From NCBI RefSeq assembly GCF_963676685.1, contig NC_092357.1, forward strand, positions 36,952,001 to 37,016,000: 64,000 nucleotides of DNA. The letters run 5' to 3'. A program made the translations under genes and the position numbers. This DNA comes from Mytilus edulis (Eukaryota). Below, piece after piece: positions 1-64,000 of this stretch. The notes below the pieces were generated by a model. The model ran no database searches. It worked only from the letters and a program-made list of their open reading frames with translations, and had not been told where the DNA came from. How positions within the stretch are numbered: position 1 is the first letter of the stretch; the number at the start of each line of letters is the position of its first letter.

Positions 1-644
1 TTTGATTAAATGACGATTGCGTTCAGCTTCTTTTATGAAATCTTCCTATTTCAAAGGATGAGACATCTTCATAAGCCATACCTAGTATATCTGAGTTTTC
101 ACTATGACATATGGCAAGTTGTCATTGATCCCATTTACATATATAGCAAAGTGCATGGTACTTTATTCATAAGATTTTTGCCATGTTCTTTTAACTTAAT
201 GCCTTCCTAGGCAGTAGGTTGACGTTTATAACTTATATAGTTGTAATCAAATTTTACCGGTTTGACACAAAAATAACAGCTTTCTGAACAATCATTTGAT
301 CTTTGCAAATTTTTTATGGAAAGGCTTATCAAAAGAAGAAATGTGCAATTGGAAACGTTAATAATCAGGGTTTTTTCCAAATATTTTGGTCGAAATTTCT
401 AGAAAGACAGATTAGTTTATCAGACTTGTTCAACAACATTGGTTATTGGCACTTCCATGGTACAACAATTACCCTTCCAATTTTAAACTAAAGCCAAAGA
501 ATAATCATTATTGTTTGTACACAAGCAAGACATAGAAAACTAATACAATTCTCCTATATGCAGACAATTTGTTAAGGGGAAAAAAGGTTTTGTATGGTTT
601 CATATTTGTATATCGGACATGTCTAAATAACGAGAACAGTATTA

Positions 645-2435
645 TTAAATATTCGAAAGGAACCAACAGATATAAATTTAGGAATTCGATATACCAGATA
701 AAAGATAACCCAAATCCATAGAAATCACTCGCAATATTTCCAATGACTCCAAATTACCTTCGTTATACAAATGAAGATAAGTTGTAAGACAAACTAAATA
801 ATTATCATAATAAAAAACAACAAATAGTAAGTTTGAATTTTGGCAATTTTTTGTCATGGATTTATTAGGACAGTTCAACTATATATCAACCGGCCTATGA
901 ATTTGCATTCATCGACAATGTCTCATTAATGTCCAAGATAAAAACATAGAAGGGCAACCATCATATGTTTTCTCCAAATGGCAACTGGGCTACCAGACGC
1001 CAACTGTAATAAATTCAGCCATTCAGTAAATCAATATATTCAGTTCACATTCTGTCCAATCCATGACGCTTCTTTAACGATATCTGAAAATATACAACAG
1101 AGAGCAGAAAATATTCTCAAGGGTGGGATAGGGTGGGTTTTGTGTTCCTTCAGTTCAAATCACGCAATGAACAAATCACGAAAAGCATGCAATTTTATAC
1201 CAAATAAAAGCGGGAAAACCGCTTACGAAATTATGTAGGTAAATGAAAGACGCTCAAGTTCTTCAAAATTAAAGAAAAGATAACTCTAGTTTAGCAGACG
1301 ATAATCTTAATTTATTAAATTGATTTAATGCTTAATGATTAAATCTTATTATCAAATATTCGAAAGGAACCAACAGATATAAATTTAGGAATTCGATATA
1401 CCAGATAAAAGATAACCCAAATCCATTGAAATCACTCGCAATATTTCCAATGACTCCAAATTACCTTTGTTATACAAATGAAGATAAGTTGTAAGACAAA
1501 CTAAATAATTATCATAATAAAAAACAACAAATAGTAAGTTTGAATTTTGGCAATTTTTTGTCATGGATTTATTAGGACAGTTCAACTATATATCAACCGG
1601 CCTATGAATTTGCATTCATCGACAATGTCTCATTAATGTCCAAGATAAAAACATAGAAGGGCAACCATCATATGTTTTCTCCAAATGGCAACTGGGCTAC
1701 CAGACGCCAACTGTAATAAATTCAGCCATTCAGTAAATCAATATATTCAGTTCACATTCTGTCCAATCCATGACGCTTCTTTAACGATATCTGAAAATAT
1801 ACAACAGAGAGCAGAAAATATTCTCAAGGGTGGGATAGGGTGGGTTTTGTGTTCCTTCAGTTCAAATCACGCAATGAACAAATCACGAAAAGCATGCAAT
1901 TTTATACCAAATAAAAGCGGGAAAACCGCTTACGAAATTATGTAGGTAAATGAAAGACGCTCAAGTTCTTCAAAATTAAAGAAAAGATAACTCTAGTTTA
2001 GCAGACGATAATCTTAATTTATTAAATTGATTTAATGCTTAATGATTAAATCTTATTATCAAATATTCGAAAGGAACCAACAGATATAAATTTAGGAATT
2101 CGATATACCAGATAAAAGATAACCCAAATCCATTGAAATCACTCGCAATATTTCCAATGACTCCAAATTACCTTCGTTATACAAATGAAGATAAGTTGTA
2201 AGACAAACTAAATAATTATCATAATAAAAAACAACAAATAGTAAGTTTGAATTTTGGCAATTTTTTGTCATGGATTTATTAGGACAGTTCAACTATATAT
2301 CAACCGGCCTATGAATTTGCATTCATCGACAATGTCTCATTAATGTCCAAGATAAAAACATAGAAGGGCAACCATCATATGTTTTCTCCAAATGGCAACT
2401 GGGCTACCAGACGCCAACTGTAATAAATTCAGCCA
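645..2435. repeat. 707-bp tandem unit (B 377 bp, spacer 121 bp, A 209 bp), about 2.5 copies; 3' split repeats of the Ngaro element
   Basis: The core TATTA recurs at 640, 1347 and 2054 (period 707). The 66-aa and 86-aa ORFs repeat with the same period, and only a few substitutions are visible between copies. Confidence 0.95.
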
Positions 2436-2579
2436 AATGCTAGCAAACTTGTTTGTAAGCATCGCCAAACAAAATTTATCAATCCATGACAAAAAATTAA
2501 CTTTAACACACAAAACAAATGAAAAAACCTAGGTTTTGAACAAACATATTAATTGAACGGAGTTTAACAACTAAACATT

Positions 2580-3553
2580 AGTTCAACGAAGTATATCAAC
2601 TATACTATACAACAGTTCATAGTATATCAACTATACTATACAACAGTTCAACGAAGTATATCAACTATACTATACAACAGTTCAATGAAGTATATCAACT
2701 ATACTATACAACAGTTCAACGAAGTATATCAACTATACCTTACAACAGTTCAACGAAGTATATCAACTATACTATACAACAGTTCAACGAAGTATATCAA
2801 CTATACCTTACAACAGTTCAACGAAGTATATCAACTATACTAGACAACAGTTCAACGAAGTATATCACTTACCCTATACAACAGATCAACGAATTAATCA
2901 ACTTTACTAAACAACAGATCAACGAAGTAATCAACTTTACTATACAACAGATCAACGAAGTAATCAACTTTACTATACAACAGATCAACGAAGTAATCAA
3001 CTTTACTATACAACAGATCAACGAAATAATCAACTTTACTATACAACAGATCAACGAAGTGATCAACTAACTTTACAACAGATCAATGAAGTAATCAACT
3101 TTATTATACAACAGATCAACCAAGTAATCAACTTTATTATGCAACAGATCAACGAATTAATCAACTTTACTAAACAACAGATCAACGAAGTAATCAACTT
3201 TACTATACAACAGATCAACGAAGTAATCAACTTTACTATACAACAGATCAACGAAGTAATCAACTTTACTATACAACAGATCAACGAAATAATCAACTTT
3301 ACTATACAACAGATCAACGAAGTGATCAACTAACTTTACAACAGATCAATGAAGTAATCAACTTTATTATACAACAGATCAACCAAGTAATCAACTTTAT
3401 TATGCAACAGATCAACGAAGTAATCAACTTGACTATACAACAGATCAACGAAGTAATCAACTTTACTATACAACAGTTCAACGAAGGATCAACGAAGTAA
3501 TCAACTTTACTATACAACAGATCAACGAAGTAATCAACTTTACTATACAACAG
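2580..3553. repeat. Minisatellite: 34-bp units (~2580-2870) then 33-bp units (~2875-3553), with a 263-bp higher-order duplication
   Basis: Units are caacgaagtatatcaactatactatacaacagtt (34) and caacgaagtaatcaactttactatacaacagat (33). Diagnostic variants recur 263 bp apart (2891/3154; 3084/3347). Confidence 0.95.
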
Positions 3554-3729
3554 TACAAATATAAACAACGTGCACAATTAAAATTTATTCAACTATGTAT
3601 TTACAACCAAAAACAAAACTGTTATATATTCAACAGAGCTGTTCAACTTGATGCAACAACTGAAATAAATTATTCAACTGACATACAACTTCATGTGTCC
3701 ATGCACGATGGCTTGCAACTTTAGACAGT

Positions 3730-3930
3730 TTAAAATTCATCTGGATATAAAAATTTGTTTGGATACTTAGTAAACAACTCTAATGCTGACTGAATAGCAT
3801 TTATAAAAATGTCATTGCCAATATATGACAGATTCGCCATCATCAGTGAAAAGAGCTGGATGGATATCATCAAAATCAGTATGTTTAGTAGCCTTGCCCT
3901 AAACTTTGTGTAGGTAAGATCTAACCCCCC
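3730..3930 (-). pseudogene. C-terminal remnant of an SGNH/GDSL hydrolase-like ORF of the Ngaro element
   Basis: The minus strand reads RGVRSYLHKV*GKATKHTDFDDIHPALFTDDG, then after a frameshift LSYIGNDIFINAIQSALELF. This resembles SGNH block V (DGxH); a hydrolase ORF is known in some Ngaro elements. Confidence 0.6.
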
Positions 3931-3934
3931 TTTG

Positions 3935-4122
3935 TTTAAAACAGTCTGAAACTGAAATCTTTGTCAATGATTTCCCATTTATATGGCAAAATTGAGGACC
4001 ATCATTTCCAGGTCTTATTTGCAAAAAGGCTTTCAAACTTTGTAGAGGACAAATCTCATTTGATTCATATTTATAATTTTTTACAATTAAAGTAGTGGAT
4101 CTCCCTTTTTGATCCGTTTTTG

Positions 4123-4156
<34 letters not shown>

Positions 4157-4690
4157 ATCGTAATAAACAGCTGATTTAAGAAGGTCAATATAAACATCCC
4201 GCCTATGTAAAACATGCTTTTGCATAGCATTCGTTGTAATGGCAAATTCACTGACACGTAAAAATGCAGCAAGCTAAGTTAAATGCTGTTTGAAACAATA
4301 TTGTTTCATAATAAGAAGAGCACACGTGCCTCAAAGCCACATTTAATCTAATCAAAATATCAATAGTCAAAGGTTCCCGAAGATCTTAAGAGTTGTAAAG
4401 TCTATCACAACCACCCAAAAGTTTCTGTATGATAAACGATTTAGTTAAATCTTCATTCCCTTGAATTTTTAATTTGTAACCTATTCCAGATATATATGAT
4501 CTAATTGTAATGATGAATAATGATTTAGAGACACAAAAAAAAAAAACCCAACATAACCAATAATTTGTCTGTTACTTGGTGGCCAACTAAGGGGAATAGA
4601 ATATTCCATCCTGAACATATTGAACGAATGCAATGCATTTTCATAAACATTTCTGGTACTTTGAGAAATTGAATAATTCACCAATTTTTA
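3935..4690 (-). pseudogene. Tyrosine recombinase remnant (N-terminal SAM-like domain plus first half of the catalytic domain)
   Basis: ORF 4481-4684 has STRNVYENALHSFNMF; ORF 3899-4225 has SKTDQKG...CPLQSLKAFLQIRP...FCHINGKSLT. Both are typical of DIRS-order YR. The region is frameshifted and the C-terminal HxxR/Y region was not seen. Confidence 0.8.
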
Positions 4691-5200
4691 AGCTTCTATA
4701 ACAAAAGATCTAGGAATTCTTGTGGAATAGTCTGGCGTCCGGTCGGCATTACTCGTTACTTCTCTGAACTTCATCTGTCCACGAGATAAAGCATCAGCAA
4801 TAAAATTGTATTTTGAAAAAATATGCAACGCTTTAAATTGAAAATTAAATAACAATGTCCACAAAACTATTTTTATTAACAAAAACATAACCCTGTCTTT
4901 TTTTTTTTGAAGATTTTGAATTTAAAATTGTAACAACAGCCATATTATCACAATGAAAAATTATATTCTTATTCGCAAACCTTTCTTTCCATAAATAGAT
5001 GGCCAAAGCAATAGGTATAATTTCCAAATAAGTAATGTCACTTAATAAAACTTTGCCCCAATTATGGTCATTGTAAAATTGCCCATTGCCCATTTAAATA
5101 AGCTGCACAAACCAGTGAATGACCACCTGCACTGTCAGTATACAAATGTAAATCAGCATTTGAAACCCAATCTAAATCTTGGATATATGTATAGCCATTA
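4690..5200 (-). pseudogene. RNase H domain remnant (DIRS/Ngaro type)
   Basis: Motifs LYTDSAG (~5130-5150), ITYLEIIPIALA, FHCDNMAVV and NFIADALSR are spread across frameshifted ORFs. Confidence 0.85.
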
Positions 5201-6230
5201 AATTCTTTATAAAGATATTGCCACATATGCAAATGATCTCGTATTCCTTTGTCAATCTTATAAAATGATGAGATTTTTTATCATTTTTAAAAGAGCCAAT
5301 AGACGCCAATACCCAATTTATCTGATCTTTAAGTTTTTTTTTTTTTTATTTTAACACTGGTATTCTAACCAACATCTCACCTGAATAAATTAACAAACCT
5401 ATACATTCCAGTTTTGTGCAAGGACCTTCTTGGTTTTTTTTTTGTTTTTTTTTTGTTTTTTTTTTTTTATTTGCTATAGGAACTTCCAAGTTTGAACAAA
5501 CTTTTGAAAATGCAGTCATAAGAAAGAGACAGTCCTCTTAATGAGCTTCTCCAACAAATATAAAATCATCAAGATAATGATCCAAATTTTCAGAATGCGT
5601 TTTAATTTTAACTGACCAATGCAAAAAGGTTGAAAATATTTCAAATGTAGCACAACTAATAGAACATCCCATGGGCATTATTTTTTTGTTGTTGATATAG
5701 TAAAGACCATTTAGTTTGATGCCTAGAAAATCAAAATCACCAGGATAACATTTAAGTAAAGGAAATGCCGATTTAATATTCATTTTTGCCATTAAAGCCG
5801 AATTCCCCATTTGTTTAACAATTTTGACTGCATTGTCAAATGATGAATAAGTGACCTTGGTAAACTGAGTATCAATAAAATCATTGATACTTTCCTTCGG
5901 AAGTAAGACAAATAAATAAGTTATCAATCTAAGTCCACCAGTTTTCTTAGGAACTAAACCAATAGGAGAGCACCGAAGATTTGAAATAGGTTTATGTTTG
6001 AATGGGCCTTCCATTCGACCTAATGATATCTCATTATTCAACTTCTTTTGAGCTTCAAAAAGGTTTTTCAAAACAGACAACAAATTTCTATATTCACATG
6101 AACGTCTAGGACCTAATGAATTTTAAAACCATATTTAAATCCATTCAAAAGTTCAACAGCGCTTTGTTTATCATGATATAGTTCCAGAAGCTTAGAGAGT
6201 TCATTTACATTAACCGGAGATGTTCATAGG
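5200..6230 (-). pseudogene. Reverse transcriptase remnant (DIRS/Ngaro type)
   Basis: ORF 5538-6083 contains SPIGLVPKK-GGLRLI, AKMNIKSAF, MPMGCSISC and HYLDDFIF. Stops and frameshifts flank it. Confidence 0.92.
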
Positions 6231-6239
6231 CCCAAATAT

Positions 6240-7219
6240 TAAACTGGTCTGGATGTAGTTCTGAAAAATTATAAATTATCTTTGCTGACAACCTCCTTTT
6301 GGGTTTTGTCTATAAGCAGAGTTGTTAACAAAAGGTGAAATGTTATTTCTCTTAAACCTAGATGGACCAGTATTACCTTCATTGTCCATAAAGCAACGAC
6401 ATCGTAAAGCAAGATGATTAAAACCTCATTTGAGACATGCATGCCTGTATTGGCAATTGCGTTTATTGCAAAAACCTTTAAAATTAAAATCTCAGCATTT
6501 ATAACCAACATTAGCCTGCTGTTGTTTTTGAGTATTGTTAGTTAAAATACGCAACCACAAAAAACGATCTATGGATGACATTTTTCAGTATAATCCCTTG
6601 ATACTCTCAAACGAAATTGTTGGTCATAAGAATACCATTTCAACAGAATTATCAGCCGCTGCAACCCTTATATTGACATATATGAGAAAAGTTCACTTGC
6701 TTTTCCAGGATACCTTTCAATAAGGACCTGGGCATAAGCAATAAAACAATCAGTCCAATCCTCAACAGAATTAACAGTATGGTTTTTCCTAACTTTGTTT
6801 TGTATAACCAGCATACCGCCATTAATGCCAATGGTGTTTTTATTTGTTTGACTGTTGAAATTGTTGTGAATGCATAAGGGACAAATCAGTATATTCAAAA
6901 TTCCTTAAGCTTTTGACTTATCAATAAAACAACCTTATGAAAACCAGGCAACATTAGATGTTCATCAAAAACTTCAATAACCTCACCTAAGGCAGCTAAT
7001 TCAGGTTCAATCTCTTGAATTCTACATCTGGTTGCAAAGCAACTAGTTGAGGTGCATCAACACTCCGTCTTCTTACTACAGGGGCATCTTCATCAATATC
7101 AACTTTGGGACGCCTTCTCTCATTCCGAAATGGTGGTTGAAGTTGTTCCCTGGGAGCCATTCTAAGACGAAGTCTCCAACCGGGTCCTGCCGACGACGCC
7201 TGCCTCTATCTCTTGGCAT
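6240..7219 (-). pseudogene. gag-like ORF remnant with a C-terminal Cys/His zinc finger
   Basis: Probable start MPRDRGRRRR at 7219. The motif VEDWTDCFIAYAQVLIERYPGKASELFSYM is present, plus a Cys/His cluster C*DFNFKGFCNKRNCQYRHACLK*GFNHLALRC at ~6390-6500. Confidence 0.75.
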
Positions 7220-7941
7220 TGTTATAAACTATTATAATTATAAAAACAGATTAGCTACATACATCAAGCTTAAAAGCCCATTCATCTTTTAAAATATAAA
7301 TTCAACTTCTTATTCAATCATTCGGTTTAGATAAATGAAATACCACATATAACCCACTACGTTGTCTTAAATAAAATTAATACATTTTAATGCATTAAAC
7401 AACTGAAGTTGGTAACAAAACACAATTAAAACAAATGCAATGTTCCTTCAAACCAAATATAACGTCGTTATAAACGGTAAGTTAAATTCCCAAGCTTATT
7501 TAATTATCCGTAAATTAAAAAAACTTATAAAAGATGTACGTGGAACAAATTAAACATTAGCGGGCATGTAAATGTTAACACGGCTTACACTACAAACATG
7601 TAATTACCTGTTTAAAGAATATCGCTCATACATTACAATCAAAACAAATATATCACCTGTATTAAAGCATTTTAAATTTAATGCTATTCAATGATTAATA
7701 TATGTGTGCACAAATGTAACTATTGAATAATAGTCTTAGTCAGAATAAATGCTATCGAAGTAAGCAATACATTAAATTAAGAATCAAACTATTTGCAAGA
7801 ACAACTTTCAAATAAAATAAAGTTATTCTTTTATAAATAACAGAAATAAAATCATTCGGAAAATTCAACTGCAACAACTATATCTGTTTATCACTAAAAC
7901 ATATGTACTTATCTTATGTCTGAATCAGCCCATCCTTTTTA

Positions 7942-8150
7942 TGTTCCTTCAGTTCAAATCACGCAATGAACAAATCACGAAAAGCATGCAATTTTATACC
8001 AAATAAAAGCGGGAAAACCGCTTACGAAATTATGTAGGTAAATGAAAGACGCTCAAGTCCTTCAAAATTAAAGAAAAGATAACTCTAGTTTAGCAGACGA
8101 TAATCTTAATTTATTAAATTGATTTAATGCTTAATGATTAAATCTTATTA
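7942..8150. repeat. Repeat A1, the 5' terminal repeat of the Ngaro element
   Basis: Near-identical to 1143-1351 and 1850-2058; one visible difference (caagtccttc vs caagttcttc). Confidence 0.93.
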
Positions 8151-10185
8151 AACCGCTGTTTTATAGTAATACATCGATTTAACTGAAACAAATCCGCACT
8201 GCAAAAATCTGCAAGTTTGTCAGATAGTTACCTACTGGCCTTGACCTAATCGAAACGTGTTTCAGTAATCAATATAACATTTCGTCACAAGGTGAGTTTC
8301 TTCAACACTCTTTGCAAAGATCAATTGCAATCGATTCATAGAATGATTGTTAGATGTTGACACTCAATTAATTTTGTCCTCACTAGTTGATTCATCGTAA
8401 AAAGTTACTATTTTAGTGTTTAGCATTAACGAAAGGAAATAGGTTATATCTCATTGAGTCGAAAAAATCAGCTACAGAGCAACATACTGTCATTAATCAT
8501 CGGCACACCTTTTTTCATTACACGAAGATACATATTCTGGCTGATAGGTAAAACAAATGTTAATGATATGTTCATTGTTGGAAAATATAACTTTATTTGT
8601 ATGAGCCTTTCTGGTGTTTTGTATTGAATACAAATACACTGTGTATGTCGACTAATTTATACGAATGTGTTAAGTATTTATTCTGCACTTGAATGAAGCT
8701 GTTGTTGTTTAAATGCAAATCAGTATCTCTTAGTTTTAAATAAAATTGAAATTTGTTAATTGTGGATTGTAAGAAGTGCCCCGAATGAGCAGTTACACAA
8801 AAAGAAATTACTGCACAGGCTCACATGATATTTTTTTTCATTTACTTTTTATTCTTACAATAGTTGGCTAAATAAATACAATTTTTCGCGCACTCATTTA
8901 AATTATACGAGCAATATTCGGATGTTTGGGTTACCTTTAAAAATGTAAAACTGAGAAATAAGTATATCAATGTTTAAATGAACTGTAAATGACAAATATA
9001 TGAAAATAAATTATAATAGACCTGCGTTTTTTACACTAGTTTTAAAACTATATCTTCCTCGCCAGGAATAAAGAAAAGGTTGAGCATTTACATTTATTTT
9101 TCAAATAACGAAAAAATAAAATATTGCAATATTATGGAAAGGCAGATAAGATGTTAAACAAATATTTGATATCTCTGTTACTATCAATAAATTGACAAAA
9201 CGTACTATCTAGACACAGTTACTGGACAACAGCATTATGAATATATTCGTTCCAGATATATTAGAGGCCAACTAAGTTCAATATACAATATGCAGGCAAA
9301 ACGCTTTCAATGAAATATCCCTTATTTTGATAATATTAAACATGAACCAGTACGGTGTGGATGTAATTTTGGTGTAAACATAATATCAAGTTATGCAAGG
9401 GCCCACGGTCACTTCTACTGTTAAAATCAGTAATATCGCTTACATAAAGATGAATTATTTTTATACATTGAAAACAACATCATGATTGGTCGTATACTGA
9501 AACAATATTTATATCTGCTAGTGATGTAAAACATATCTATAAAGTTAGGTGTATTATGAAGTAATGTCCTAGATTGAGATTCATAACAGTAAAGAAAAAC
9601 ATTTGAATTAAATCGGCACTGCAAGTTCCGAGTAGAATACTTTCCCGACCAAAAGAATAACACCATCATAAAACATATCTTTTGCACTAACAAATATGTT
9701 ATGTCATTAAAAATATCGAAATCTAGCAATACTTTTTGTATTTAATTGAATTTAATTCTTCTTCTGTTATTAACAAGGAATATATTGTTTTACGAATAAG
9801 TTACCATAAAGCATAAAACTGGGAAATTAAAAAAAAGGACAAATACAGATCAGCTGATGAACTTGACAACTATAGTTCAACATCTTCGTTATACATTAAT
9901 TTCTCCTTTTTTCTCTGTGTATAGTAATCACTAGATTAATACACAAAATACGATCATTGTCGTATATTCATCAGTTAAAGGAGGATTTAAAAGAAGACCC
10001 TTTTTACACAAAACTATTTTCTACGATAAACCAACCAGCAAGTAGGACACCGATTAAATGATAAAAAGCATTTTATGTTTTAAAATATCAAAATAGTTTT
10101 TTTATTTCGACATTCCTTTTTGAAGATAAAACAAAAAGTACAAAATAAACTAAGCGGATTGATTGTCATGTTCTCTTTATGCAAT

Positions 10186-10356
10186 AAAAGAGGGACGAAA
10201 GATACCAAAGGGACAGTCAAACTCATAAATCTAAAACAAACTGACAACGCCATGGCTAAAAATGAAAAACACAAACAGAAAAACAATAGTACACACGACA
10301 CAACATAGAAAACTAAAGAATAAACAACACGAACCCCACCAAAAACTAGGGGTGAT
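10186..10356 (-). repeat. 3' fragment of an interspersed retroelement-derived repeat (same family as 15008, 43386 and 44431)
   Basis: Reverse complement of about 44705-44893. Confidence 0.8.
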
Positions 10357-10487
10357 AATAAATGTAGTGAATTGTAGTGAACGACGTAGACAATAGAGGG
10401 ACGATTAAATATCCAAATATTTATGAAATATTTATGTGTCCTACTTGTACTAATCTTAAACACACTTGTGTACGTGTATACTCACAG

Positions 10488-10568
10488 GTAGAATCAATAA
10501 CTATAGATAGAAAAGTCTAAATGTATGAAGATACACAACAACCAAAATTGTTATGATGTAACAATAAG
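10488..10568 (+). other. Putative 81-nt 5'UTR exon of TRIM-like copy 1 (homologues at 28155-28235, 33169-33249, 38983-39063, 57313-57393, 63316-63396)
   Basis: Bounded by a YAG acceptor and an AG|GTARG donor. Length is identical in six units, each upstream of a TRIM CDS or predicted CDS. Confidence 0.6.
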
Positions 10569-10789
10569 GTAAGAACGAGTAAGATTATAAATTCTGGGTC
10601 ATATCTGTTTTTCAATTGATTGGCCTTAAATCACAATTTTGAAACCCTCAATCCACCAAAATAAAAAGTACAAGCAAAATCAGACTCATAAACAAAACCG
10701 TACACAAAGTATGGCAGTGCTAATTAAAGGAAAGCACAAGCAGTGTTGTTTCATCATGCAAATATAAATGAGAAGATCAAGAGTATGAT

Positions 10790-11005
10790 GGTATGAGTGC
10801 TAATGAGACAACTTTCCATTCAAGTCAAAATGAGTAAAACGTAAATAATTATAGGTCTAAGTACAGCCTTCAACACAGAGCATTGGCTTACCTCGAACAG
10901 GAGGCTATGAAGGACCCCAAGATGACTAGTGTAACGCAAATCAAATAGTAAAACCAATTCGTACCTATAAAAACAAAACACGAGGGAAACTACAACAATA
11001 AACGA
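10790..11005. repeat. Degenerate copy of the abundant SINE-like repeat
   Basis: Similar to 50095-50476 (gagacaact...gccttcaac...gctat...aaacgaca). Confidence 0.5.
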
Positions 11006-11634
11006 CATTTTTTACATTACAAGTATTGATTATAAGAATGAATTTGAATTACACCAAACAATTACTTAGGAATCCAACGAGTAGGAGTATGATGTCCTGG
11101 TTCGGATAACAAAGGTACATGATACTCATGATATCCAAATGACGCATGTAAATTTTTCCGCGCCTTGCGCAAAAAAATATTCTGACTCAGGCAAAAAATC
11201 ATAACCCTTCGAAATTAATAGTTGCTCCCTTACCTGGTGATAAGTTTATATATATATGCGTATCATTTAAGAATATATGTGTGTCTTTACGCTAATATAA
11301 CTTGATCGTTTAAAGAGATTTGCTCTTTATGACTCCTACATTTCCCTTGCACCTGAGTACATACTATTCATATACATTTTGACAATAAGAAAAGTGGGCC
11401 AGCAAGCAAACTACTTTTAGTGTACTTGTTGAATGAGAGAAAATAACTTGAAATAACTAAGAACATATACTAAAAACAAATTTAAAGGGGGTCTGAATTA
11501 CACCCTGAGTCTGCACCAAACTATGTTTATAGTTCAAATACAAGTGTAAGAATCAAATATAAGTTCAAAAAAGACGTTTGATTAGCTTATCATTTCCTAT
11601 CTTTTATTCTAAGTTATATCAAAAGTATCTGCTC

Positions 11635-12054
11635 TCTTACACAGCTACTTTTGCATAGGTACTATTTCTGTACTAAAACTCTGTAGTACTGGAAATTTAC
11701 TTTTACTATTCAGTACTATTGTGTTACCTGTAATACTTAGGTACCTGTTTTTACAGTACTTAATTTGTACTTGAAATTTAGGTACGACAGATTTTTGATT
11801 ACTACCGTTACATTTTCAGCATTTTGAAAGTTTTTCTATTTCAAATCTCTTAAAATTATGATTTTCAAACATGGAATATTGTATTATTTCTGTACCAAAA
11901 TATTTCGTACAAATCAAGTACTGTAAAATACAAGTACCTAAATATTACAATAGTTTTAAAGTAAAGAAATAGTACTAAATGATAAAAGTAATTTTCCAGT
12001 ACTACATATTTCTTAGTACAGAAATAGTACCTATGCAAAAATAGCTGTGTAAGA
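11635..12054. mobile_element. Fold-back MITE with long imperfect TIRs, in the intron of copy 1
   Basis: Left end tcttacacagctactttttgcataggtactatttctgtactaa mirrors right end ttagtacagaaatagtacctatgcaaaaatagctgtgtaaga. It is absent at the paralogous site near 40410. Confidence 0.85.
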
Positions 12055-13134
12055 CTGTGGTATTTCAAATGTCAGCATGATAAAAAAAAACTTCACATTG
12101 GTTGTCATGTCATGTTTACGGATTCAAATATAATTGAATGAATGCTCAATGAAAACAGAACGTATCACTGAAGTGTTGACCATTTTTTTTACAAAAGTGA
12201 ACCACCACAATTGTTGATAGCTATATAGATAATCATCATTCCGAATACCATTCTTGTAAATGATAAAACAAACCTCAATAGTATTTGTATCTTAGAAAAA
12301 TTTCTCTGTCCATAAATTCAAGTTTTCTCTCTTTCTATTTCATGATTTTATGCACACCCAAATTGAAAACACAGGTAATCAGTTATAAAATATCCATAAT
12401 GAGACAACGTCATGGAAAACGTGTATGTGTTTCGATAGATATACATACTATAGCTTCATTCATTTGTTAAAATTGTCTTAACCTGTAATCAATTTTAAAT
12501 AAAAACAAAACAATCTAACAATTTTACACAATGTTTGCAATTGTCTGAGCTGTAAACTTCTCAATAGTCCTGAATCATAATCATAAGGGTGTAAAATTTG
12601 AGTCAAACAGTAGTTTACGCGTCTTCAAACCTTACCAATATATTTTAGAAATGCAATTCAAGTTAAATGAAAGATTCCGCGAAAAGGAGCGAGACCAGGC
12701 TTGTCAATTCAACAGTATAAACATTTTGTTTTATGCATGAAAGATGTGTCTTGCGAAACCAAAGTATTCTATTTTGCTCAATTTTCAACACTTTTATTAT
12801 TTTTTTTCATTTTTGAACCAAGTTAAAGTTTTAAACATTGCATTAAAGTCTCAGTTAAATTTACTCTTAGGTCTCATGATTTTTAGAAACCTCATTTTTT
12901 TCAATTATTTTCGTATGAAAACTACCTTACTGTGGGATTTGTTCGACATTCACAATAGGAATCGGCATTTCAGTTTTCGTTGCTTAGCCAATAAACATAT
13001 ATTTTAGCTTTTTAGTAAACACTATTTTCTGTATTCATATTTTTGCATAGGTTCAACTTGTGGATGGTAGATTGGGAGAACTGTATATTAAAAGGCACCG
13101 TCTTTGACCTCAGTAAGACACGCACTTTTCAGAT

Positions 13135-14861
13135 ATGACAACCGATGAAATTGCATCATTCTGCAACATTTGCCTAACAAGGGACCAAAATAAGTTGGCT
13201 GAAGAATACTGTCCGCAATGTGAAGAGGCTCTTTGTGGAGACTGTCGACATCACCATAAGATATCGAAATCGACAAAATCACATCAGACAATATCTTTAG
13301 AAAAATATAACAAATTACCATCTTTCATCAAGCAAATAAAGCATAACTGTCAGGAGCATGACTGCTTTCTTGAATGTTATTGTAAATGTCATGACTCTCT
13401 GTGCTGCAAACGATGTTTGATATCGAGTCACAAGGAATGCAAGGAAACTATTTTCATTGAGGATTTTCTAACACCTTCTTCAAGATATCACTCCGTAGCT
13501 TTACATAACATTGAAAAAGCCCTCAAAGATCTAGAAATTAATATTTGTTCCGCTTTAAAGGACAGAAATCGAAATTTAATCGAGTTACGTGAACAGAAGC
13601 AGAAGATTTCAGAGCAAATTAAGGAAAAACGTCAAGAAATCAATACACGCTTAGACAATCTAGAAGATGCATTACTAGAAAAGGCATCTGCAATGGAGAA
13701 TGAATACTGTCTGAAAATAAATAAAGTGATTGCAAAATTAGAGGATGAAAAAAAAAAGTAGACGAAATTAAAGACGATATTGATTCTGTCAAAATGTTTG
13801 CATCCAATTTACAAATTTTCATGGGAACAAAGGCATTCCAGGAAAATGTTTCAACCAACGAAATGAACGTCCAAGTTTTATACGATAATGGGAATCTTAA
13901 CAACATCACCATGGAATGTACGTTCAATGAAAAATTGGAAGAGTTAAGAGATGAAATAATGTCATTTGGTGATATAAAGGTAGACAATTCTGATAAACAT
14001 ACTTCTTTTTCCTGGAACGGTGATAAATCAGCACAGATTTATAAATCTATATTAGGAGCAAAAACAACTGAAAACATAAATGTCCGACTGGTACTAGTAT
14101 GTAAGATTAACATAGATGTCAATGGCCTTTCTGGATGTGCCATATCAGAAGCTGGAAACATGATTTTTCTACACGAACACAGCAATAGTCTGATAAAATA
14201 TGCGCCTAATGGTGAATTTATTTCAAAATCGGTTATCAACCCACAGGCAAAAGGCATTGGGTATGACCTTGCATTGATTGAATCTAATACTGTAGCTGTA
14301 TCAAGTGGTGGAAACTACCCTCAACATATTTACTTGATTGATATGAATAGTACAAAAACGAGTCAAATTTTTCAACTTGGGGACTGGTGTTACGGTTTAA
14401 GCTACAACAACAATTCATTTATTTGTTGCACGAATAAGAATGGCATTAAAATATTTGACAGATCACATGACAATTTGACTAATGCCCGGATATTGCCAAA
14501 TGCACCTGGAATGGTGGATAATACCTACGTTACCTCAAATAAAAATCGCATTTTTCATTCAAACTGGCGTGACCATTCAGTTGTTTGTTACGATTTTAGC
14601 GGGCAGGTACAATGGAAATACTGCGATTCGATACTAAGACAACCGTTTGGCATCACATTAGATTCTTATTCTAACATTTATGTTGCTGGTTCTGAGTCAA
14701 ACAATGTCGTAGTGATATCCAAAGATGGAAAGCAGGCCAAAGAACTTATTGGAGCTAATGACGAAATTTCAAATCCACGCGCCATGTATTTTGATAAAAA
14801 CAAAAACCTACTTCTTGTCACAAACTATAAGGGATATGCATTCCTATTTAACGTTACATAA
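13135..14861 (+). pseudogene. TRIM-like B-box/coiled-coil/NHL-propeller gene, copy 1; single -1 frameshift (may be an intact gene with a sequencing error)
   Basis: ORFs 13135-13761 and 13794-14861 are collinear with intact copy 4. The break is at an A10 run (13748-13757) where A11 would restore frame. Confidence 0.85.
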
Positions 14862-15007
14862 AATATATTGATACTGTTACAATCAATCTTCTTCTACTGG
14901 AACCTTTATTATGAGATAAAATATTGTAATGGCACAAATGCCATGCCAAGTTTATTATAGTATTGTTCCAGTTTATACATACATCAATTCAGGAATATGC
15001 ATTAAAT

Positions 15008-15461
15008 CATTGATTTCCTTGATAGTGGATTGCTGCTCACAAGGAAGCTATAAAACCAAGAGTTCCAAATGGTGAAAACTTCAAGTTGAAGTCATCCCTT
15101 TGTAAATTTTACAGACGCCATCACGAGTTGGTAATTGAATAACTGTTTCACAGATAATATCGGATATCCCTTCCCTTTTCACGAATGTGACCAACCAAAT
15201 TAGACAATTTACCGAATTTGTAAAAACATATGCAACACGACGGGTGCCACATGTGGAGCAGGATCTCATTACCCTTCAAGAGCATCTGAGATTGCCCCCG
15301 GTTTTTGGTGGGGTTCGTGGTGCTTAGTCATTAGTTATCTATCTTGTGTCTTCTGTACATTTATTTGTCTGTTTGTCTTTTTAATTTTTAGCCATGGCGT
15401 TGTCAGTTCATTTTCAATCTACGAGTTTGACTGTCCATCTTGTATCTTTCGCCCCTCTTTT
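15008..15461 (+). mobile_element. 3' fragment of a retroelement (Penelope-like RT C-terminus plus 3'UTR)
   Basis: Degenerate DFLDSGLLLTRKL...KSSL(R)KFY(G)RHHELV reading. Paralogous copy at 43386-43849. The family assignment is from recall. Confidence 0.6.
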
Positions 15462-15569
15462 AGTTTATAATTAATTGGTGAACGGTTAAACGTCAATTGC
15501 AAATATTGAGAAAGTAGTCGGATAGACGTATTGAAATAATGTATTGTGCATAAATCTTTTCAAAAAGAC

Positions 15570-16503
15570 TAGTGTTGTAAACGGTTAACCGGTAAACCGG
15601 TTAACCGTCGGAAGGACCGAATATAGAATGCAAAAAAAAACTAACTGGTTAACCGGACTTCTTTTTAATTTTAAAAATTTTGATATAAATGTATATTGAA
15701 ATCTCTAAATAACTTCGTTTTATTCAAAAATATCGTCGTGGCAATTAATTTGGCAGATCAATTGTTCAGTTTATTGATTGCTTTTGTTAATCAAAGAAAA
15801 TTGAAATTAATTAGATTTCAGACTAGAGACGCCAAAATGCGTCCTTTTGCGCCACAACATTTTTACTCCAATCCTACGTTTGCGCCACCGGTTTTAACAT
15901 GGTATCATTTGCGCAAAAAAAAACCATACGGTTGCGCCAATTGGAAGAAAAATTACTTCCCTCCTCCTTTATTCGGATTTGGAACCGGCAGTTTACACGT
16001 GAATCTGAATGTGCAACCTCCTTCGTGTACGGTTTTGTCATATACTTTAAACGAAATGGGAACTAAGAATATGATATGAAAATAAACGTGAATGTAACAA
16101 ATGTATACTTGACGGTACGAGTAACATGCTTCATCCTTTCAAATTGAAACACTCCACATTATTGTTTTGAGACATCAAGAGAAAATGAAAGAATCGTCGG
16201 TTTCAGACACTTTTAATTCGACGAGATCAAGAAGGTTTTTCCTTTTTCAATTTGAATTTATTACAAGCACCATGGTAGATACGGTGTATAGGATTATTAA
16301 AGTCAAACTTCGCCAGAAATACCCAAAGGCAAGCCTTATAATGCCAAAAGACAAACTTCAATTCATCGTATTATAATAACGTACATTTTAAGTTATCTAA
16401 ATAAGGCATTCAAACATCAACTTAAACTACTGGTTAACCGGTTAATCGGTCGAACGACTATTCGAGTAACCGGTTAGTCAAAACTGTACGATTTGACAAC
16501 ATA
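15570..16503. mobile_element. hAT-like MITE with GGTTAACC subterminal palindromic repeats
   Basis: Ends tagtgttgtaaa and ttgacaacata, with clustered ggttaacc motifs at both ends. Duplicate at 43958-45348. Confidence 0.6.
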
Positions 16504-17488
16504 TCACAATCTTTTTTTTTCCGATCTTTTTCTTCCTGCAGTTCAAAGCTGTTGACTTGTGATTTTGCGATAATTGAGACATACAGGAAGTTATCTAAGG
16601 GACTGTTTATTTCCAGATTTGAATAAAGAGTTATTTTTTGTTATGTCGAATATTTTAGAAATGGCATATCATTGTTGTTCTTGTCCTCATTTACACACAT
16701 GGCTAATTGTAAGATACTTTATTTTTGAGAATTAAGTATATCTGACTTGTCCTTTTAAATCCATTTACTCCATTGATTGTACATGTTGAATGTTGAATGT
16801 TATAAAAGAGTTGAAGTAATCATGTTCTAATCGATGGTTTCACTCAATGGTTTATCAAAAATGAGGTGAAAAATATTATAGTAATTTGAATTCTGATACG
16901 CTTCCGTTCTTTAACTAATGCATTACGTGCAAAGTTTTTTGTGTTCATTTGAACGCAAAACAGAAGGCAAACACATTTACAATTCACTATATGTGAACAA
17001 CTTGTTGACGAGTCATTAAGGTTTGCATATCTGCATAATTACTCAAAGGGAATGTGTAATCCTGTATAATCCTGTAAAAGTGTCTGTCGCTAAAATAAAA
17101 TCCATGTTATCGCTATTCAAATTAACTATTTACTCAATATTTTGAGATATGATTGTTCAATACCCACTTTATAATTGTATAGTTTTAATACATATTTACA
17201 AAATGACTTGCAGAATTATATTGTTATGTAAAAAGCCATTTACGGAGGCTGTTTATCTGTTATTAATAAAACAAGTAATAGTATTTTTTCATTTTTTTAT
17301 AGGCAGATCTCAAGACATTTGATTTTCTATAAAAGTCTAACATTGTCTAATGCGCCCTGTTTTTCTTATAATGAGAATTTAAGACATTTGAAAATAGTAA
17401 GTACAATGATTCGACGTGGTCCTTGTCACAAGTTGTTGTGTGGAGTACCAGAACAAAGGTTAATTTAAAAAAAGTCTAACTCATGCAT

Positions 17489-17545
17489 AGCTTTCCGTTT
17501 CACATTTTACTCTGTGTATAAAGCTGGCTTCGAGGTTGAATCAGT
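17489..17545 (+). promoter_or_regulatory. Candidate core promoter: IRF-binding element (ISRE-like), TATA and initiator
   Basis: AGCTTTCCGTTTCAC (reverse strand GAAACGGAAAG = GAAANNGAAA) at 17489-17503, TATAAAG at 17517 and TCAGT at 17541. Conserved at 46311-46367. Confidence 0.45.
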
Positions 17546-18505
17546 AGTACGCCTGTCTATAAACGCTAACTGTCGACAGTCACGTAACAGTTCTATATTC
17601 AAGTTTGCTTTTTATGTTTATTGGATTTCTTTCCTAATATTCAGTCAAAAGAGTTCATGAATACTTTAGAAAAATGTATACCTTTTTTAATCAAACGATC
17701 AATTTTTGAAAACAGAACTTTAATAAAAATTACAAGGTTTAAAAACATTGAAAAGGACACATTTTTTAAAATGTTTATTGACGTGTTTTAAGTATGTCAA
17801 ATTCTAAATATTTCTATTTTAATTGCTTGCCACAAAGTGAGCAAATATCTTAAAGTAACCTGAATTCTCCAAATAACAAAAAAACAGTATTTTACTGGTA
17901 TGACATAAGACTATAAACATGATAAATGACTAGGTTCAATATTAAGGTCAGGTTATGCAAACATGTGATACTTTTAACAAATATTTGATATGTCAGTTAC
18001 TATCAGTAGATTAACACAGTTAATGGACAACAACAGTATTGATATAATTATCAATATTTCTATACGTTCAATGATGCAAATTTATAGCACGACTCCTTAC
18101 AAACAAAATCTAAGCAATAAAGGCTATCGGGTGTCTCTCTGTGACACCAAATCAGAATTTCCACAGCATAAAATTACTTGCAACAATCAAACGATGAGCA
18201 CTGAATTTTTGGTCTTCTTTTCAAAGTCACATGTCCATTCTTTAGTTAATGTTTGTGATGTGGATTTGAAATACGACCGTGTTAATGAAGAACTCCAATC
18301 AGGCTGTATCGGTTAATTCTATGTTTCAAAATTTTTAAATATTTTCTTGATTTTTGTTTTTTTTATGTCGTTTCCACAAAATGTACTACAATAAACTAAG
18401 ACAGGGTAAATAATTGAGATGTTACCATCATGTAGTATTGCAGTGAATCATATTATATTTGGAAGATCCATGTAATAGAAAGCAGTTAAATATCTTAAAT
18501 AATTT

Positions 18506-18797
18506 TGCTATCTTTATTTGTCTTACTTAAAGGCAAGATCAACAAGCATCATGTGAGCATAAACAGTAAAGTTTAAAGGTATGAAGATGATAAAGATGCT
18601 ATCTTTATTTGTCTTACTTACAGGCAAGATCAACAAGCATCATGTGAGCATAAACAGTAAAGTTTAAAGGTATGAAGATGATAAAGATGCTATCTTTATT
18701 TGTCTTACTTAAAGGCAAGATCAACAAGCATCATGTGAGCATAAACAGTAAAGTTTAAAGGTATGAAGATGATAAAGATGCGATCTGTATTTGTCCT
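18506..18797. repeat. 91-bp tandem repeat, about 3.2 copies
   Basis: atctttattt recurs at 18510, 18601 and 18692. The paralogous site 47650-47757 has only about 1.2 copies. Confidence 0.95.
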
Positions 18798-21339
18798 AAT
18801 GATCTTTTCCACACTATGAACGAGTGAACTTTTATGTTAAATCAATAAACAGAAGTGTGCATTGGTAGTAAAGTTTAAATGTATGAAGATTATAAAGATG
18901 CACAACAACTAAAACTCATACAATGATACATTCAGGAAAGAACTTAAAAAACAATAGTTCTTAATTTCATAATAAATTATATCTGTTTTTCAAATGTTTG
19001 AATAAAATCAGATTTTCAAAACCTTCCTGTCAACAAAGACAAAACTACGCGCAAAATCACACTCACAAAAAAAAGAGTACAAAAAGTTTGACGGTGTTGT
19101 TAATTAGACATCAAAATCACTGGTGTTTCATCATGCAATTTTTATTTCAGCATCTACAGTAAAGAATCTTAGAATTATTTTAACATGTTTAAATTGAACC
19201 ACAAGGTTACTCAGGAGATTCACCCTAAGTGTCTGAATCTTTGTCAGAATATCAACGCGTACATTTTTACTTCATGCAAACTATGCACGCATGTTTTGTA
19301 GAAATATATACCGTATATTATTGAAATACAGGTGTTAATTATTCGTCTTTTGATTAAATAATACACGCGTATAAACTAAGATGATACGCGTATCTTTTCA
19401 CTTGTTGATATGGTTTGCTCTTCACGATACGAGCTGTGACCTTTACCTAGCACATTCGTTCATACTATTATTGTTAAGGAAAGTTGGGCCGACAACTAAC
19501 TATTGTTGATGTATTACATTGAATGATTGAAAATAAGATAAAATATTGAAGAATCTTTACCAAACAAAAAGGGGGTCCATTTTGCCGCTGTATCCTATAC
19601 GTAAGTTTGACTTTAGTTCATATTCATAAAGGGCTATAAGGGGCAAAATTGCCCTCAATTTCGAGAATTTTTCAAATTCTACTTATTCGTATGTGTATGG
19701 CTTTCTTTTTCCATTAGACATATTCATTTTATGACAAAAATGTTTTTTTGTAGTTATGACGTCATAATGCCGTATTTTGACAACACTTCACGTGCATATT
19801 TGTTGGCTTTTCACAATTTTTTACTCATTTTCATTCAACTTTTTTTACGAAAAAACTACCAGCGCATTCTTGCCCCCACGAAATATTTTGTCAGAGCAAT
19901 AATACCAACAAAATCATCTCATGTTGAAATATTTCAGTAGGGTAAAGCTGCGCTCTAACTGAATTTTAATTAAAAACTTGCTCAAAAACCGGCAGCAAAG
20001 TTCCAAAATTGTTCGTCCATTTTTCATATGTACCGTTATTGGACTAAGGTTGACCAGGAACAGTTGCATGAGTTGTATTTTTTTAACATATTATTTGTCA
20101 ATGGTTGATAACAATAAAGTTTCATTATAGAAATTAAATTATAAAGTGTTATTCTTCATATTAAAGTATAACATAGCCTCTCAAGTACAGCCTATCCCTT
20201 GTCGTCTATATTTATTGTAAGTGATTACGGAACTGACACAGAGAATTTTACTGGTTTCTGTTGTTCAGAAGCTTTTTACAGCGGAATAGAAATCAGTGTA
20301 TCATTCATTAAATACTTGATATTAACAGACAGAATTAAAAAAAAATTCAATATACAACTTTTAAAGACGTAAAAAATTCCACAGCACAGCTGGGGAGTGT
20401 TTTTGGTGGAAGAAGACTTCAAGTCTTCTGAAGGCCAATGGTGCCGACTTAAAATCATTGAATCTCTGTATGCCGCATTCGTTTCTGTGTATTGTAATTT
20501 CATAACAACTTCTGATTCCTGGCACCGATTTTTACACATGATTAAGCATCTTTTTTTGTTCTTTGGTTGTGAGCCAGAAGAGATCCATTTCTGTTGTTTT
20601 TGTTGGTTTTTTTTGCATTGGGAAGATCTTCTGGCTCTCTTCTACCTCTTCCCTTTAAATAGGTGGTTTAGAAGGCAGAGGCACAAAACAAAAATGGCGT
20701 TGTTTAGTTAAAATGACAATAATAAATAGAGTGCCTCCCCGTGCTTAAGGTTTATGCTCTTATATTATACTAGATTATGAGGTCTGCTCTATGGTCGGGT
20801 TGTTGTCGCTTTGACACATTCCCCATCTCCTTTCTCAATGTTATTATGAATGTAGATATATTAGAATGTGAGCTGTGTTATACATGTTTTTATGGTACGA
20901 CAGCCTTAGTAGGACATCTCTGTAGGATGATAAGCTAGATGAATATAAGAACTACACTGACAATAACAGTTAAGGGCCAACTATTTGATATTCTAGGGAA
21001 GGAATTTTGATTTATTGGTGTTAAACTCTACTTTCAACACTCATGATTTGGCTAGTGGTCAGTTTAAATCATTAGATAAGGAATAAAGAAGGAAAAAGGG
21101 TATTATTGATCATTTTAATATGTCACTAAACATGCCTATTTTTCAACTCTTGGCAGGCAACCATATTCATATACGAAATACTCCTGTCCCACCCCAACAG
21201 GAGTTATAAAATATCAGATGGTTTTCTCTTATTTAACACAACTTTAAATTGATGCTTATTTTTAACGCACAGTGACACATATTTCTTGCATATTCAGGAA
21301 ACACGAGATTAAACGTCAGATATATATAATATAAAAACG

Positions 21340-22080
21340 AAGAGATGTGTTATAATTGATTATATGGCAACTATTCACCGGAGTTCAAATATGAAGTGGA
21401 TGTAAGCAATTACAGGCAACCGTAAGGCCTTCAATAATGACAAAATCCGATACTGTTAAGCCATTTATTAAAGTCCATGAAAAGTGTGAAACAATTTAAA
21501 CGAATAAACTAACAATTTAATTATACATAGCAAATCAATTAAAAAAATATCAAAAATGAGTTGAGACAGGAACCAACGACCACTAAACTGCAGGCTCCTG
21601 ACATGGGACAGGTTCATAAAGAATATGGCAGGGGTTGATATTAAAACAAAGATGGGGTATGATTGCCAATGAGACAATTTCTCACAAGAGACTTAATGAC
21701 GCAGAAATTAACAGCCATATATCACCATATGCTCTTCAACAATAAGCATAATAAAATTGAGAAAGGACATGGGGAATGTGTCAAAGAGGCAACATTTCAC
21801 ATACTCAGCTATAAAAAGCCCCGAAATCACTAGAAGAAAACTAACAGCCTAATTAATGTACAAAATAATGAACGAAAAACAAGTATGTAAGACAGCAACA
21901 AACAATAACCACTGACTTACAGGTTCCTGACTTGGGACAAGCATATAGTTTTTTACATACATAATTTGGCGGGGATAAACATGTAAGCTGCGGATCTCAA
22001 CCACCCCCTAACCTAGTACAGTGGTTTAACAGTTTGTGAGCGCTCAACAATATAAAAACAACCTGCACAAATCAGTTGCA
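21340..22080. repeat. Two adjacent degenerate copies of the abundant SINE-like repeat
   Basis: The motifs ggccttcaat, accactgacttacaggttcctgacttgggaca and ggcggggataaacatg are shared with 50095-50476. Confidence 0.65.
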
Positions 22081-23199
22081 TTTAGATTAACGGTACGAGA
22101 CAAACACAAAATAAAAACCAGCAAACTAGAATTAAGACAATAGAGTATTTAACTAAGAGTATTTGCAATTACTGGTAATGTGTTCTAAACTAGTTGCAAC
22201 TTGTACTGAGATAAATCTTGTTCTCCCAGATTGAAGTATCATTCAGTACACAACCAACTGGTCCAAGGACACAGTTATCTTCCTTTGGTTTTCGTTGTCT
22301 ATAGTCCCTAGTGTAAACAGTGTATAACTTGCATGTTTTATTTGATACACTTTCCCAATTTATTTCTTGGTATTAAATGCATGAAATATTAAGTAGGGGA
22401 TGTAATTACATCTTAAAAAAATAATTGGGTGCTGAATCTTTATGTTAAGTAGTGATTTGGTCCAGTTCAAAAAGGTCAAATTCTATCACGTCTGAAGCTG
22501 TCAAACTGAATTTTACATTCCCTTAACACAGAATTGTCAATATTTTGAGTTAGAGCTGGTAGAAGATTTCTATAATTTTGATATTTTTTGTCTCACTGGT
22601 AGTACACTACACTGTAAAAATCTTTTTGAAAAAGAGCAGGTGCGATTGTTTAAATTTGAATTTATTGTCTAAAAAAAAATGCACTACAAAATAACTGTGT
22701 TCTCGGGCCAACTGATTTATTTATTAAGAAACGTCTGGTATACCTTGTATACTTACATATATTTCCATATACAGTGAAGGTTGTAGAAAAATGGTAGTCC
22801 GAAGGTTTTGACCACCAAAATTGTGCATTAGAAATAATAGTTAGGACCAGAAGATGTTCTTTAAAGAGCACCATAGAAAAAACGATATTTAGAACTTCAA
22901 GATATCTTAGCTTTATACAAAAAAATCCTGTTTTTATATTTGTTGTTTTAAATAACATAATCATGATATTGTAAAGACACCTTAACAACAAAAAATAGAA
23001 AAATGTGCTAACAATATTTCAGTTTTATTAAGGTTGAGCCGGTAATTGTTGAAATGTATAGTTTATGAAATTGCGATCTTTATTCATATATTATATGTAT
23101 ACTAGTGCGTAATATGTCCAGCCTTCTTGTGTTTTTATCAGCCGAGTACATTAAAATACACACAAACTCATGTTGGTTATTCAAGTTAAAAGAAGAATA

Positions 23200-23392
23200 A
23201 ATAAGGCCGTTAGTTTTCTCGTTTGAATTGTTTTACATTGTCATATCGGGGCCTTTTATAGCTGACTATGCGGTATGGACTTTGCTCATTGTTGAAGGCC
23301 ATTTGGTGACCTATAGTTGTAAATGTCTGTGTTATTTTGGTCTCTTGTGGACAGTTGTCTCAATGGCAATCATACCACATCTTCTTTTTTAT
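23200..23392. repeat. SINE-like repeat fragment in the opposite orientation
   Basis: ggccgttagttttctcgtttgaattg...gctgactatgcggtatgg...ggcaatcataccacatctt; reverse complement of the 50095 family. Confidence 0.75.
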
Positions 23393-23935
23393 ACAAACAA
23401 TAACTGTAGATTTTCTCTGGTGAAAAATTTCTATAATTTGGTCATACATGTACAAAGAACGAATGTTTACTTGTTGTTACCATAGCAACTATTTTACTGA
23501 TATTACATGGTTAAACTTTATATCAATTTTCTTCTTCATTGTATTAATACAATGGTTCACTGGTAATAATGTATTCACGTTGATTATTTAAGGTGTAATC
23601 TATTGTAAAATGTACTGAGTTTTGTAAAGTTCACGTGAAGGTTACATGAATGTTTCACATGTATGCTCTTTTGATGTGAATTTTACGTTAAATATTTGAA
23701 CTGAATTTTACCTGAGAGGCAAGTGACTGGATAAAAGTTTGCCCTGTAGGACCCATAATAGTGTCTTTTAAAGGAACCTATAATGGATTGCTGGAAAACT
23801 AATCACATAACGATGTGCATGTATTGTGTTTTCTTGAAGGACAATCTTTTCAACCTGCCATTTAACTAATATTAAAATTAATATTAAAAATACTATGTAC
23901 TGAATCAGACTTATCAAATAAAGTCCAGACCAAAG

Positions 23936-24142
23936 NNNNNNNNNNNNNNNNNNNNNNNNNNNNNNNNNNNNNNNNNNNNNNNNNNNNNNNNNNNNNNNNN
24001 NNNNNNNNNNNNNNNNNNNNNNNNNNNNNNNNNNNNNNNNNNNNNNNNNNNNNNNNNNNNNNNNNNNNNNNNNNNNNNNNNNNNNNNNNNNNNNNNNNNN
24101 NNNNNNNNNNNNNNNNNNNNNNNNNNNNNNNNNNNNNNNNNN
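23936..24142. other. Assembly gap (207 N)
   Basis: Run of N. Confidence 1.
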
Positions 24143-24299
24143 ATCCACAGTCCACATACATGCAGGTTAAAAATCAATTTCATTTAATGGAATAAAATCT
24201 TTATCTACTAATGGCTGAAATAGGAGGTTCATCAGAGTTTTGAGCGAGGATTTCTTCATATGTAGCAGATAATAAAGTCAGGGTTAGAATTCATAGAAT

Positions 24300-25370
24300 A
24301 GACAAGGTACAGTGACAAATATTTTATGTATATTTTGAACATGGAGAGGGTGCCCCCTGGCGTATCATTGTCAATTTGCGTAGTTTCATTTGTTACCTTA
24401 TCTGACATCGGACTCGGACTTCTTTTAAGCAGAGTTTTACTATGCGTATTGTTATGTGTTTCTTTATTATACATTTTTGCGCCTGTCTTAAGTCAAGAGC
24501 CTCTGGCCTTTGTTAGTCTTGTATGCTTTGTATGTTTTGGGGGGGGGGGGGGGGTATTGTTTTACCCCTGTCCGTTCATCCTTCCGTCTGTCCTTCTTTC
24601 CGTCCCATTATGGGCATATAGTTATTCCACATATATCCTCATACAGTTTGAACCTTAGGAAGTTTTTACTTGACTGTCTGTTTGTACACATGTCGAAGGT
24701 GTGCATGTGGTCAGGGTTTTCATTTCTATTAATATTTGCTCTTTTGGGAGATAGTTGAACTTTGTCATTATTGGAGTATATGCTTGAATAAGAGGTGCAT
24801 ATCATTTCCGGGTAACACCTCCCACAGTTTGAGTCCTATGAAGTCTTCATTTTTCTGACTATTTGTACATGTACTGAAAGAGCATACTATGAAGATGTGC
24901 ATATCGACATGAAATTATTTATGTTCTAGGAGTTAATTTATTTGTCTCAATATACTAATGCAAAATATTTTCTCATCAAAACTCAAAGACAGGAAATTTT
25001 GATTTTTGTTTTTATCTTATACAATTTTTACGGTTCTTTAATTTAAAATAATACTTTACATCTGCAGGGGCACAATAATATTTAAAAAAAGTCTAATATT
25101 TACTTTTTTATAATACAGTTACTTCAGAGTGGAGTGGGGGGCATCACTTTGTCTAGAATAATTTTATATGTTTTGGAGTTTAGTTTGACGTCCATTTTCA
25201 CTGGACTAGTACACAATTTTATTTAGGGGTCAGCTGAATCCCGACTCCGGGTGCTGGATTTTCTCACTGCGTTGAAGATCCGGCATTGGTGGCCTTAGTC
25301 TGTTCTATGTTCTTTGGTCGGGTTGTTGTCTCTTTGACATTTTGCTCATTTACATTCTCCATTTTATCCA
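24300..25370 (+). mobile_element. Old retroelement 3' fragment split by a nested ~630-bp insertion (~24535-25160)
   Basis: 24360-24530 and 25172-25345 are reverse-complement homologues of adjacent parts of 25690-26090. The insert starts with a poly-G and cgtcc-type microsatellite and ends near gggggcatca (Helitron/HINE-like, from recall). Confidence 0.55.
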
Positions 25371-25685
25371 TTAGCCTGAGACAAACAAACGATGAAGTAA
25401 CATTATGTGATCTCGTGTGTTTGATATTAATTATTTGTTGTTTTTTCGTATTTTTCTGCTGAAATTTGAACATGCTGAATAAATAGATAGGTGAGGTGTT
25501 TATAACTTCTGAAAGGTTTAAAAGAATATATTGTTATTTTAGAGGAGATATGAATTTGCTGAACGTCTACTTGCTAACACTTCATGCATACATATATAAC
25601 GGACAGTAATTAAAAGAATGTATTTCAAACAAAATGCTGCAATTTTTGCCGAAAAAAATAGAACCATAAACATAATCCATGAACA

Positions 25686-26615
25686 TTGAGAAAGAAAATG
25701 GGGGAGGGAATGTGTCAAAGTGACAAAAACCCGACCATAGAGCAGACAACAACCGAAGACTACCAATGGGTCTTCAATGTAGCGAGAAACTCCCGCACCC
25801 GGAGGCGTCCTTCAGCTAGCCCCTTAAAAATATGTATACTAGTACAGTGATAATAGACGTCATACTAAACGAATTATACACAAGAAACTAAAATTAAAAA
25901 TTATGCAAGACTAACAAAGGCCAGAGGCTCCGGACAGGCGTAAAATTGCGGCGGGGTTAAACATGTTTATGAGATCTCAACTCTCCCCTATACCTCTAGC
26001 CAATGTAAAAAAGTAAACGCATAGCAATACGCACATTAAAAATCAGTTCAAGAGAAGACCGAGTCCGATGTCAGAAGATGTAACAAAAGAAAATAACTAA
26101 ATGACAATAATACATAAAAGAAAATAAATAAAATGACAATAATACTTAAAAGAAAATAAATAAAATGACAATAATACATAAAAGAAAATAAATAAAATGA
26201 CAATAATACATAAAAGAAAATAAATAAAATGACAATAATACATAAATAACAACAGACTACTAGCAGTTAACTGACATGCCAGCTCCAGATCTCAATTAAA
26301 CTGATTGAAAGATTATGTCTTCATCATATGAATACCAGGCACAATTCCTCCCGTTAGTGGTTTAGTATCATACTTTCATAAAATATACGAGAAGAACATA
26401 ACCCGTGTCATGCTAACAACTGTTTTTTTTAAATAAATGTGTTTAGTTCCGATGCGCAGACCCTATAAGTGAATCAATATTAAAACCAAAATATGCAATC
26501 TTTAATGACCTGACAACAATATCGTAACTATATCCCTTCTTAATAAGTCTGTTTAAAGGTTTTGTAAGCTTTTGAGGTGAATACTGACATGTTTGTGCTT
26601 TGTGAAGAGTATTAC
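25686..26615 (-). mobile_element. Retroelement 3' fragment (Penelope-like ORF C-terminus plus 3'UTR)
   Basis: ORF 26443-26661 ends KLTKPLNRLIKKGYSYDIVVRSLKIAYFGFNIDSLIG and is followed by a long repeat UTR. The family assignment is from recall. Confidence 0.55.
26086..26246. repeat. 32-bp tandem repeat, about 5 copies
   Basis: Unit aaagaaaataaataaaatgacaataatacata. Confidence 0.9.
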
Positions 26616-29115
26616 CATAATTATAGTTATATAATTTTAATTCCATACTTATTTTATTCATAGTAAGCAGCCATCTTTGTTGGTTAGCTGTTGCACAATT
26701 TTATCCAATGGTAAAAGAGACCACACAAAAGGGACAAAATAAGCATTGTTTACAATCAGATTTTTGCATGTGCCTGTAATTCAGTGGTTTTCGTTTGTTG
26801 CTATACATATATATATCATTGTTTTACGTCCATAGTTTTGTACATAATAAAGCCTATAAATTTCTCATTTGAATTTATCGTGATTTGTCATATCTAGGCC
26901 TCCTTGGCAATTATACTACATCTTCTTGTCTTTATTTTTACTAGTATGCACCCTTGTCCCATATGAATATCGGATACCCAAGATATATCCTAGTGTCGGA
27001 TTGCTTTCTTTAATCTTTATTATTATTGTCATTGGGATTTTTTTTTCTGACAGGCAATTGTCAAATAATGTCACGAACAAGTCGTTATTTCAATTACAAA
27101 AAAATATTGAAAAGATATCCTGACTGAATTACAACTTTGACGGACTGTGCATTATGCCATTACACTTACACAATTGTATATTTATAATTGTGCCTCTGTA
27201 TCTCCTTATGTCGTAGGAACTACAATCGATCTCAGTTCTGTTATATATAGTGCGATCTACACCATTCGTAAAAATGATCTTAAATGTTAACTTGGCATGC
27301 CATACTTGATGAAATGCGGACGTGAAAGAAAGCACTCTTCATGTACGCGTCAATGGAAATTTCATTCCCAAAGATTTCATCATTTAGCATGCGAAGAAGG
27401 TTGTACTAAACCAATAACATAACTGAAAGTTTTTTAATGGAAACATTATGATTTCGATATGTGAAAAACTGGGATAAAAACATGAAAATCATGGGCATGA
27501 ATCGGATGCATTCTTATTGAGGACCGAAGACAATTCAGATCACTGACATTGTTTCTGAGTTAGACATGTTAGAACAACCACATGCTGCATGATAAAAATA
27601 TTTCAAGTGAAATGCAAATTTTGATTATTACAAAATGTACCCTTAACCATTTCATGGTAAACAGGGACCAAACAATTCGGCATATTCTCATGGCATTACT
27701 TTTCACTGAAATTATTTTTCCATTTGAGAACATTTTATTATGAACTGGAAACAAATTAAACTAAAATATGAATATGTGTCCATAATAAATATGAACATGT
27801 TATAAGACATTTATTCAATAATTATTGGTACCTCAAAACTGTTTAAAAGAAGAATGTTATAATGTAATGCAAAAAGGGAAGTTATATAGGCCCTGATTTA
27901 CAATGCATTATGGGAAACACTTGCTAACTACCCAAACTTAATCATATGATTAAAAATTAATCGAATGATTAGTAAATTCAATGATTAAAATTAGTTGAAC
28001 AACGCAAATTAATCATTGTATTAACTAATCATGCGATTAACATTTGACGATTAATATGATTAGTTTAATCACAAGTTGAACAACAGACCACAGATATTTA
28101 AACCATTGCTATAAAGTGTATGTGTCCTACTTGACATTTATACACTTGTCACAGGTAAAATCAATAATCGCAAATAGTGTGAATTTAATCTATGAAGTTA
28201 CACAATAGCGTAAAGTCCGAGGATTTTATAATCAGGTAAGAAAGGGGGAATGGTACTTAATTAAAAAAAAAATGTCATAGATGTTTGGTTTTAAATGTTT
28301 TGTATCAAGTCAAAGTCTCCAATCCTTTCAGCCGACAAAAACAAAACTACTCGCACACTGTACAGTACACACATGTCGAAAGCGTTCAGTTTAATCATAA
28401 CAAACGTATCGTTGCTTTATCAAGTAAATTCCACATTAGGAAAGCATATTGTTTTGCTAATCAATAAGATATTATTTAACCACTACACAATTACAAGTAG
28501 AATGATCATGCATCTATTGTTGCAATATTTATCTTTAGATGTATAAAATGCATTTCCTCGTGTAATGTATAGTATAATTGATCTGGTAACTAATAATACA
28601 CATGTAAAACAACATCAAATAGTTTGACGTTGATGAGTTGGTATTTGATAGAGTTTGCGTTTTACCACAATATCTTTAAGGCGCTACTGACCATTTCCTG
28701 GCACCTTACATGCCTTCGTTCATGATATTCCAATTCAAGTTTAAATCAAGAAAACATGGCAGCATATATTCAAGTGCGTTTGGAATGTCGTTATCATAAC
28801 ATGATTAAATGATCAATACGTCGAGTTAGTGACATGAGGTTGAAATATCAAAAAACAATTACAAACAAAAAATAATTAAAAAAACAGAGAAAAAGGGGTC
28901 CCGTCTTTTAGCGCCTCTGTTAATAATATATAGTGAAAATAAAAATCTGGATAGCAATTGGTCTTGAAATCTTGAGTATGATGAATATGACATTAACACC
29001 TTTTAAATATTATTTTCATATTTGTCCTTAGGTTGAAAAAGTGGATTGCATATGAAGAAATGTCAAAATGTTAAGGCACTATATTTAACATACAAAAAGA
29101 TATCAAACTACAGAT

Positions 29116-30831
29116 ATGGCCACCGACCAAAGTGTATTACTCTGCGATGTTTGCAAAAAAAGACACCTTAATAAGTCAGCGGAGGAATATTGTCCACAAT
29201 GTGAAGAGGCTCTGTGTCGTGAATGTAGAGATCATCATAAGTTATCGAATTTGTTAAAATCGCATCAGACAATCACGGTAGACAAGTATAAGAAATTGCC
29301 ATCCTTCATCAAGCAAATTAGCCAAAACTGTGAGGAGCATGACTGCTTCCTTGAATTTTATTGCAAATCGCATGACGCACTTTGTTGTAAACTTTGTTTG
29401 ATATCCGGTCATAAGGAATGCAAGGGAACTATTTTCATTGAAGATTTTCTTAAGCCATTAACTGGGCATCAGTCAGCAGCTTTAGATAATATTGAAAAAG
29501 TTCTGCAAGATTTGCAAAATAACATTTGTTCCGCTATAAAGGACAGAAATCGTAATTTGACTGAAATACGCGAACAGAAGCGGGTAATTGGAACACAAAT
29601 TAAAGAAAAGCGTAAAATAATCAATAAACTTTTAGACTATTTAGAAGAAGAATTACTACAAAAGGTATCTACACTTGAAAAGACAAACTGTCGGGAAATT
29701 GAAGAAATAATTACGAAATTAGAGGATGAAAAAGTAAAAGTCGACGGAATTCAAAAAGATGTTGAATCTGTTAAAATGTTTGCTTCTTATCTGCAAATCT
29801 TCATGGGAACAAAGGCATTCCAGGAAAGCATTTCAACCAATGAAATCAACGTCCAACAATTATATAACAACGGGAGCTTAAACAACGTGACAATGAAATG
29901 TACTTTTAATGAAAAGCTAGAGGGGTTTATAAAACACATAAAAACATTTGGTGATGTAGAAATTGATAAAAGTGAAAAACATGTTTCTTTTTTATTTAAA
30001 GGGGACAAATCGGCACAAATTTTTAAACCTATGTTAGTGGCAAAATCGATTGAAAATATAAACGTCAGGTTAGGATGTAGGATTAAGATAAACAGCAAAA
30101 GTATATCTGGATGTGCAATATCACAAGCTGGAAACATGCTTTTTCTACAAACACACAGCAATAGTATGATGAAATATGCGCCTAATGGTAATTTCATTTC
30201 AGAATCAAGTATCAACCCAGAACCAAGCGGCTTTGGGTATGACCTTGCAGTTATTGATTCTAATACGGTAGCTGTATCAAGTGGTGGAAATAACCCTCAA
30301 CAAATTCACTTGATTGATATGAATAGTACAAACACGAGTCAAGTTTTTCAACTGGGCGACTGGTGTTGCGGTTTAAGCTACAGCAACGATTCATTTATTT
30401 GTTGCACGTATCATAATGGCATAAAAATATATGACAGGTCAAACTCTAACGTCCGGATACTTCCAAATTCTCCCAAATCGGCGGATCATACCTACGTTGC
30501 CTTAAATGCAAATCACATTTTTCATACCAATTGGCGTGATAATTCTGTTGTATGTTACGATTTCAATGGGCAGATACAATGGAAATATGTCGATTTTACA
30601 TTGCTTAGAGAACCATATGGCATCACATTAGATACTTATTCGAATGTTTATGTTGCAGGTTGTGACTCGAACAATGTAGTCGTGATATCTCCAGATGGAA
30701 AAAAGGCAAAGGAGCTAATTGGAGCTAGTGATAAACTTACAAATCCTCGTGCCTTGTTCTTTCATAAAACAAAACACTTGCTTCTAGTAGCAAACTATAA
30801 CAATGGCGCCTCGGTGTATGATGTTATGTAA
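29116..30831 (+). CDS. RING-less TRIM-like protein (B-box1, B-box2, coiled coil, NHL-like beta-propeller), 571 aa, copy 2
   Basis: B-box1 CDVC..CPQC..CREC..H..H; B-box2 CEEH..CKSH..CKLC..HKEC; heptad-rich helix; NHL-like PYGITLDTYSNVYVAG..NNVVVIS and NPRAL. Acceptor AG at 29031. Confidence 0.92.
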   Translation: MATDQSVLLCDVCKKRHLNKSAEEYCPQCEEALCRECRDHHKLSNLLKSHQTITVDKYKKLPSFIKQISQNCEEHDCFLEFYCKSHDALCCKLCLISGHKECKGTIFIEDFLKPLTGHQSAALDNIEKVLQDLQNNICSAIKDRNRNLTEIREQKRVIGTQIKEKRKIINKLLDYLEEELLQKVSTLEKTNCREIEEIITKLEDEKVKVDGIQKDVESVKMFASYLQIFMGTKAFQESISTNEINVQQLYNNGSLNNVTMKCTFNEKLEGFIKHIKTFGDVEIDKSEKHVSFLFKGDKSAQIFKPMLVAKSIENINVRLGCRIKINSKSISGCAISQAGNMLFLQTHSNSMMKYAPNGNFISESSINPEPSGFGYDLAVIDSNTVAVSSGGNNPQQIHLIDMNSTNTSQVFQLGDWCCGLSYSNDSFICCTYHNGIKIYDRSNSNVRILPNSPKSADHTYVALNANHIFHTNWRDNSVVCYDFNGQIQWKYVDFTLLREPYGITLDTYSNVYVAGCDSNNVVVISPDGKKAKELIGASDKLTNPRALFFHKTKHLLLVANYNNGASVYDVM

Positions 30832-33800
30832 AGCAAAAACATACAATAAACCTTTTTTTCAAATGGAATCACATATGTGTTACTAAATTCAGAATTGAAT
30901 AAAAGCCTTGGAGTAAATTTTATCTAGAGTAAATCTTATTTTCAGGCCTCAATGACGACTAGCAAGCCATCTTACACACATATCAATTCCTAAAAGACAA
31001 AAGAAATCTATTTCTATCTATCAATCACTGTTTCGTCAATGCTCAATCGTAATTATAATCACATATTTTAACAGATTGTTGTCTTGAACTGAATACCTTC
31101 CCAAACAGTAGGTTGAAATTTATAACTTTAATTTTAAAAGTTTCAAAAATCATTTTGTTTCAGTCCTGTCCTTAAAATTACATCATTCCGAAATTTCCGT
31201 TGAAGTTTTTATAAATTCTTTAAAACAAAATTCTAAAAGTAAGAAGTACTAAGCTATTGGAAATATGAAATAATCAGACCCTTATCTTCAAAAATTTTAT
31301 GCAAAAGTTTTATTGAAATTAATTAATAGAATGATTGTTACTTGTCCTTATGACGTAGTTAGTCGTTTTTAGTTAAAAAAAATATTGTAACGAGCAATAA
31401 CAAAGGGAAATATGCACACGTGTTTAATAACACAAGGTATACGTCATTGATATATGTAACTATAGTTACTCAAATCCCAAGATGGAGGACGTAGAATTCT
31501 GAAAAACGTTTCTTAAAATTTATAGAAAAAGAATAGTTTGATATATTTGTTTGTTGAACCAAAAAAGGGAGAAAAACTATCCAAATCCATTTCTTAACTC
31601 GTAAATAATCATGTCAGATGGAAAACGTTTTAGTTGGATGATGTATGTAAACAACGTAAAATTGACTAAAGATCGTTGTTTTCTTTGCGTCCAGTGGCAA
31701 CAACTTTCGTATTTAAAAAAGCAATTGATAATTGAACACAATTTTTGCATATCATCATTGTCAATTAGTTATACTTATAGAAGGGAAATGGGGGTGAATG
31801 CTTCAATATCTAATTATACTGATTGCTTATTCTTTTCCGAAAATTTCGACAATTGGTATGAGTTGACGATCATATCACATCGTATTTATAAAGCTATATT
31901 TCAAATGAGGATCATCTTCGTTCGAGTTAAATAACAGATGATTTTAATTTTATATGGTATAAAACTGAGTATCAAGTACGGTATCATTTCAATTGACTGA
32001 TTACTTGCTTTTTTGCGTTATGACAAGAGGGAACAATAAAAAAAATCATGCATTTTAAAAATCATCAGTTAAAAACTACAATAAGAGCAATTTTAAGAAA
32101 TTGTCCTTTGATCTTACTGACTGATAACTTCCTTTCTCGTCACAGTGTTATGCAAAATTGTCGCTAGAAATTAAGAGCGCAGTTTCCCGATGTCAATGAA
32201 ATTAACAAAGTCGTCATAAGTAAAATAGCGATAAACAGATTATCATTGGTCATCTCAAGGCAACAAAATCAATCTCGTTGAGATGGTAAACGATAATCTA
32301 TAAATAATAATACTATCATGACCAGTTATAATATTTTAAGAATAAAACATATAGTATCTTGAATGGTTGACTTGCGTATAACGCCACTGTCAGCACTAGT
32401 GTCCTTTTCGTAGTTTTTATTGATGGAGGAGCCGAATGGTCTAGAGAGAACCACCGACCTATGGCCAGAAAATTGACAATTAAAATTAGAGTCGAAAAAC
32501 ATAAGTGTTTGCAGACAAATAATACAGTAGTTCGACTTATTATACCACTCGAACATCTTGTTACCTTCTATGTATTTAATTAATGTTGAAAACCAAAGAC
32601 TTATCTATCTAAAAAAGTATAGTTTGTATTTGTGTCAAATTAAGTTTAAGTAAGGTAAGGAACCAAACGTTGTGTACTGGGGAATTGCTGTACTGATTTA
32701 TTAAGGAGACAAAAGGTTTGCATTTCAATATTGTGTAGTTTATATTTGTATTTGTTTACTCAAAAGAGATTGGGGCAATTGATTCTACATAAACAAAGGC
32801 AACAGTAGTTTATCCCTGTTCAAAAGTCATGAATCGATTGAGAGAAAACAAAGTCAAGTTACAAAATGAAATACACATATTACAGTCTTTGTAGTATATT
32901 CCTTATGTACATGAGAGACCGTCTTCATACAACATGTCTTATTTTCACGACAAACACTCGACTTGGGTAAACTTTCAGCCCAGGATTAACGTCGATTAAA
33001 AAAAAATCAAAATCTATCCTTCATTTATCGGTCACACAAAAAGGTTCTTAAATGAATGTTGTTAAATTACGTAATCAATAGAGAGAAGGTTATCCAGATA
33101 TTTCTGATATCGATATGTGTCCCACTTGAACTGATATATAACACACTTGTGTACGTGTATTCTTACAGGTAAAATCAATCAGTATAGATACAAAAGTTTA
33201 AATGTATGAAGATACACAACAACTACAATTGGTATGATGTAACAATCAGGTAGGAACAAGTAAAATTCTAAATTCTGAATTGCATAAGGCGTCATATCTG
33301 TTTTTCAATTGATCGCCCTTAAAATAAATTTTTTGAAATCTTCAATCCAGCAACAACAAAAGTACACGCAAAACCACACCCGTAGACCAAACAGTACACA
33401 AAGTATGGCGGCCTATATAAAAAGGAGAAACAAAGAAAACTTATAAACAACACAAACAAACGACAAAATTCACATCAATTAATTATAAGAATGATTTTGA
33501 ATGGAACTAAAAGATATCAACACGTAAGAGTATGATGTCCTTGGTCGGATAAGAAAGCGTACATGATACTGCAAGTCAAACTACACATTGTTTGTTCTTA
33601 TAGAAATAAACGCGGAAAAAAATTATCTGGTAATTAGATCATATATGCGTATCAATTTAGGATATGCGTGTGCCTTTCCGCTTCTATAATTGTTCGTGTA
33701 ATGGGGTTTGCTCTTTTAACCCTATATCTTAAGAGATGCCTACATTAATCTGGCACCTGAGTATATACTATTCCTGTACAGTTTTAAAATTAGAAAAGTA

Positions 33801-34020
33801 GGCCAGCAAATAAACTACTTTTAATGTACTTGTTGAATAAGTGAAAATAACTTAAAATTATAAAGAACATGTACTAACAAACTTATTTAAAGTTTTTTTT
33901 TATTACACTCAGAGTCTGTATCAAAGTCTCATTCTAGTTCAAATGTAAGTGTAGGAATCAAATGTAAGTTTACTAAAAAAAAGACGTCTGACTAGTTTAT
34001 CATGTATTATCTTTTATATA
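30832..34020 (+). repeat. Triplicated intergenic spacer (also ~36411-40370 and 60753-64000)
   Basis: Collinear sequence from the stop codons of copies 2, 3 and 6 through the 81-nt exon of the next unit. Confidence 0.9.
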
Positions 34021-34700
34021 AAGTTATTTCAAACGTGTCTCATCGGCAATCATACCACATCTTCTTTTTTTTATATTTGTTTAAAACTACAAAAAATCAA
34101 AGAATTTCACACAGTGTGTACAATTATCTGAACTTCTCACTTCTCAATTATTACTCATTATTCCCCAATCAAAATCAGCTGTCCGATTTGAGTCAACAGC
34201 AGTTTTAAAATAGGTATTCAAGTCATTACAATTCATTTAAAAAATGCAAATCAAGGTGAAAATTTCCATGAAAAGGAGCAAGACCGGGCTTGTCAATACG
34301 CTAAACAGTTGTTTGTTATGTATGCATGACTTGTCGTTCGAAACTAACAGATTTTATTTGTTCAATTTCCAACACTGATGCTACTTTTATTTCTTTTTAA
34401 TTTTTAAACATCGTAAAAGACAAAACATTGCATGCACTTCTAAGTTTAATTTATTCTTAGGTCATATGATTTTTCAATACCTACATTTTTTAGGTGGGAT
34501 TTTTATTGGGTTTTGTTAATTCATTTTGTTCCAACGTAAGCTTAAGTAATTGTCGGACTTGTTAGGTGCTTATTGTGCTTTTTAGTAAACATAATTTTAT
34601 ATATTTTTTTCATAGGATCAAAGTGTTGATGGTAGATTGGAAGAGATTAATGTTATGAGGCACCATCTTTGACCTTAAATACTACAGAACAAATTCAGAT

Positions 34701-36410
34701 ATGGCCACTACGGAAATAGCAACATTCTGTGATATTTGCCTAATCAGGGACCTAAATAAGTTGGCGGAAGAATTCTGTCCACAATGTGAAGAGATTCTTT
34801 GTGGAGATTGTCGAAATCATCATAAGATATCTAAATCGTCAAAATCACACCAGACCATCTCTATAGGCAAATATAACAAATTACCATCGTTCATCAAGCA
34901 AATAAAGCATACCTGTGAGGAGCATGACTGCTCCCTTGAATTTTATTGCAAATCTCATGACTCTCTTTGCTGCAAACTGTGCTTGATATCAGGACATAAG
35001 GAATGCAAGGAGACTATTTTCATTGAAGATTTTCTTACGCCATCACAAGGACACCAATCAGCAGCTTTATCTAACGTTGAAAAAGTTCTAATAGATCTGG
35101 GTGATAACATTAGTTTCGCTATAAAGGACCGAAATCGAAACATGAAAGAACTACGTGAACAGAAGAGGGTTATTGTAGAAAAAATTAAAGAAAAGCGTCA
35201 AGAAATAAATACAGTTTTGGACCATTTAGAAGGAGAATTACTAGAAAAAGTATCTGCACTAGAGAAGACAAACTGTCGGGAAATAGAAGAGATAATTACG
35301 AAATTGGAGGAAGAAAAAGAAAAGTTAAACGAAAATCAAAAAGATGTTGAATCTGTGAAAATGTTTGCTTCTAATCTGCAAATCTTCATGGGAACAAAGG
35401 CATTCCAAGAAAGGATTTTAACCAATGAAGTCAACGTCCAACAAGTATATGACAACGGGAGCTTAAACAACGTGACAATGAAATGTACTTTCAATGAAAA
35501 GCTAGAGGGGTTTATAAAACACATAAAAACATTTGGTGATGTAGAAATTGATAATAGTGAAAAACGTGTTTCTTTTTCATGGAAAGGTGACAAGTCAGCA
35601 CAATTTTTTAAGTCAGAAGCAAAATCTATTGAAACCATAAACGTCAGGTTAGGACGTAGGATTAACATTAATAGCAGAAGTATTACTGGATGTGCCATAT
35701 CAGAAGCTGGAAACATACTATTTCTACAATTACACCGCAATAGTATGATGAAATATGCGCCTAATGGTAAATTTATTTCAGAATCACGTATCAAGCCAGA
35801 AGCAAGCAGCATTGGGTATGACCTTGCAGTGATTGATTCTAATACTGTAGCTGTATCAAGTGGTGGAAATCCCCCTCAACAGATATATTTGATTGATATG
35901 AATAGTACAAACATGAGTCAAGTTTTGCAACTGGGCGACTGGTGTTGCGGTTGAAGCTACAGCAACGATTCATTTATTTGTTGCACGTATCATAACGGCA
36001 TAAAAATATATGACAGGTCGAACTCTAACGTGCGGATACTTCCAAATTCTCCCAAATCGGCAGGTGGTACCTACGTGGCCTCAAATGCAAATTGCATTTT
36101 TCATAGCAATTGGTGTGATGATTCTGTTGTATGTTACGATTTCAGTGGGCAGGTACAATGGAAATATATCGATTCTTCATTGCTTAGAAAACCATACGGC
36201 ATCACATTAGATACTAATTCGAATATTTATGTTGCAGGTTCTGACTCGAACAATGTAGTCGTGATATCTCCAGATGGAAAACAGGCGAAAGAGCTAATTG
36301 GAGCTAGTGACAAACTTACAAATCCTCATGCTTTGTTCTTTCATAAAACCAAACACTTGCTTCTAGTAGCAAACTATGACAATGGCGCCTCGGTGTATGA
36401 TGTTATTTAA
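34701..36410 (+). pseudogene. TRIM-like copy 3 with a single in-frame nonsense codon
   Basis: TGA at 35952-35954 where paralogues have TTA (Leu). The downstream ORF 36030-36410 is in the same frame and otherwise intact. Confidence 0.88.
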
Positions 36411-39134
36411 GGCAAAAAAAAACAATGAACTTTTTTTCAAATAGAATCACATATGTGTTACTAAATTCAGAATTTAATAAAAGCCTTGGAGTAAATTTTA
36501 TCTAGAATCAATCCTATTTTCAGACCTCAATGACGACTAGCGAGCCATCTTACACACATATCAATTCCTAAAAAACACGAGAAATCTATTTCTATCTATC
36601 GATCACTGTTTCGTCAATGCTCAACCGTAATTATAATCACATGTTTTAACAGATTGTTGTCTTGAACTCAATGCCTTCCCAGGCAGTAGGTTGAAATTTA
36701 TAACTTTAATTTTAAAAGTTTCATAAATCAATTTGTTTCCGTCCTGGCTTTAAAACTACATCATTCCGAAATTTCCGTTGAAGTGTTTATAAATTCTTTA
36801 AAGATAAATTCTAAAAGTAAGAAGTACTAAGCTATTGGAAATATAAAATAATCAGACCCTTTTCTTCAAAATTTTTATGCAAAAGTTTAATTGAAATAAA
36901 TTGATAGAATGATTGTAATTTGTCCTCAATACGTAGTTTGTCTTTTTAATTGGGATGGTTTTGTGATGAGACTAACAAAGGGTGATATGTTATATGTCAA
37001 TGAGGCAACAACTAAAAATCAAAATTTACCGATAATCAAACACAGGGCTACATACTGTCATTAATCATGCACACGTGTTAAATAACACAAGGTATACATC
37101 AATGAAATATGTAGCTATAGTAACAGAAATACTTTAATGGAGGACGTAGAATTCTGAAAAAAAAAAAACGTTTCTTAAAATTTGTAAAAACGAATAGTTT
37201 TATATGTTTGTTTGTTTGTACCAAAAAAGGGAGAATTACTAGAAATTATTGATGGAGAAGTAAAGAGAAAAAATCAACTGTTGAAAAATTAAATTATGTC
37301 AGTTAAGTAAATGAAAATAAAGATATCGGTGACAGCTAATGATTATGATGTCAGTATTCAAAACCATTTCTGAACTAAATAATCATGTCAGATGGAAAAC
37401 TTTCTAGTTAGATGATGTAGATTAACAACGTAAAATTGACTAAAGATCGTTGTTTTCTTTGCGTCCAGTGGCAACAACTTTCGCATTAAAAAAAGCAATA
37501 GATAATTGAACACAATTTTTGCATATCGTCATTGACAATTAGTAATACTTATAGATGGGAAATGGGGGTGAATGTTTCAATATCTGATTATACTGGTTGC
37601 TTATTCTTTTCGACAATTGGTGTGGGTTGACAATCATATCACATCGTATTTATAAAGCTATATTTCAAATGAGGATCATCTTCGTTCGAGTTAAATAACA
37701 GATGGTTTTAATCTTATATGGTATAAAACTGAGTATCAAGTACGGTATCATTTTAATTGACTGATTACTTGCTTTTTGCGTTATGACAAGAGGTAACAAT
37801 AAAAAGAAATCGTGCATTTTAAAAATCATCAGTTAAAAACTACAATCAGAGCAATTTTAAGAAATTTTACTTTGATCTTACTGACTGATTACTTCCTTTC
37901 TCGTCACAGTGTTATGAAAAATTGTCGCTAGAAATTAAGGGCGCAGTTTCCCGATGTCAATGAAATTAACAAAGTCGTCATAAGTAAAATAGCGATAAAC
38001 ATATTATCATTGGTCATCTCAACTTGATTGCTTTCTAATTTTTGGTGTACCGTCTTAGGAAGAAAATCAATCTCGTTGATACGATAAACGATAATATATT
38101 AATAGCAATACTATCATGACCAGTAATAATATTTTAAGAATAAAACATATAGTATCTTGATTGGTTGACTTGCGTATAACGCCACTGCGAGCACTAGTGT
38201 CCTTTTTTGTAGTTTTTATTGATGGAGGAGCCGAATGGTCTAGAGAGAACCAACGATCTACGGTCAGAAAATTGACAATTAAGATTAGAGTCGATAAACA
38301 TAAGTGTTTACAGACAAATAATACAGTAGATCGACTTATTATACCACTCGAACATCTTGTTACATTCTATTCACTTTTAAATTAATGTTTAATACCAAAT
38401 ACTTGTCTATCTAAAAAAAGTATATTTTGCATGTGTCATATTAGGTTTAAGTAAAACAATGGACTAAACGTTGTGTACTGGGGAAATTACTGTACTGATT
38501 TATTAAGCAGACAAACTGTTTACATGTGTAGTTTATATTTGTATTTGTTTACTCAACAGAGATTGGGGCAATTGATTATACATAAACAAAGGCAACAGTA
38601 GTTTATCCCTGTTCAAAAGTCATAAATCGCTTGAGAGAAAACAAAGTCGAGTTACAAAATGAAATACACATATTACAGTCTTTGTAGTATATTCCTTAAA
38701 TTCGTGAGACGGATTTGAAGTACATGAGAGACCGTCTTCATACAACATGTCTTATTTTCACGACAAATTATCAACTTGGGTAAACTTTCAGCCCAGGATA
38801 AACGTCGATTAAAGAAAAGAAATCAAACTATCCTTCATTTATAGGTCACACAAAAAGGTACTTAAATGAACGTTGTTAAAAAACGTAATCAATAGAGAGA
38901 AGTTTATCAAGATATTTCTGATATCTATATGTGTCCCACTTGAACTGATATTTAACACACTTGTGTACGTGTATTCTCACAGGTAAAATCAATAAGTATA
39001 GATAGAAAAGTTTAAATGTATGAAGATACACAGCAACTATAATTGATATGATGTTACAATCAGGTAAGAACAAGTAAAATTCTAAATTCTGAATTTCATT
39101 ATGTCTGTTTTTCAATTGATCGCCCTTAAATCAA

Positions 39135-39714
39135 AGGAGTAGGTCCGGTAAGGACCGATTTTGGCCTCAAATTTCAGGTTCATCTAACGAAAGTTTATGA
39201 ACACTTTTTAAACACTTAAGTGTCTACTTTAATTGATTCGATTAGTTTATGTAAAAGATTTTAACTGATTTAGTCATAAAAACGCTCTGATTCAAGCTTA
39301 AATACGAAAAATCTATAAAATATGCCAAAAAACGTCACTTTTCAGATGGTTTTTGTCAAAAATGAAAGTGGCCGCATCCGTGTTCATCCTCAACCTTTAT
39401 ATAGGTTTTGTATTATCATCAAATACAACTTCCATTTCAATATTATGAATGAACACGAATGCGGCCACTTTCATTTTAGACGGAAACCGTCTAAAAAATT
39501 AACCTAAATGCTAAAATTTTGAAGATTTCAGTAATTTAGCATGACTTAATGATGCTAGTACGCGATATGTGTGCATTGCATTGTCAAAAACAGGCCATAG
39601 TTATGTAGCAGAAGCATTATACTTTCCAAAATATAGCTTAAAGATTGCATTTTCACAATTTTGTAAAACTGCTATATTTTGGGGCCACAAAGGGGTCTTA
39701 CTGAACCTACTCCT
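39135..39714. mobile_element. Kolobok-like MITE (TIR AGGAGTAGGT..GTAAG)
   Basis: Starts aggagtaggtccggtaagg and ends tcttactgaacctactcct. Absent at paralogous sites near 33325 and 63470. Its right end matches 53062-53125. Confidence 0.8.
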
Positions 39715-41531
39715 TTTTGAAATCTTCAACCCAGCAATAACAAAAGTACACGCAAAACCACACCCGTAGACCAAACAGTATACAAAGTATGGCGGCCTAT
39801 ATATAAAAAACGAGAAACAAAGAAAACTTATAAACCACAAAAACAAACGACAAAATTCACATCAATTAATTATAAGAAAGATTTTGAATGGAACTAAAAG
39901 ATATCAACATGTAAGTGTATGATGTCCTTGGTCGGATAACAAAGCGAACATGTTACTGCAAGTCAAACTACACATGGTCTGTTTTTATAGAAATAAACGC
40001 GGAAACAATTTATTTGGTAATAAGATTATATATGCGTATCAATTTAGGATATACGTGTGCATTTCCGTTTACATAAGTGTCCTGTAAAGGGGTTTGATCT
40101 TTTCAACCCTATATCTTAAGAGCTGCCTTCATTTCCTTGGCACCTGAGTATATACTATTCCTATACAGTTTGACAATAGAAAAAAAAAGTGGGCCAGCAT
40201 ATAAATTACTGCCAATGTACTTGTTGAATGAGAAAAAAGAGTATGTACTAACAAACATATTTAAAAGGTGTCTTTATTACACTCTGAGTCTGTATCAAAG
40301 TGTGCTTCTAGTTCAAATGCAAGTGTAGAATCAAATATAAGTTTAATAAAAGACGTTTGATAATCTTATCATTTTATTTCTTTCTTTTGGATTATTTCAA
40401 AAGTACCTGCATTGTTTTTGAAATGTCAGCGTCATAAAAAAAACTTGACATTGGTTGTCATGTCATGTTTATGGATTCAAATATGAAAAAAACATATCAC
40501 CCGAATAGTTGCAGATTTTCTTTTTTACAAAATTGAAACACAACAACTGCTGATAGCTATATAGATAATCATCATTCAGAATGCAATGCTTGTAAATAAA
40601 AAGGCAAAACTCAATACTATCATTTTTTTGGGGCATCTTAGTAAAATTCTCTCAGACCATTAATTCAAATTTCTCCCTTTCTTATTCATGAGTTTGTGTA
40701 CACCCAAAGTAAAAACATAGGTAATGAGTATTAAAGTATTCGTAATAAGACAACGTCATAGAAAACGGCTATGCGTTTCGATAGATATAGATAGCTTTAT
40801 TCATTTAATTTTTAACCTGCAATAGAATTTACATTTAACAACAAAAATCAAAGAATTTCAAATAGTGTTTGCAATTGTCTCAGCTTCTCATTTCTCAATT
40901 ATTGCTCAATGTTACCCAATCAAAATCAGCTGTCCAATTTGAGTCAACATCAGTTTACAGGTCTTCATCATGTTCAGATCGTATCAATTCATTTAAAAAA
41001 TGCAAATCAAGGTGAAAGGAAAATTCCATAAAAAGAGCGAGACCGGGCTAGTTACAGGATAAAAAGTTCCTGTTATGCATGAATGACCTGTCATGCTAAA
41101 CCAAAATATTCTATTTCGCTCAATTTTGAACTTTGATGCTACTTTTATTTCATTTTTAAATGTTTAAATCGCGTTAATGTTGAAAACATTGCATGCACTT
41201 CTCAGTATGATTTACTCTTAGCTAGGCTTATTGATCTTTCAAAACCTCAATTCATAGTTTGGACTTTTAGTGGGTTTTTTTCTCAATTAATTTCGCGTAA
41301 AAACAAGTTTAAAGGATTGTGGGACTTGTTGGGCATTTCAGATAGAAATGAGGTTTTCAGTTCGCGTTACTTTACCACGAAACATATATTGTAGCTTTTT
41401 ACATGTTTTAGCAAACACAATTTTCTTTATTCCTATTTTTTTCATAGGGTCAAGGTGTGGATGGTAGATTGGGAGAACTGTATATTAAAAGGCACCGTCT
41501 TTGACCTCAGTAAGACACGCACTTTTCAGAT

Positions 41532-43253
41532 ATGGCAACCGATGAAATTGCATCGTTCTGCAACATTTGTCTAACAAGGGACCAAAATAAGTTGGCTGAA
41601 GAATACTGTCCGCAATGTGAAGAGGCTCTTTGTGGAGACTGTCGACATCATCATAAGATATCGAAATCCACAAAATCACATCAGACAATCTCTTTAGAAA
41701 AATATAATAAATTACCATCTTTCATCAAGCAAATAAAGCATAACTGTGAGGAGCATGATTGCTTTCTTGAATGTTATTGTAAATGTCATGACTCTCTGTG
41801 CTGCAAACGTTGTTTGATATCAAGTCATAAGGAATGCAAGGAAATTATTTTCATTGAGGATTTTCTAACACCTTCTACCGGATATCACTCCGTAGCTTTA
41901 CATAACATTGAAAAAGCCCTCAAAGATCTAGATACTAATATTTGTTCTGCTATAAAGGACAGAAATCGAAATTTAACCGAGTTACATGAACAGAAGCAGA
42001 AGATTTCAAAGCTAATTAAAGAAAAACGTCAAGAAATCAATACACGTTTAGACAATTTAGAAGATGCACTCCAAGAAAAGGCATCTGCAATGGAGAATGA
42101 ATACTGTCTGAAAATAAATAAAGTGATTGCAAAATTAGAGTATGGAAAAAAGAAAGTAGACAAAATTATAGAAGATGTTGATTCTGTCAAAATGTTTGCA
42201 TCCAATTTACAAATCTTCATGGGAACAAAGACATTCCAGGAAAATGTTTCAACCAATGAAATTAACGTCCACGAATTGTGTGATAATGGTAAGCTCAACA
42301 ACTTCACAATGGAATGTACGTTCAATGATAAACTGGAAGAGTTAAGGAACGAAGTAAAGGTATTTGGTGACATAAAGGTAGACAATTGTGATAAACATAT
42401 TTCTTTTTCCTGGAGAGGTGATAAATCAGCACAGCTTTATAAATCTACATTAGGAGCAAACTCTATTGAAAATATAAATGTCACACTTGTTCGTAAGATT
42501 AACATAAATGTCAATGGCCTTTCTGGATGTGCCATATCAGAAGCTGGAAACATTATGTTTCTACACGACCACAGCAATAGTCTGATAAAATATACGCGTA
42601 ATGGTAAATTTATTTCAAAATCGGTTATCAACCAACAGGCAAAAGACATTGGGTATGACCTTGCAGTGATTGATTCTGATACGGTAGCTGTATCAAGTGG
42701 TGGAAACGACCCTCAACAGATTTACTTGATTGATATGAATACTACAAAGACCAGTCAAGTTTTTCAACTTGGGGACAGGTGTTACGGTTTAAGCTACAAC
42801 AACAATTCCTTTATTTGTTGCACGCATATGAATGGCATCAAAATATATGACAGATCGCACGACAATTTGACTAATGCCCGGATATTGCCAAATGCACCTG
42901 GAATGGTGGCTTATACCTACGTTACCTCAAATAAAAATCGCATTTTTCATACAAACTGGCGTGACCATTCTGTTGTTTGTTACGAATTAAGCGGGCAGGT
43001 ACAATGGAAATACTGCGATTCGATACTAAGACAACCGTTTGGCATCACCTTAGATTCTTATTCTAACATTTATGTTGCTGGTTCTGAATCAAACAATGTC
43101 GTAGTGATATCCAAAGATGGAAAGCAGGCCAAAGAACTTATTGGAGCTAATGACGGAATTTCAAATCCACGCGCCATGTATTTTGATAAAAACAAAAACA
43201 TACTTCTTGTCACAAACTATAAGGGATATGCATTCCTATTTAACGTTACATAA
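41532..43253 (+). CDS. RING-less TRIM-like protein, 573 aa, copy 4
   Basis: Same domain layout as copy 2 and closest to copy 1. Acceptor AG at 41447. Confidence 0.92.
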   Translation: MATDEIASFCNICLTRDQNKLAEEYCPQCEEALCGDCRHHHKISKSTKSHQTISLEKYNKLPSFIKQIKHNCEEHDCFLECYCKCHDSLCCKRCLISSHKECKEIIFIEDFLTPSTGYHSVALHNIEKALKDLDTNICSAIKDRNRNLTELHEQKQKISKLIKEKRQEINTRLDNLEDALQEKASAMENEYCLKINKVIAKLEYGKKKVDKIIEDVDSVKMFASNLQIFMGTKTFQENVSTNEINVHELCDNGKLNNFTMECTFNDKLEELRNEVKVFGDIKVDNCDKHISFSWRGDKSAQLYKSTLGANSIENINVTLVRKININVNGLSGCAISEAGNIMFLHDHSNSLIKYTRNGKFISKSVINQQAKDIGYDLAVIDSDTVAVSSGGNDPQQIYLIDMNTTKTSQVFQLGDRCYGLSYNNNSFICCTHMNGIKIYDRSHDNLTNARILPNAPGMVAYTYVTSNKNRIFHTNWRDHSVVCYELSGQVQWKYCDSILRQPFGITLDSYSNIYVAGSESNNVVVISKDGKQAKELIGANDGISNPRAMYFDKNKNILLVTNYKGYAFLFNVT

Positions 43254-43385
43254 AATATATTGATACTGTTACAATCAATCTTTTCCTACTGAGATAAAAT
43301 ATAGTAATGGCATAAATGCCATGCCAAGTTTATTATAGTATTGGTCCAGTTTATACATACATCAATTCAGGAATATGCATTAAAT

Positions 43386-43849
43386 CATTGATTTCCTTGA
43401 TGTTGGATTGCTGCTCACAAGGAAGCTATAAAACCAAGGGTTCCAAATGGTGAAAACTTCAAGTTGAAGTCATCTCTTTGTAAATTGTACAGACGTCATC
43501 ACGAGTTGGTAATTGAATAACTGTTTCACAGATAAATCGGATATAACTACAATACTCCTTCCCTTTTCACGAATGTGACCAACCAAATTAGACAATTTAC
43601 CGAATTTGTAATAACATAAGCAACACGACGGGTGCCACATGTGGAGCAGGATCTGATTACCCTTCAAGAGCATCTGAGATTGCCCCCGGTTTTTGGTGGG
43701 GTTCGTGGTGCTTAGTCTTTAGTTATCTATCTTGTGTCTTCTGTACATTTATTTGTCTGTTTGTCTTTTTATATTTTAGCCATGGCGTTGTCAGTTCATT
43801 TTCAATCTATGAGTTTGACTGTCCATCTTGTATCTTTCGCCCCTCTTTT
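43386..43849 (+). mobile_element. Retroelement 3' fragment, duplicate of 15008-15461
   Basis: Same position downstream of the stop codon as in the copy 1 unit. Confidence 0.65.
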
Positions 43850-43957
43850 AGTTTATAATTGATTGATGAACGGTGAAACGTCAATTGCAAATATTGAGAA
43901 AGTAGTCGGATAGACGTATTGAAATAATGTATTGTGCATAAATCTTTTCAAAAAGAC

Positions 43958-45348
43958 TAGTATTGTCAATGGTTAACCGGTTAACCGGGAAGGACCGAAT
44001 ATGGAATACAAAAAACATTTCTGGTTAACCGGACTTTTTTTTAATTTTAAAAATTTTGATATAAATGTATATTGAAATCTCTAAATAAGTTCGTTTTATT
44101 TAAAAAATATCGTCGTGGCAATTAATTTGGCAGATCAATTGTTCAGTTTATTGATTGCTTTTGTTAATCCAAGAAAAATGAAATTAATTAGATTTCAGAC
44201 CGGAGACGACAAAATGCGTCCTTTTGCGCAACAACATTTTTACTCCAATCCTACGTTTGCGCCACCGGTTTTCAAATAACATAGTATCATTTGCGCCAAA
44301 AAAAACCATACGCTTGCGCCAATTAGAAGAAAAATTACTTCCCTCCTCCTTTATTCGGATTTGGAACCGGCAGTTAACACGTGAATCTGAATGTGCAACC
44401 TCCTTCGTGTACGGTTTTGTCATATACTTAAAAGTATTCCAAATGGTGAAGTATTAAAGTATTCCAAATGGTTGAAATCATCCCTTCGTAAATTTTACGG
44501 ACGCCATCACGAGTTGGTTGACCGTTATGGAATAACCGTATCACAAATGATATCGGATATGTTCCTTACGTCGTAACTACAATCCCCCTTCCTTTCCTGA
44601 ATGTGACCTACCGAATTAGACTATTTACAGGATTTGTTATCACATAAGCAACACGACGGGTGCCGCATGTGGAGCAGGATCTGCTTACCCTTCCGGAGCA
44701 CCTGAGATCACCCCTAGTTTTTGGTGGGGTTCGTGTTGTTTATTCTTTAGTTTTCTATGTTGTGTCATGTGTACTATTGTTTTTCTGTTTTGCTGTTTTT
44801 CTGTTTGTCTTTTTCATTTTTAGCCATGGCGTTGTCAGTTTGTTTTAGATTTATGAGTTTGACTGTCCCTTTGGTATCTTTCGTCCCTCTTTTAAACGAA
44901 ATGGGAACTAAGAATATGATATGAAAATAAACGTGAATGTAACACATGTATACTTGACGGTACGAGTAACATGCTTCATCCTTTCAAATTGAAACACTTC
45001 ACATTATTGTTTTGAGACATCAAGAGAAAATGAAAGAATCGTCGGTTTCAGACACTTTTAATTCGACGAGATCAAGAAGGTTTTTCCTTTTTCAATTTGA
45101 ATTTATTACAAGCACCATGGTAGATACGGTGTATAGGATTATTAAAGTCAAACTTCGCCAGAAATCTCCAAAGGCAAGCCTTATAATGTCAAAAGACAAA
45201 CTTCAATTCATCGTATTATAATAACGTACATTTTAAGTTATCTAAATAAGGCATTCAAACATCAACTTAAACTACTGGTTAACCGGTTAATCGGTCGAAC
45301 GATTATTCGAGTAACCGGTTAGTAAAAACTGTACGATTTGACAACATA
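43958..45348. mobile_element. hAT-like MITE (duplicate of 15570-16503) with a nested younger retroelement fragment at ~44431-44893
   Basis: The insert encodes LKSSLRKFYGRHHELVDRYGITVSQMISDMF. The empty site tactttaaacg is at ~16044-16054. Confidence 0.75.
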
Positions 45349-47229
45349 TCACAATCTTTTCTTTCCGATCTTTTTCTTCCTGCAGTTCAAAGCTGTTGAC
45401 TTGTGATTTTGCGACAATTGAGACATACAGGAAGTTATCTAAGGGACTGTTTATTTCCAGATTTGAATAAAGAATTATTATTTGTTATGTCGAAGATTTT
45501 AGAAATGGCATATCATTGTTGTTCTTGTCCTCATTTACACACATGGCTAATTGTAAGATACTTTATTTTTGAGAATTAAGTATATCTGACTTGTCCTGTT
45601 AAATCCATTTACTCCATTGATTGTACATGTTGAATGTTGAATGTTATAACAGAGTTGAAGTAATCATGTTCAAATCGATAGTTTCACTCCATGGTTTATC
45701 AAAAATGAGGTGAAAAATATTATAGTAATTGGCATTCGGATACGCTTCCGTTCTTTAACTAATGCATTACGTGCAAAGTTTTTTGTGTTCATTTGAACGC
45801 AAAACAGAAGGCAAACACATTTACAATTCACTATATGTGAACAACTTGTTGACGAGTCATTAAGGTTTGCATATCTGCATAATTACTGAATGGGAATGTG
45901 TAATCCTGTATAATCCTGTAAAAGTGTCTGTCGCTAAAATAAAATCCATGTTATCGCTATTCAAATTAACTATTTACTCAATATTTTGAGATACCCACTT
46001 TATAATTGTATAGTTTTAATACATTTTTATAACATGACTTGCAGAATTATATTGTTATGTAATAAGCCATTTACGGAGGCTGTTTATCTGTTAACAATAA
46101 AACCAGTAAGAGTATTTTTTCATTTCTTTATAGGCAGATCTCAAGACATTTGATTTTCTATAAAAGTCTAATACGCCCTGTTTTTCTTATAATGAGAATT
46201 TAAGACATTTGAAAATAGTAAGTACAATGATTCGAAGTGGTCCTTGTCACAAGTTGTTGTGTGGAGTATCAGAACAAAGGTTAATTTAAAAAAAAGTCTA
46301 ACTCATTCATAGCTTTCCGTTTCACACTTTACTCTGTGTATATAGCTGGCTTCGAGGTTGAATCAGTAGTACACCTGTCTATAAGTGCTAACTGTCGGCA
46401 GTCACGTAACAGTTCTATATTCAAGTTTGCTTTTTATGTTTATTTGATTTCTTGCCTAATACTCAGTCAAAAAAGTTCATGAATACATTAAAAAAATGTA
46501 TACTTTTTTTAATCAAACGATCAATTTTTGAAAACAGAACTTTAATAAAAGTTACAAGGTTTAAAAACATTGAAAAGGACACATTTTTTAAAATGTTTAT
46601 AGACGTGTTCTAAGTATGTCAAATTCTAAATATTTCTTTTCCAATTACTTGCCACAAAGTGATCAACTATCTTATATTAACCTGAATTCTCAAATTACCG
46701 AAAACAGTATTTTACTGGTATGACATAAGACTATAAACATGATAAATGACTAGGTTCAATATTAAGGACAGATTCTTTAAACATGTGATACTTTTAACAA
46801 ATATGTGATATTTCAGTTACTATCAGTAGATTAACACAGTTAATGGACAACAACAGTATTGATATAACTATCAATATTTCTATACGGTCAATGATGCAAA
46901 TTTATAGCACGACTCCTTACAAACAAAATCTAAGCAATAAAAGATATTAGGTATGTCTGCGACGCCAAATCAAAATTTCCACAGCATAAAAAAGCTGCAA
47001 AAATCAAACGAAGAGCGCTGATATTTTTGGTCTTCTTTTCAAAGTCACATGTCTATTCTTTAGTTAAGGTTTGTGATGTTGATTTGAAATACGACCGTGT
47101 TAATGCAGCATTATTCTTTCCCAAAAAAGAACACCAATTAGGCAAGGAAGAACATCGCTTAATTATATATTTCAAAATTTTAAAATATTTTCTTGATTTC
47201 GACATTGTTTTTTTTTATTATGTCGTTTT

Positions 47230-47516
47230 TTTTGTGCTGACATGAATTATCATTGATATGGTTATATTTATAAATAAACTGTTTACAAAATTTAGAATTT
47301 TTGAAATACTAAGGCTTTTCTACCTCAGGCATAGATTACCTTAGCTGGATTTGGCAAAACTTTTAGAAATGTTGGTCCTCAATGCTCTTCAACTTCGTAC
47401 TTTATTTGGCCTTTTAACTTTTTTGGATTTTAGCGTCACTGATGAGTCTTTTGTAGACGAAACGCGCGTCTGACGGATATACAAAATTTAGTCCTAATAT
47501 CTATGATGAGTTTATT
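47230..47516 (+). mobile_element. Penelope-like pseudo-LTR fragment inserted after the segmental duplication
   Basis: Absent at the paralogous site near 18372 (gtcgttt|ccacaaaatg). It carries a hammerhead ribozyme. Confidence 0.75.
47434..47475 (+). ncRNA. Minimal type I hammerhead ribozyme
   Basis: Stem I cgtca(47434-38)/tgacg(47471-75); core CTGATGA (47439-45); stem II gtct/agac with loop tttgt; GAAAC; palindromic stem III ACGCGCGT; GTC triplet ending at 47470. Confidence 0.85.
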
Positions 47517-47964
47517 CCACAAAATGTACTACAATAAACTAAGACAGGGTAAATAATTGAGATGTTACCCTCATGTAGTATTGCAGTGAATCATATTATA
47601 TTCGGAAGATACATGTTATAGAAAGCAGTTAAATATCTTAAATAATTTTGCTATCTTTATTTGCCTTACTTAAAGGCAAGATCAACAAGCATCATGTGAG
47701 CATAAACAGTAAAGTTTAAAGGTATGAAGATGATAAAGATGCTATCTTTATTTGTCCTAATGATCTTTTCCACACTATGAACGAGTGAACTTTTATGTTA
47801 AATCAATAAACAGAAGGGTGCATAGATAGTACAGTTTAAATGTATGAAGATTATAAAGATGCACAACCACTAAAAATTATACAATGATACATTCAGGAAA
47901 GAACTTAAAAAACAATAGTTCTTAATTTCATAATAAATCATATATGTTTTTTAAATGTTTGAAT

Positions 47965-48506
47965 AAATAAAGGCAACAGTAGTATACCGCGGTTCAAAAC
48001 TCGTAAATCTATGGACAAAAAACAAAATCGGGGTAACAAACAAAAACTGAGGGAAACGCATTAAATATAAGAGGAGAACAACGACACAAAACAAAAATGT
48101 AACAAACACAGAAACGGACTAAGCATTAGACAAAATCCGATGACAATAACAAATATAACATCAAAACCAAATACACGAATTTGTGATAGAAAAGTACCGT
48201 GACACGTCTTATAGTAATGTGAATTCACACTAAAATATAAGAGAAAACAAACGACACAACGGAAACACAACGTACAAATGTTACACACACATAAACGAAC
48301 TATAATATAACAATGGCCATTTTCCTGACTTGGTACAGGACATTTTTAAAGAAAAAAATGGTGGGTTGAACCTGGTTTTGTTGCATGCCAAACCTCGCAC
48401 TTTAATGGCAATGTTAAATATAACATTAAAATGACAACATAATATTACAGGACTACAATAAAAATAAATAGGAGAACGTATTAGGCAAAAAAAACACATG
48501 AATAAT
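47965..48506. repeat. Interspersed repeat insertion (starts aaaggcaacagtagtataccgc)
   Basis: Absent at the paralogous site near 19005. Older related fragments lie near 32795, 38588 and 62958. Confidence 0.75.
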
Positions 48507-50094
48507 ATCAGATTTTCAAAAGCTTCCTGTCAGCAAAGACAAAACTACACGCAAAATAACACCAACAAAAACAAACAGTACAAAAGGTTTGACGGTGTTT
48601 GTAATTAGACATCAAAATCACTGGTGTTTCATGATGCAATTTTTATTTCAGCAGCTACAGTAAAGAATCGTAGAATTATTTTAACATGTTTAAATTGAAC
48701 CACAAAGTTACTCAGGAGATTCACCGTAAGTGTCTGAATCTTTATCAGAATATCAACGCGTACATTTTTACTGCATGCAAACTATGCACGCATGTTTTGT
48801 AGAAATATATACGCGTATATTATTAAAATACAGGTGTTAATTATTCGTCTTTTGATTAAATAATACACGCATATAAACTCAGATGATACGCGTATCTTTT
48901 CACTTATTCACATTTGTTGTTGATATGGTTTGCTCTAAACGATACATTATCTTAAGAGATGTGACCTTTACCTAGCACCTTCGTTCATACTGTTATTGTT
49001 AAGGAAAGTTGGACCGATAACAAACTATTGTTGATTTATTACATTGAATGATTGAAAATAAGATAAAATATTGAAGAATATTTACCAAACAAAAAGGGGT
49101 CCATATTGCCGCTGTATGCTATACGTTAGTTTGACCTGCGTTCTTATGCATATATCAAATTTTCTCGGCTAAAAATTAAAAGTCTTTTGCTCAATGCCTA
49201 AAACAAGAGCCTAACTGAAAAGTAGCTTCCTTGGCATCACATATTTCCAATTGGTACGATGATTCCAAATAAATGCTTGAAGCCTTGTAATCTGAGATCC
49301 ATTTTTTAATTGTGTCCTTTGGGAAGAACATACATTTTTCTAAACCACGGAGTGGAAACAGCAATTTGTCTATGCGTCTGAGTTTTTCGAGATTTTCAAA
49401 TCTCTTTATAACATTTAACTTGTATTCCAGGTAAATACTAACAGAACTTATTTTTCACTAAAAATTTGTTAAAACGCCCATTTTTCACTTTCAACATATC
49501 ATGCTACTCGTTAGCGAATGTCAATTTTGCCAAGAATAAAACCATACAACGGTTTACAAGTAATTTGTTGTAAAAGTGTGTAATAAAATCAGTAATTGGA
49601 AAGTGATCTATTAGCTTATATTTTTTTGTTATGCAATAGAACTAGTACTTGCACCTGAAAAATTGATGTTATAAACATCCTCAATATACAACAACAGTTA
49701 AAGTGTGTGTGACTGGTTTTTTTTTCTGGTCTCTAACTGTGTACATATTACCGGATTTAAACAAGGTTGAATAAATGTGCAACAAGTGTATAACGTATCA
49801 TTTAAGTGTGGAGCTTATTTGGCATATTGAATCGCACTAGTTGCAAATCGTCATTCAATGCACCATTCTTATAAATTATAAAACCAAATCCAATATTTAG
49901 TTTTTAAAACGGAATTAAGGTATTTAATTTTACATGAAATTAACCTATTATCACGTAAAAATAAAATGATTTGCATTTCAATTTGAAATTCATGTGAATT
50001 TACAAATTAAAGTGTTTTCAAATCATATCTCAATTTTAAATTTAAGGTAATATCATGGAAATACCAATTATGTTTTTTTTTATAAAATAAAAAC

Positions 50095-50476
50095 AAATGG
50101 TATAATAGCCAATGACACAACTCTCCACAAGAGACCAAATGACACAGCAATTAACAGCTCTATGTGACCGCACAGTCTTCGACAATGAACAAAGTCCATA
50201 ACGCATAGTCAGCTATAAAACTCCCCAGAATGACAATAAAAAACAGTTCAAACGAGAAAACTAACGGTCTAACTCATGTACCAAAAATGAACTAACAACA
50301 AATATGTAACACATAAACTAACGACAACCACTGAATTACAGACTCCTGACTTGGGACAGACACATACATACAGAATGTGGCGGGGTTAAACATGTTAGCG
50401 GGATCCCAACCCGCCCTTAACCTGGGACAGTGCTGTACCAGTACAACATAAGAACGAACTATACAAATCAGTTGAA
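50095..50476. repeat. Abundant SINE-like interspersed repeat
   Basis: caactctccacaagagaccaaatgacacag...accactgaattacagactcctgacttgggacag...ggcggggttaaacatgttagcgggatccc; several copies in the window. Confidence 0.75.
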
Positions 50477-50967
50477 AGGCGAGTCTTTTGTAGACGAAAC
50501 GCGCGTATCATGAGATACATACAATTAGAAATACTTGGACGTGGCATGGTACTAGTATATCCCAACAACAAATAGAGACTGGGTGTTCACGTGAAGTTTA
50601 CATGAATGTTTCACATGTATGATCTATTGATGTGAATTTTACGTTAAATATTTGAATTGAATTTTACCCGAGAGGCAAGTGACTGGATAAAAGTTTGCCC
50701 TGTAGGATCCATAAAAGTGCCTTTTAAAAGAACCTGTAATGGATTGTTGGAAAACTATTCACATACCGATGTACATGTATTGTGTTTATTGAAGGACAAT
50801 CTTTTCAACCTGCATTTAACTAATATTAAACAGATAGTATTATTCTTTAATTAGTATAATTCATTTATTCACATTTTTTTCAGGTTAAATGTAGTTTTTG
50901 CAGATTAGGAAATGTTGCAATTATAAGGCAGTATATTAAACATCAACAAAGACAATCAATTACAGAA

Positions 50968-52658
50968 ATGGCCACCAAAGAAAGTGCATTATTTTGCGTC
51001 ATTTGTCAATGCAAAGACATTAATAAATCAGCGGAATAATACTGTTCACATTGTGGAGAGGCTCTTTGTGGTGACCGCAGAGACAATCATAAGATATCGA
51101 GATTATCAAAATCACATCAAACAATCTCTATAGACAAATATAACAAATTACCATCATTTACCAAGTAAATTAGCCATAACAGTGAGAAGCATGACTGTAT
51201 CCTTGAATTCTATTGTAAATTTCATGACTCACTTTGTTGCAAATGTTGTTTGATATCAAGTCATAATGGTGCAAGAAAACTATTTTCATTGAGGATTTTC
51301 TAGCACCATCTTCAAGATAACAGTCAGCAGCTTTAGATAACGTTGAAAAAGTTCTAAACGATCTGGATGATAACATTTGTTTTGCTATAAAGGACCGAAA
51401 TCGAAATTTTACAAAATTATGTGAACAGAAGCGGGTGATCGCAGACCAATAAATGAAAAGCGTCTAGAAATTAATTTTTTAAACAATTAAGAAGTAGCAA
51501 TAATAGAAATATTATCTGCAACGGAGAAAGAATATTGTCAGAAAGTGATAGAAAAACTGAATGAGAGAAAGATGAAAGTAGAAGAAATTAAAAATGATGT
51601 CTAATCTATGAAAATGTTCGCATCCAATCTGCAAATCTTCATGGGACAAAAGACATTACAGGACAATGTATCTACTCATGAACTGAATCTGCAAGGTTTG
51701 TATGAAAATGGGAGCTTCGACAACTTTAAAATTATATGTATCTTAAATGAAAAACTAAACGGAATAATCAAAGATGTTAAAACGTTTGGTGATATAGATG
51801 TTAACAAATGTGAAAAGCATGCTTCTTTTTCATGGAAAGGTGACAAATCAGCACAAATTTTAATACCTATGACAGGAGACAACTCGATTGAAAACTTTAA
51901 CGTCAGGCTAGTACGTAGGAATAACATAGATGGCAATGATATTACTGAATGTGCCAGTTCAGAAAGTGGAGACATGTTTTTCTTCAATCACACCAATATT
52001 ACCTATTGATGTATCGACCTAACGGCGAATTCCATTCCAAATCACTTATCAACTCTGATCAATACAATGTTGGATATGAACTTGCGGTGGTTGGTTCAAA
52101 TACAGTAGCTGTATCATGTGGGGGGAATGATCCAAGACAACTTTTCTTAATTGATACAAATAGTACAGCAATACGTCAAGATTTTAACATTGACGGCTAT
52201 TGTTACGGCTTAAACTATCACAACGGATCTTTTATTTGTTGTACATCTGGATGTGGCATTCAACTATATGACATGTTGTCCCGCAAATTATCTAACATGC
52301 GGAAATTGACCAATGCAGTCCAACTGACAACTTAAACCTACGTTACATCAAATGAAAGCAGTATTTTTCATTCAAACTTTCGGGATAATTCTGCAGAATG
52401 TTACGATTTTAATGGACAAGTACAATTGACATATACTGATTCATTGCTGAAAAAACCATACGAGATTGCCTTAGATCCATATTTCAACATATGTATTGCT
52501 AGGTTTGATTCAAATATCTTAAGATGGGAAAAAAAGCCAAACAGCTCATTGGGGCTAGTGACGGAATTTTAAATCCTCTTGCCTTATTTTTCCATAAAAC
52601 CAAAAACGCACTTCTTGTTGCTAACTATGATGGAGTTGCCTTTCTGTTAGACGTTTAA
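50968..52658 (+). pseudogene. TRIM-like copy 5, decayed pseudogene
   Basis: Begins MATKESALFCVICQCKDINKSAE* and has many stops and frameshifts. Fragments 51608-52009 and 51949-52335 align to paralogues. Acceptor AG at 50883. Confidence 0.9.
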
Positions 52659-53061
52659 TACAGTAAACATTCTACTGATTGAAAACTACCATATGTTTAA
52701 TGCTTAATATCAAATGGATAAACTAACACGTTAAAGGCCAGGGCTGATCTAAATAGAAATCTGGTTGGAGAGCAATGAAGCCAATAAGGAAATGGGAGTG
52801 ACCTAACTACCTTATCAATTATTTATAGAAGTCAGCATGGTTAAAGAAACATGTGGAATTTACCTTTGTGTATAAATTTATAATCTAGACTTAAATTAAT
52901 AACTAAGACATAACAAGATTATGATGATCGAAAATGTTTGCATGATAACAGGTAACACTTGTAAATTTAATGCATTATTGTAATTATTCTGTTTTTAATA
53001 GAAATTTGAATGGTAGCGGTTCCAAATGTTTATCCTGTAATTAAATGTTAGTTTTTTGTAA

Positions 53062-54290
53062 AGGAGTAGGTTCAGTAAGACCACTTTTTGGCCCCAAAAT
53101 ATAGCAGTTTTACAAAATTGTTAAAATGTAAACCTTTAGATATTTATAAATAGTTGAACTTTTTATAGCAATCTCTAACATTTTTCTGACTTTTAAATTT
53201 GTAATTACAACCCTAGATGGCTCATAGTTTGAATCAAATCTGCACCTTGATGAATGATGACAATTTTCATGGTTATCACAATAGTGGTTAACAATGTTAT
53301 CCAAACTTTCCTTCAGTTTTAAAGAATTTTGCTCACAGTCACAGTCACGGACAGCCCAGTGTGTTGCTATGAGTTCAACTTTATCTCCTAGCTATACACT
53401 CCAACTTATACCCTCTGAACGTTTGGTACCTTTGGAAATCTTGGTGATAGCCTGTTTTACAGCCTTGACAGCATGCCACAAGTCGTTCGTATTTGACAGT
53501 AAATTGAGTGTCCCTCACAAATTTATTTACAGCCAAATTTCTATCATGTGCATGAATGATTATGGACACATTTTTATTCTCCAATTTTTCATAAATTATT
53601 TGTGTTCTTAGTCTTTCGTGTCTTAGATTTTCTCCTGTGACTTTGTAATATGTTCACAGTCCATTAGTTTGTGGGTTTTTTCTCCTAATGCTACAACTGT
53701 AGTATATTTCGCAGTTTTCCTCCAACCAAGTCTAGCATCTGTCATGATGTTGATGCCATCTAGGGTGTCATATGAAGAAATTTCATCATTTATGGCATTG
53801 TCAACTGATTGAACACTTATATTTTCAGCATGTTCTTTATATGTTCTAAAGCATTTTGATCTTTTCTCTTTAGTGATGCAGCCAATTCCTGCCCTATTAA
53901 TACATCTAGTGAAATGTACAGGTCCTGTGATTGACCAAGAACTCATCATTCGGAATAATTTTAAAAATGAGTGATAAGAAAGTTGCTTTGGAATTAAGTG
54001 ATCTTTATTTAGAAACTATAAAACATTTGTTTGGGCATAATGATTGGGAAATTAAAATTTTTGATGACTCTGTTGTTGCTATTGAAAATTGCGAGAATGC
54101 ACAAAATCCACAGATGACCACAAAACAGAGTACTCAAACAGACAATAATGAAGAAGATGGAGACGATGATCAGCCTGGATTTGTTATACAGCAAGACCCG
54201 TCCAAAGAAGAAGCAGATATTGCTTTTGTTAGCCATGCATTACTGATGATCAAAACAGACAAATGTGGTAGCATGGTCAGTCAGAAGTAG
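53062..54290 (-). mobile_element. Kolobok-like DDE transposase relic with one terminal inverted repeat
   Basis: Minus-strand fragments TDARLGWRKTAK..VVALGEKTHK, HAHDRN, WHAVKAVK and HYCDNHENCHHSSRC. TIR aggagtaggttcagtaagacc at 53062. The superfamily call is from recall of these motifs. Confidence 0.6.
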
Positions 54291-55444
54291 CCCATCAAAC
54301 AAACTCAAGTTTGAGAAAGGAACACTATAAATTATATTGAAATCCTTTGTTCTGTATATAACACAGTTTTGGAGGAAAATTGTTGTGACTGGATTAAATT
54401 CAATATTATGACTGTAATTCCAATTTTGGGCAAATTAGCTGTATATTTATTTGGTTCTTTGAACTATGAATGAAATATAAAATGGATATGAGGATTACAT
54501 AGGAATGGAATAAGTTTAGCACAACAGGTAAGGTGTGTGTTGATATTTTGCATGGAAGCATGTCTGCATGCATGGCAACATCTACTTCCTGTGTAAACAA
54601 AAACAATGTATATATCCGCCCAGCTATCAATCAAAGTATATTTCAAATGAAAAATACATCTACTTCATGATTTGTTTTTGTAATACAACAAAATAGAATT
54701 AGTAAACAATTTTTTATTTTTCTTGCAACAGATTATATAGTTCAGTTCTATGTCCTGTGACAATTTGTTTTCTAAAAATCACTCTTTGAACAAGGTAGTT
54801 CTAAAAAATATGTCCCTGATATGAATGTGGCAAAGAAATTTGAATTTACCACTACTTCGTTAATTGGCTGCTATTTATACTCTTTCCCTTGCCTTTAAGC
54901 TGAAAAAAATCAATTGTGTAAGATAACTTTTTCTCTATTGTAAGCCAAACGATATGGTGTGCGATATATTTGATATATCAATTACTATCAGTAGATAAAC
55001 AAAACTTTCCTTTAAGGCACAGTTATTGGACAACAACAGTATCATTGTAAACTTTATTTATATGTACATTAAGTCACGTATGCTAATTTATAGGACGATA
55101 TCTACTGGTTTAGTTCAATATTCAGTATTTAAGCAATACCTGAATTAGAGATACCCCTTTTTATGGATAACAATGAACATGAACATATAACAGTATTGTG
55201 TCGGTGTTAGAGGTAAATGATGTATCAAGGTCTAAAAGGGCCATTGCGCTCTAATACTGTTGGGAAAAACACGTTATCAGATGGACGAACTTCATTTGTT
55301 GATACATAAAGTTCTGTTTAAATGATGTCAAATAATAAAATGATCACCGATATTGTTTTTACGGAATACATCAATCAAAATGGTGTACTTTGTGAAAAAA
55401 TTTACAAAAACGTCGAAATGATCGTAACGTCACCGTTAAAGAAT

Positions 55445-55596
55445 ATGTGGTATGATTGCAAAAAGGCAACTCTCCACAAGAGACGAAAATGGCACAGAAA
55501 TTAAGAACTATAGGTCACTGTACGGCCTTCACCAATTTTCAAAGCCCATACCACATAGTCAGCTATAAATGGCCCCAAAATGACAATATAAAACAT
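55445..55596. repeat. SINE-like repeat fragment
   Basis: caactctccacaagagac...acggccttc...catagtcagctataa. Confidence 0.7.
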
Positions 55597-56224
55597 TCCC
55601 GCCGACCGTGCAAGGGCTGTATAGCCAGTCAAGGTCGTTAAAATGTCCATGTGTTTTTTTGAGAAAATTCTATGGAGTAAAATATCAAACTTGATGATTT
55701 TAAGATAAATTTATGAACTTTTTTCGTCGATTTCATGTGCTTCCTATACAAACGTTCACATTTTTTCAAAGAATTTAATCAGTAATATTTCAGAAAATAA
55801 AAGAGATCAATAGATTATTTTTTCGATTTTCTGATATAATCCAAGGAGCTAAACAAATATGAAAATGTTTAACAAAATCGGTAACATAGCCCATTTACTG
55901 TTTCTGGACCTTAAATAAAAAATATATGGTAATGTTGGAAGAAGGGTAGATAAGTCTAAATGACATCGACATCAAACTTACCTTGAATGGATCGGGTTTT
56001 GTTTTGTAAACTTACAAAACGTCAGGTAGACATTGAAAACACTAGTATATTTTTTTGTAAGCTAAGGGTTAAGAGGGTGTGAATGTAAATTTAATAAATT
56101 ACCATCACCTATTCTCTATTTACCAAGGCAGACTCTTTCATTGTTTAAGAGATTCGAAAGAGGTGTTATGCACGCCATTATTTATTTTTTTCAGTCCTAT
56201 TGATGTAATGTGTTTCAGTTCGAA

Positions 56225-56620
56225 GTATTTTTCAATTGATTTTTATAGTTCGTTCTTATGTTGTACTGTTACACCACTGTCTCAGGTTGGAGGGAGGGTT
56301 TGGGATCCCGCTAAAATGTTTAACCCCACCATATTCTCTTTGTATGTGACTGTCCCAAGTTAGAAGCCAGTATTGCTGTGGTTGTCGTTTGTTTATGTGT
56401 TGCATATTTGTTTTTCGTTCATGTTTTTGTACATAAATTAGACCGTTAGGTTTATCGTTTAAATTGTTTAACATGGTTATTTCGGAGCCTTGTATAGCTG
56501 ACTATGCGGTATGGGCTTTGCTTATGGTTGAAGGCCGCACGGTATAGTTGTTAACTTCTGTGTCATTTTGATGTCTTGTGGAGAGATGTCTCAATGGCAA
56601 TCATACCAAATCTTTTTTAT
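56225..56620. repeat. SINE-like repeat in the opposite orientation to 50095-50476
   Basis: Reverse-complement match across most of its length. Confidence 0.75.
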
Positions 56621-59036
56621 ATATAAGCTTGGATATACGGATTTTCCTATTCTTGTTTTGCAAGTTGTGTTTAAAGTTGAATAGGTCAATGATCAATGCA
56701 TCGATTTAAAAAAAAAGAATTAAAAAAAACATTTCAGTGTGGACAGACAGACATGACAGACTAATACCAAGAATTTGTTTAACTGAGCATGAAACATATG
56801 TCATACACTACGAATCTGTTATGTAATTAAAAATATCATGAAGCAGCAATCCTCGTTGTATTCAAATGATGGCAATTGCTTTGCTTTAGTAGACAATAAA
56901 AACATTGTGTTATGCGTTAATTAAGGAGTTGACAGTTAACATGGTAAAGGGTCGTGAAGAGGAATCAAATTACGACCATGTTTAAACAACGTTAATTGTC
57001 CAGAAAAACAGTCACCAGGCAAAGAAGGACATCGATAAAAAATCAACGCATTTTATATTTCAAATAAATATTAACATCTTTCATGGGTTTCGACATTCTT
57101 TTTTGTTGTTCCCATTCAAAGGTACTTACATAGACTGCGTTGGGGAAATGATTGAGATGTTCTCCTCGTGCAATAATTGTAGTGGATTGTATTGAATTAC
57201 GAACACAATAGAGGGACATTTAACTCTTTCAAATACTTTTGATATCTTTATGTGTCCTATTTGTATATATTGTATTGATCTTTTACACACTAGTCTATAA
57301 TTATATTCACAGGTAAACTCTATAAGTATAGATAGCAAAGTTTTAATGTATGGAGATAAACAACAACTAAAAGTCGTAGGAGGTTAACATCAGGTAAGAA
57401 CGATGAAAGCAATAGTTTTAAATTTCATATCGAGTCATATATGCTTTTCAAATGTTTTGCATAAAAGTAAATGTCCGAAACCTTACAGGCAACAAAAACA
57501 AAAGTCAATACAAAATCACTTCCATTAACCAAATAGTACACAAAGTACGACGGAGTGTAAATTGTCGTTTTCATCATGCAAAGTTCACATATATCTAGAA
57601 TAAGAGTATGATGTCATTGCCGGATAACTCGTATATTTATACTGCATACATAGAATATAAACGTTGACAATATATACGCGTATGTAGTAGAAATAAACGT
57701 GACTGTGTACATAATGTATCTGGTGATTAAATAATATAAATCTAGAAGAAACGCGTACATTGTGTTTTCTTTCACCTATGTGAACCGGTCGATCACAAAC
57801 GGTTATTCACTTTATGACATTATATCTTAAGAGCTGCTGACCTCTCCATGGCTTCTAAGAACCAACTATTCTTAACAAATGGACAAAACGAACAGTGGTA
57901 CAGCAATAACAATATCGTTGATGCATTCACAATGAAATAGTGAAAATAAGTTAAAATATTAAAGAATATGTACTGACATAACTTCTAAAAAGGGTCCACA
58001 TTACCCTAATTATAAGTAGTATTAAAGTTGAAATATAAGTGACCTATACAAATATTAGTCTTAAAAAAGACGTTGAATTAGCTTATCGATTTCTCTCTTT
58101 TAATTTTGGTTAATTCGAGAAAAGGGCCTTCTCCAAATATCAGCGTCATAATTTTTTTTATTGAAACGGGTTGCATTTTTCTTTTCTTTTTTGGCATGCA
58201 TTGAAATATGGTATCGACATAATGGATGTACTGAGTTTTTTTGTGATGAAATTTAATCACTGATAGCAAATCATCATTCAAAAAGTAAAATCACAACAAT
58301 ATTAAACTCTGAGGAAAATTCAAAACAAAAAATTCCTAATCAAATGGCAAAATCAAAGCGCAAAACCATCAATCAAAGGGATAACAACTTTCACATTTCT
58401 GACTTGGTACAGTAATTTTCTTATGTAGAGAATGGTTGATTAAACCTAGTTTTATAGCTAGCTTAACCTCTATATCCTTTTTTCACGTAAAATCTACTTG
58501 AAAATCACTAAAAAGTTAATTGGTTTTTTTTTTCAATTTTCAAAATGAAACTATTCAAACATATCTCAATTTTGAAGTTCAATTCAAAATATTATTGAAA
58601 ATACCAATATTTTTTTTGTTAACTTCACGTGAAATTAGCATCCATGATTTCCGTGTAAGCTCATTTTAGGTATACTTCGCGTAAAATATTTCAACTCAAT
58701 TTTACGTGAGAGGTATTTGAAATTCAAAAGATGAAAATTTACCCTTGTAGGACCCATAATTTTGTCTTGTTAAAATATTGTCACGGATTGACAGAAACCT
58801 AGTAGAATAACACCATAACTATGTTTTGTCATTATAACGATGTATTTTCTGTTCATAGAGTACAGACCATTCAAACTTCATTTTATCGACATCGAACAGA
58901 TAATTTTTCTCTTCCATCAGCATAGATTTTTACAATTACATTTTTTTCTGTAGGTCATTAGGTTGTTTACCGATGAAGAAATGTCCAAATCATAAGAAAT
59001 TTTGTCTAACATCAACTAAGACAAGCTATAATTGAA

Positions 59037-60752
59037 ATGGCAAACAACGAAAGTGCATCATTCTGCGTCATTTGCCAAAGCAGGGACCTTAATAAGTTAG
59101 CGGAAGAATACTGCCCACAATGTGAAGAGGTTCTTTGTGGAGATTGTCAACATCACCATAAGACATCGAAGTCGACAAAATCACATCAAACAATCCCTAT
59201 AGAGAATTATAAAAAATTACCATCCTTTATCAAGCAAATTACCCATAATTGTAAGGAGCATGATTGCTTTCTTGAATTTTATTGTAAATCTCATGAATCT
59301 TTTTGTTGTAAAATTTGTTTGATATCAGGCCACAAGGAATGCAAGGAAACTATTTTCATTGAAGATTTTCTTAAGCCATTACCTGGGCACCAGTCAGCAG
59401 CTTTAGATAATATTGAAAAAGTTCTGCAAGATTTGCAAAGTAACATCTGTTCCGCTATAAAGGACAGAAATCGAAATTTGACTGAATTACGCGAACAGAA
59501 GCGGGTAATTGAAGAACAAATTAAAGAAAAGCGTAAAGAAATCAATAACCTTTTAGACAATTTAGAAGAAGAATTATTACAAAAGGTATCTATACATGAA
59601 AAGACAAACTGTCGGGAAATAGAAGAAATAATTACGAAATTAGAGGACGAAAAAGAAAAAGTAGACGAAATTCAAAAAGAGGTTGAATCTGTCAAAATGT
59701 TTGCTTCTAATCTGCAAATCTTCATGGGAACAAAGACATTCCAAGAAAGTATTTCAACCAATGAAATCAACGTCCAACAAGCATATGACAACGGGAGCTT
59801 AAACAACGTCACAATGAAATGCACCTTTAGTGAAAAGCTAGAGGGGTTTATAAAACACATAAAAACATTTGGTGATGTAGAAATTGATAATAGTGAAAAA
59901 CATGTTTCTTTTTCATGGAAAGGTGACAAATCAGCACAAAATTCCAAACCGATGTCTGTGGCAAAATCGATTGAAAACATATACGTCCGGTTAGGAAGCA
60001 AGATTGATATAAATCATGACGGTATATCTGGATGTGCCATATCAGAAGCTGGAAACATGCTATTTCTACAAGCACATTGCAACAGAATGATGAAGTATGC
60101 GCCCAATGGTGAATTCATTTCAGAATCACGTATTAACCCAGAGGCAAACGGCATTGGATATGACCTTGCAGTTATTGATTCTAATACGGTAGCTGTATCA
60201 AGTGGTGGAAATACCCCTCAACAGATTTACTTGATTGATATGAAAAGTACAAACATGAGTCAAGTTTTGCAACTGGGCGACTGGTGTTACGGTTTAAGCT
60301 ACAGCAACGATTCATTTATTTGTTGCACGTATCATAACGGCATAAAAATATATGACAGGTCGAACTCTAACGTGCGGATACTTCCAAATTCTCCCAAATC
60401 GGCGGGTGATACCTACGTGGCCTCAAATGCAAATTGCATTTTTCATACCAATTGGCGTGATGATTCTGTTGTATGTTACGATTTCAGTGGGCAGGTAAAA
60501 TGGAAATATATGGATTCTTCATTGCTTAAAAAACCGTACGGCATCACATTAGATACTAATTCGAATATTTATGTTGCAGGTTCTGACTCGAACAATGTAG
60601 TCGTGATATCTCCAGATGGAAAACAGGCAAAAGAGCTAATTGGAGCTAGTGACAAACTTACAAATCCTCGTGCCTTGTTCTTTCATAAAACAAAACCCTT
60701 GCTTCTAGTAGCAAACTATAACAATGGCGCCTCGGTGTATGATGTTATTTAA
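59037..60752 (+). CDS. RING-less TRIM-like protein, 571 aa, copy 6
   Basis: Same domain layout; the body is closest to copies 2 and 3. Acceptor AG at 58953. Confidence 0.92.
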   Translation: MANNESASFCVICQSRDLNKLAEEYCPQCEEVLCGDCQHHHKTSKSTKSHQTIPIENYKKLPSFIKQITHNCKEHDCFLEFYCKSHESFCCKICLISGHKECKETIFIEDFLKPLPGHQSAALDNIEKVLQDLQSNICSAIKDRNRNLTELREQKRVIEEQIKEKRKEINNLLDNLEEELLQKVSIHEKTNCREIEEIITKLEDEKEKVDEIQKEVESVKMFASNLQIFMGTKTFQESISTNEINVQQAYDNGSLNNVTMKCTFSEKLEGFIKHIKTFGDVEIDNSEKHVSFSWKGDKSAQNSKPMSVAKSIENIYVRLGSKIDINHDGISGCAISEAGNMLFLQAHCNRMMKYAPNGEFISESRINPEANGIGYDLAVIDSNTVAVSSGGNTPQQIYLIDMKSTNMSQVLQLGDWCYGLSYSNDSFICCTYHNGIKIYDRSNSNVRILPNSPKSAGDTYVASNANCIFHTNWRDDSVVCYDFSGQVKWKYMDSSLLKKPYGITLDTNSNIYVAGSDSNNVVVISPDGKQAKELIGASDKLTNPRALFFHKTKPLLLVANYNNGASVYDVI

Positions 60753-63700
60753 AGCAAAAACATCCATAAACCTTTTTTTCAAATGGAATCACATATGTGT
60801 TACTAAATTCAGAATTGAATAAAAGCCTTGGAGTAAATTTTATCTAGAATAAATCCTATTTTCAGGCCTCAAAGACGACTAGCGAGCCATCTTACACATA
60901 TATTAATTCCTAAAAAAACACTAGAAATCTATCGATCACTGTTTCGTCAATGCTCAATCGTAATTATAATCACATGTTTTAACAGATTGTTGTCTTGAAC
61001 TCAATACCTTCCCAGGCAGTAGGTTGAAATTTATAACTTTAATTTTAAAAGTTTCAAAAATCAATTTGTTTCCGTCCTGGCTTTAAAACTACATCATTCC
61101 GAAATTTCAGTTGAAGTTTTTATAAATTCTTTAAAAAAAATAATCTAAAAAATAAGATGTACTAAGCTATTGAAAATATAAAATAATCAGACCCTTTTCT
61201 TCCAAATTTAATGCAAACGTTTAATTGAAATTAATTGATAGAATGATTGTTAATTGTCCCCATGACGTTGTTCATCGTTTTAAAGTTGTTGGTTTTTTTA
61301 TAATGAGCAATAATAAAGGGAGATATGTTATATGTCAATGAGGCAACAACCTAAAAATAAAATTAACCGAAAATCAAATACAGGGCTACATACTGTCATT
61401 AATCATGCACACGTGTTTATTAACACAAGGTATGCGTTAATGATATATCTAACTATAGTAACAGAAATATTATGATGGAGGACGTAGAATTCTGAAAATA
61501 AACGTTTCTCAAATTTTGTAGAAAAAGAATAGTTTGATATTTTGTAGTTGGCACCAACAAAAGAGAGAAACACTAAAAAATTATAAATGGAGAGGTAAAG
61601 GGAAAAAATCAACTGTTGAAATATCAAATGATATCAGTTAAGTAAATGAAAAAAAGATATCGGTGACAGCAGACAATGATTATGATGTCTGTATCCAAAA
61701 CCATTTCTGAACTCGAGAAATAATCAAGTCAAATAGAAAACTTTCTAGTTGGATGATGTTTTTTTGAGAACTTAAAATTGACTAAAGATAGTTGTTTTAT
61801 TTGCGTCCATTGGCAAAAACTGTCGGCCTTAGAATAAACCTGATAATTGAACACACGTTTTGCATATCGCCATTGACACTTAGTAATACATATAAGAGGG
61901 AAATGGGGTAATGTTTCAATATATTATTTTAATGGTTACCTATTCTCTTCAGCAATTGGTCTCTAGTGAAGAGTTGACAAACATACCACATCTCATTTCT
62001 AAAGCTTAATTTCAAATGAGGATCATCTTCGTTCGAGTTTTATAACAGCATGAACTGATGGTTTTGATCCGTTTATAGTATGAAACTGATAAGGAAATAC
62101 GGTATCATTTAAAATTGACTGATTACTTGCCATTTACGTTAAGACAAGAAGTAACAATAAAAAATGTTCATGCATTTTCAAAAACATCAGTTTAAAACTA
62201 CAATTAAAGCAATTTTACGAAATTTTCCTTTGATCTTACTGACTGACAATTTCCTTTCTCGCCACAGTAGAGTGATATGAAAACTTATCGCTAGAAACTA
62301 AGGTTTCAGGTTCCCGATGACAAAGAAATTAACAAAGTTGTCATAAGTAAAATAGCGATAAACAGATTATCATTGATCATCTCAATTTGATTGATTTTCA
62401 AATTTCGCCGTACCGGCAAGAAAATAAATTTCGTTGAGATGATACAAGATAAACTATAAATAAAATACTTTCATAACCAGTAATAATGTTTTAATAATAG
62501 TACATATAGTATCTTGATTGATTGACTTGCGTTTAACGCCGCTTTCAGGACTAGTGTCCTTTCTGTAGATGTCAAGTTTTAGTGATGGAGGAGCCACATA
62601 GCAAGGAGAGAACCCCCGACCTATGGCCAGAGATTGACAATTAAGATTGGAGTCGATAAACATAAGTTTTTACAGGCTTTTAATACAGTAGTTCGATTTA
62701 TTATACCACTCGAGCACCTTGTTACATTCTATGTATTTAATTAATGTTGAAAACCAAAGACTGATCTAATTAAAAATGTACAGTTTGTATTTGTGTCATA
62801 TTAGGTTTAAGTAAAGTAAGGGACCAAACGTTGTATACTGGGGTACTACTGTACTGATATATATTAAGGAGACAAACTGTTTACATGTCAATTGTGTGTA
62901 GTTTATATTTGTATTTGTTTACTCATAAGAGATTGGGGAAATTGATTCTACACGAACAAAGGCAACAGTAGGTTACCCCTGTTCAAAAGTCATAAATCGA
63001 TTGAGAGAAAACAAAGTCGAGTTACAAAATGAAATACACATATTACAGTCTTTTTAGTATATTCCTTAAAATTCGTAAGGATTATAACATGTATTAGTAC
63101 ATTAGAGACTTGGGTAAACTTTCAGCCCAGGATAAACGTCGATTAAAGAAAAAAGAAAATCTATCTTTCATTTATCGGTCACACAAAAAGGTACTTAAAT
63201 GAACGTTGTTGATTTACGTAATCAATAGAGAGAAGGTTATCCAGATATTTGTGATATCTGTATGTGTCCCACTTAAACTGATATTTAACACACTTGTGTG
63301 TGTGTATTCTTATAGGTAAAATCAATAAGTATAGATAGAAAAGTTTAAATGTATGAAGATACACAACAACTATAATTGGTATGATGTTACAATCAGGTAA
63401 GTACAAGTAAAATTCTAAAGTCTGAATTTCATTATGGGTCATATTTGTTTTTCAATTGATCGCCCTGAAATTAATTTTTTGAAATCTTCAATCCAGCAAT
63501 AACAAAAGTACACGCAAAATCATACCCGTAGACCAAACAGTACACAAAGTATGGCGGCCTATATAAAAACATGTAACGAGGAAAACTTATAAACCACACA
63601 AACAAACGACAGAATTCACATCAATTAATGATAAGAATGATTTAGAATTGAACCAAAAGATATCAACACGTAATAGTATGATGTCCTTGGTCGGATAACA

Positions 63701-64000
63701 AAGCATGCATGATACCGCAGGTCAAATCACACATGGTCTGTTGATTTTATAGAAATAAACGCGGAAACAATTTATCTGGTAATTAGATTATATTGTGCGT
63801 ATCAATTTAGGATATGCGTGTGCCTTTCCGCTTCTATAATTGTTCGTGTAATGGGGTTTGCTTTTTCAACCCTATATCTTAAGGGATGCCTACATTTATC
63901 TGGCACCTGCGTCTACACTATTCCTATACAGTTTTAAAATTAGAAAAGTAGGCCAACAAATAAACTACTTTTAATGTACTAGTACTTGTTGAATGAGTGA

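Follow-up and report, generated by a model that had tools for sequence, protein, structure and literature searches.

A mosaic tandem array of predicted RING-less TRIM-NHL-like genes with conserved stems and positively selected propeller heads in Mytilus edulis

The 64,000-nucleotide window of Mytilus edulis DNA analyzed here holds six paralogues (c1 to c6), all on the forward (+) strand: three are intact, two carry a single lesion, and one is decayed. Their pairwise DNA identity ranges from 72 to 93%, with tblastn E values near 0 (far beyond chance). The initial annotation had described six same-strand, single-exon paralogues within about 48 kb, ranging from intact to decayed; the number, strand, and range of states stand, but each gene has two exons, with a short upstream exon located 0.8 to 3 kb before a single coding exon. 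This structure is seen directly in c6 (59037..60752; 571 amino acids), which is intact and transcribed, contigs from two runs showing its spliced upstream exon. The contigs extend 44 to 49 bases into this non-coding exon (57345..57393), lack the 1,560-base GT..AG intron (57394..58953), and continue into an exon 2 leader (58954..59036) that holds three in-frame stops (at -78, -63, and -30). A TATA-like element, TATAAGTA, lies about 25 bases 5' of the contig ends, which cannot themselves show a start.

Two further copies are intact by ORF, tblastn, and Pfam: c2 (29116..30831; 571 amino acids) and c4 (41532..43253; 573 amino acids). Their upstream non-coding exons (28185..28235 and 39015..39063, respectively) were recognized by homology to the c6 exon and have approximate 5' ends, as do those of c1 (10520..10568, with the donor GTAAGA at 10569 and splicing inferred from the spliced c6 exon) and c3 (33200..33249). 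Copy c1 (13135..14861; tblastn and ORF reading), 93% identical to c4, is full-length and frameshifted in this assembly at about codon 205, where the A-run at 13748-13757 is one base short. This apparent lesion sits in a homopolymer. Copy c3 (34701..36410; tblastn and alignment) is a mosaic with a premature TGA in this assembly at 35952-35954 (codon 418). Copy c5 (50968..~52655; tblastn) is a decayed pseudogene with a stop at codon 24, followed by several more stops and frameshifts, and the donor of its upstream exon (47822..47896; by homology) is altered to GA; it has a frameshift and the lost donor in common with an upstream copy, g04, and dN is close to dS between the two. An orphan upstream exon of the c5 type (18861..18935; by homology), also with GA for GT at the donor, marks a seventh unit that lacks a coding sequence in the part of the DNA that can be read, an N run (23936-24142) interrupting it. 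This exon falls inside a duplicated block (12.1-23.9 kb) whose counterpart is 40.4-50.8 kb. Finally, g15, the next copy that is intact, has its upstream exon at 63345..63396 (by homology to the c6 exon), while its coding exon begins 1,463 bases past the window end.

The RNA runs were guessed to be RNA, none being recorded as such; 14 of these contained 0.21 to 0.33 of the words, and read mapping covered two of the 14 plus two raw runs. In the raw runs, c6 had 0 reads in one and about 1-2x coverage over part of the gene in another, and c5 had next to no coverage in any of the four runs examined. Upstream open reading frames in the leaders vary in both position and length among copies.

The window is part of an array on C14 (36.885-37.019 Mb) with 15 full-length copies and one fragment within 135 kb, of which nine full-length copies are intact and six are broken; two additional, more divergent copies lie 80 to 110 kb past it. 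With an estimated 500 or more loci, roughly, per genome, the family probably comprises several hundred genes, the C14 array being one cluster among many. The idea of a special locus gives way to that of an ordinary cluster in a very large family, and what makes it of interest is the pattern across the family as a whole. The proposed birth-and-death evolution is supported, both by the six broken copies out of 15 and by lineages that are common to, or missing from, other assemblies.

What do these genes encode? For c6, structure prediction places B-box1 at about residues 9-55, B-box2 at about 70-112, a long coiled-coil helix at 122-252 followed by a helix at 266-274, a low-confidence linker at 283-309, and a six-bladed propeller at 317-570 (24 strands in the model; pLDDT of ~90). 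Pfam matched PF22586 in c2, c4, and c6, and PF00643 above the cut-off in c6 and c2 and below it in c4, and it gave no NHL repeat match in these three intact window copies. The best Foldseek matches to the propeller were nevertheless the NHL domains of Thin, Brat, Mei-P26, TRIM2, and NHL-2 (E values of 1e-13 to 1e-14), and profile searches likewise pointed to the NHL domains of TRIM3, Brat, and TRIM2 (E of 1e-14 to TRIM3 and Brat), with 11 to 19% identity to solved heads. The stem matched B-box-coiled-coil chains of TRIM28, TRIM25, TRIM5, and TRIM3, and the B-box of MID1. The product is thus predicted to be a TRIM-NHL-like protein that lacks a RING and is laid out like Brat, in line with the B-boxes, coiled coil, and propeller read from the letters originally.

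The absence of a RING, also noted at the outset, was seen at several levels. The Pfam scan found no RING in any of the three intact window copies, the listed Pfam domains of 50 homologues included none, and tblastn of the array cluster with the RING regions of four relatives gave a best E of 0.02. In-frame leader stops are present in 14 of 17 copies, the remaining three being decayed; because of these stops, no upstream exon joined through the c6 acceptor can add a RING. For c6, whose RING-less state extends to the transcript, an upstream RING exon is ruled out by the spliced joint together with the leader stops. We also considered as an acceptor the AG found two bases before several ATGs, which is not the one that c6 uses. 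In sum, no spliced-on RING exon was found, the copies are not invariant, and c6 is transcribed.

Next, we asked how the copies relate to one another. The N-terminal part of c3 is 97% like an upstream copy, g07, and the rest is like g02/c6, with a break near codon 173 (chi2 of 249 versus a permutation maximum of 25). Across 37 proteins, trees of the stem and of the propeller reject each other (FastTree and AU tests), and proteins from other assemblies combine a c4-like N terminus (89 to 91%) with propeller halves that are about 60% like any array copy. Propeller heads have therefore likely been swapped between copies.

Stems and heads also differ in selection. Among the nine intact C14 copies, omega is below 1 overall in all domains (0.16 in the B-boxes, 0.26-0.30 in the coiled coil/linker, and 0.39 in the propeller). 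The comparison of M2a with M1a gave a likelihood ratio (LRT) of 20.8 for the propeller, with a selected class of 4 to 6% of its sites, and 0 for the other three of four parts; the array's B-boxes, coiled coil, and linker showed no positive selection. The propeller signal held in a second alignment (18.6 for M2a versus M1a and 21.4 for M8 versus M8a) and with five segment-specific trees (13.7). In a second cluster, C1, where six of 12 copies are intact, the propeller LRT was 33.7, and 22.7 with segment trees (tree lengths: stem, 0.11-0.19 versus 0.94); outside the C1 propeller, a single site appeared (LRT of 4.5, not significant). A recombination artifact was considered and not reproduced: for C14 the LRT never rose above 6.7 in 43 null simulations that included recombination, and for C1 it never rose above 13.7 in 46. 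The best selected sites, scored by naive empirical Bayes posteriors from custom code with nine and six sequences and a constant synonymous rate, face the top of the propeller in five of six cases in C14 (p = 0.024) and in all seven in C1 (p = 0.0007), that is, in 12 of 13 together, with top and bottom taken from the predicted strand order. Mean loop omega shows no class difference between the top face (0.46; 0.37-0.56) and the bottom face (0.44; 0.32-0.59). Thus, purifying selection acts on the stems, whereas the propellers show positive selection that survives recombination controls; its confinement to the propeller supports the earlier suggestion of a diversified C-terminal recognition domain. 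Given that the heads were likely swapped and that the signs of adaptive change fall mostly on the predicted binding face, the products are likely intracellular recognition proteins.

Several other functions could be envisaged for such proteins. The array might encode host-directed adaptors or scaffolds (for proteostasis, stress, or trafficking), with unequal crossover causing drift in their copy number and with heads that vary through relaxed surface loops and gene conversion, with no arms race. Omega below 1 in every domain and the similar top and bottom loop means would fit this, as would the absence of immune promoter motifs (no ISRE, NF-kB, or GAS consensus in 15 upstream units, none above shuffles) and the ready turnover of large families in this genome, with six of 12 C1 copies broken; however, two clusters require a class with omega above 1 despite the recombination controls, and 12 of 13 sites lie on one face, so we regard this explanation as unlikely. 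Brat's domain order, and the presence of Brat, Mei-P26, and NHL-2 among the top fold matches, could instead suggest RNA-binding translational regulators, or proteins that sense RNA from viruses or transposons, the sequence preference varying from head to head. The top face of RNA-binding NHL domains is positively charged, according to the accessible part of PMC4015489, whereas the array heads are not constantly so: by residue count (not an electrostatic map), the net charge of the top-face loops in the nine copies is -3, -3, -2, -2, -1, +1, +2, +2, and +7 (the highest in g07), negative in five of the nine, and no copy has more than one arginine among its six pre-strand positions. In favor of an RNA-related role, the heads of TRIM2/3 are of mixed charge too, as far as the available part of PMC9634614 shows. 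On balance, we consider RNA binding of the Brat/TRIM71 kind, raised in the initial annotation, improbable.

The same annotation had suggested that these proteins borrow E3 activity by heterodimerizing. Taken strictly, each RING-less copy would be a dedicated substrate receptor that uses its coiled coil to join a RING-TRIM in a modular E3. RING-bearing relatives with the same layout do exist: they make up four of the 40 motif sites sampled and 72 of 121 scored matches that start in the RING region. TRIM coiled-coil pairing, however, occurs mostly between close paralogues, and the coiled coils of the three RING-bearing relatives compared are only 14 to 17% identical to that of c6. In addition, the array contains no RING-bearing relative, the nearest among the matches listed lying ~5 Mb away. 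Such dedicated pairing is, in our estimation, the least probable of the explanations.

We thus favor, as somewhat better than an even bet, a mosaic-copy array of RING-less TRIM-NHL-like genes with a conserved stem and a selected head, whose products are likely diversified cytosolic binders of changing, probably pathogen-derived protein targets. Host-pathogen conflict, with an evolution resembling that of fish finTRIM/btr genes, appears to be the best reading. The coiled coil of TRIM proteins forms an antiparallel dimer bearing two heads, and B-box contacts allow dimers to cluster. In the array proteins, the head would bind its target via the top face, and clustering on a multivalent target would provide avidity; the clustered target might then be sequestered, or passed to a separate E3 or an autophagy adaptor. 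Through unequal crossover and gene conversion, old stems would receive new heads while others would be lost or disrupted, leaving each haplotype with its own gene set, and breadth would be supplied by the family, with several hundred such genes per genome. It is tempting to speculate further that the family is a germline-encoded intracellular repertoire of ~500 genes, on the scale of NLRs or finTRIMs, in which heads are swapped between dimer stems under top-face selection in haplotype-specific sets, and in which mixed dimers of neighbors would act as receptors with two specificities, gathering on proteins of viruses or parasites and bringing in the smaller RING-bearing pool for ubiquitin signaling; we hold this fuller picture only tentatively.

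Compared with known systems, the array proteins resemble TRIM-NHL proteins in their predicted pair of B-boxes, followed by a long coiled coil and an NHL-type propeller of six blades. Brat has neither a RING nor a filamin domain, and the array proteins share both absences. They differ from TRIM-NHL proteins in lacking a RING, a Pfam NHL match (in the three intact window copies), and a constantly basic top face, in having one coding exon and hundreds of copies instead of three to five, and in heads that are under positive selection and only 11 to 19% identical to solved ones. In the part of PMC3503706 available, Marin's subfamily C comprises TRIM2, TRIM3, TRIM32/Thin, TRIM56, TRIM71, and Mei-P26, with Brat and Wech listed as RING-less TRIM-like proteins. 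In a tree of mussel proteins whose deep nodes are weak, the RING-bearing ones fall outside the clade holding the array. An evolutionary parallel is with finTRIM, btr/trim35-hltr, and primate TRIM5 genes, which carry a RING and a B30.2/PRY-SPRY head instead of a propeller. Antiviral function has been demonstrated for some finTRIM, btr, and TRIM5 members. In the accessible portion of PMC3137616, the fish btr/trim35 genes form tandem clusters with recombination and positive selection in the B30.2 head, the pattern that the array shows in its C-terminal head. Among bivalves, the B-box zinc-finger orthogroup OG708 is expanded (135 genes, 8.9 per species; PMC8382680, Regan et al. 2021), a likeness known only from a table row; OG708 may or may not be the array family, and the main text of that source describes neither RING loss nor mosaicism nor selection. 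Scores of 0.97-0.99 were obtained for Atlas clusters made up of B-box/NHL proteins from molluscs. In the open literature, we found no paper on the array family, although supplements may list it, and the main texts of two mussel presence/absence papers do not mention B-box, tripartite, NHL, or propeller. New here are the mosaicism of the copies, the purifying selection on the stem, and the positive selection on the propeller in two clusters.

Bivalve immunity is known for expansions of receptors that are extracellular or membrane-bound (C1q, lectins, and TLRs). If our reading is true, several hundred genes for cytosolic proteins, with the signature of an arms race on one binding face and now annotated as "uncharacterized" or "B box-type" proteins, would represent a missing intracellular layer. 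Testable handles on it would come from the head sites, from chimeras with naturally swapped heads, and from differences between haplotypes that could be linked to disease survival in farmed mussels.

Six plus-strand paralogues, c1 to c6, lie between positions 13135 and 60752 of the window (C14:36952001-37016000), as delineated by stop-to-stop open reading frames and self-alignment. The initial annotation was right to list six, but the array is not confined to the window: across twenty flanking stretches, which span the surroundings except for 10 kb ahead of the last copy, it comprises 15 full-length copies and one fragment over 135 kb. Three copies in the window (c2, c4, and c6) are intact at 571 to 573 amino acids, while c1 carries a single frameshift within an A-run, c3 a single stop at codon 418, and c5 many lesions; across the array, 9 full-length copies are intact, 3 have single lesions, and 3 are decayed. 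Two outlying copies at 37.097 and 37.129 Mb (L018:1357-3048 and L020:3024-4715, local coordinates of retrieved stretches) share 57% identity with other array copies; being 99% identical and 32 kb apart, they reflect either a recent segmental duplication or uncollapsed haplotypes.

Contigs from two runs span all of c6 and differ from it at few positions; in both runs a GT..AG intron (57394-58953) is removed, joining 44 to 49 bases of an upstream exon to an exon-2 leader with three in-frame stops. An acceptor is predicted 65 to 85 bases 5' of the ATG in 17/17 copies, followed by in-frame stops in 14, the remaining three being decayed copies. Upstream exons homologous to that of c6 occur in 15 units, 12 with a GT donor and three with GA: c5, the upstream copy g04, and an orphan unit located at 18.9 kb. 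Given the c6 splice joint, the leader stops, and the lack of any RING match in the retrieved cluster sequence, the genes each comprise one noncoding and one coding exon and lack a RING, which bears out the absence of a RING proposed initially but not the label “single-exon.” Read coverage was almost zero for c5 in all four runs, and for c6 it was absent in one raw RNA run and low in another. A 91-base repeat, which resembles part of the c5-type first exon itself, lies immediately 5' of that exon (window 18506-18795 and 47649-47759); it occurs three times at the orphan unit and is repeated at g04 too. If their lesions are real, c1 (13135-13761) and c3 (34701-35954) would encode truncated B-box/coiled-coil products of 208 and 417 amino acids; because the stops fall in the last exon, exon-junction decay may spare the mRNAs, and such products could serve as headless partners.

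Pfam detects two B-boxes in the protein, with weak matches for the coiled coil and propeller and none for a RING. An AlphaFold2 model built on a 32-sequence alignment (mean pLDDT 79, pTM 0.49) places the B-boxes first, followed by a helix (residues 122-252), a second, short helix, a linker of low confidence, and a six-bladed propeller with pLDDT about 90; a filamin domain is absent between stem (B-boxes and coiled coil) and head (propeller). The closest folds are NHL domains of Thin, Brat, Mei-P26, TRIM2, and NHL-2 (11-19% identity), profile searches match heads to TRIM3, Brat, and TRIM2 and stems to TRIM28, TRIM25, and TRIM5, and an atlas search returned mollusc B-box/NHL clusters. The array genes are a RING-less TRIM-NHL-like variant outside the RING E3 TRIMs.

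We fitted codon models (own code, GY94, F3x4) to intact copies only (9), which excluded the 6 broken copies and the 2 divergent copies. Omega was 0.16 in the B-boxes, 0.26 in the coiled coil, 0.30 in the coil-linker, and 0.39 in the propeller, and only the propeller needed a class with omega above 1 (LRT 20.8, about 5% of sites, omega 3.9). This signal held with a protein-guided alignment (LRT 18.6; M8-M7, 26.3; M8-M8a, 21.4) and with five segment trees (LRT 13.7, against a maximum of 6.7 in 43 null simulations with recombination). An unrelated second array on chromosome C1 (66.69-66.91 Mb; stretches L023-L025, L043, L044, and L061-L067; 12 motif sites/copies, 6 intact) shows the same pattern more strongly, with near-homogeneous stems and a propeller LRT of 33.7; segment trees lower it to 22.7, a value to be set against at most 13.7 in 46 null simulations. 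The C1 array is also the cleaner test case. With loops defined as in PMC4015489, sites above 0.9 fall on the top face in 5/6 cases in the window array (H327, G372, T393, S455, and G457; C467 is at the bottom) and in 7/7 in the C1 cluster. Several points count against this: at the 0.8 level the proportion in the window array is 6/9, mean omega there is equal in top (0.46) and bottom (0.44) loops, the posteriors are of the naive kind, and the sequences analyzed are few.

The closest-matching neighbor switches along the gene. Copy c3, for example, resembles the upstream copy g07 before codon ~173 (107 versus 4 informative sites) and g02 past it (262 versus 38); its chi2 is 249, whereas 1000 permutations never exceeded 25. 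In each of the 15 copies the best of 1365 triplets beat every permutation, although chi2 exceeds 50 in only about ten, some of which reflect a recombinant parent. Trees of the N terminus and of the propeller reject each other (37 of 52 proteins). Among 46 of 52 rows, propeller lineages are shared between the array and proteins annotated as M. trossulus, M. galloprovincialis, M. coruscus, and M. californianus. Six of the lineages in these rows lack an array member, two of them including proteins annotated as M. edulis. Several nonarray proteins combine a stem 85-91% like an array copy with a propeller half that matches no array copy better than 55-62%. At the sequence level, this sharing and mixing suggests that heads are exchanged and that haplotypes differ. 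The common frameshift, common lost donor, and dN near dS of c5 and g04 indicate that they were duplicated after dying.

A Mab-21/cGAS-like gene with one internal stop (L014:4945-6888, minus strand, about 37.061-37.063 Mb on C14; Pfam Mab-21_C E 4e-15) sits between the array and its outlying copies. A DZIP3-type HEPN exon (L016:8689-9354, plus) is followed 4 kb further by a propeller-like exon (L017:2606-3484, plus), possibly one HEPN-propeller gene. Downstream of the array, the Mab-21 gene and the HEPN exon are no more than 70 kb away, but since both families are common in bivalves, their proximity adds little. Repeats comprise a 707-base tandem duplication (window 640-2435, 99.6% identical; a recent duplication or assembly artifact is possible), about 27 copies of a 33-base repeat (window 2583-3553), and a degenerate minus-strand retroelement (window 3899-6122) in which a reverse-transcriptase fragment (RVT_1, E 3e-5) precedes an open reading frame without a Pfam match that presumably represents a tyrosine recombinase, i.e., a DIRS-like element. 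Minus-strand retroelement fragments, apparently of non-LTR/Penelope type, have inserted between array copies (L007:4942-5916 and L008:4239-7178).

In the 1.37-Gb genome, a 35-base pattern that represents the first B-box matched 746 times, versus 85 for a reversed control. Forty sites, sampled at even steps among 100 matches listed on C1 to C3 only, gave 23 unbroken and 7 broken RING-less B-box/propeller frames, 4 RING-bearing ones, 1 B-box only, and 5 chance matches; scaled from this clustered three-chromosome sample, we estimate roughly 450-650 RING-less loci. Relatives that have this layout but carry a RING are numerous as well (72/121 scored matches begin in a RING, by hand count), and the coiled coils of the three compared share 14-17% identity with c6. 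Our literature search found no study of the RING-less B-box/propeller family: a bivalve B-box expansion appears as a table row in PMC8382680, the Aplysia count in PMC9334734 covers RING-bearing TRIMs only, and a term search of the main texts of PMC7653742 and PMC10514466 returned no mention. PMC3503706 and PMC8146955 already describe RING-less TRIM-derived genes, and PMC8195603 describes, for other architectures, expanded immune families of marine invertebrates whose variable propellers have diversified through recombination.

What might these heads recognize? TRIM-NHL heads bind partners on the top face and differ there, according to PMC9634614. In the array, top-face net charge ranges from -3 to +7 and is not constantly basic, which speaks against RNA binding of the Brat or TRIM71 kind as a role common to the copies and favors varied, likely protein, targets. 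By extension from general TRIM biology, the stems would dimerize, the B-boxes may cluster, and a downstream effector step would follow. No ISRE, NF-kB, or GAS sites were found across 15 upstream units. The array's conserved stem and selected, exchanged head resemble those described for fish btr/trim35 genes in PMC3137616, whose authors caution that such selection signals require experimental proof. The array is real and evolves like a receptor repertoire; given this btr/trim35 pattern and the top face that is not constantly basic, we lean toward the view that it belongs to a cytosolic recognition repertoire engaged in host-pathogen conflict.

Follow-up and report, generated by a model that had tools for sequence, protein, structure and literature searches.

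The genes described here encode RING-less TRIM-NHL-type proteins of the mussel Mytilus edulis, and it is highly likely that the top face of their predicted six-bladed propeller is under diversifying selection. The best explanation for this family of duplicates, and one that we regard as probable by analogy, is that it would constitute a repertoire of cytoplasmic sensors.

Six tandem copies of the gene lie within the window, the 64-kb stretch of M. edulis DNA that was analysed, each having a single coding exon some 571 codons long (Table 1). They belong to a cluster of 15 copies that spans the window within 135 kb, nine of them intact and six broken. A genome search reveals family loci grouped in clusters on several large contigs, at least 146 in total, this figure being the number scored among 1385 candidates, all 146 of which matched; 88 loci were fetched and 66 intact genes obtained from them. 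A DNA pattern for the first B-box was tried as a means of counting the family and rejected, having 96 matches versus 10 in the control yet missing most known members. A search for longer homologues yielded a single M. trossulus model of 1352 aa, which has B-boxes, lacks a RING match and probably represents merged neighbours; this speaks, weakly, against fused forms. Among the 48 homologues found, every one with a source name belongs to a Mytilus species, and where a protein matches a cluster gene exactly in the propeller, its source names it as M. edulis. The look-alike clusters in a protein atlas are mostly molluscan, and some have RING domains.

Table 1. Positions of the gene copies in the window and of the features of copy 2.
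Feature	Position	Strand	Remarks
Copy 1	13135..14861	+	Frameshift near 13734-13760 in coiled coil; propeller frame open
Copy 2	29116..30831	+	Intact, 571 aa; B-box1, B-box2, coiled coil, linker, six-bladed propeller; no RING
Copy 3	34701..36410	+	Single in-frame stop at 35952-35954; chimera
Copy 4	41532..43253	+	Intact, 573 aa
Copy 5	50968..52655	+	Several frameshifts and stops; broken
Copy 6	59037..60752	+	Intact, 571 aa
Likely splice acceptor AG of 5' untranslated intron, copy 2	29030..29031	+	In-frame stop between AG and ATG
Two B-box zinc fingers, copy 2	29140..29421	+	Residues ~9-52 and 70-102; PF22586 (below cut-off), PF00643
Predicted coiled coil, copy 2	29467..29937	+	Helices 118-222, 225-251, 266-274; TRIM28 match, E 2e-6
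Predicted six-bladed NHL-type propeller, copy 2	30064..30825	+	AlphaFold2, 77 family sequences, pLDDT 94.6
d-a loop into blade 1, top	30091..30111	+	Selected site S18 (30094-30096)
b-c loop, blade 1, top	30145..30159	+	Selected site T37 (30151-30153)
A46, c-d loop, blade 1, bottom	30178..30180	+	Flagged site
d-a loop into blade 2, top	30220..30237	+	Selected sites E60-G63 (30220-30231)
b-c loop, blade 2, top	30283..30300	+	N84 (30292-30294), strongest site
d-a loop into blade 3, top	30355..30369	+	G105 and W107 weakly flagged: 0.5-0.6 with 9 genes, none with 12
b-c loop, blade 3, top	30403..30414	+	Variable; unflagged in this cluster; same position flagged in clusters D, G and C1
d-a loop into blade 4, top	30478..30498	+	Selected sites S146 (30478-30480) and D148 (30484-30486)
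H158, a-b loop, blade 4, bottom	30514..30516	+	Flagged site

Sequence comparison shows birth, decay and gene conversion of the copies. The first 160 codons of copy 3 (34701-35180) are 95-99% like those of L011, a copy about 50 kb upstream and outside the window, and the remainder resembles copies 2 and 6, an arrangement that suggests a recent conversion or an unequal crossover at the coiled coil as the origin of its N-terminal part. A large segmental duplication (12060-19628 and 40414-49152, 87-97% identical in pieces) carries copies 1 and 4, and copies 2, 3 and 6 lie with downstream DNA in duplicated blocks at 29004-34036, 34586-40404 and 58973-64000 (84-89%). Two more distant and almost identical members, L015 and L017, are 32 kb apart (G000:C14:37.098 and 37.130 Mb), and are either a recent duplication or a haplotype copy in the assembly. 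The window also contains a tandem repeat with a unit of about 707 bases and 99.6% identity (640-2435), a satellite of about 27 copies of 33-base units in which the open frames are not family genes (2583-3553), and a reverse-transcriptase-like fragment on the minus strand (5538-6122; RVT_1, E 3e-5, below the cut-off). High-copy repeats with heavy RNA-run cover (23197-23393 and 25760-26800) are probably inserted elements; they separate copy 2 from a conserved block that lies upstream of it, near 23629-23876.

A Pfam scan of 27 members at E 0.01 finds PF22586 in all 27 and PF00643 in 26, and the B-box1 pattern is present in all 66 intact genes. In the full-length model the first coiled-coil helix (118-222) is predicted to run for 105 residues, and helices 118-274 are followed by a disordered linker with too little space for a filamin domain. 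No RING family was found in any of the 27 members scanned with Pfam, only 4-31 residues precede the first CxxC in the 66 intact genes, and each of the six copies in the window has in-frame stops a short way before its ATG; judged by these sequences, the RING is absent from the family. Two B-boxes, a coiled coil and a six-bladed NHL propeller are shared with the TRIM-NHL proteins (subfamily C: TRIM2, TRIM3, TRIM32, TRIM56 and TRIM71, and fly Brat, Wech, Mei-P26 and Thin), of which Brat and Wech also lack a RING. The mussel genes match the architecture given for TRIM subfamily C in the consulted part of PMC3503706.

Contigs from runs X4 and X7 begin at the AG at 29030, carry extra letters ahead of it and cover the coding region, which fits a spliced transcript if, as we guess, these are RNA runs. 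In the raw RNA reads X23 and X24 copy 2 has a depth of 0-0.48, reflecting either weak expression or animals that lack the gene. Stretches of the copy 2 propeller recur free of any difference in contigs of other public runs (X1 records 1, 3, 5 and 7; X2 records 11, 14 and 15), and the copy 2 loops are thus not assembly errors. Contigs from four runs do not separate alleles from paralogues.

The closest solved structures to the predicted propeller are the NHL domains of TRIM3, TRIM2, Thin and TRIM71 (Z 30-31, with some 250 residues aligned at an rmsd of 2.3-2.6), and the top 11 structural matches are all TRIM-NHL domains (Z 29.9-31.1). Identity to solved NHL domains is 11-20%, and the Pfam NHL repeat PF01436 is detected in 10 of the 27 members, copy 2 not being one of them. 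The model, together with alignment to the NHL repeat, supplied the strand labels a to d, so that the mapping to faces is topological and not coordinate-based. In an NHL propeller the top surface is made up of the b-c and d-a loops, and in Brat this surface is the RNA-binding platform, according to the part of PMC4015489 consulted.

The initial annotation had listed seven hypervariable spots in copies 1, 2, 3, 4 and 6, in copy 2 at 30091-30111, 30145-30159, 30223-30237, 30283-30300, 30358-30369, 30403-30414 and 30484-30498. All of the quoted residue sets are present in the sequence, and the proposal that they map to one propeller face agrees with the predicted fold, all seven falling in d-a or b-c loops of blades 1-4 and so, by the standard topological definition, on the top. 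Their hypervariability relative to the flanks is also borne out: among the five copies, three or more residues occur in 16 of 72 top-loop columns, 3 of 50 bottom-loop columns and 4 of 131 strand columns (Fisher p 2e-5). The flanking strands are conserved, but the description of them as nearly invariant is too strong, with 89 of the 131 strand columns invariant. Nor do copies 1 and 4 differ in these loops by multi-base changes: each of the 11 nonsynonymous top-loop codon changes is of one base, and the changes seem multi-base because adjacent codons both change. This pair has 11 nonsynonymous and one synonymous codon changes in the top loops versus 18 and 11 elsewhere (p 0.06).

Codon site models were fitted with our own Python code, whose one-ratio likelihood equals that of IQ-TREE (-4722.87), and sites were called by naive empirical Bayes, likewise in our own code. 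For the propellers of the nine intact genes the likelihood ratio test (LRT) gives 17.6 for M1a/M2a, 25.2 for M7/M8 and 20.7 for M8a/M8, with similar values under F61, and M8 places omega at 2.97 on 5.4% of sites. Outside the propeller the LRT is 0.0 for the B-boxes and 2.4 for the coiled coil, and both are kept under purifying selection. Eleven of the 14 sites flagged in the nine genes at a posterior above 0.5 are in top loops, which make up 72 of 253 columns (p 9e-5; p 0.04 against the bottom loops alone); the three off the top face are A46 and H158 on the bottom and V183 at the end of a d-strand. Top-loop dN is 0.36-0.39 in blades 5 and 6 and 0.66-0.86 in the other blades, and this cluster therefore varies one sector of the face. 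Averaged omega is 0.55 over the whole top loops of this cluster and 0.62 over the whole spots, the latter indicating that only single residues exceed 1. Five of the seven spots contain selected sites, and to that extent the diversifying selection proposed for them stands; in this cluster the signal at DWCx is weak, and CT-xx goes unflagged. The selected top-face site S146 was absent from the original list.

Could such a signal arise without selection? Tolerant surface loops might vary neutrally, with conversion and uneven mutation rates mimicking selection at a few sites, and there is material here for such a reading: the PHI test shows recombination in the propeller (p 0.001), copy 3 is chimeric and 6 of the 15 cluster copies are broken. 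However, bottom loops are exposed too, and their dN is 0.23-0.47 versus 0.61-1.22 for top loops. When the propeller halves are given their own trees the LRT is 11.9 and 14.0, the higher value being that of the second half (blades 4-6), where the PHI test shows no recombination (p 0.41). Under a mosaic-tree null, with a separate tree for each blade and sites neutral at most, the largest LRT in 24 simulations is 5.5, with three above 3.84, compared to 20.2 observed. Gene conversion is real, but did not give rise to the selection signal in these 24 simulations.

Allowing double-base changes leaves an LRT of 15.6 for the nine genes, but when the whole rate is allowed to vary by site the signal is gone (LRT 1.7), and that model beats plain M8 by 7 log units, as happened in none of seven simulations made without rate variation. 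Rate variation among sites is real in these data, and dS reaches 1.83 in the blade 2 top loops. Among 36 data sets simulated under the site-wise rate null, two reach an LRT of 20 and none an omega of 2.9. The best fit for the nine genes is a model with independent dS and dN, in which the LRT is 14.7; the dS and dN estimates from the real data were confirmed with a second optimiser. A larger set of 12 propellers, in which the in-frame, masked propellers of three broken copies join the nine intact genes, gives an LRT of 44.5 plain and 36.1 with double-base changes. Synonymous-rate variation was modelled in two ways: the LRT is 10.8 with the site-wise model that removes the nine-gene signal, which thus returns, and 35.6 with the other. 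Nine of its 12 flagged sites are in top loops, and flagged sites have a dS of 1.08 and a dN of 3.56, values that apply to sites picked on the same data.

The analysis was repeated in seven other clades of 4-10 genes each, 43 genes in all, with 14 of the 66 intact genes omitted as belonging to small or deep groups. Several features recur. First, the propeller LRT is 58.1, 53.4, 29.3, 6.0, 22.0, 5.2 and 7.7, while in the same clade order the N-terminal half gives 5.3 (a weak signal, in cluster B), 0.9, 3.2, 0, 0, 0 and 0.7; omega is 2.5-5.8 in seven of the eight clusters. Second, flagged sites are enriched on the top face in all seven, with 13/16, 14/17, 21/27, 18/30, 10/12, 37/69 and 6/8 in top loops, which account for 25-27% of columns. 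Third, 20 positions are flagged above 0.9 in at least two of the eight clades, 18 of them in top loops, at equivalent places in all six blades. Fourth, dS is flat over the structural classes and dN is 2-4 times higher in top loops than in strands in all eight clusters. Finally, clades B, D, E and G, the four of the seven that were tested under three controls, all survive, with LRTs of 10.3-16.6, 18.7-47.2 and 11.2-33.6. In a held-out test, positions chosen from the other clades have a dN above the gene-wide dS in six of eight clades (1.5-3.7), the exceptions being C2 (1.08) and this cluster, where they are not fast (dN 0.82); with local dS such tests are significant in only two of eight clusters (B and F). 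Of 28 proteins examined, seven are homologues from other assemblies that share 80-90% of their propeller residues with a cluster gene; their differences from that gene affect 130 of 507 positions on the top, 45 of 349 on the bottom and 86 of 917 in strands. Codon site models with recombination screening thus find sites with dN/dS above 1 that are concentrated on the top face, and do so again in seven other clusters; the earlier inference of a diversifying face is supported at the level of the family, and for this cluster with the caveats given above.

The two halves of the protein can have separate histories. The N-terminal halves of the clade F genes hardly differ (dS 0.05) and their propellers have a dS of 0.39, which fits conversion of the scaffold; these dS values, with a top-loop omega of 1.9, are found for L063, L064, L067 and L068 (G000:C1:66.69-66.90 Mb). 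Three homologues from other assemblies also resemble a single cluster gene much more closely in one half than in the other, namely P0020 with L009 (96%/83%), P0013 with L008 (77%/90%) and P0022 with L008 (75%/89%), and the sequences of these three proteins suggest module shuffling across the genus Mytilus.

The coiled coil of TRIM proteins forms a dimer, and their B-boxes drive higher-order assembly. By extension from known TRIMs, the coiled-coil dimer of the mussel proteins would hold two propellers and the B-boxes would assemble the proteins on a repeated target, each copy binding a different, probably foreign (pathogen-derived) molecule in the cytoplasm. With the RING missing, such a protein would need a RING-bearing partner or would act by assembly alone. 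To call the variable loops a 'ligand-binding surface', as the initial annotation did, goes one step beyond the selection data and is a deduction from them.

Two other roles for a variable top face seem unlikely. One is that these are RNA regulators like Brat, each copy using its top face to read, and repress, an RNA of its own, be it from the host, a transposon or a virus. The domain order is that of RING-less TRIM-NHL proteins, RNA-binding NHL domains are among the top structural matches, and the RNA site of Brat is on the top face (consulted part of PMC4015489). According to the same part of that source the top face of RNA-binding NHL domains is uniformly positive, whereas by a crude residue count the net charge of the top loops ranges from -5 to +5 in this cluster (-2 in copy 2) and from -6 to +7 over the 66 genes, a spread that makes a shared role of this kind less likely. 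A dN/dS of 3-6 is likewise not expected from regulation of host RNA, and a version with viral or transposon RNA as the target would merge with the sensor reading. An equally improbable alternative is that pathogen effectors pursue the propellers as decoys or mimics, or that the propellers act as variable adaptors delivering host proteins to TRIM ligases that possess a RING, the face either escaping binding or tracking its host partners. The lack of a RING in 27 of 27 members, the existence of RING-bearing look-alike clusters in molluscs and the presence of flagged sites on both faces are all in keeping with this. On the other hand, in each of the six blades the fast positions fall at the same two places in the loops, which is where propellers bind their ligands, a pattern that would fit gain of binding better than escape. 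The neutral account is more doubtful still, and is largely refuted at the family level; the 12-sequence set and four other clusters survive the rate model.

The sensor reading draws on a comparison with teleost finTRIMs and primate TRIM5alpha, in which clustered, lineage-specific expansion is accompanied by recombination and by positive selection in loops of the C-terminal binding domain, with omega 2.6-3.0 (PMC2657112, in the part consulted). The mussel family resembles these in its clustered expansion with positive selection in loops of a predicted ligand face. It differs in that finTRIMs and TRIM5alpha have a variable B30.2/SPRY domain and a RING, finTRIMs are virus-induced and binding by TRIM5alpha is proven, whereas the mussel genes have a predicted NHL propeller and no RING. 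The family is therefore not a member of this group, having neither RING nor SPRY, and by analogy would work like it. TRIM-NHL proteins in turn are described in PMC4015489, as far as consulted, as encoded by 3-5 genes per genome and as having a positively charged, RNA-binding top face; by comparison the mussel family has at least 146 single-coding-exon genes with neither RING nor filamin domain, and a top face that is fast-evolving and variable in charge.

Large numbers of such genes have been noted before. Table S52 of PMC7653742 gives 1133 B-box and 1410 six-bladed-propeller genes in M. galloprovincialis, enriched among dispensable genes, and a bivalve B-box orthogroup is reported as expanded in the consulted part of PMC8382680. 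The dispensable mussel genes are very probably the same family, a likeness drawn from domain counts. Oyster resistance to herpesvirus disease and to Dermo goes along with multigene families labelled 'TRIM', for the most part 'TRIM2/3-like', in the parts of PMC6971885 and PMC9892467 consulted; these may belong to the mussel family. Variable propellers occur in lineage-specific immune-type proteins of amphioxus and oysters (PMC8195603, in part). The main texts of PMC4346834, PMC8678459, PMC7653742, PMC12373286 and PMC10514466, and four supplements of the last, do not mention TRIM, B-box or NHL genes. In the parts consulted, PMC7653742, PMC8382680 and the oyster reports deal with counts or expression; the present analysis deals with architecture, predicted structure and selection. 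Family size and presence/absence variation are thus already published, and a report of selection on the NHL top face in molluscs was not found in the open-access literature, to which the search was confined.

The many, resistance-linked 'TRIM2/3-like' transcripts of bivalves are usually read as ubiquitin ligases, but the genes in the mussel lack a RING and show the pattern typical of variable receptors, which makes this family, among the largest in mussels, a testable recognition system with named residues. Their predicted NHL fold, of a kind otherwise known for conserved RNA reading, would serve as a diversifying scaffold for binding. We give even odds to the broader proposition that mussels, and probably other marine invertebrates, may possess hundreds of germline-encoded, RING-less NHL-propeller receptors as a cytoplasmic counterpart of TRIM5alpha and the finTRIMs, with a B-box/coiled-coil scaffold swapped by conversion, a top face engaged in an arms race, and individuals that differ in which of the genes they possess.
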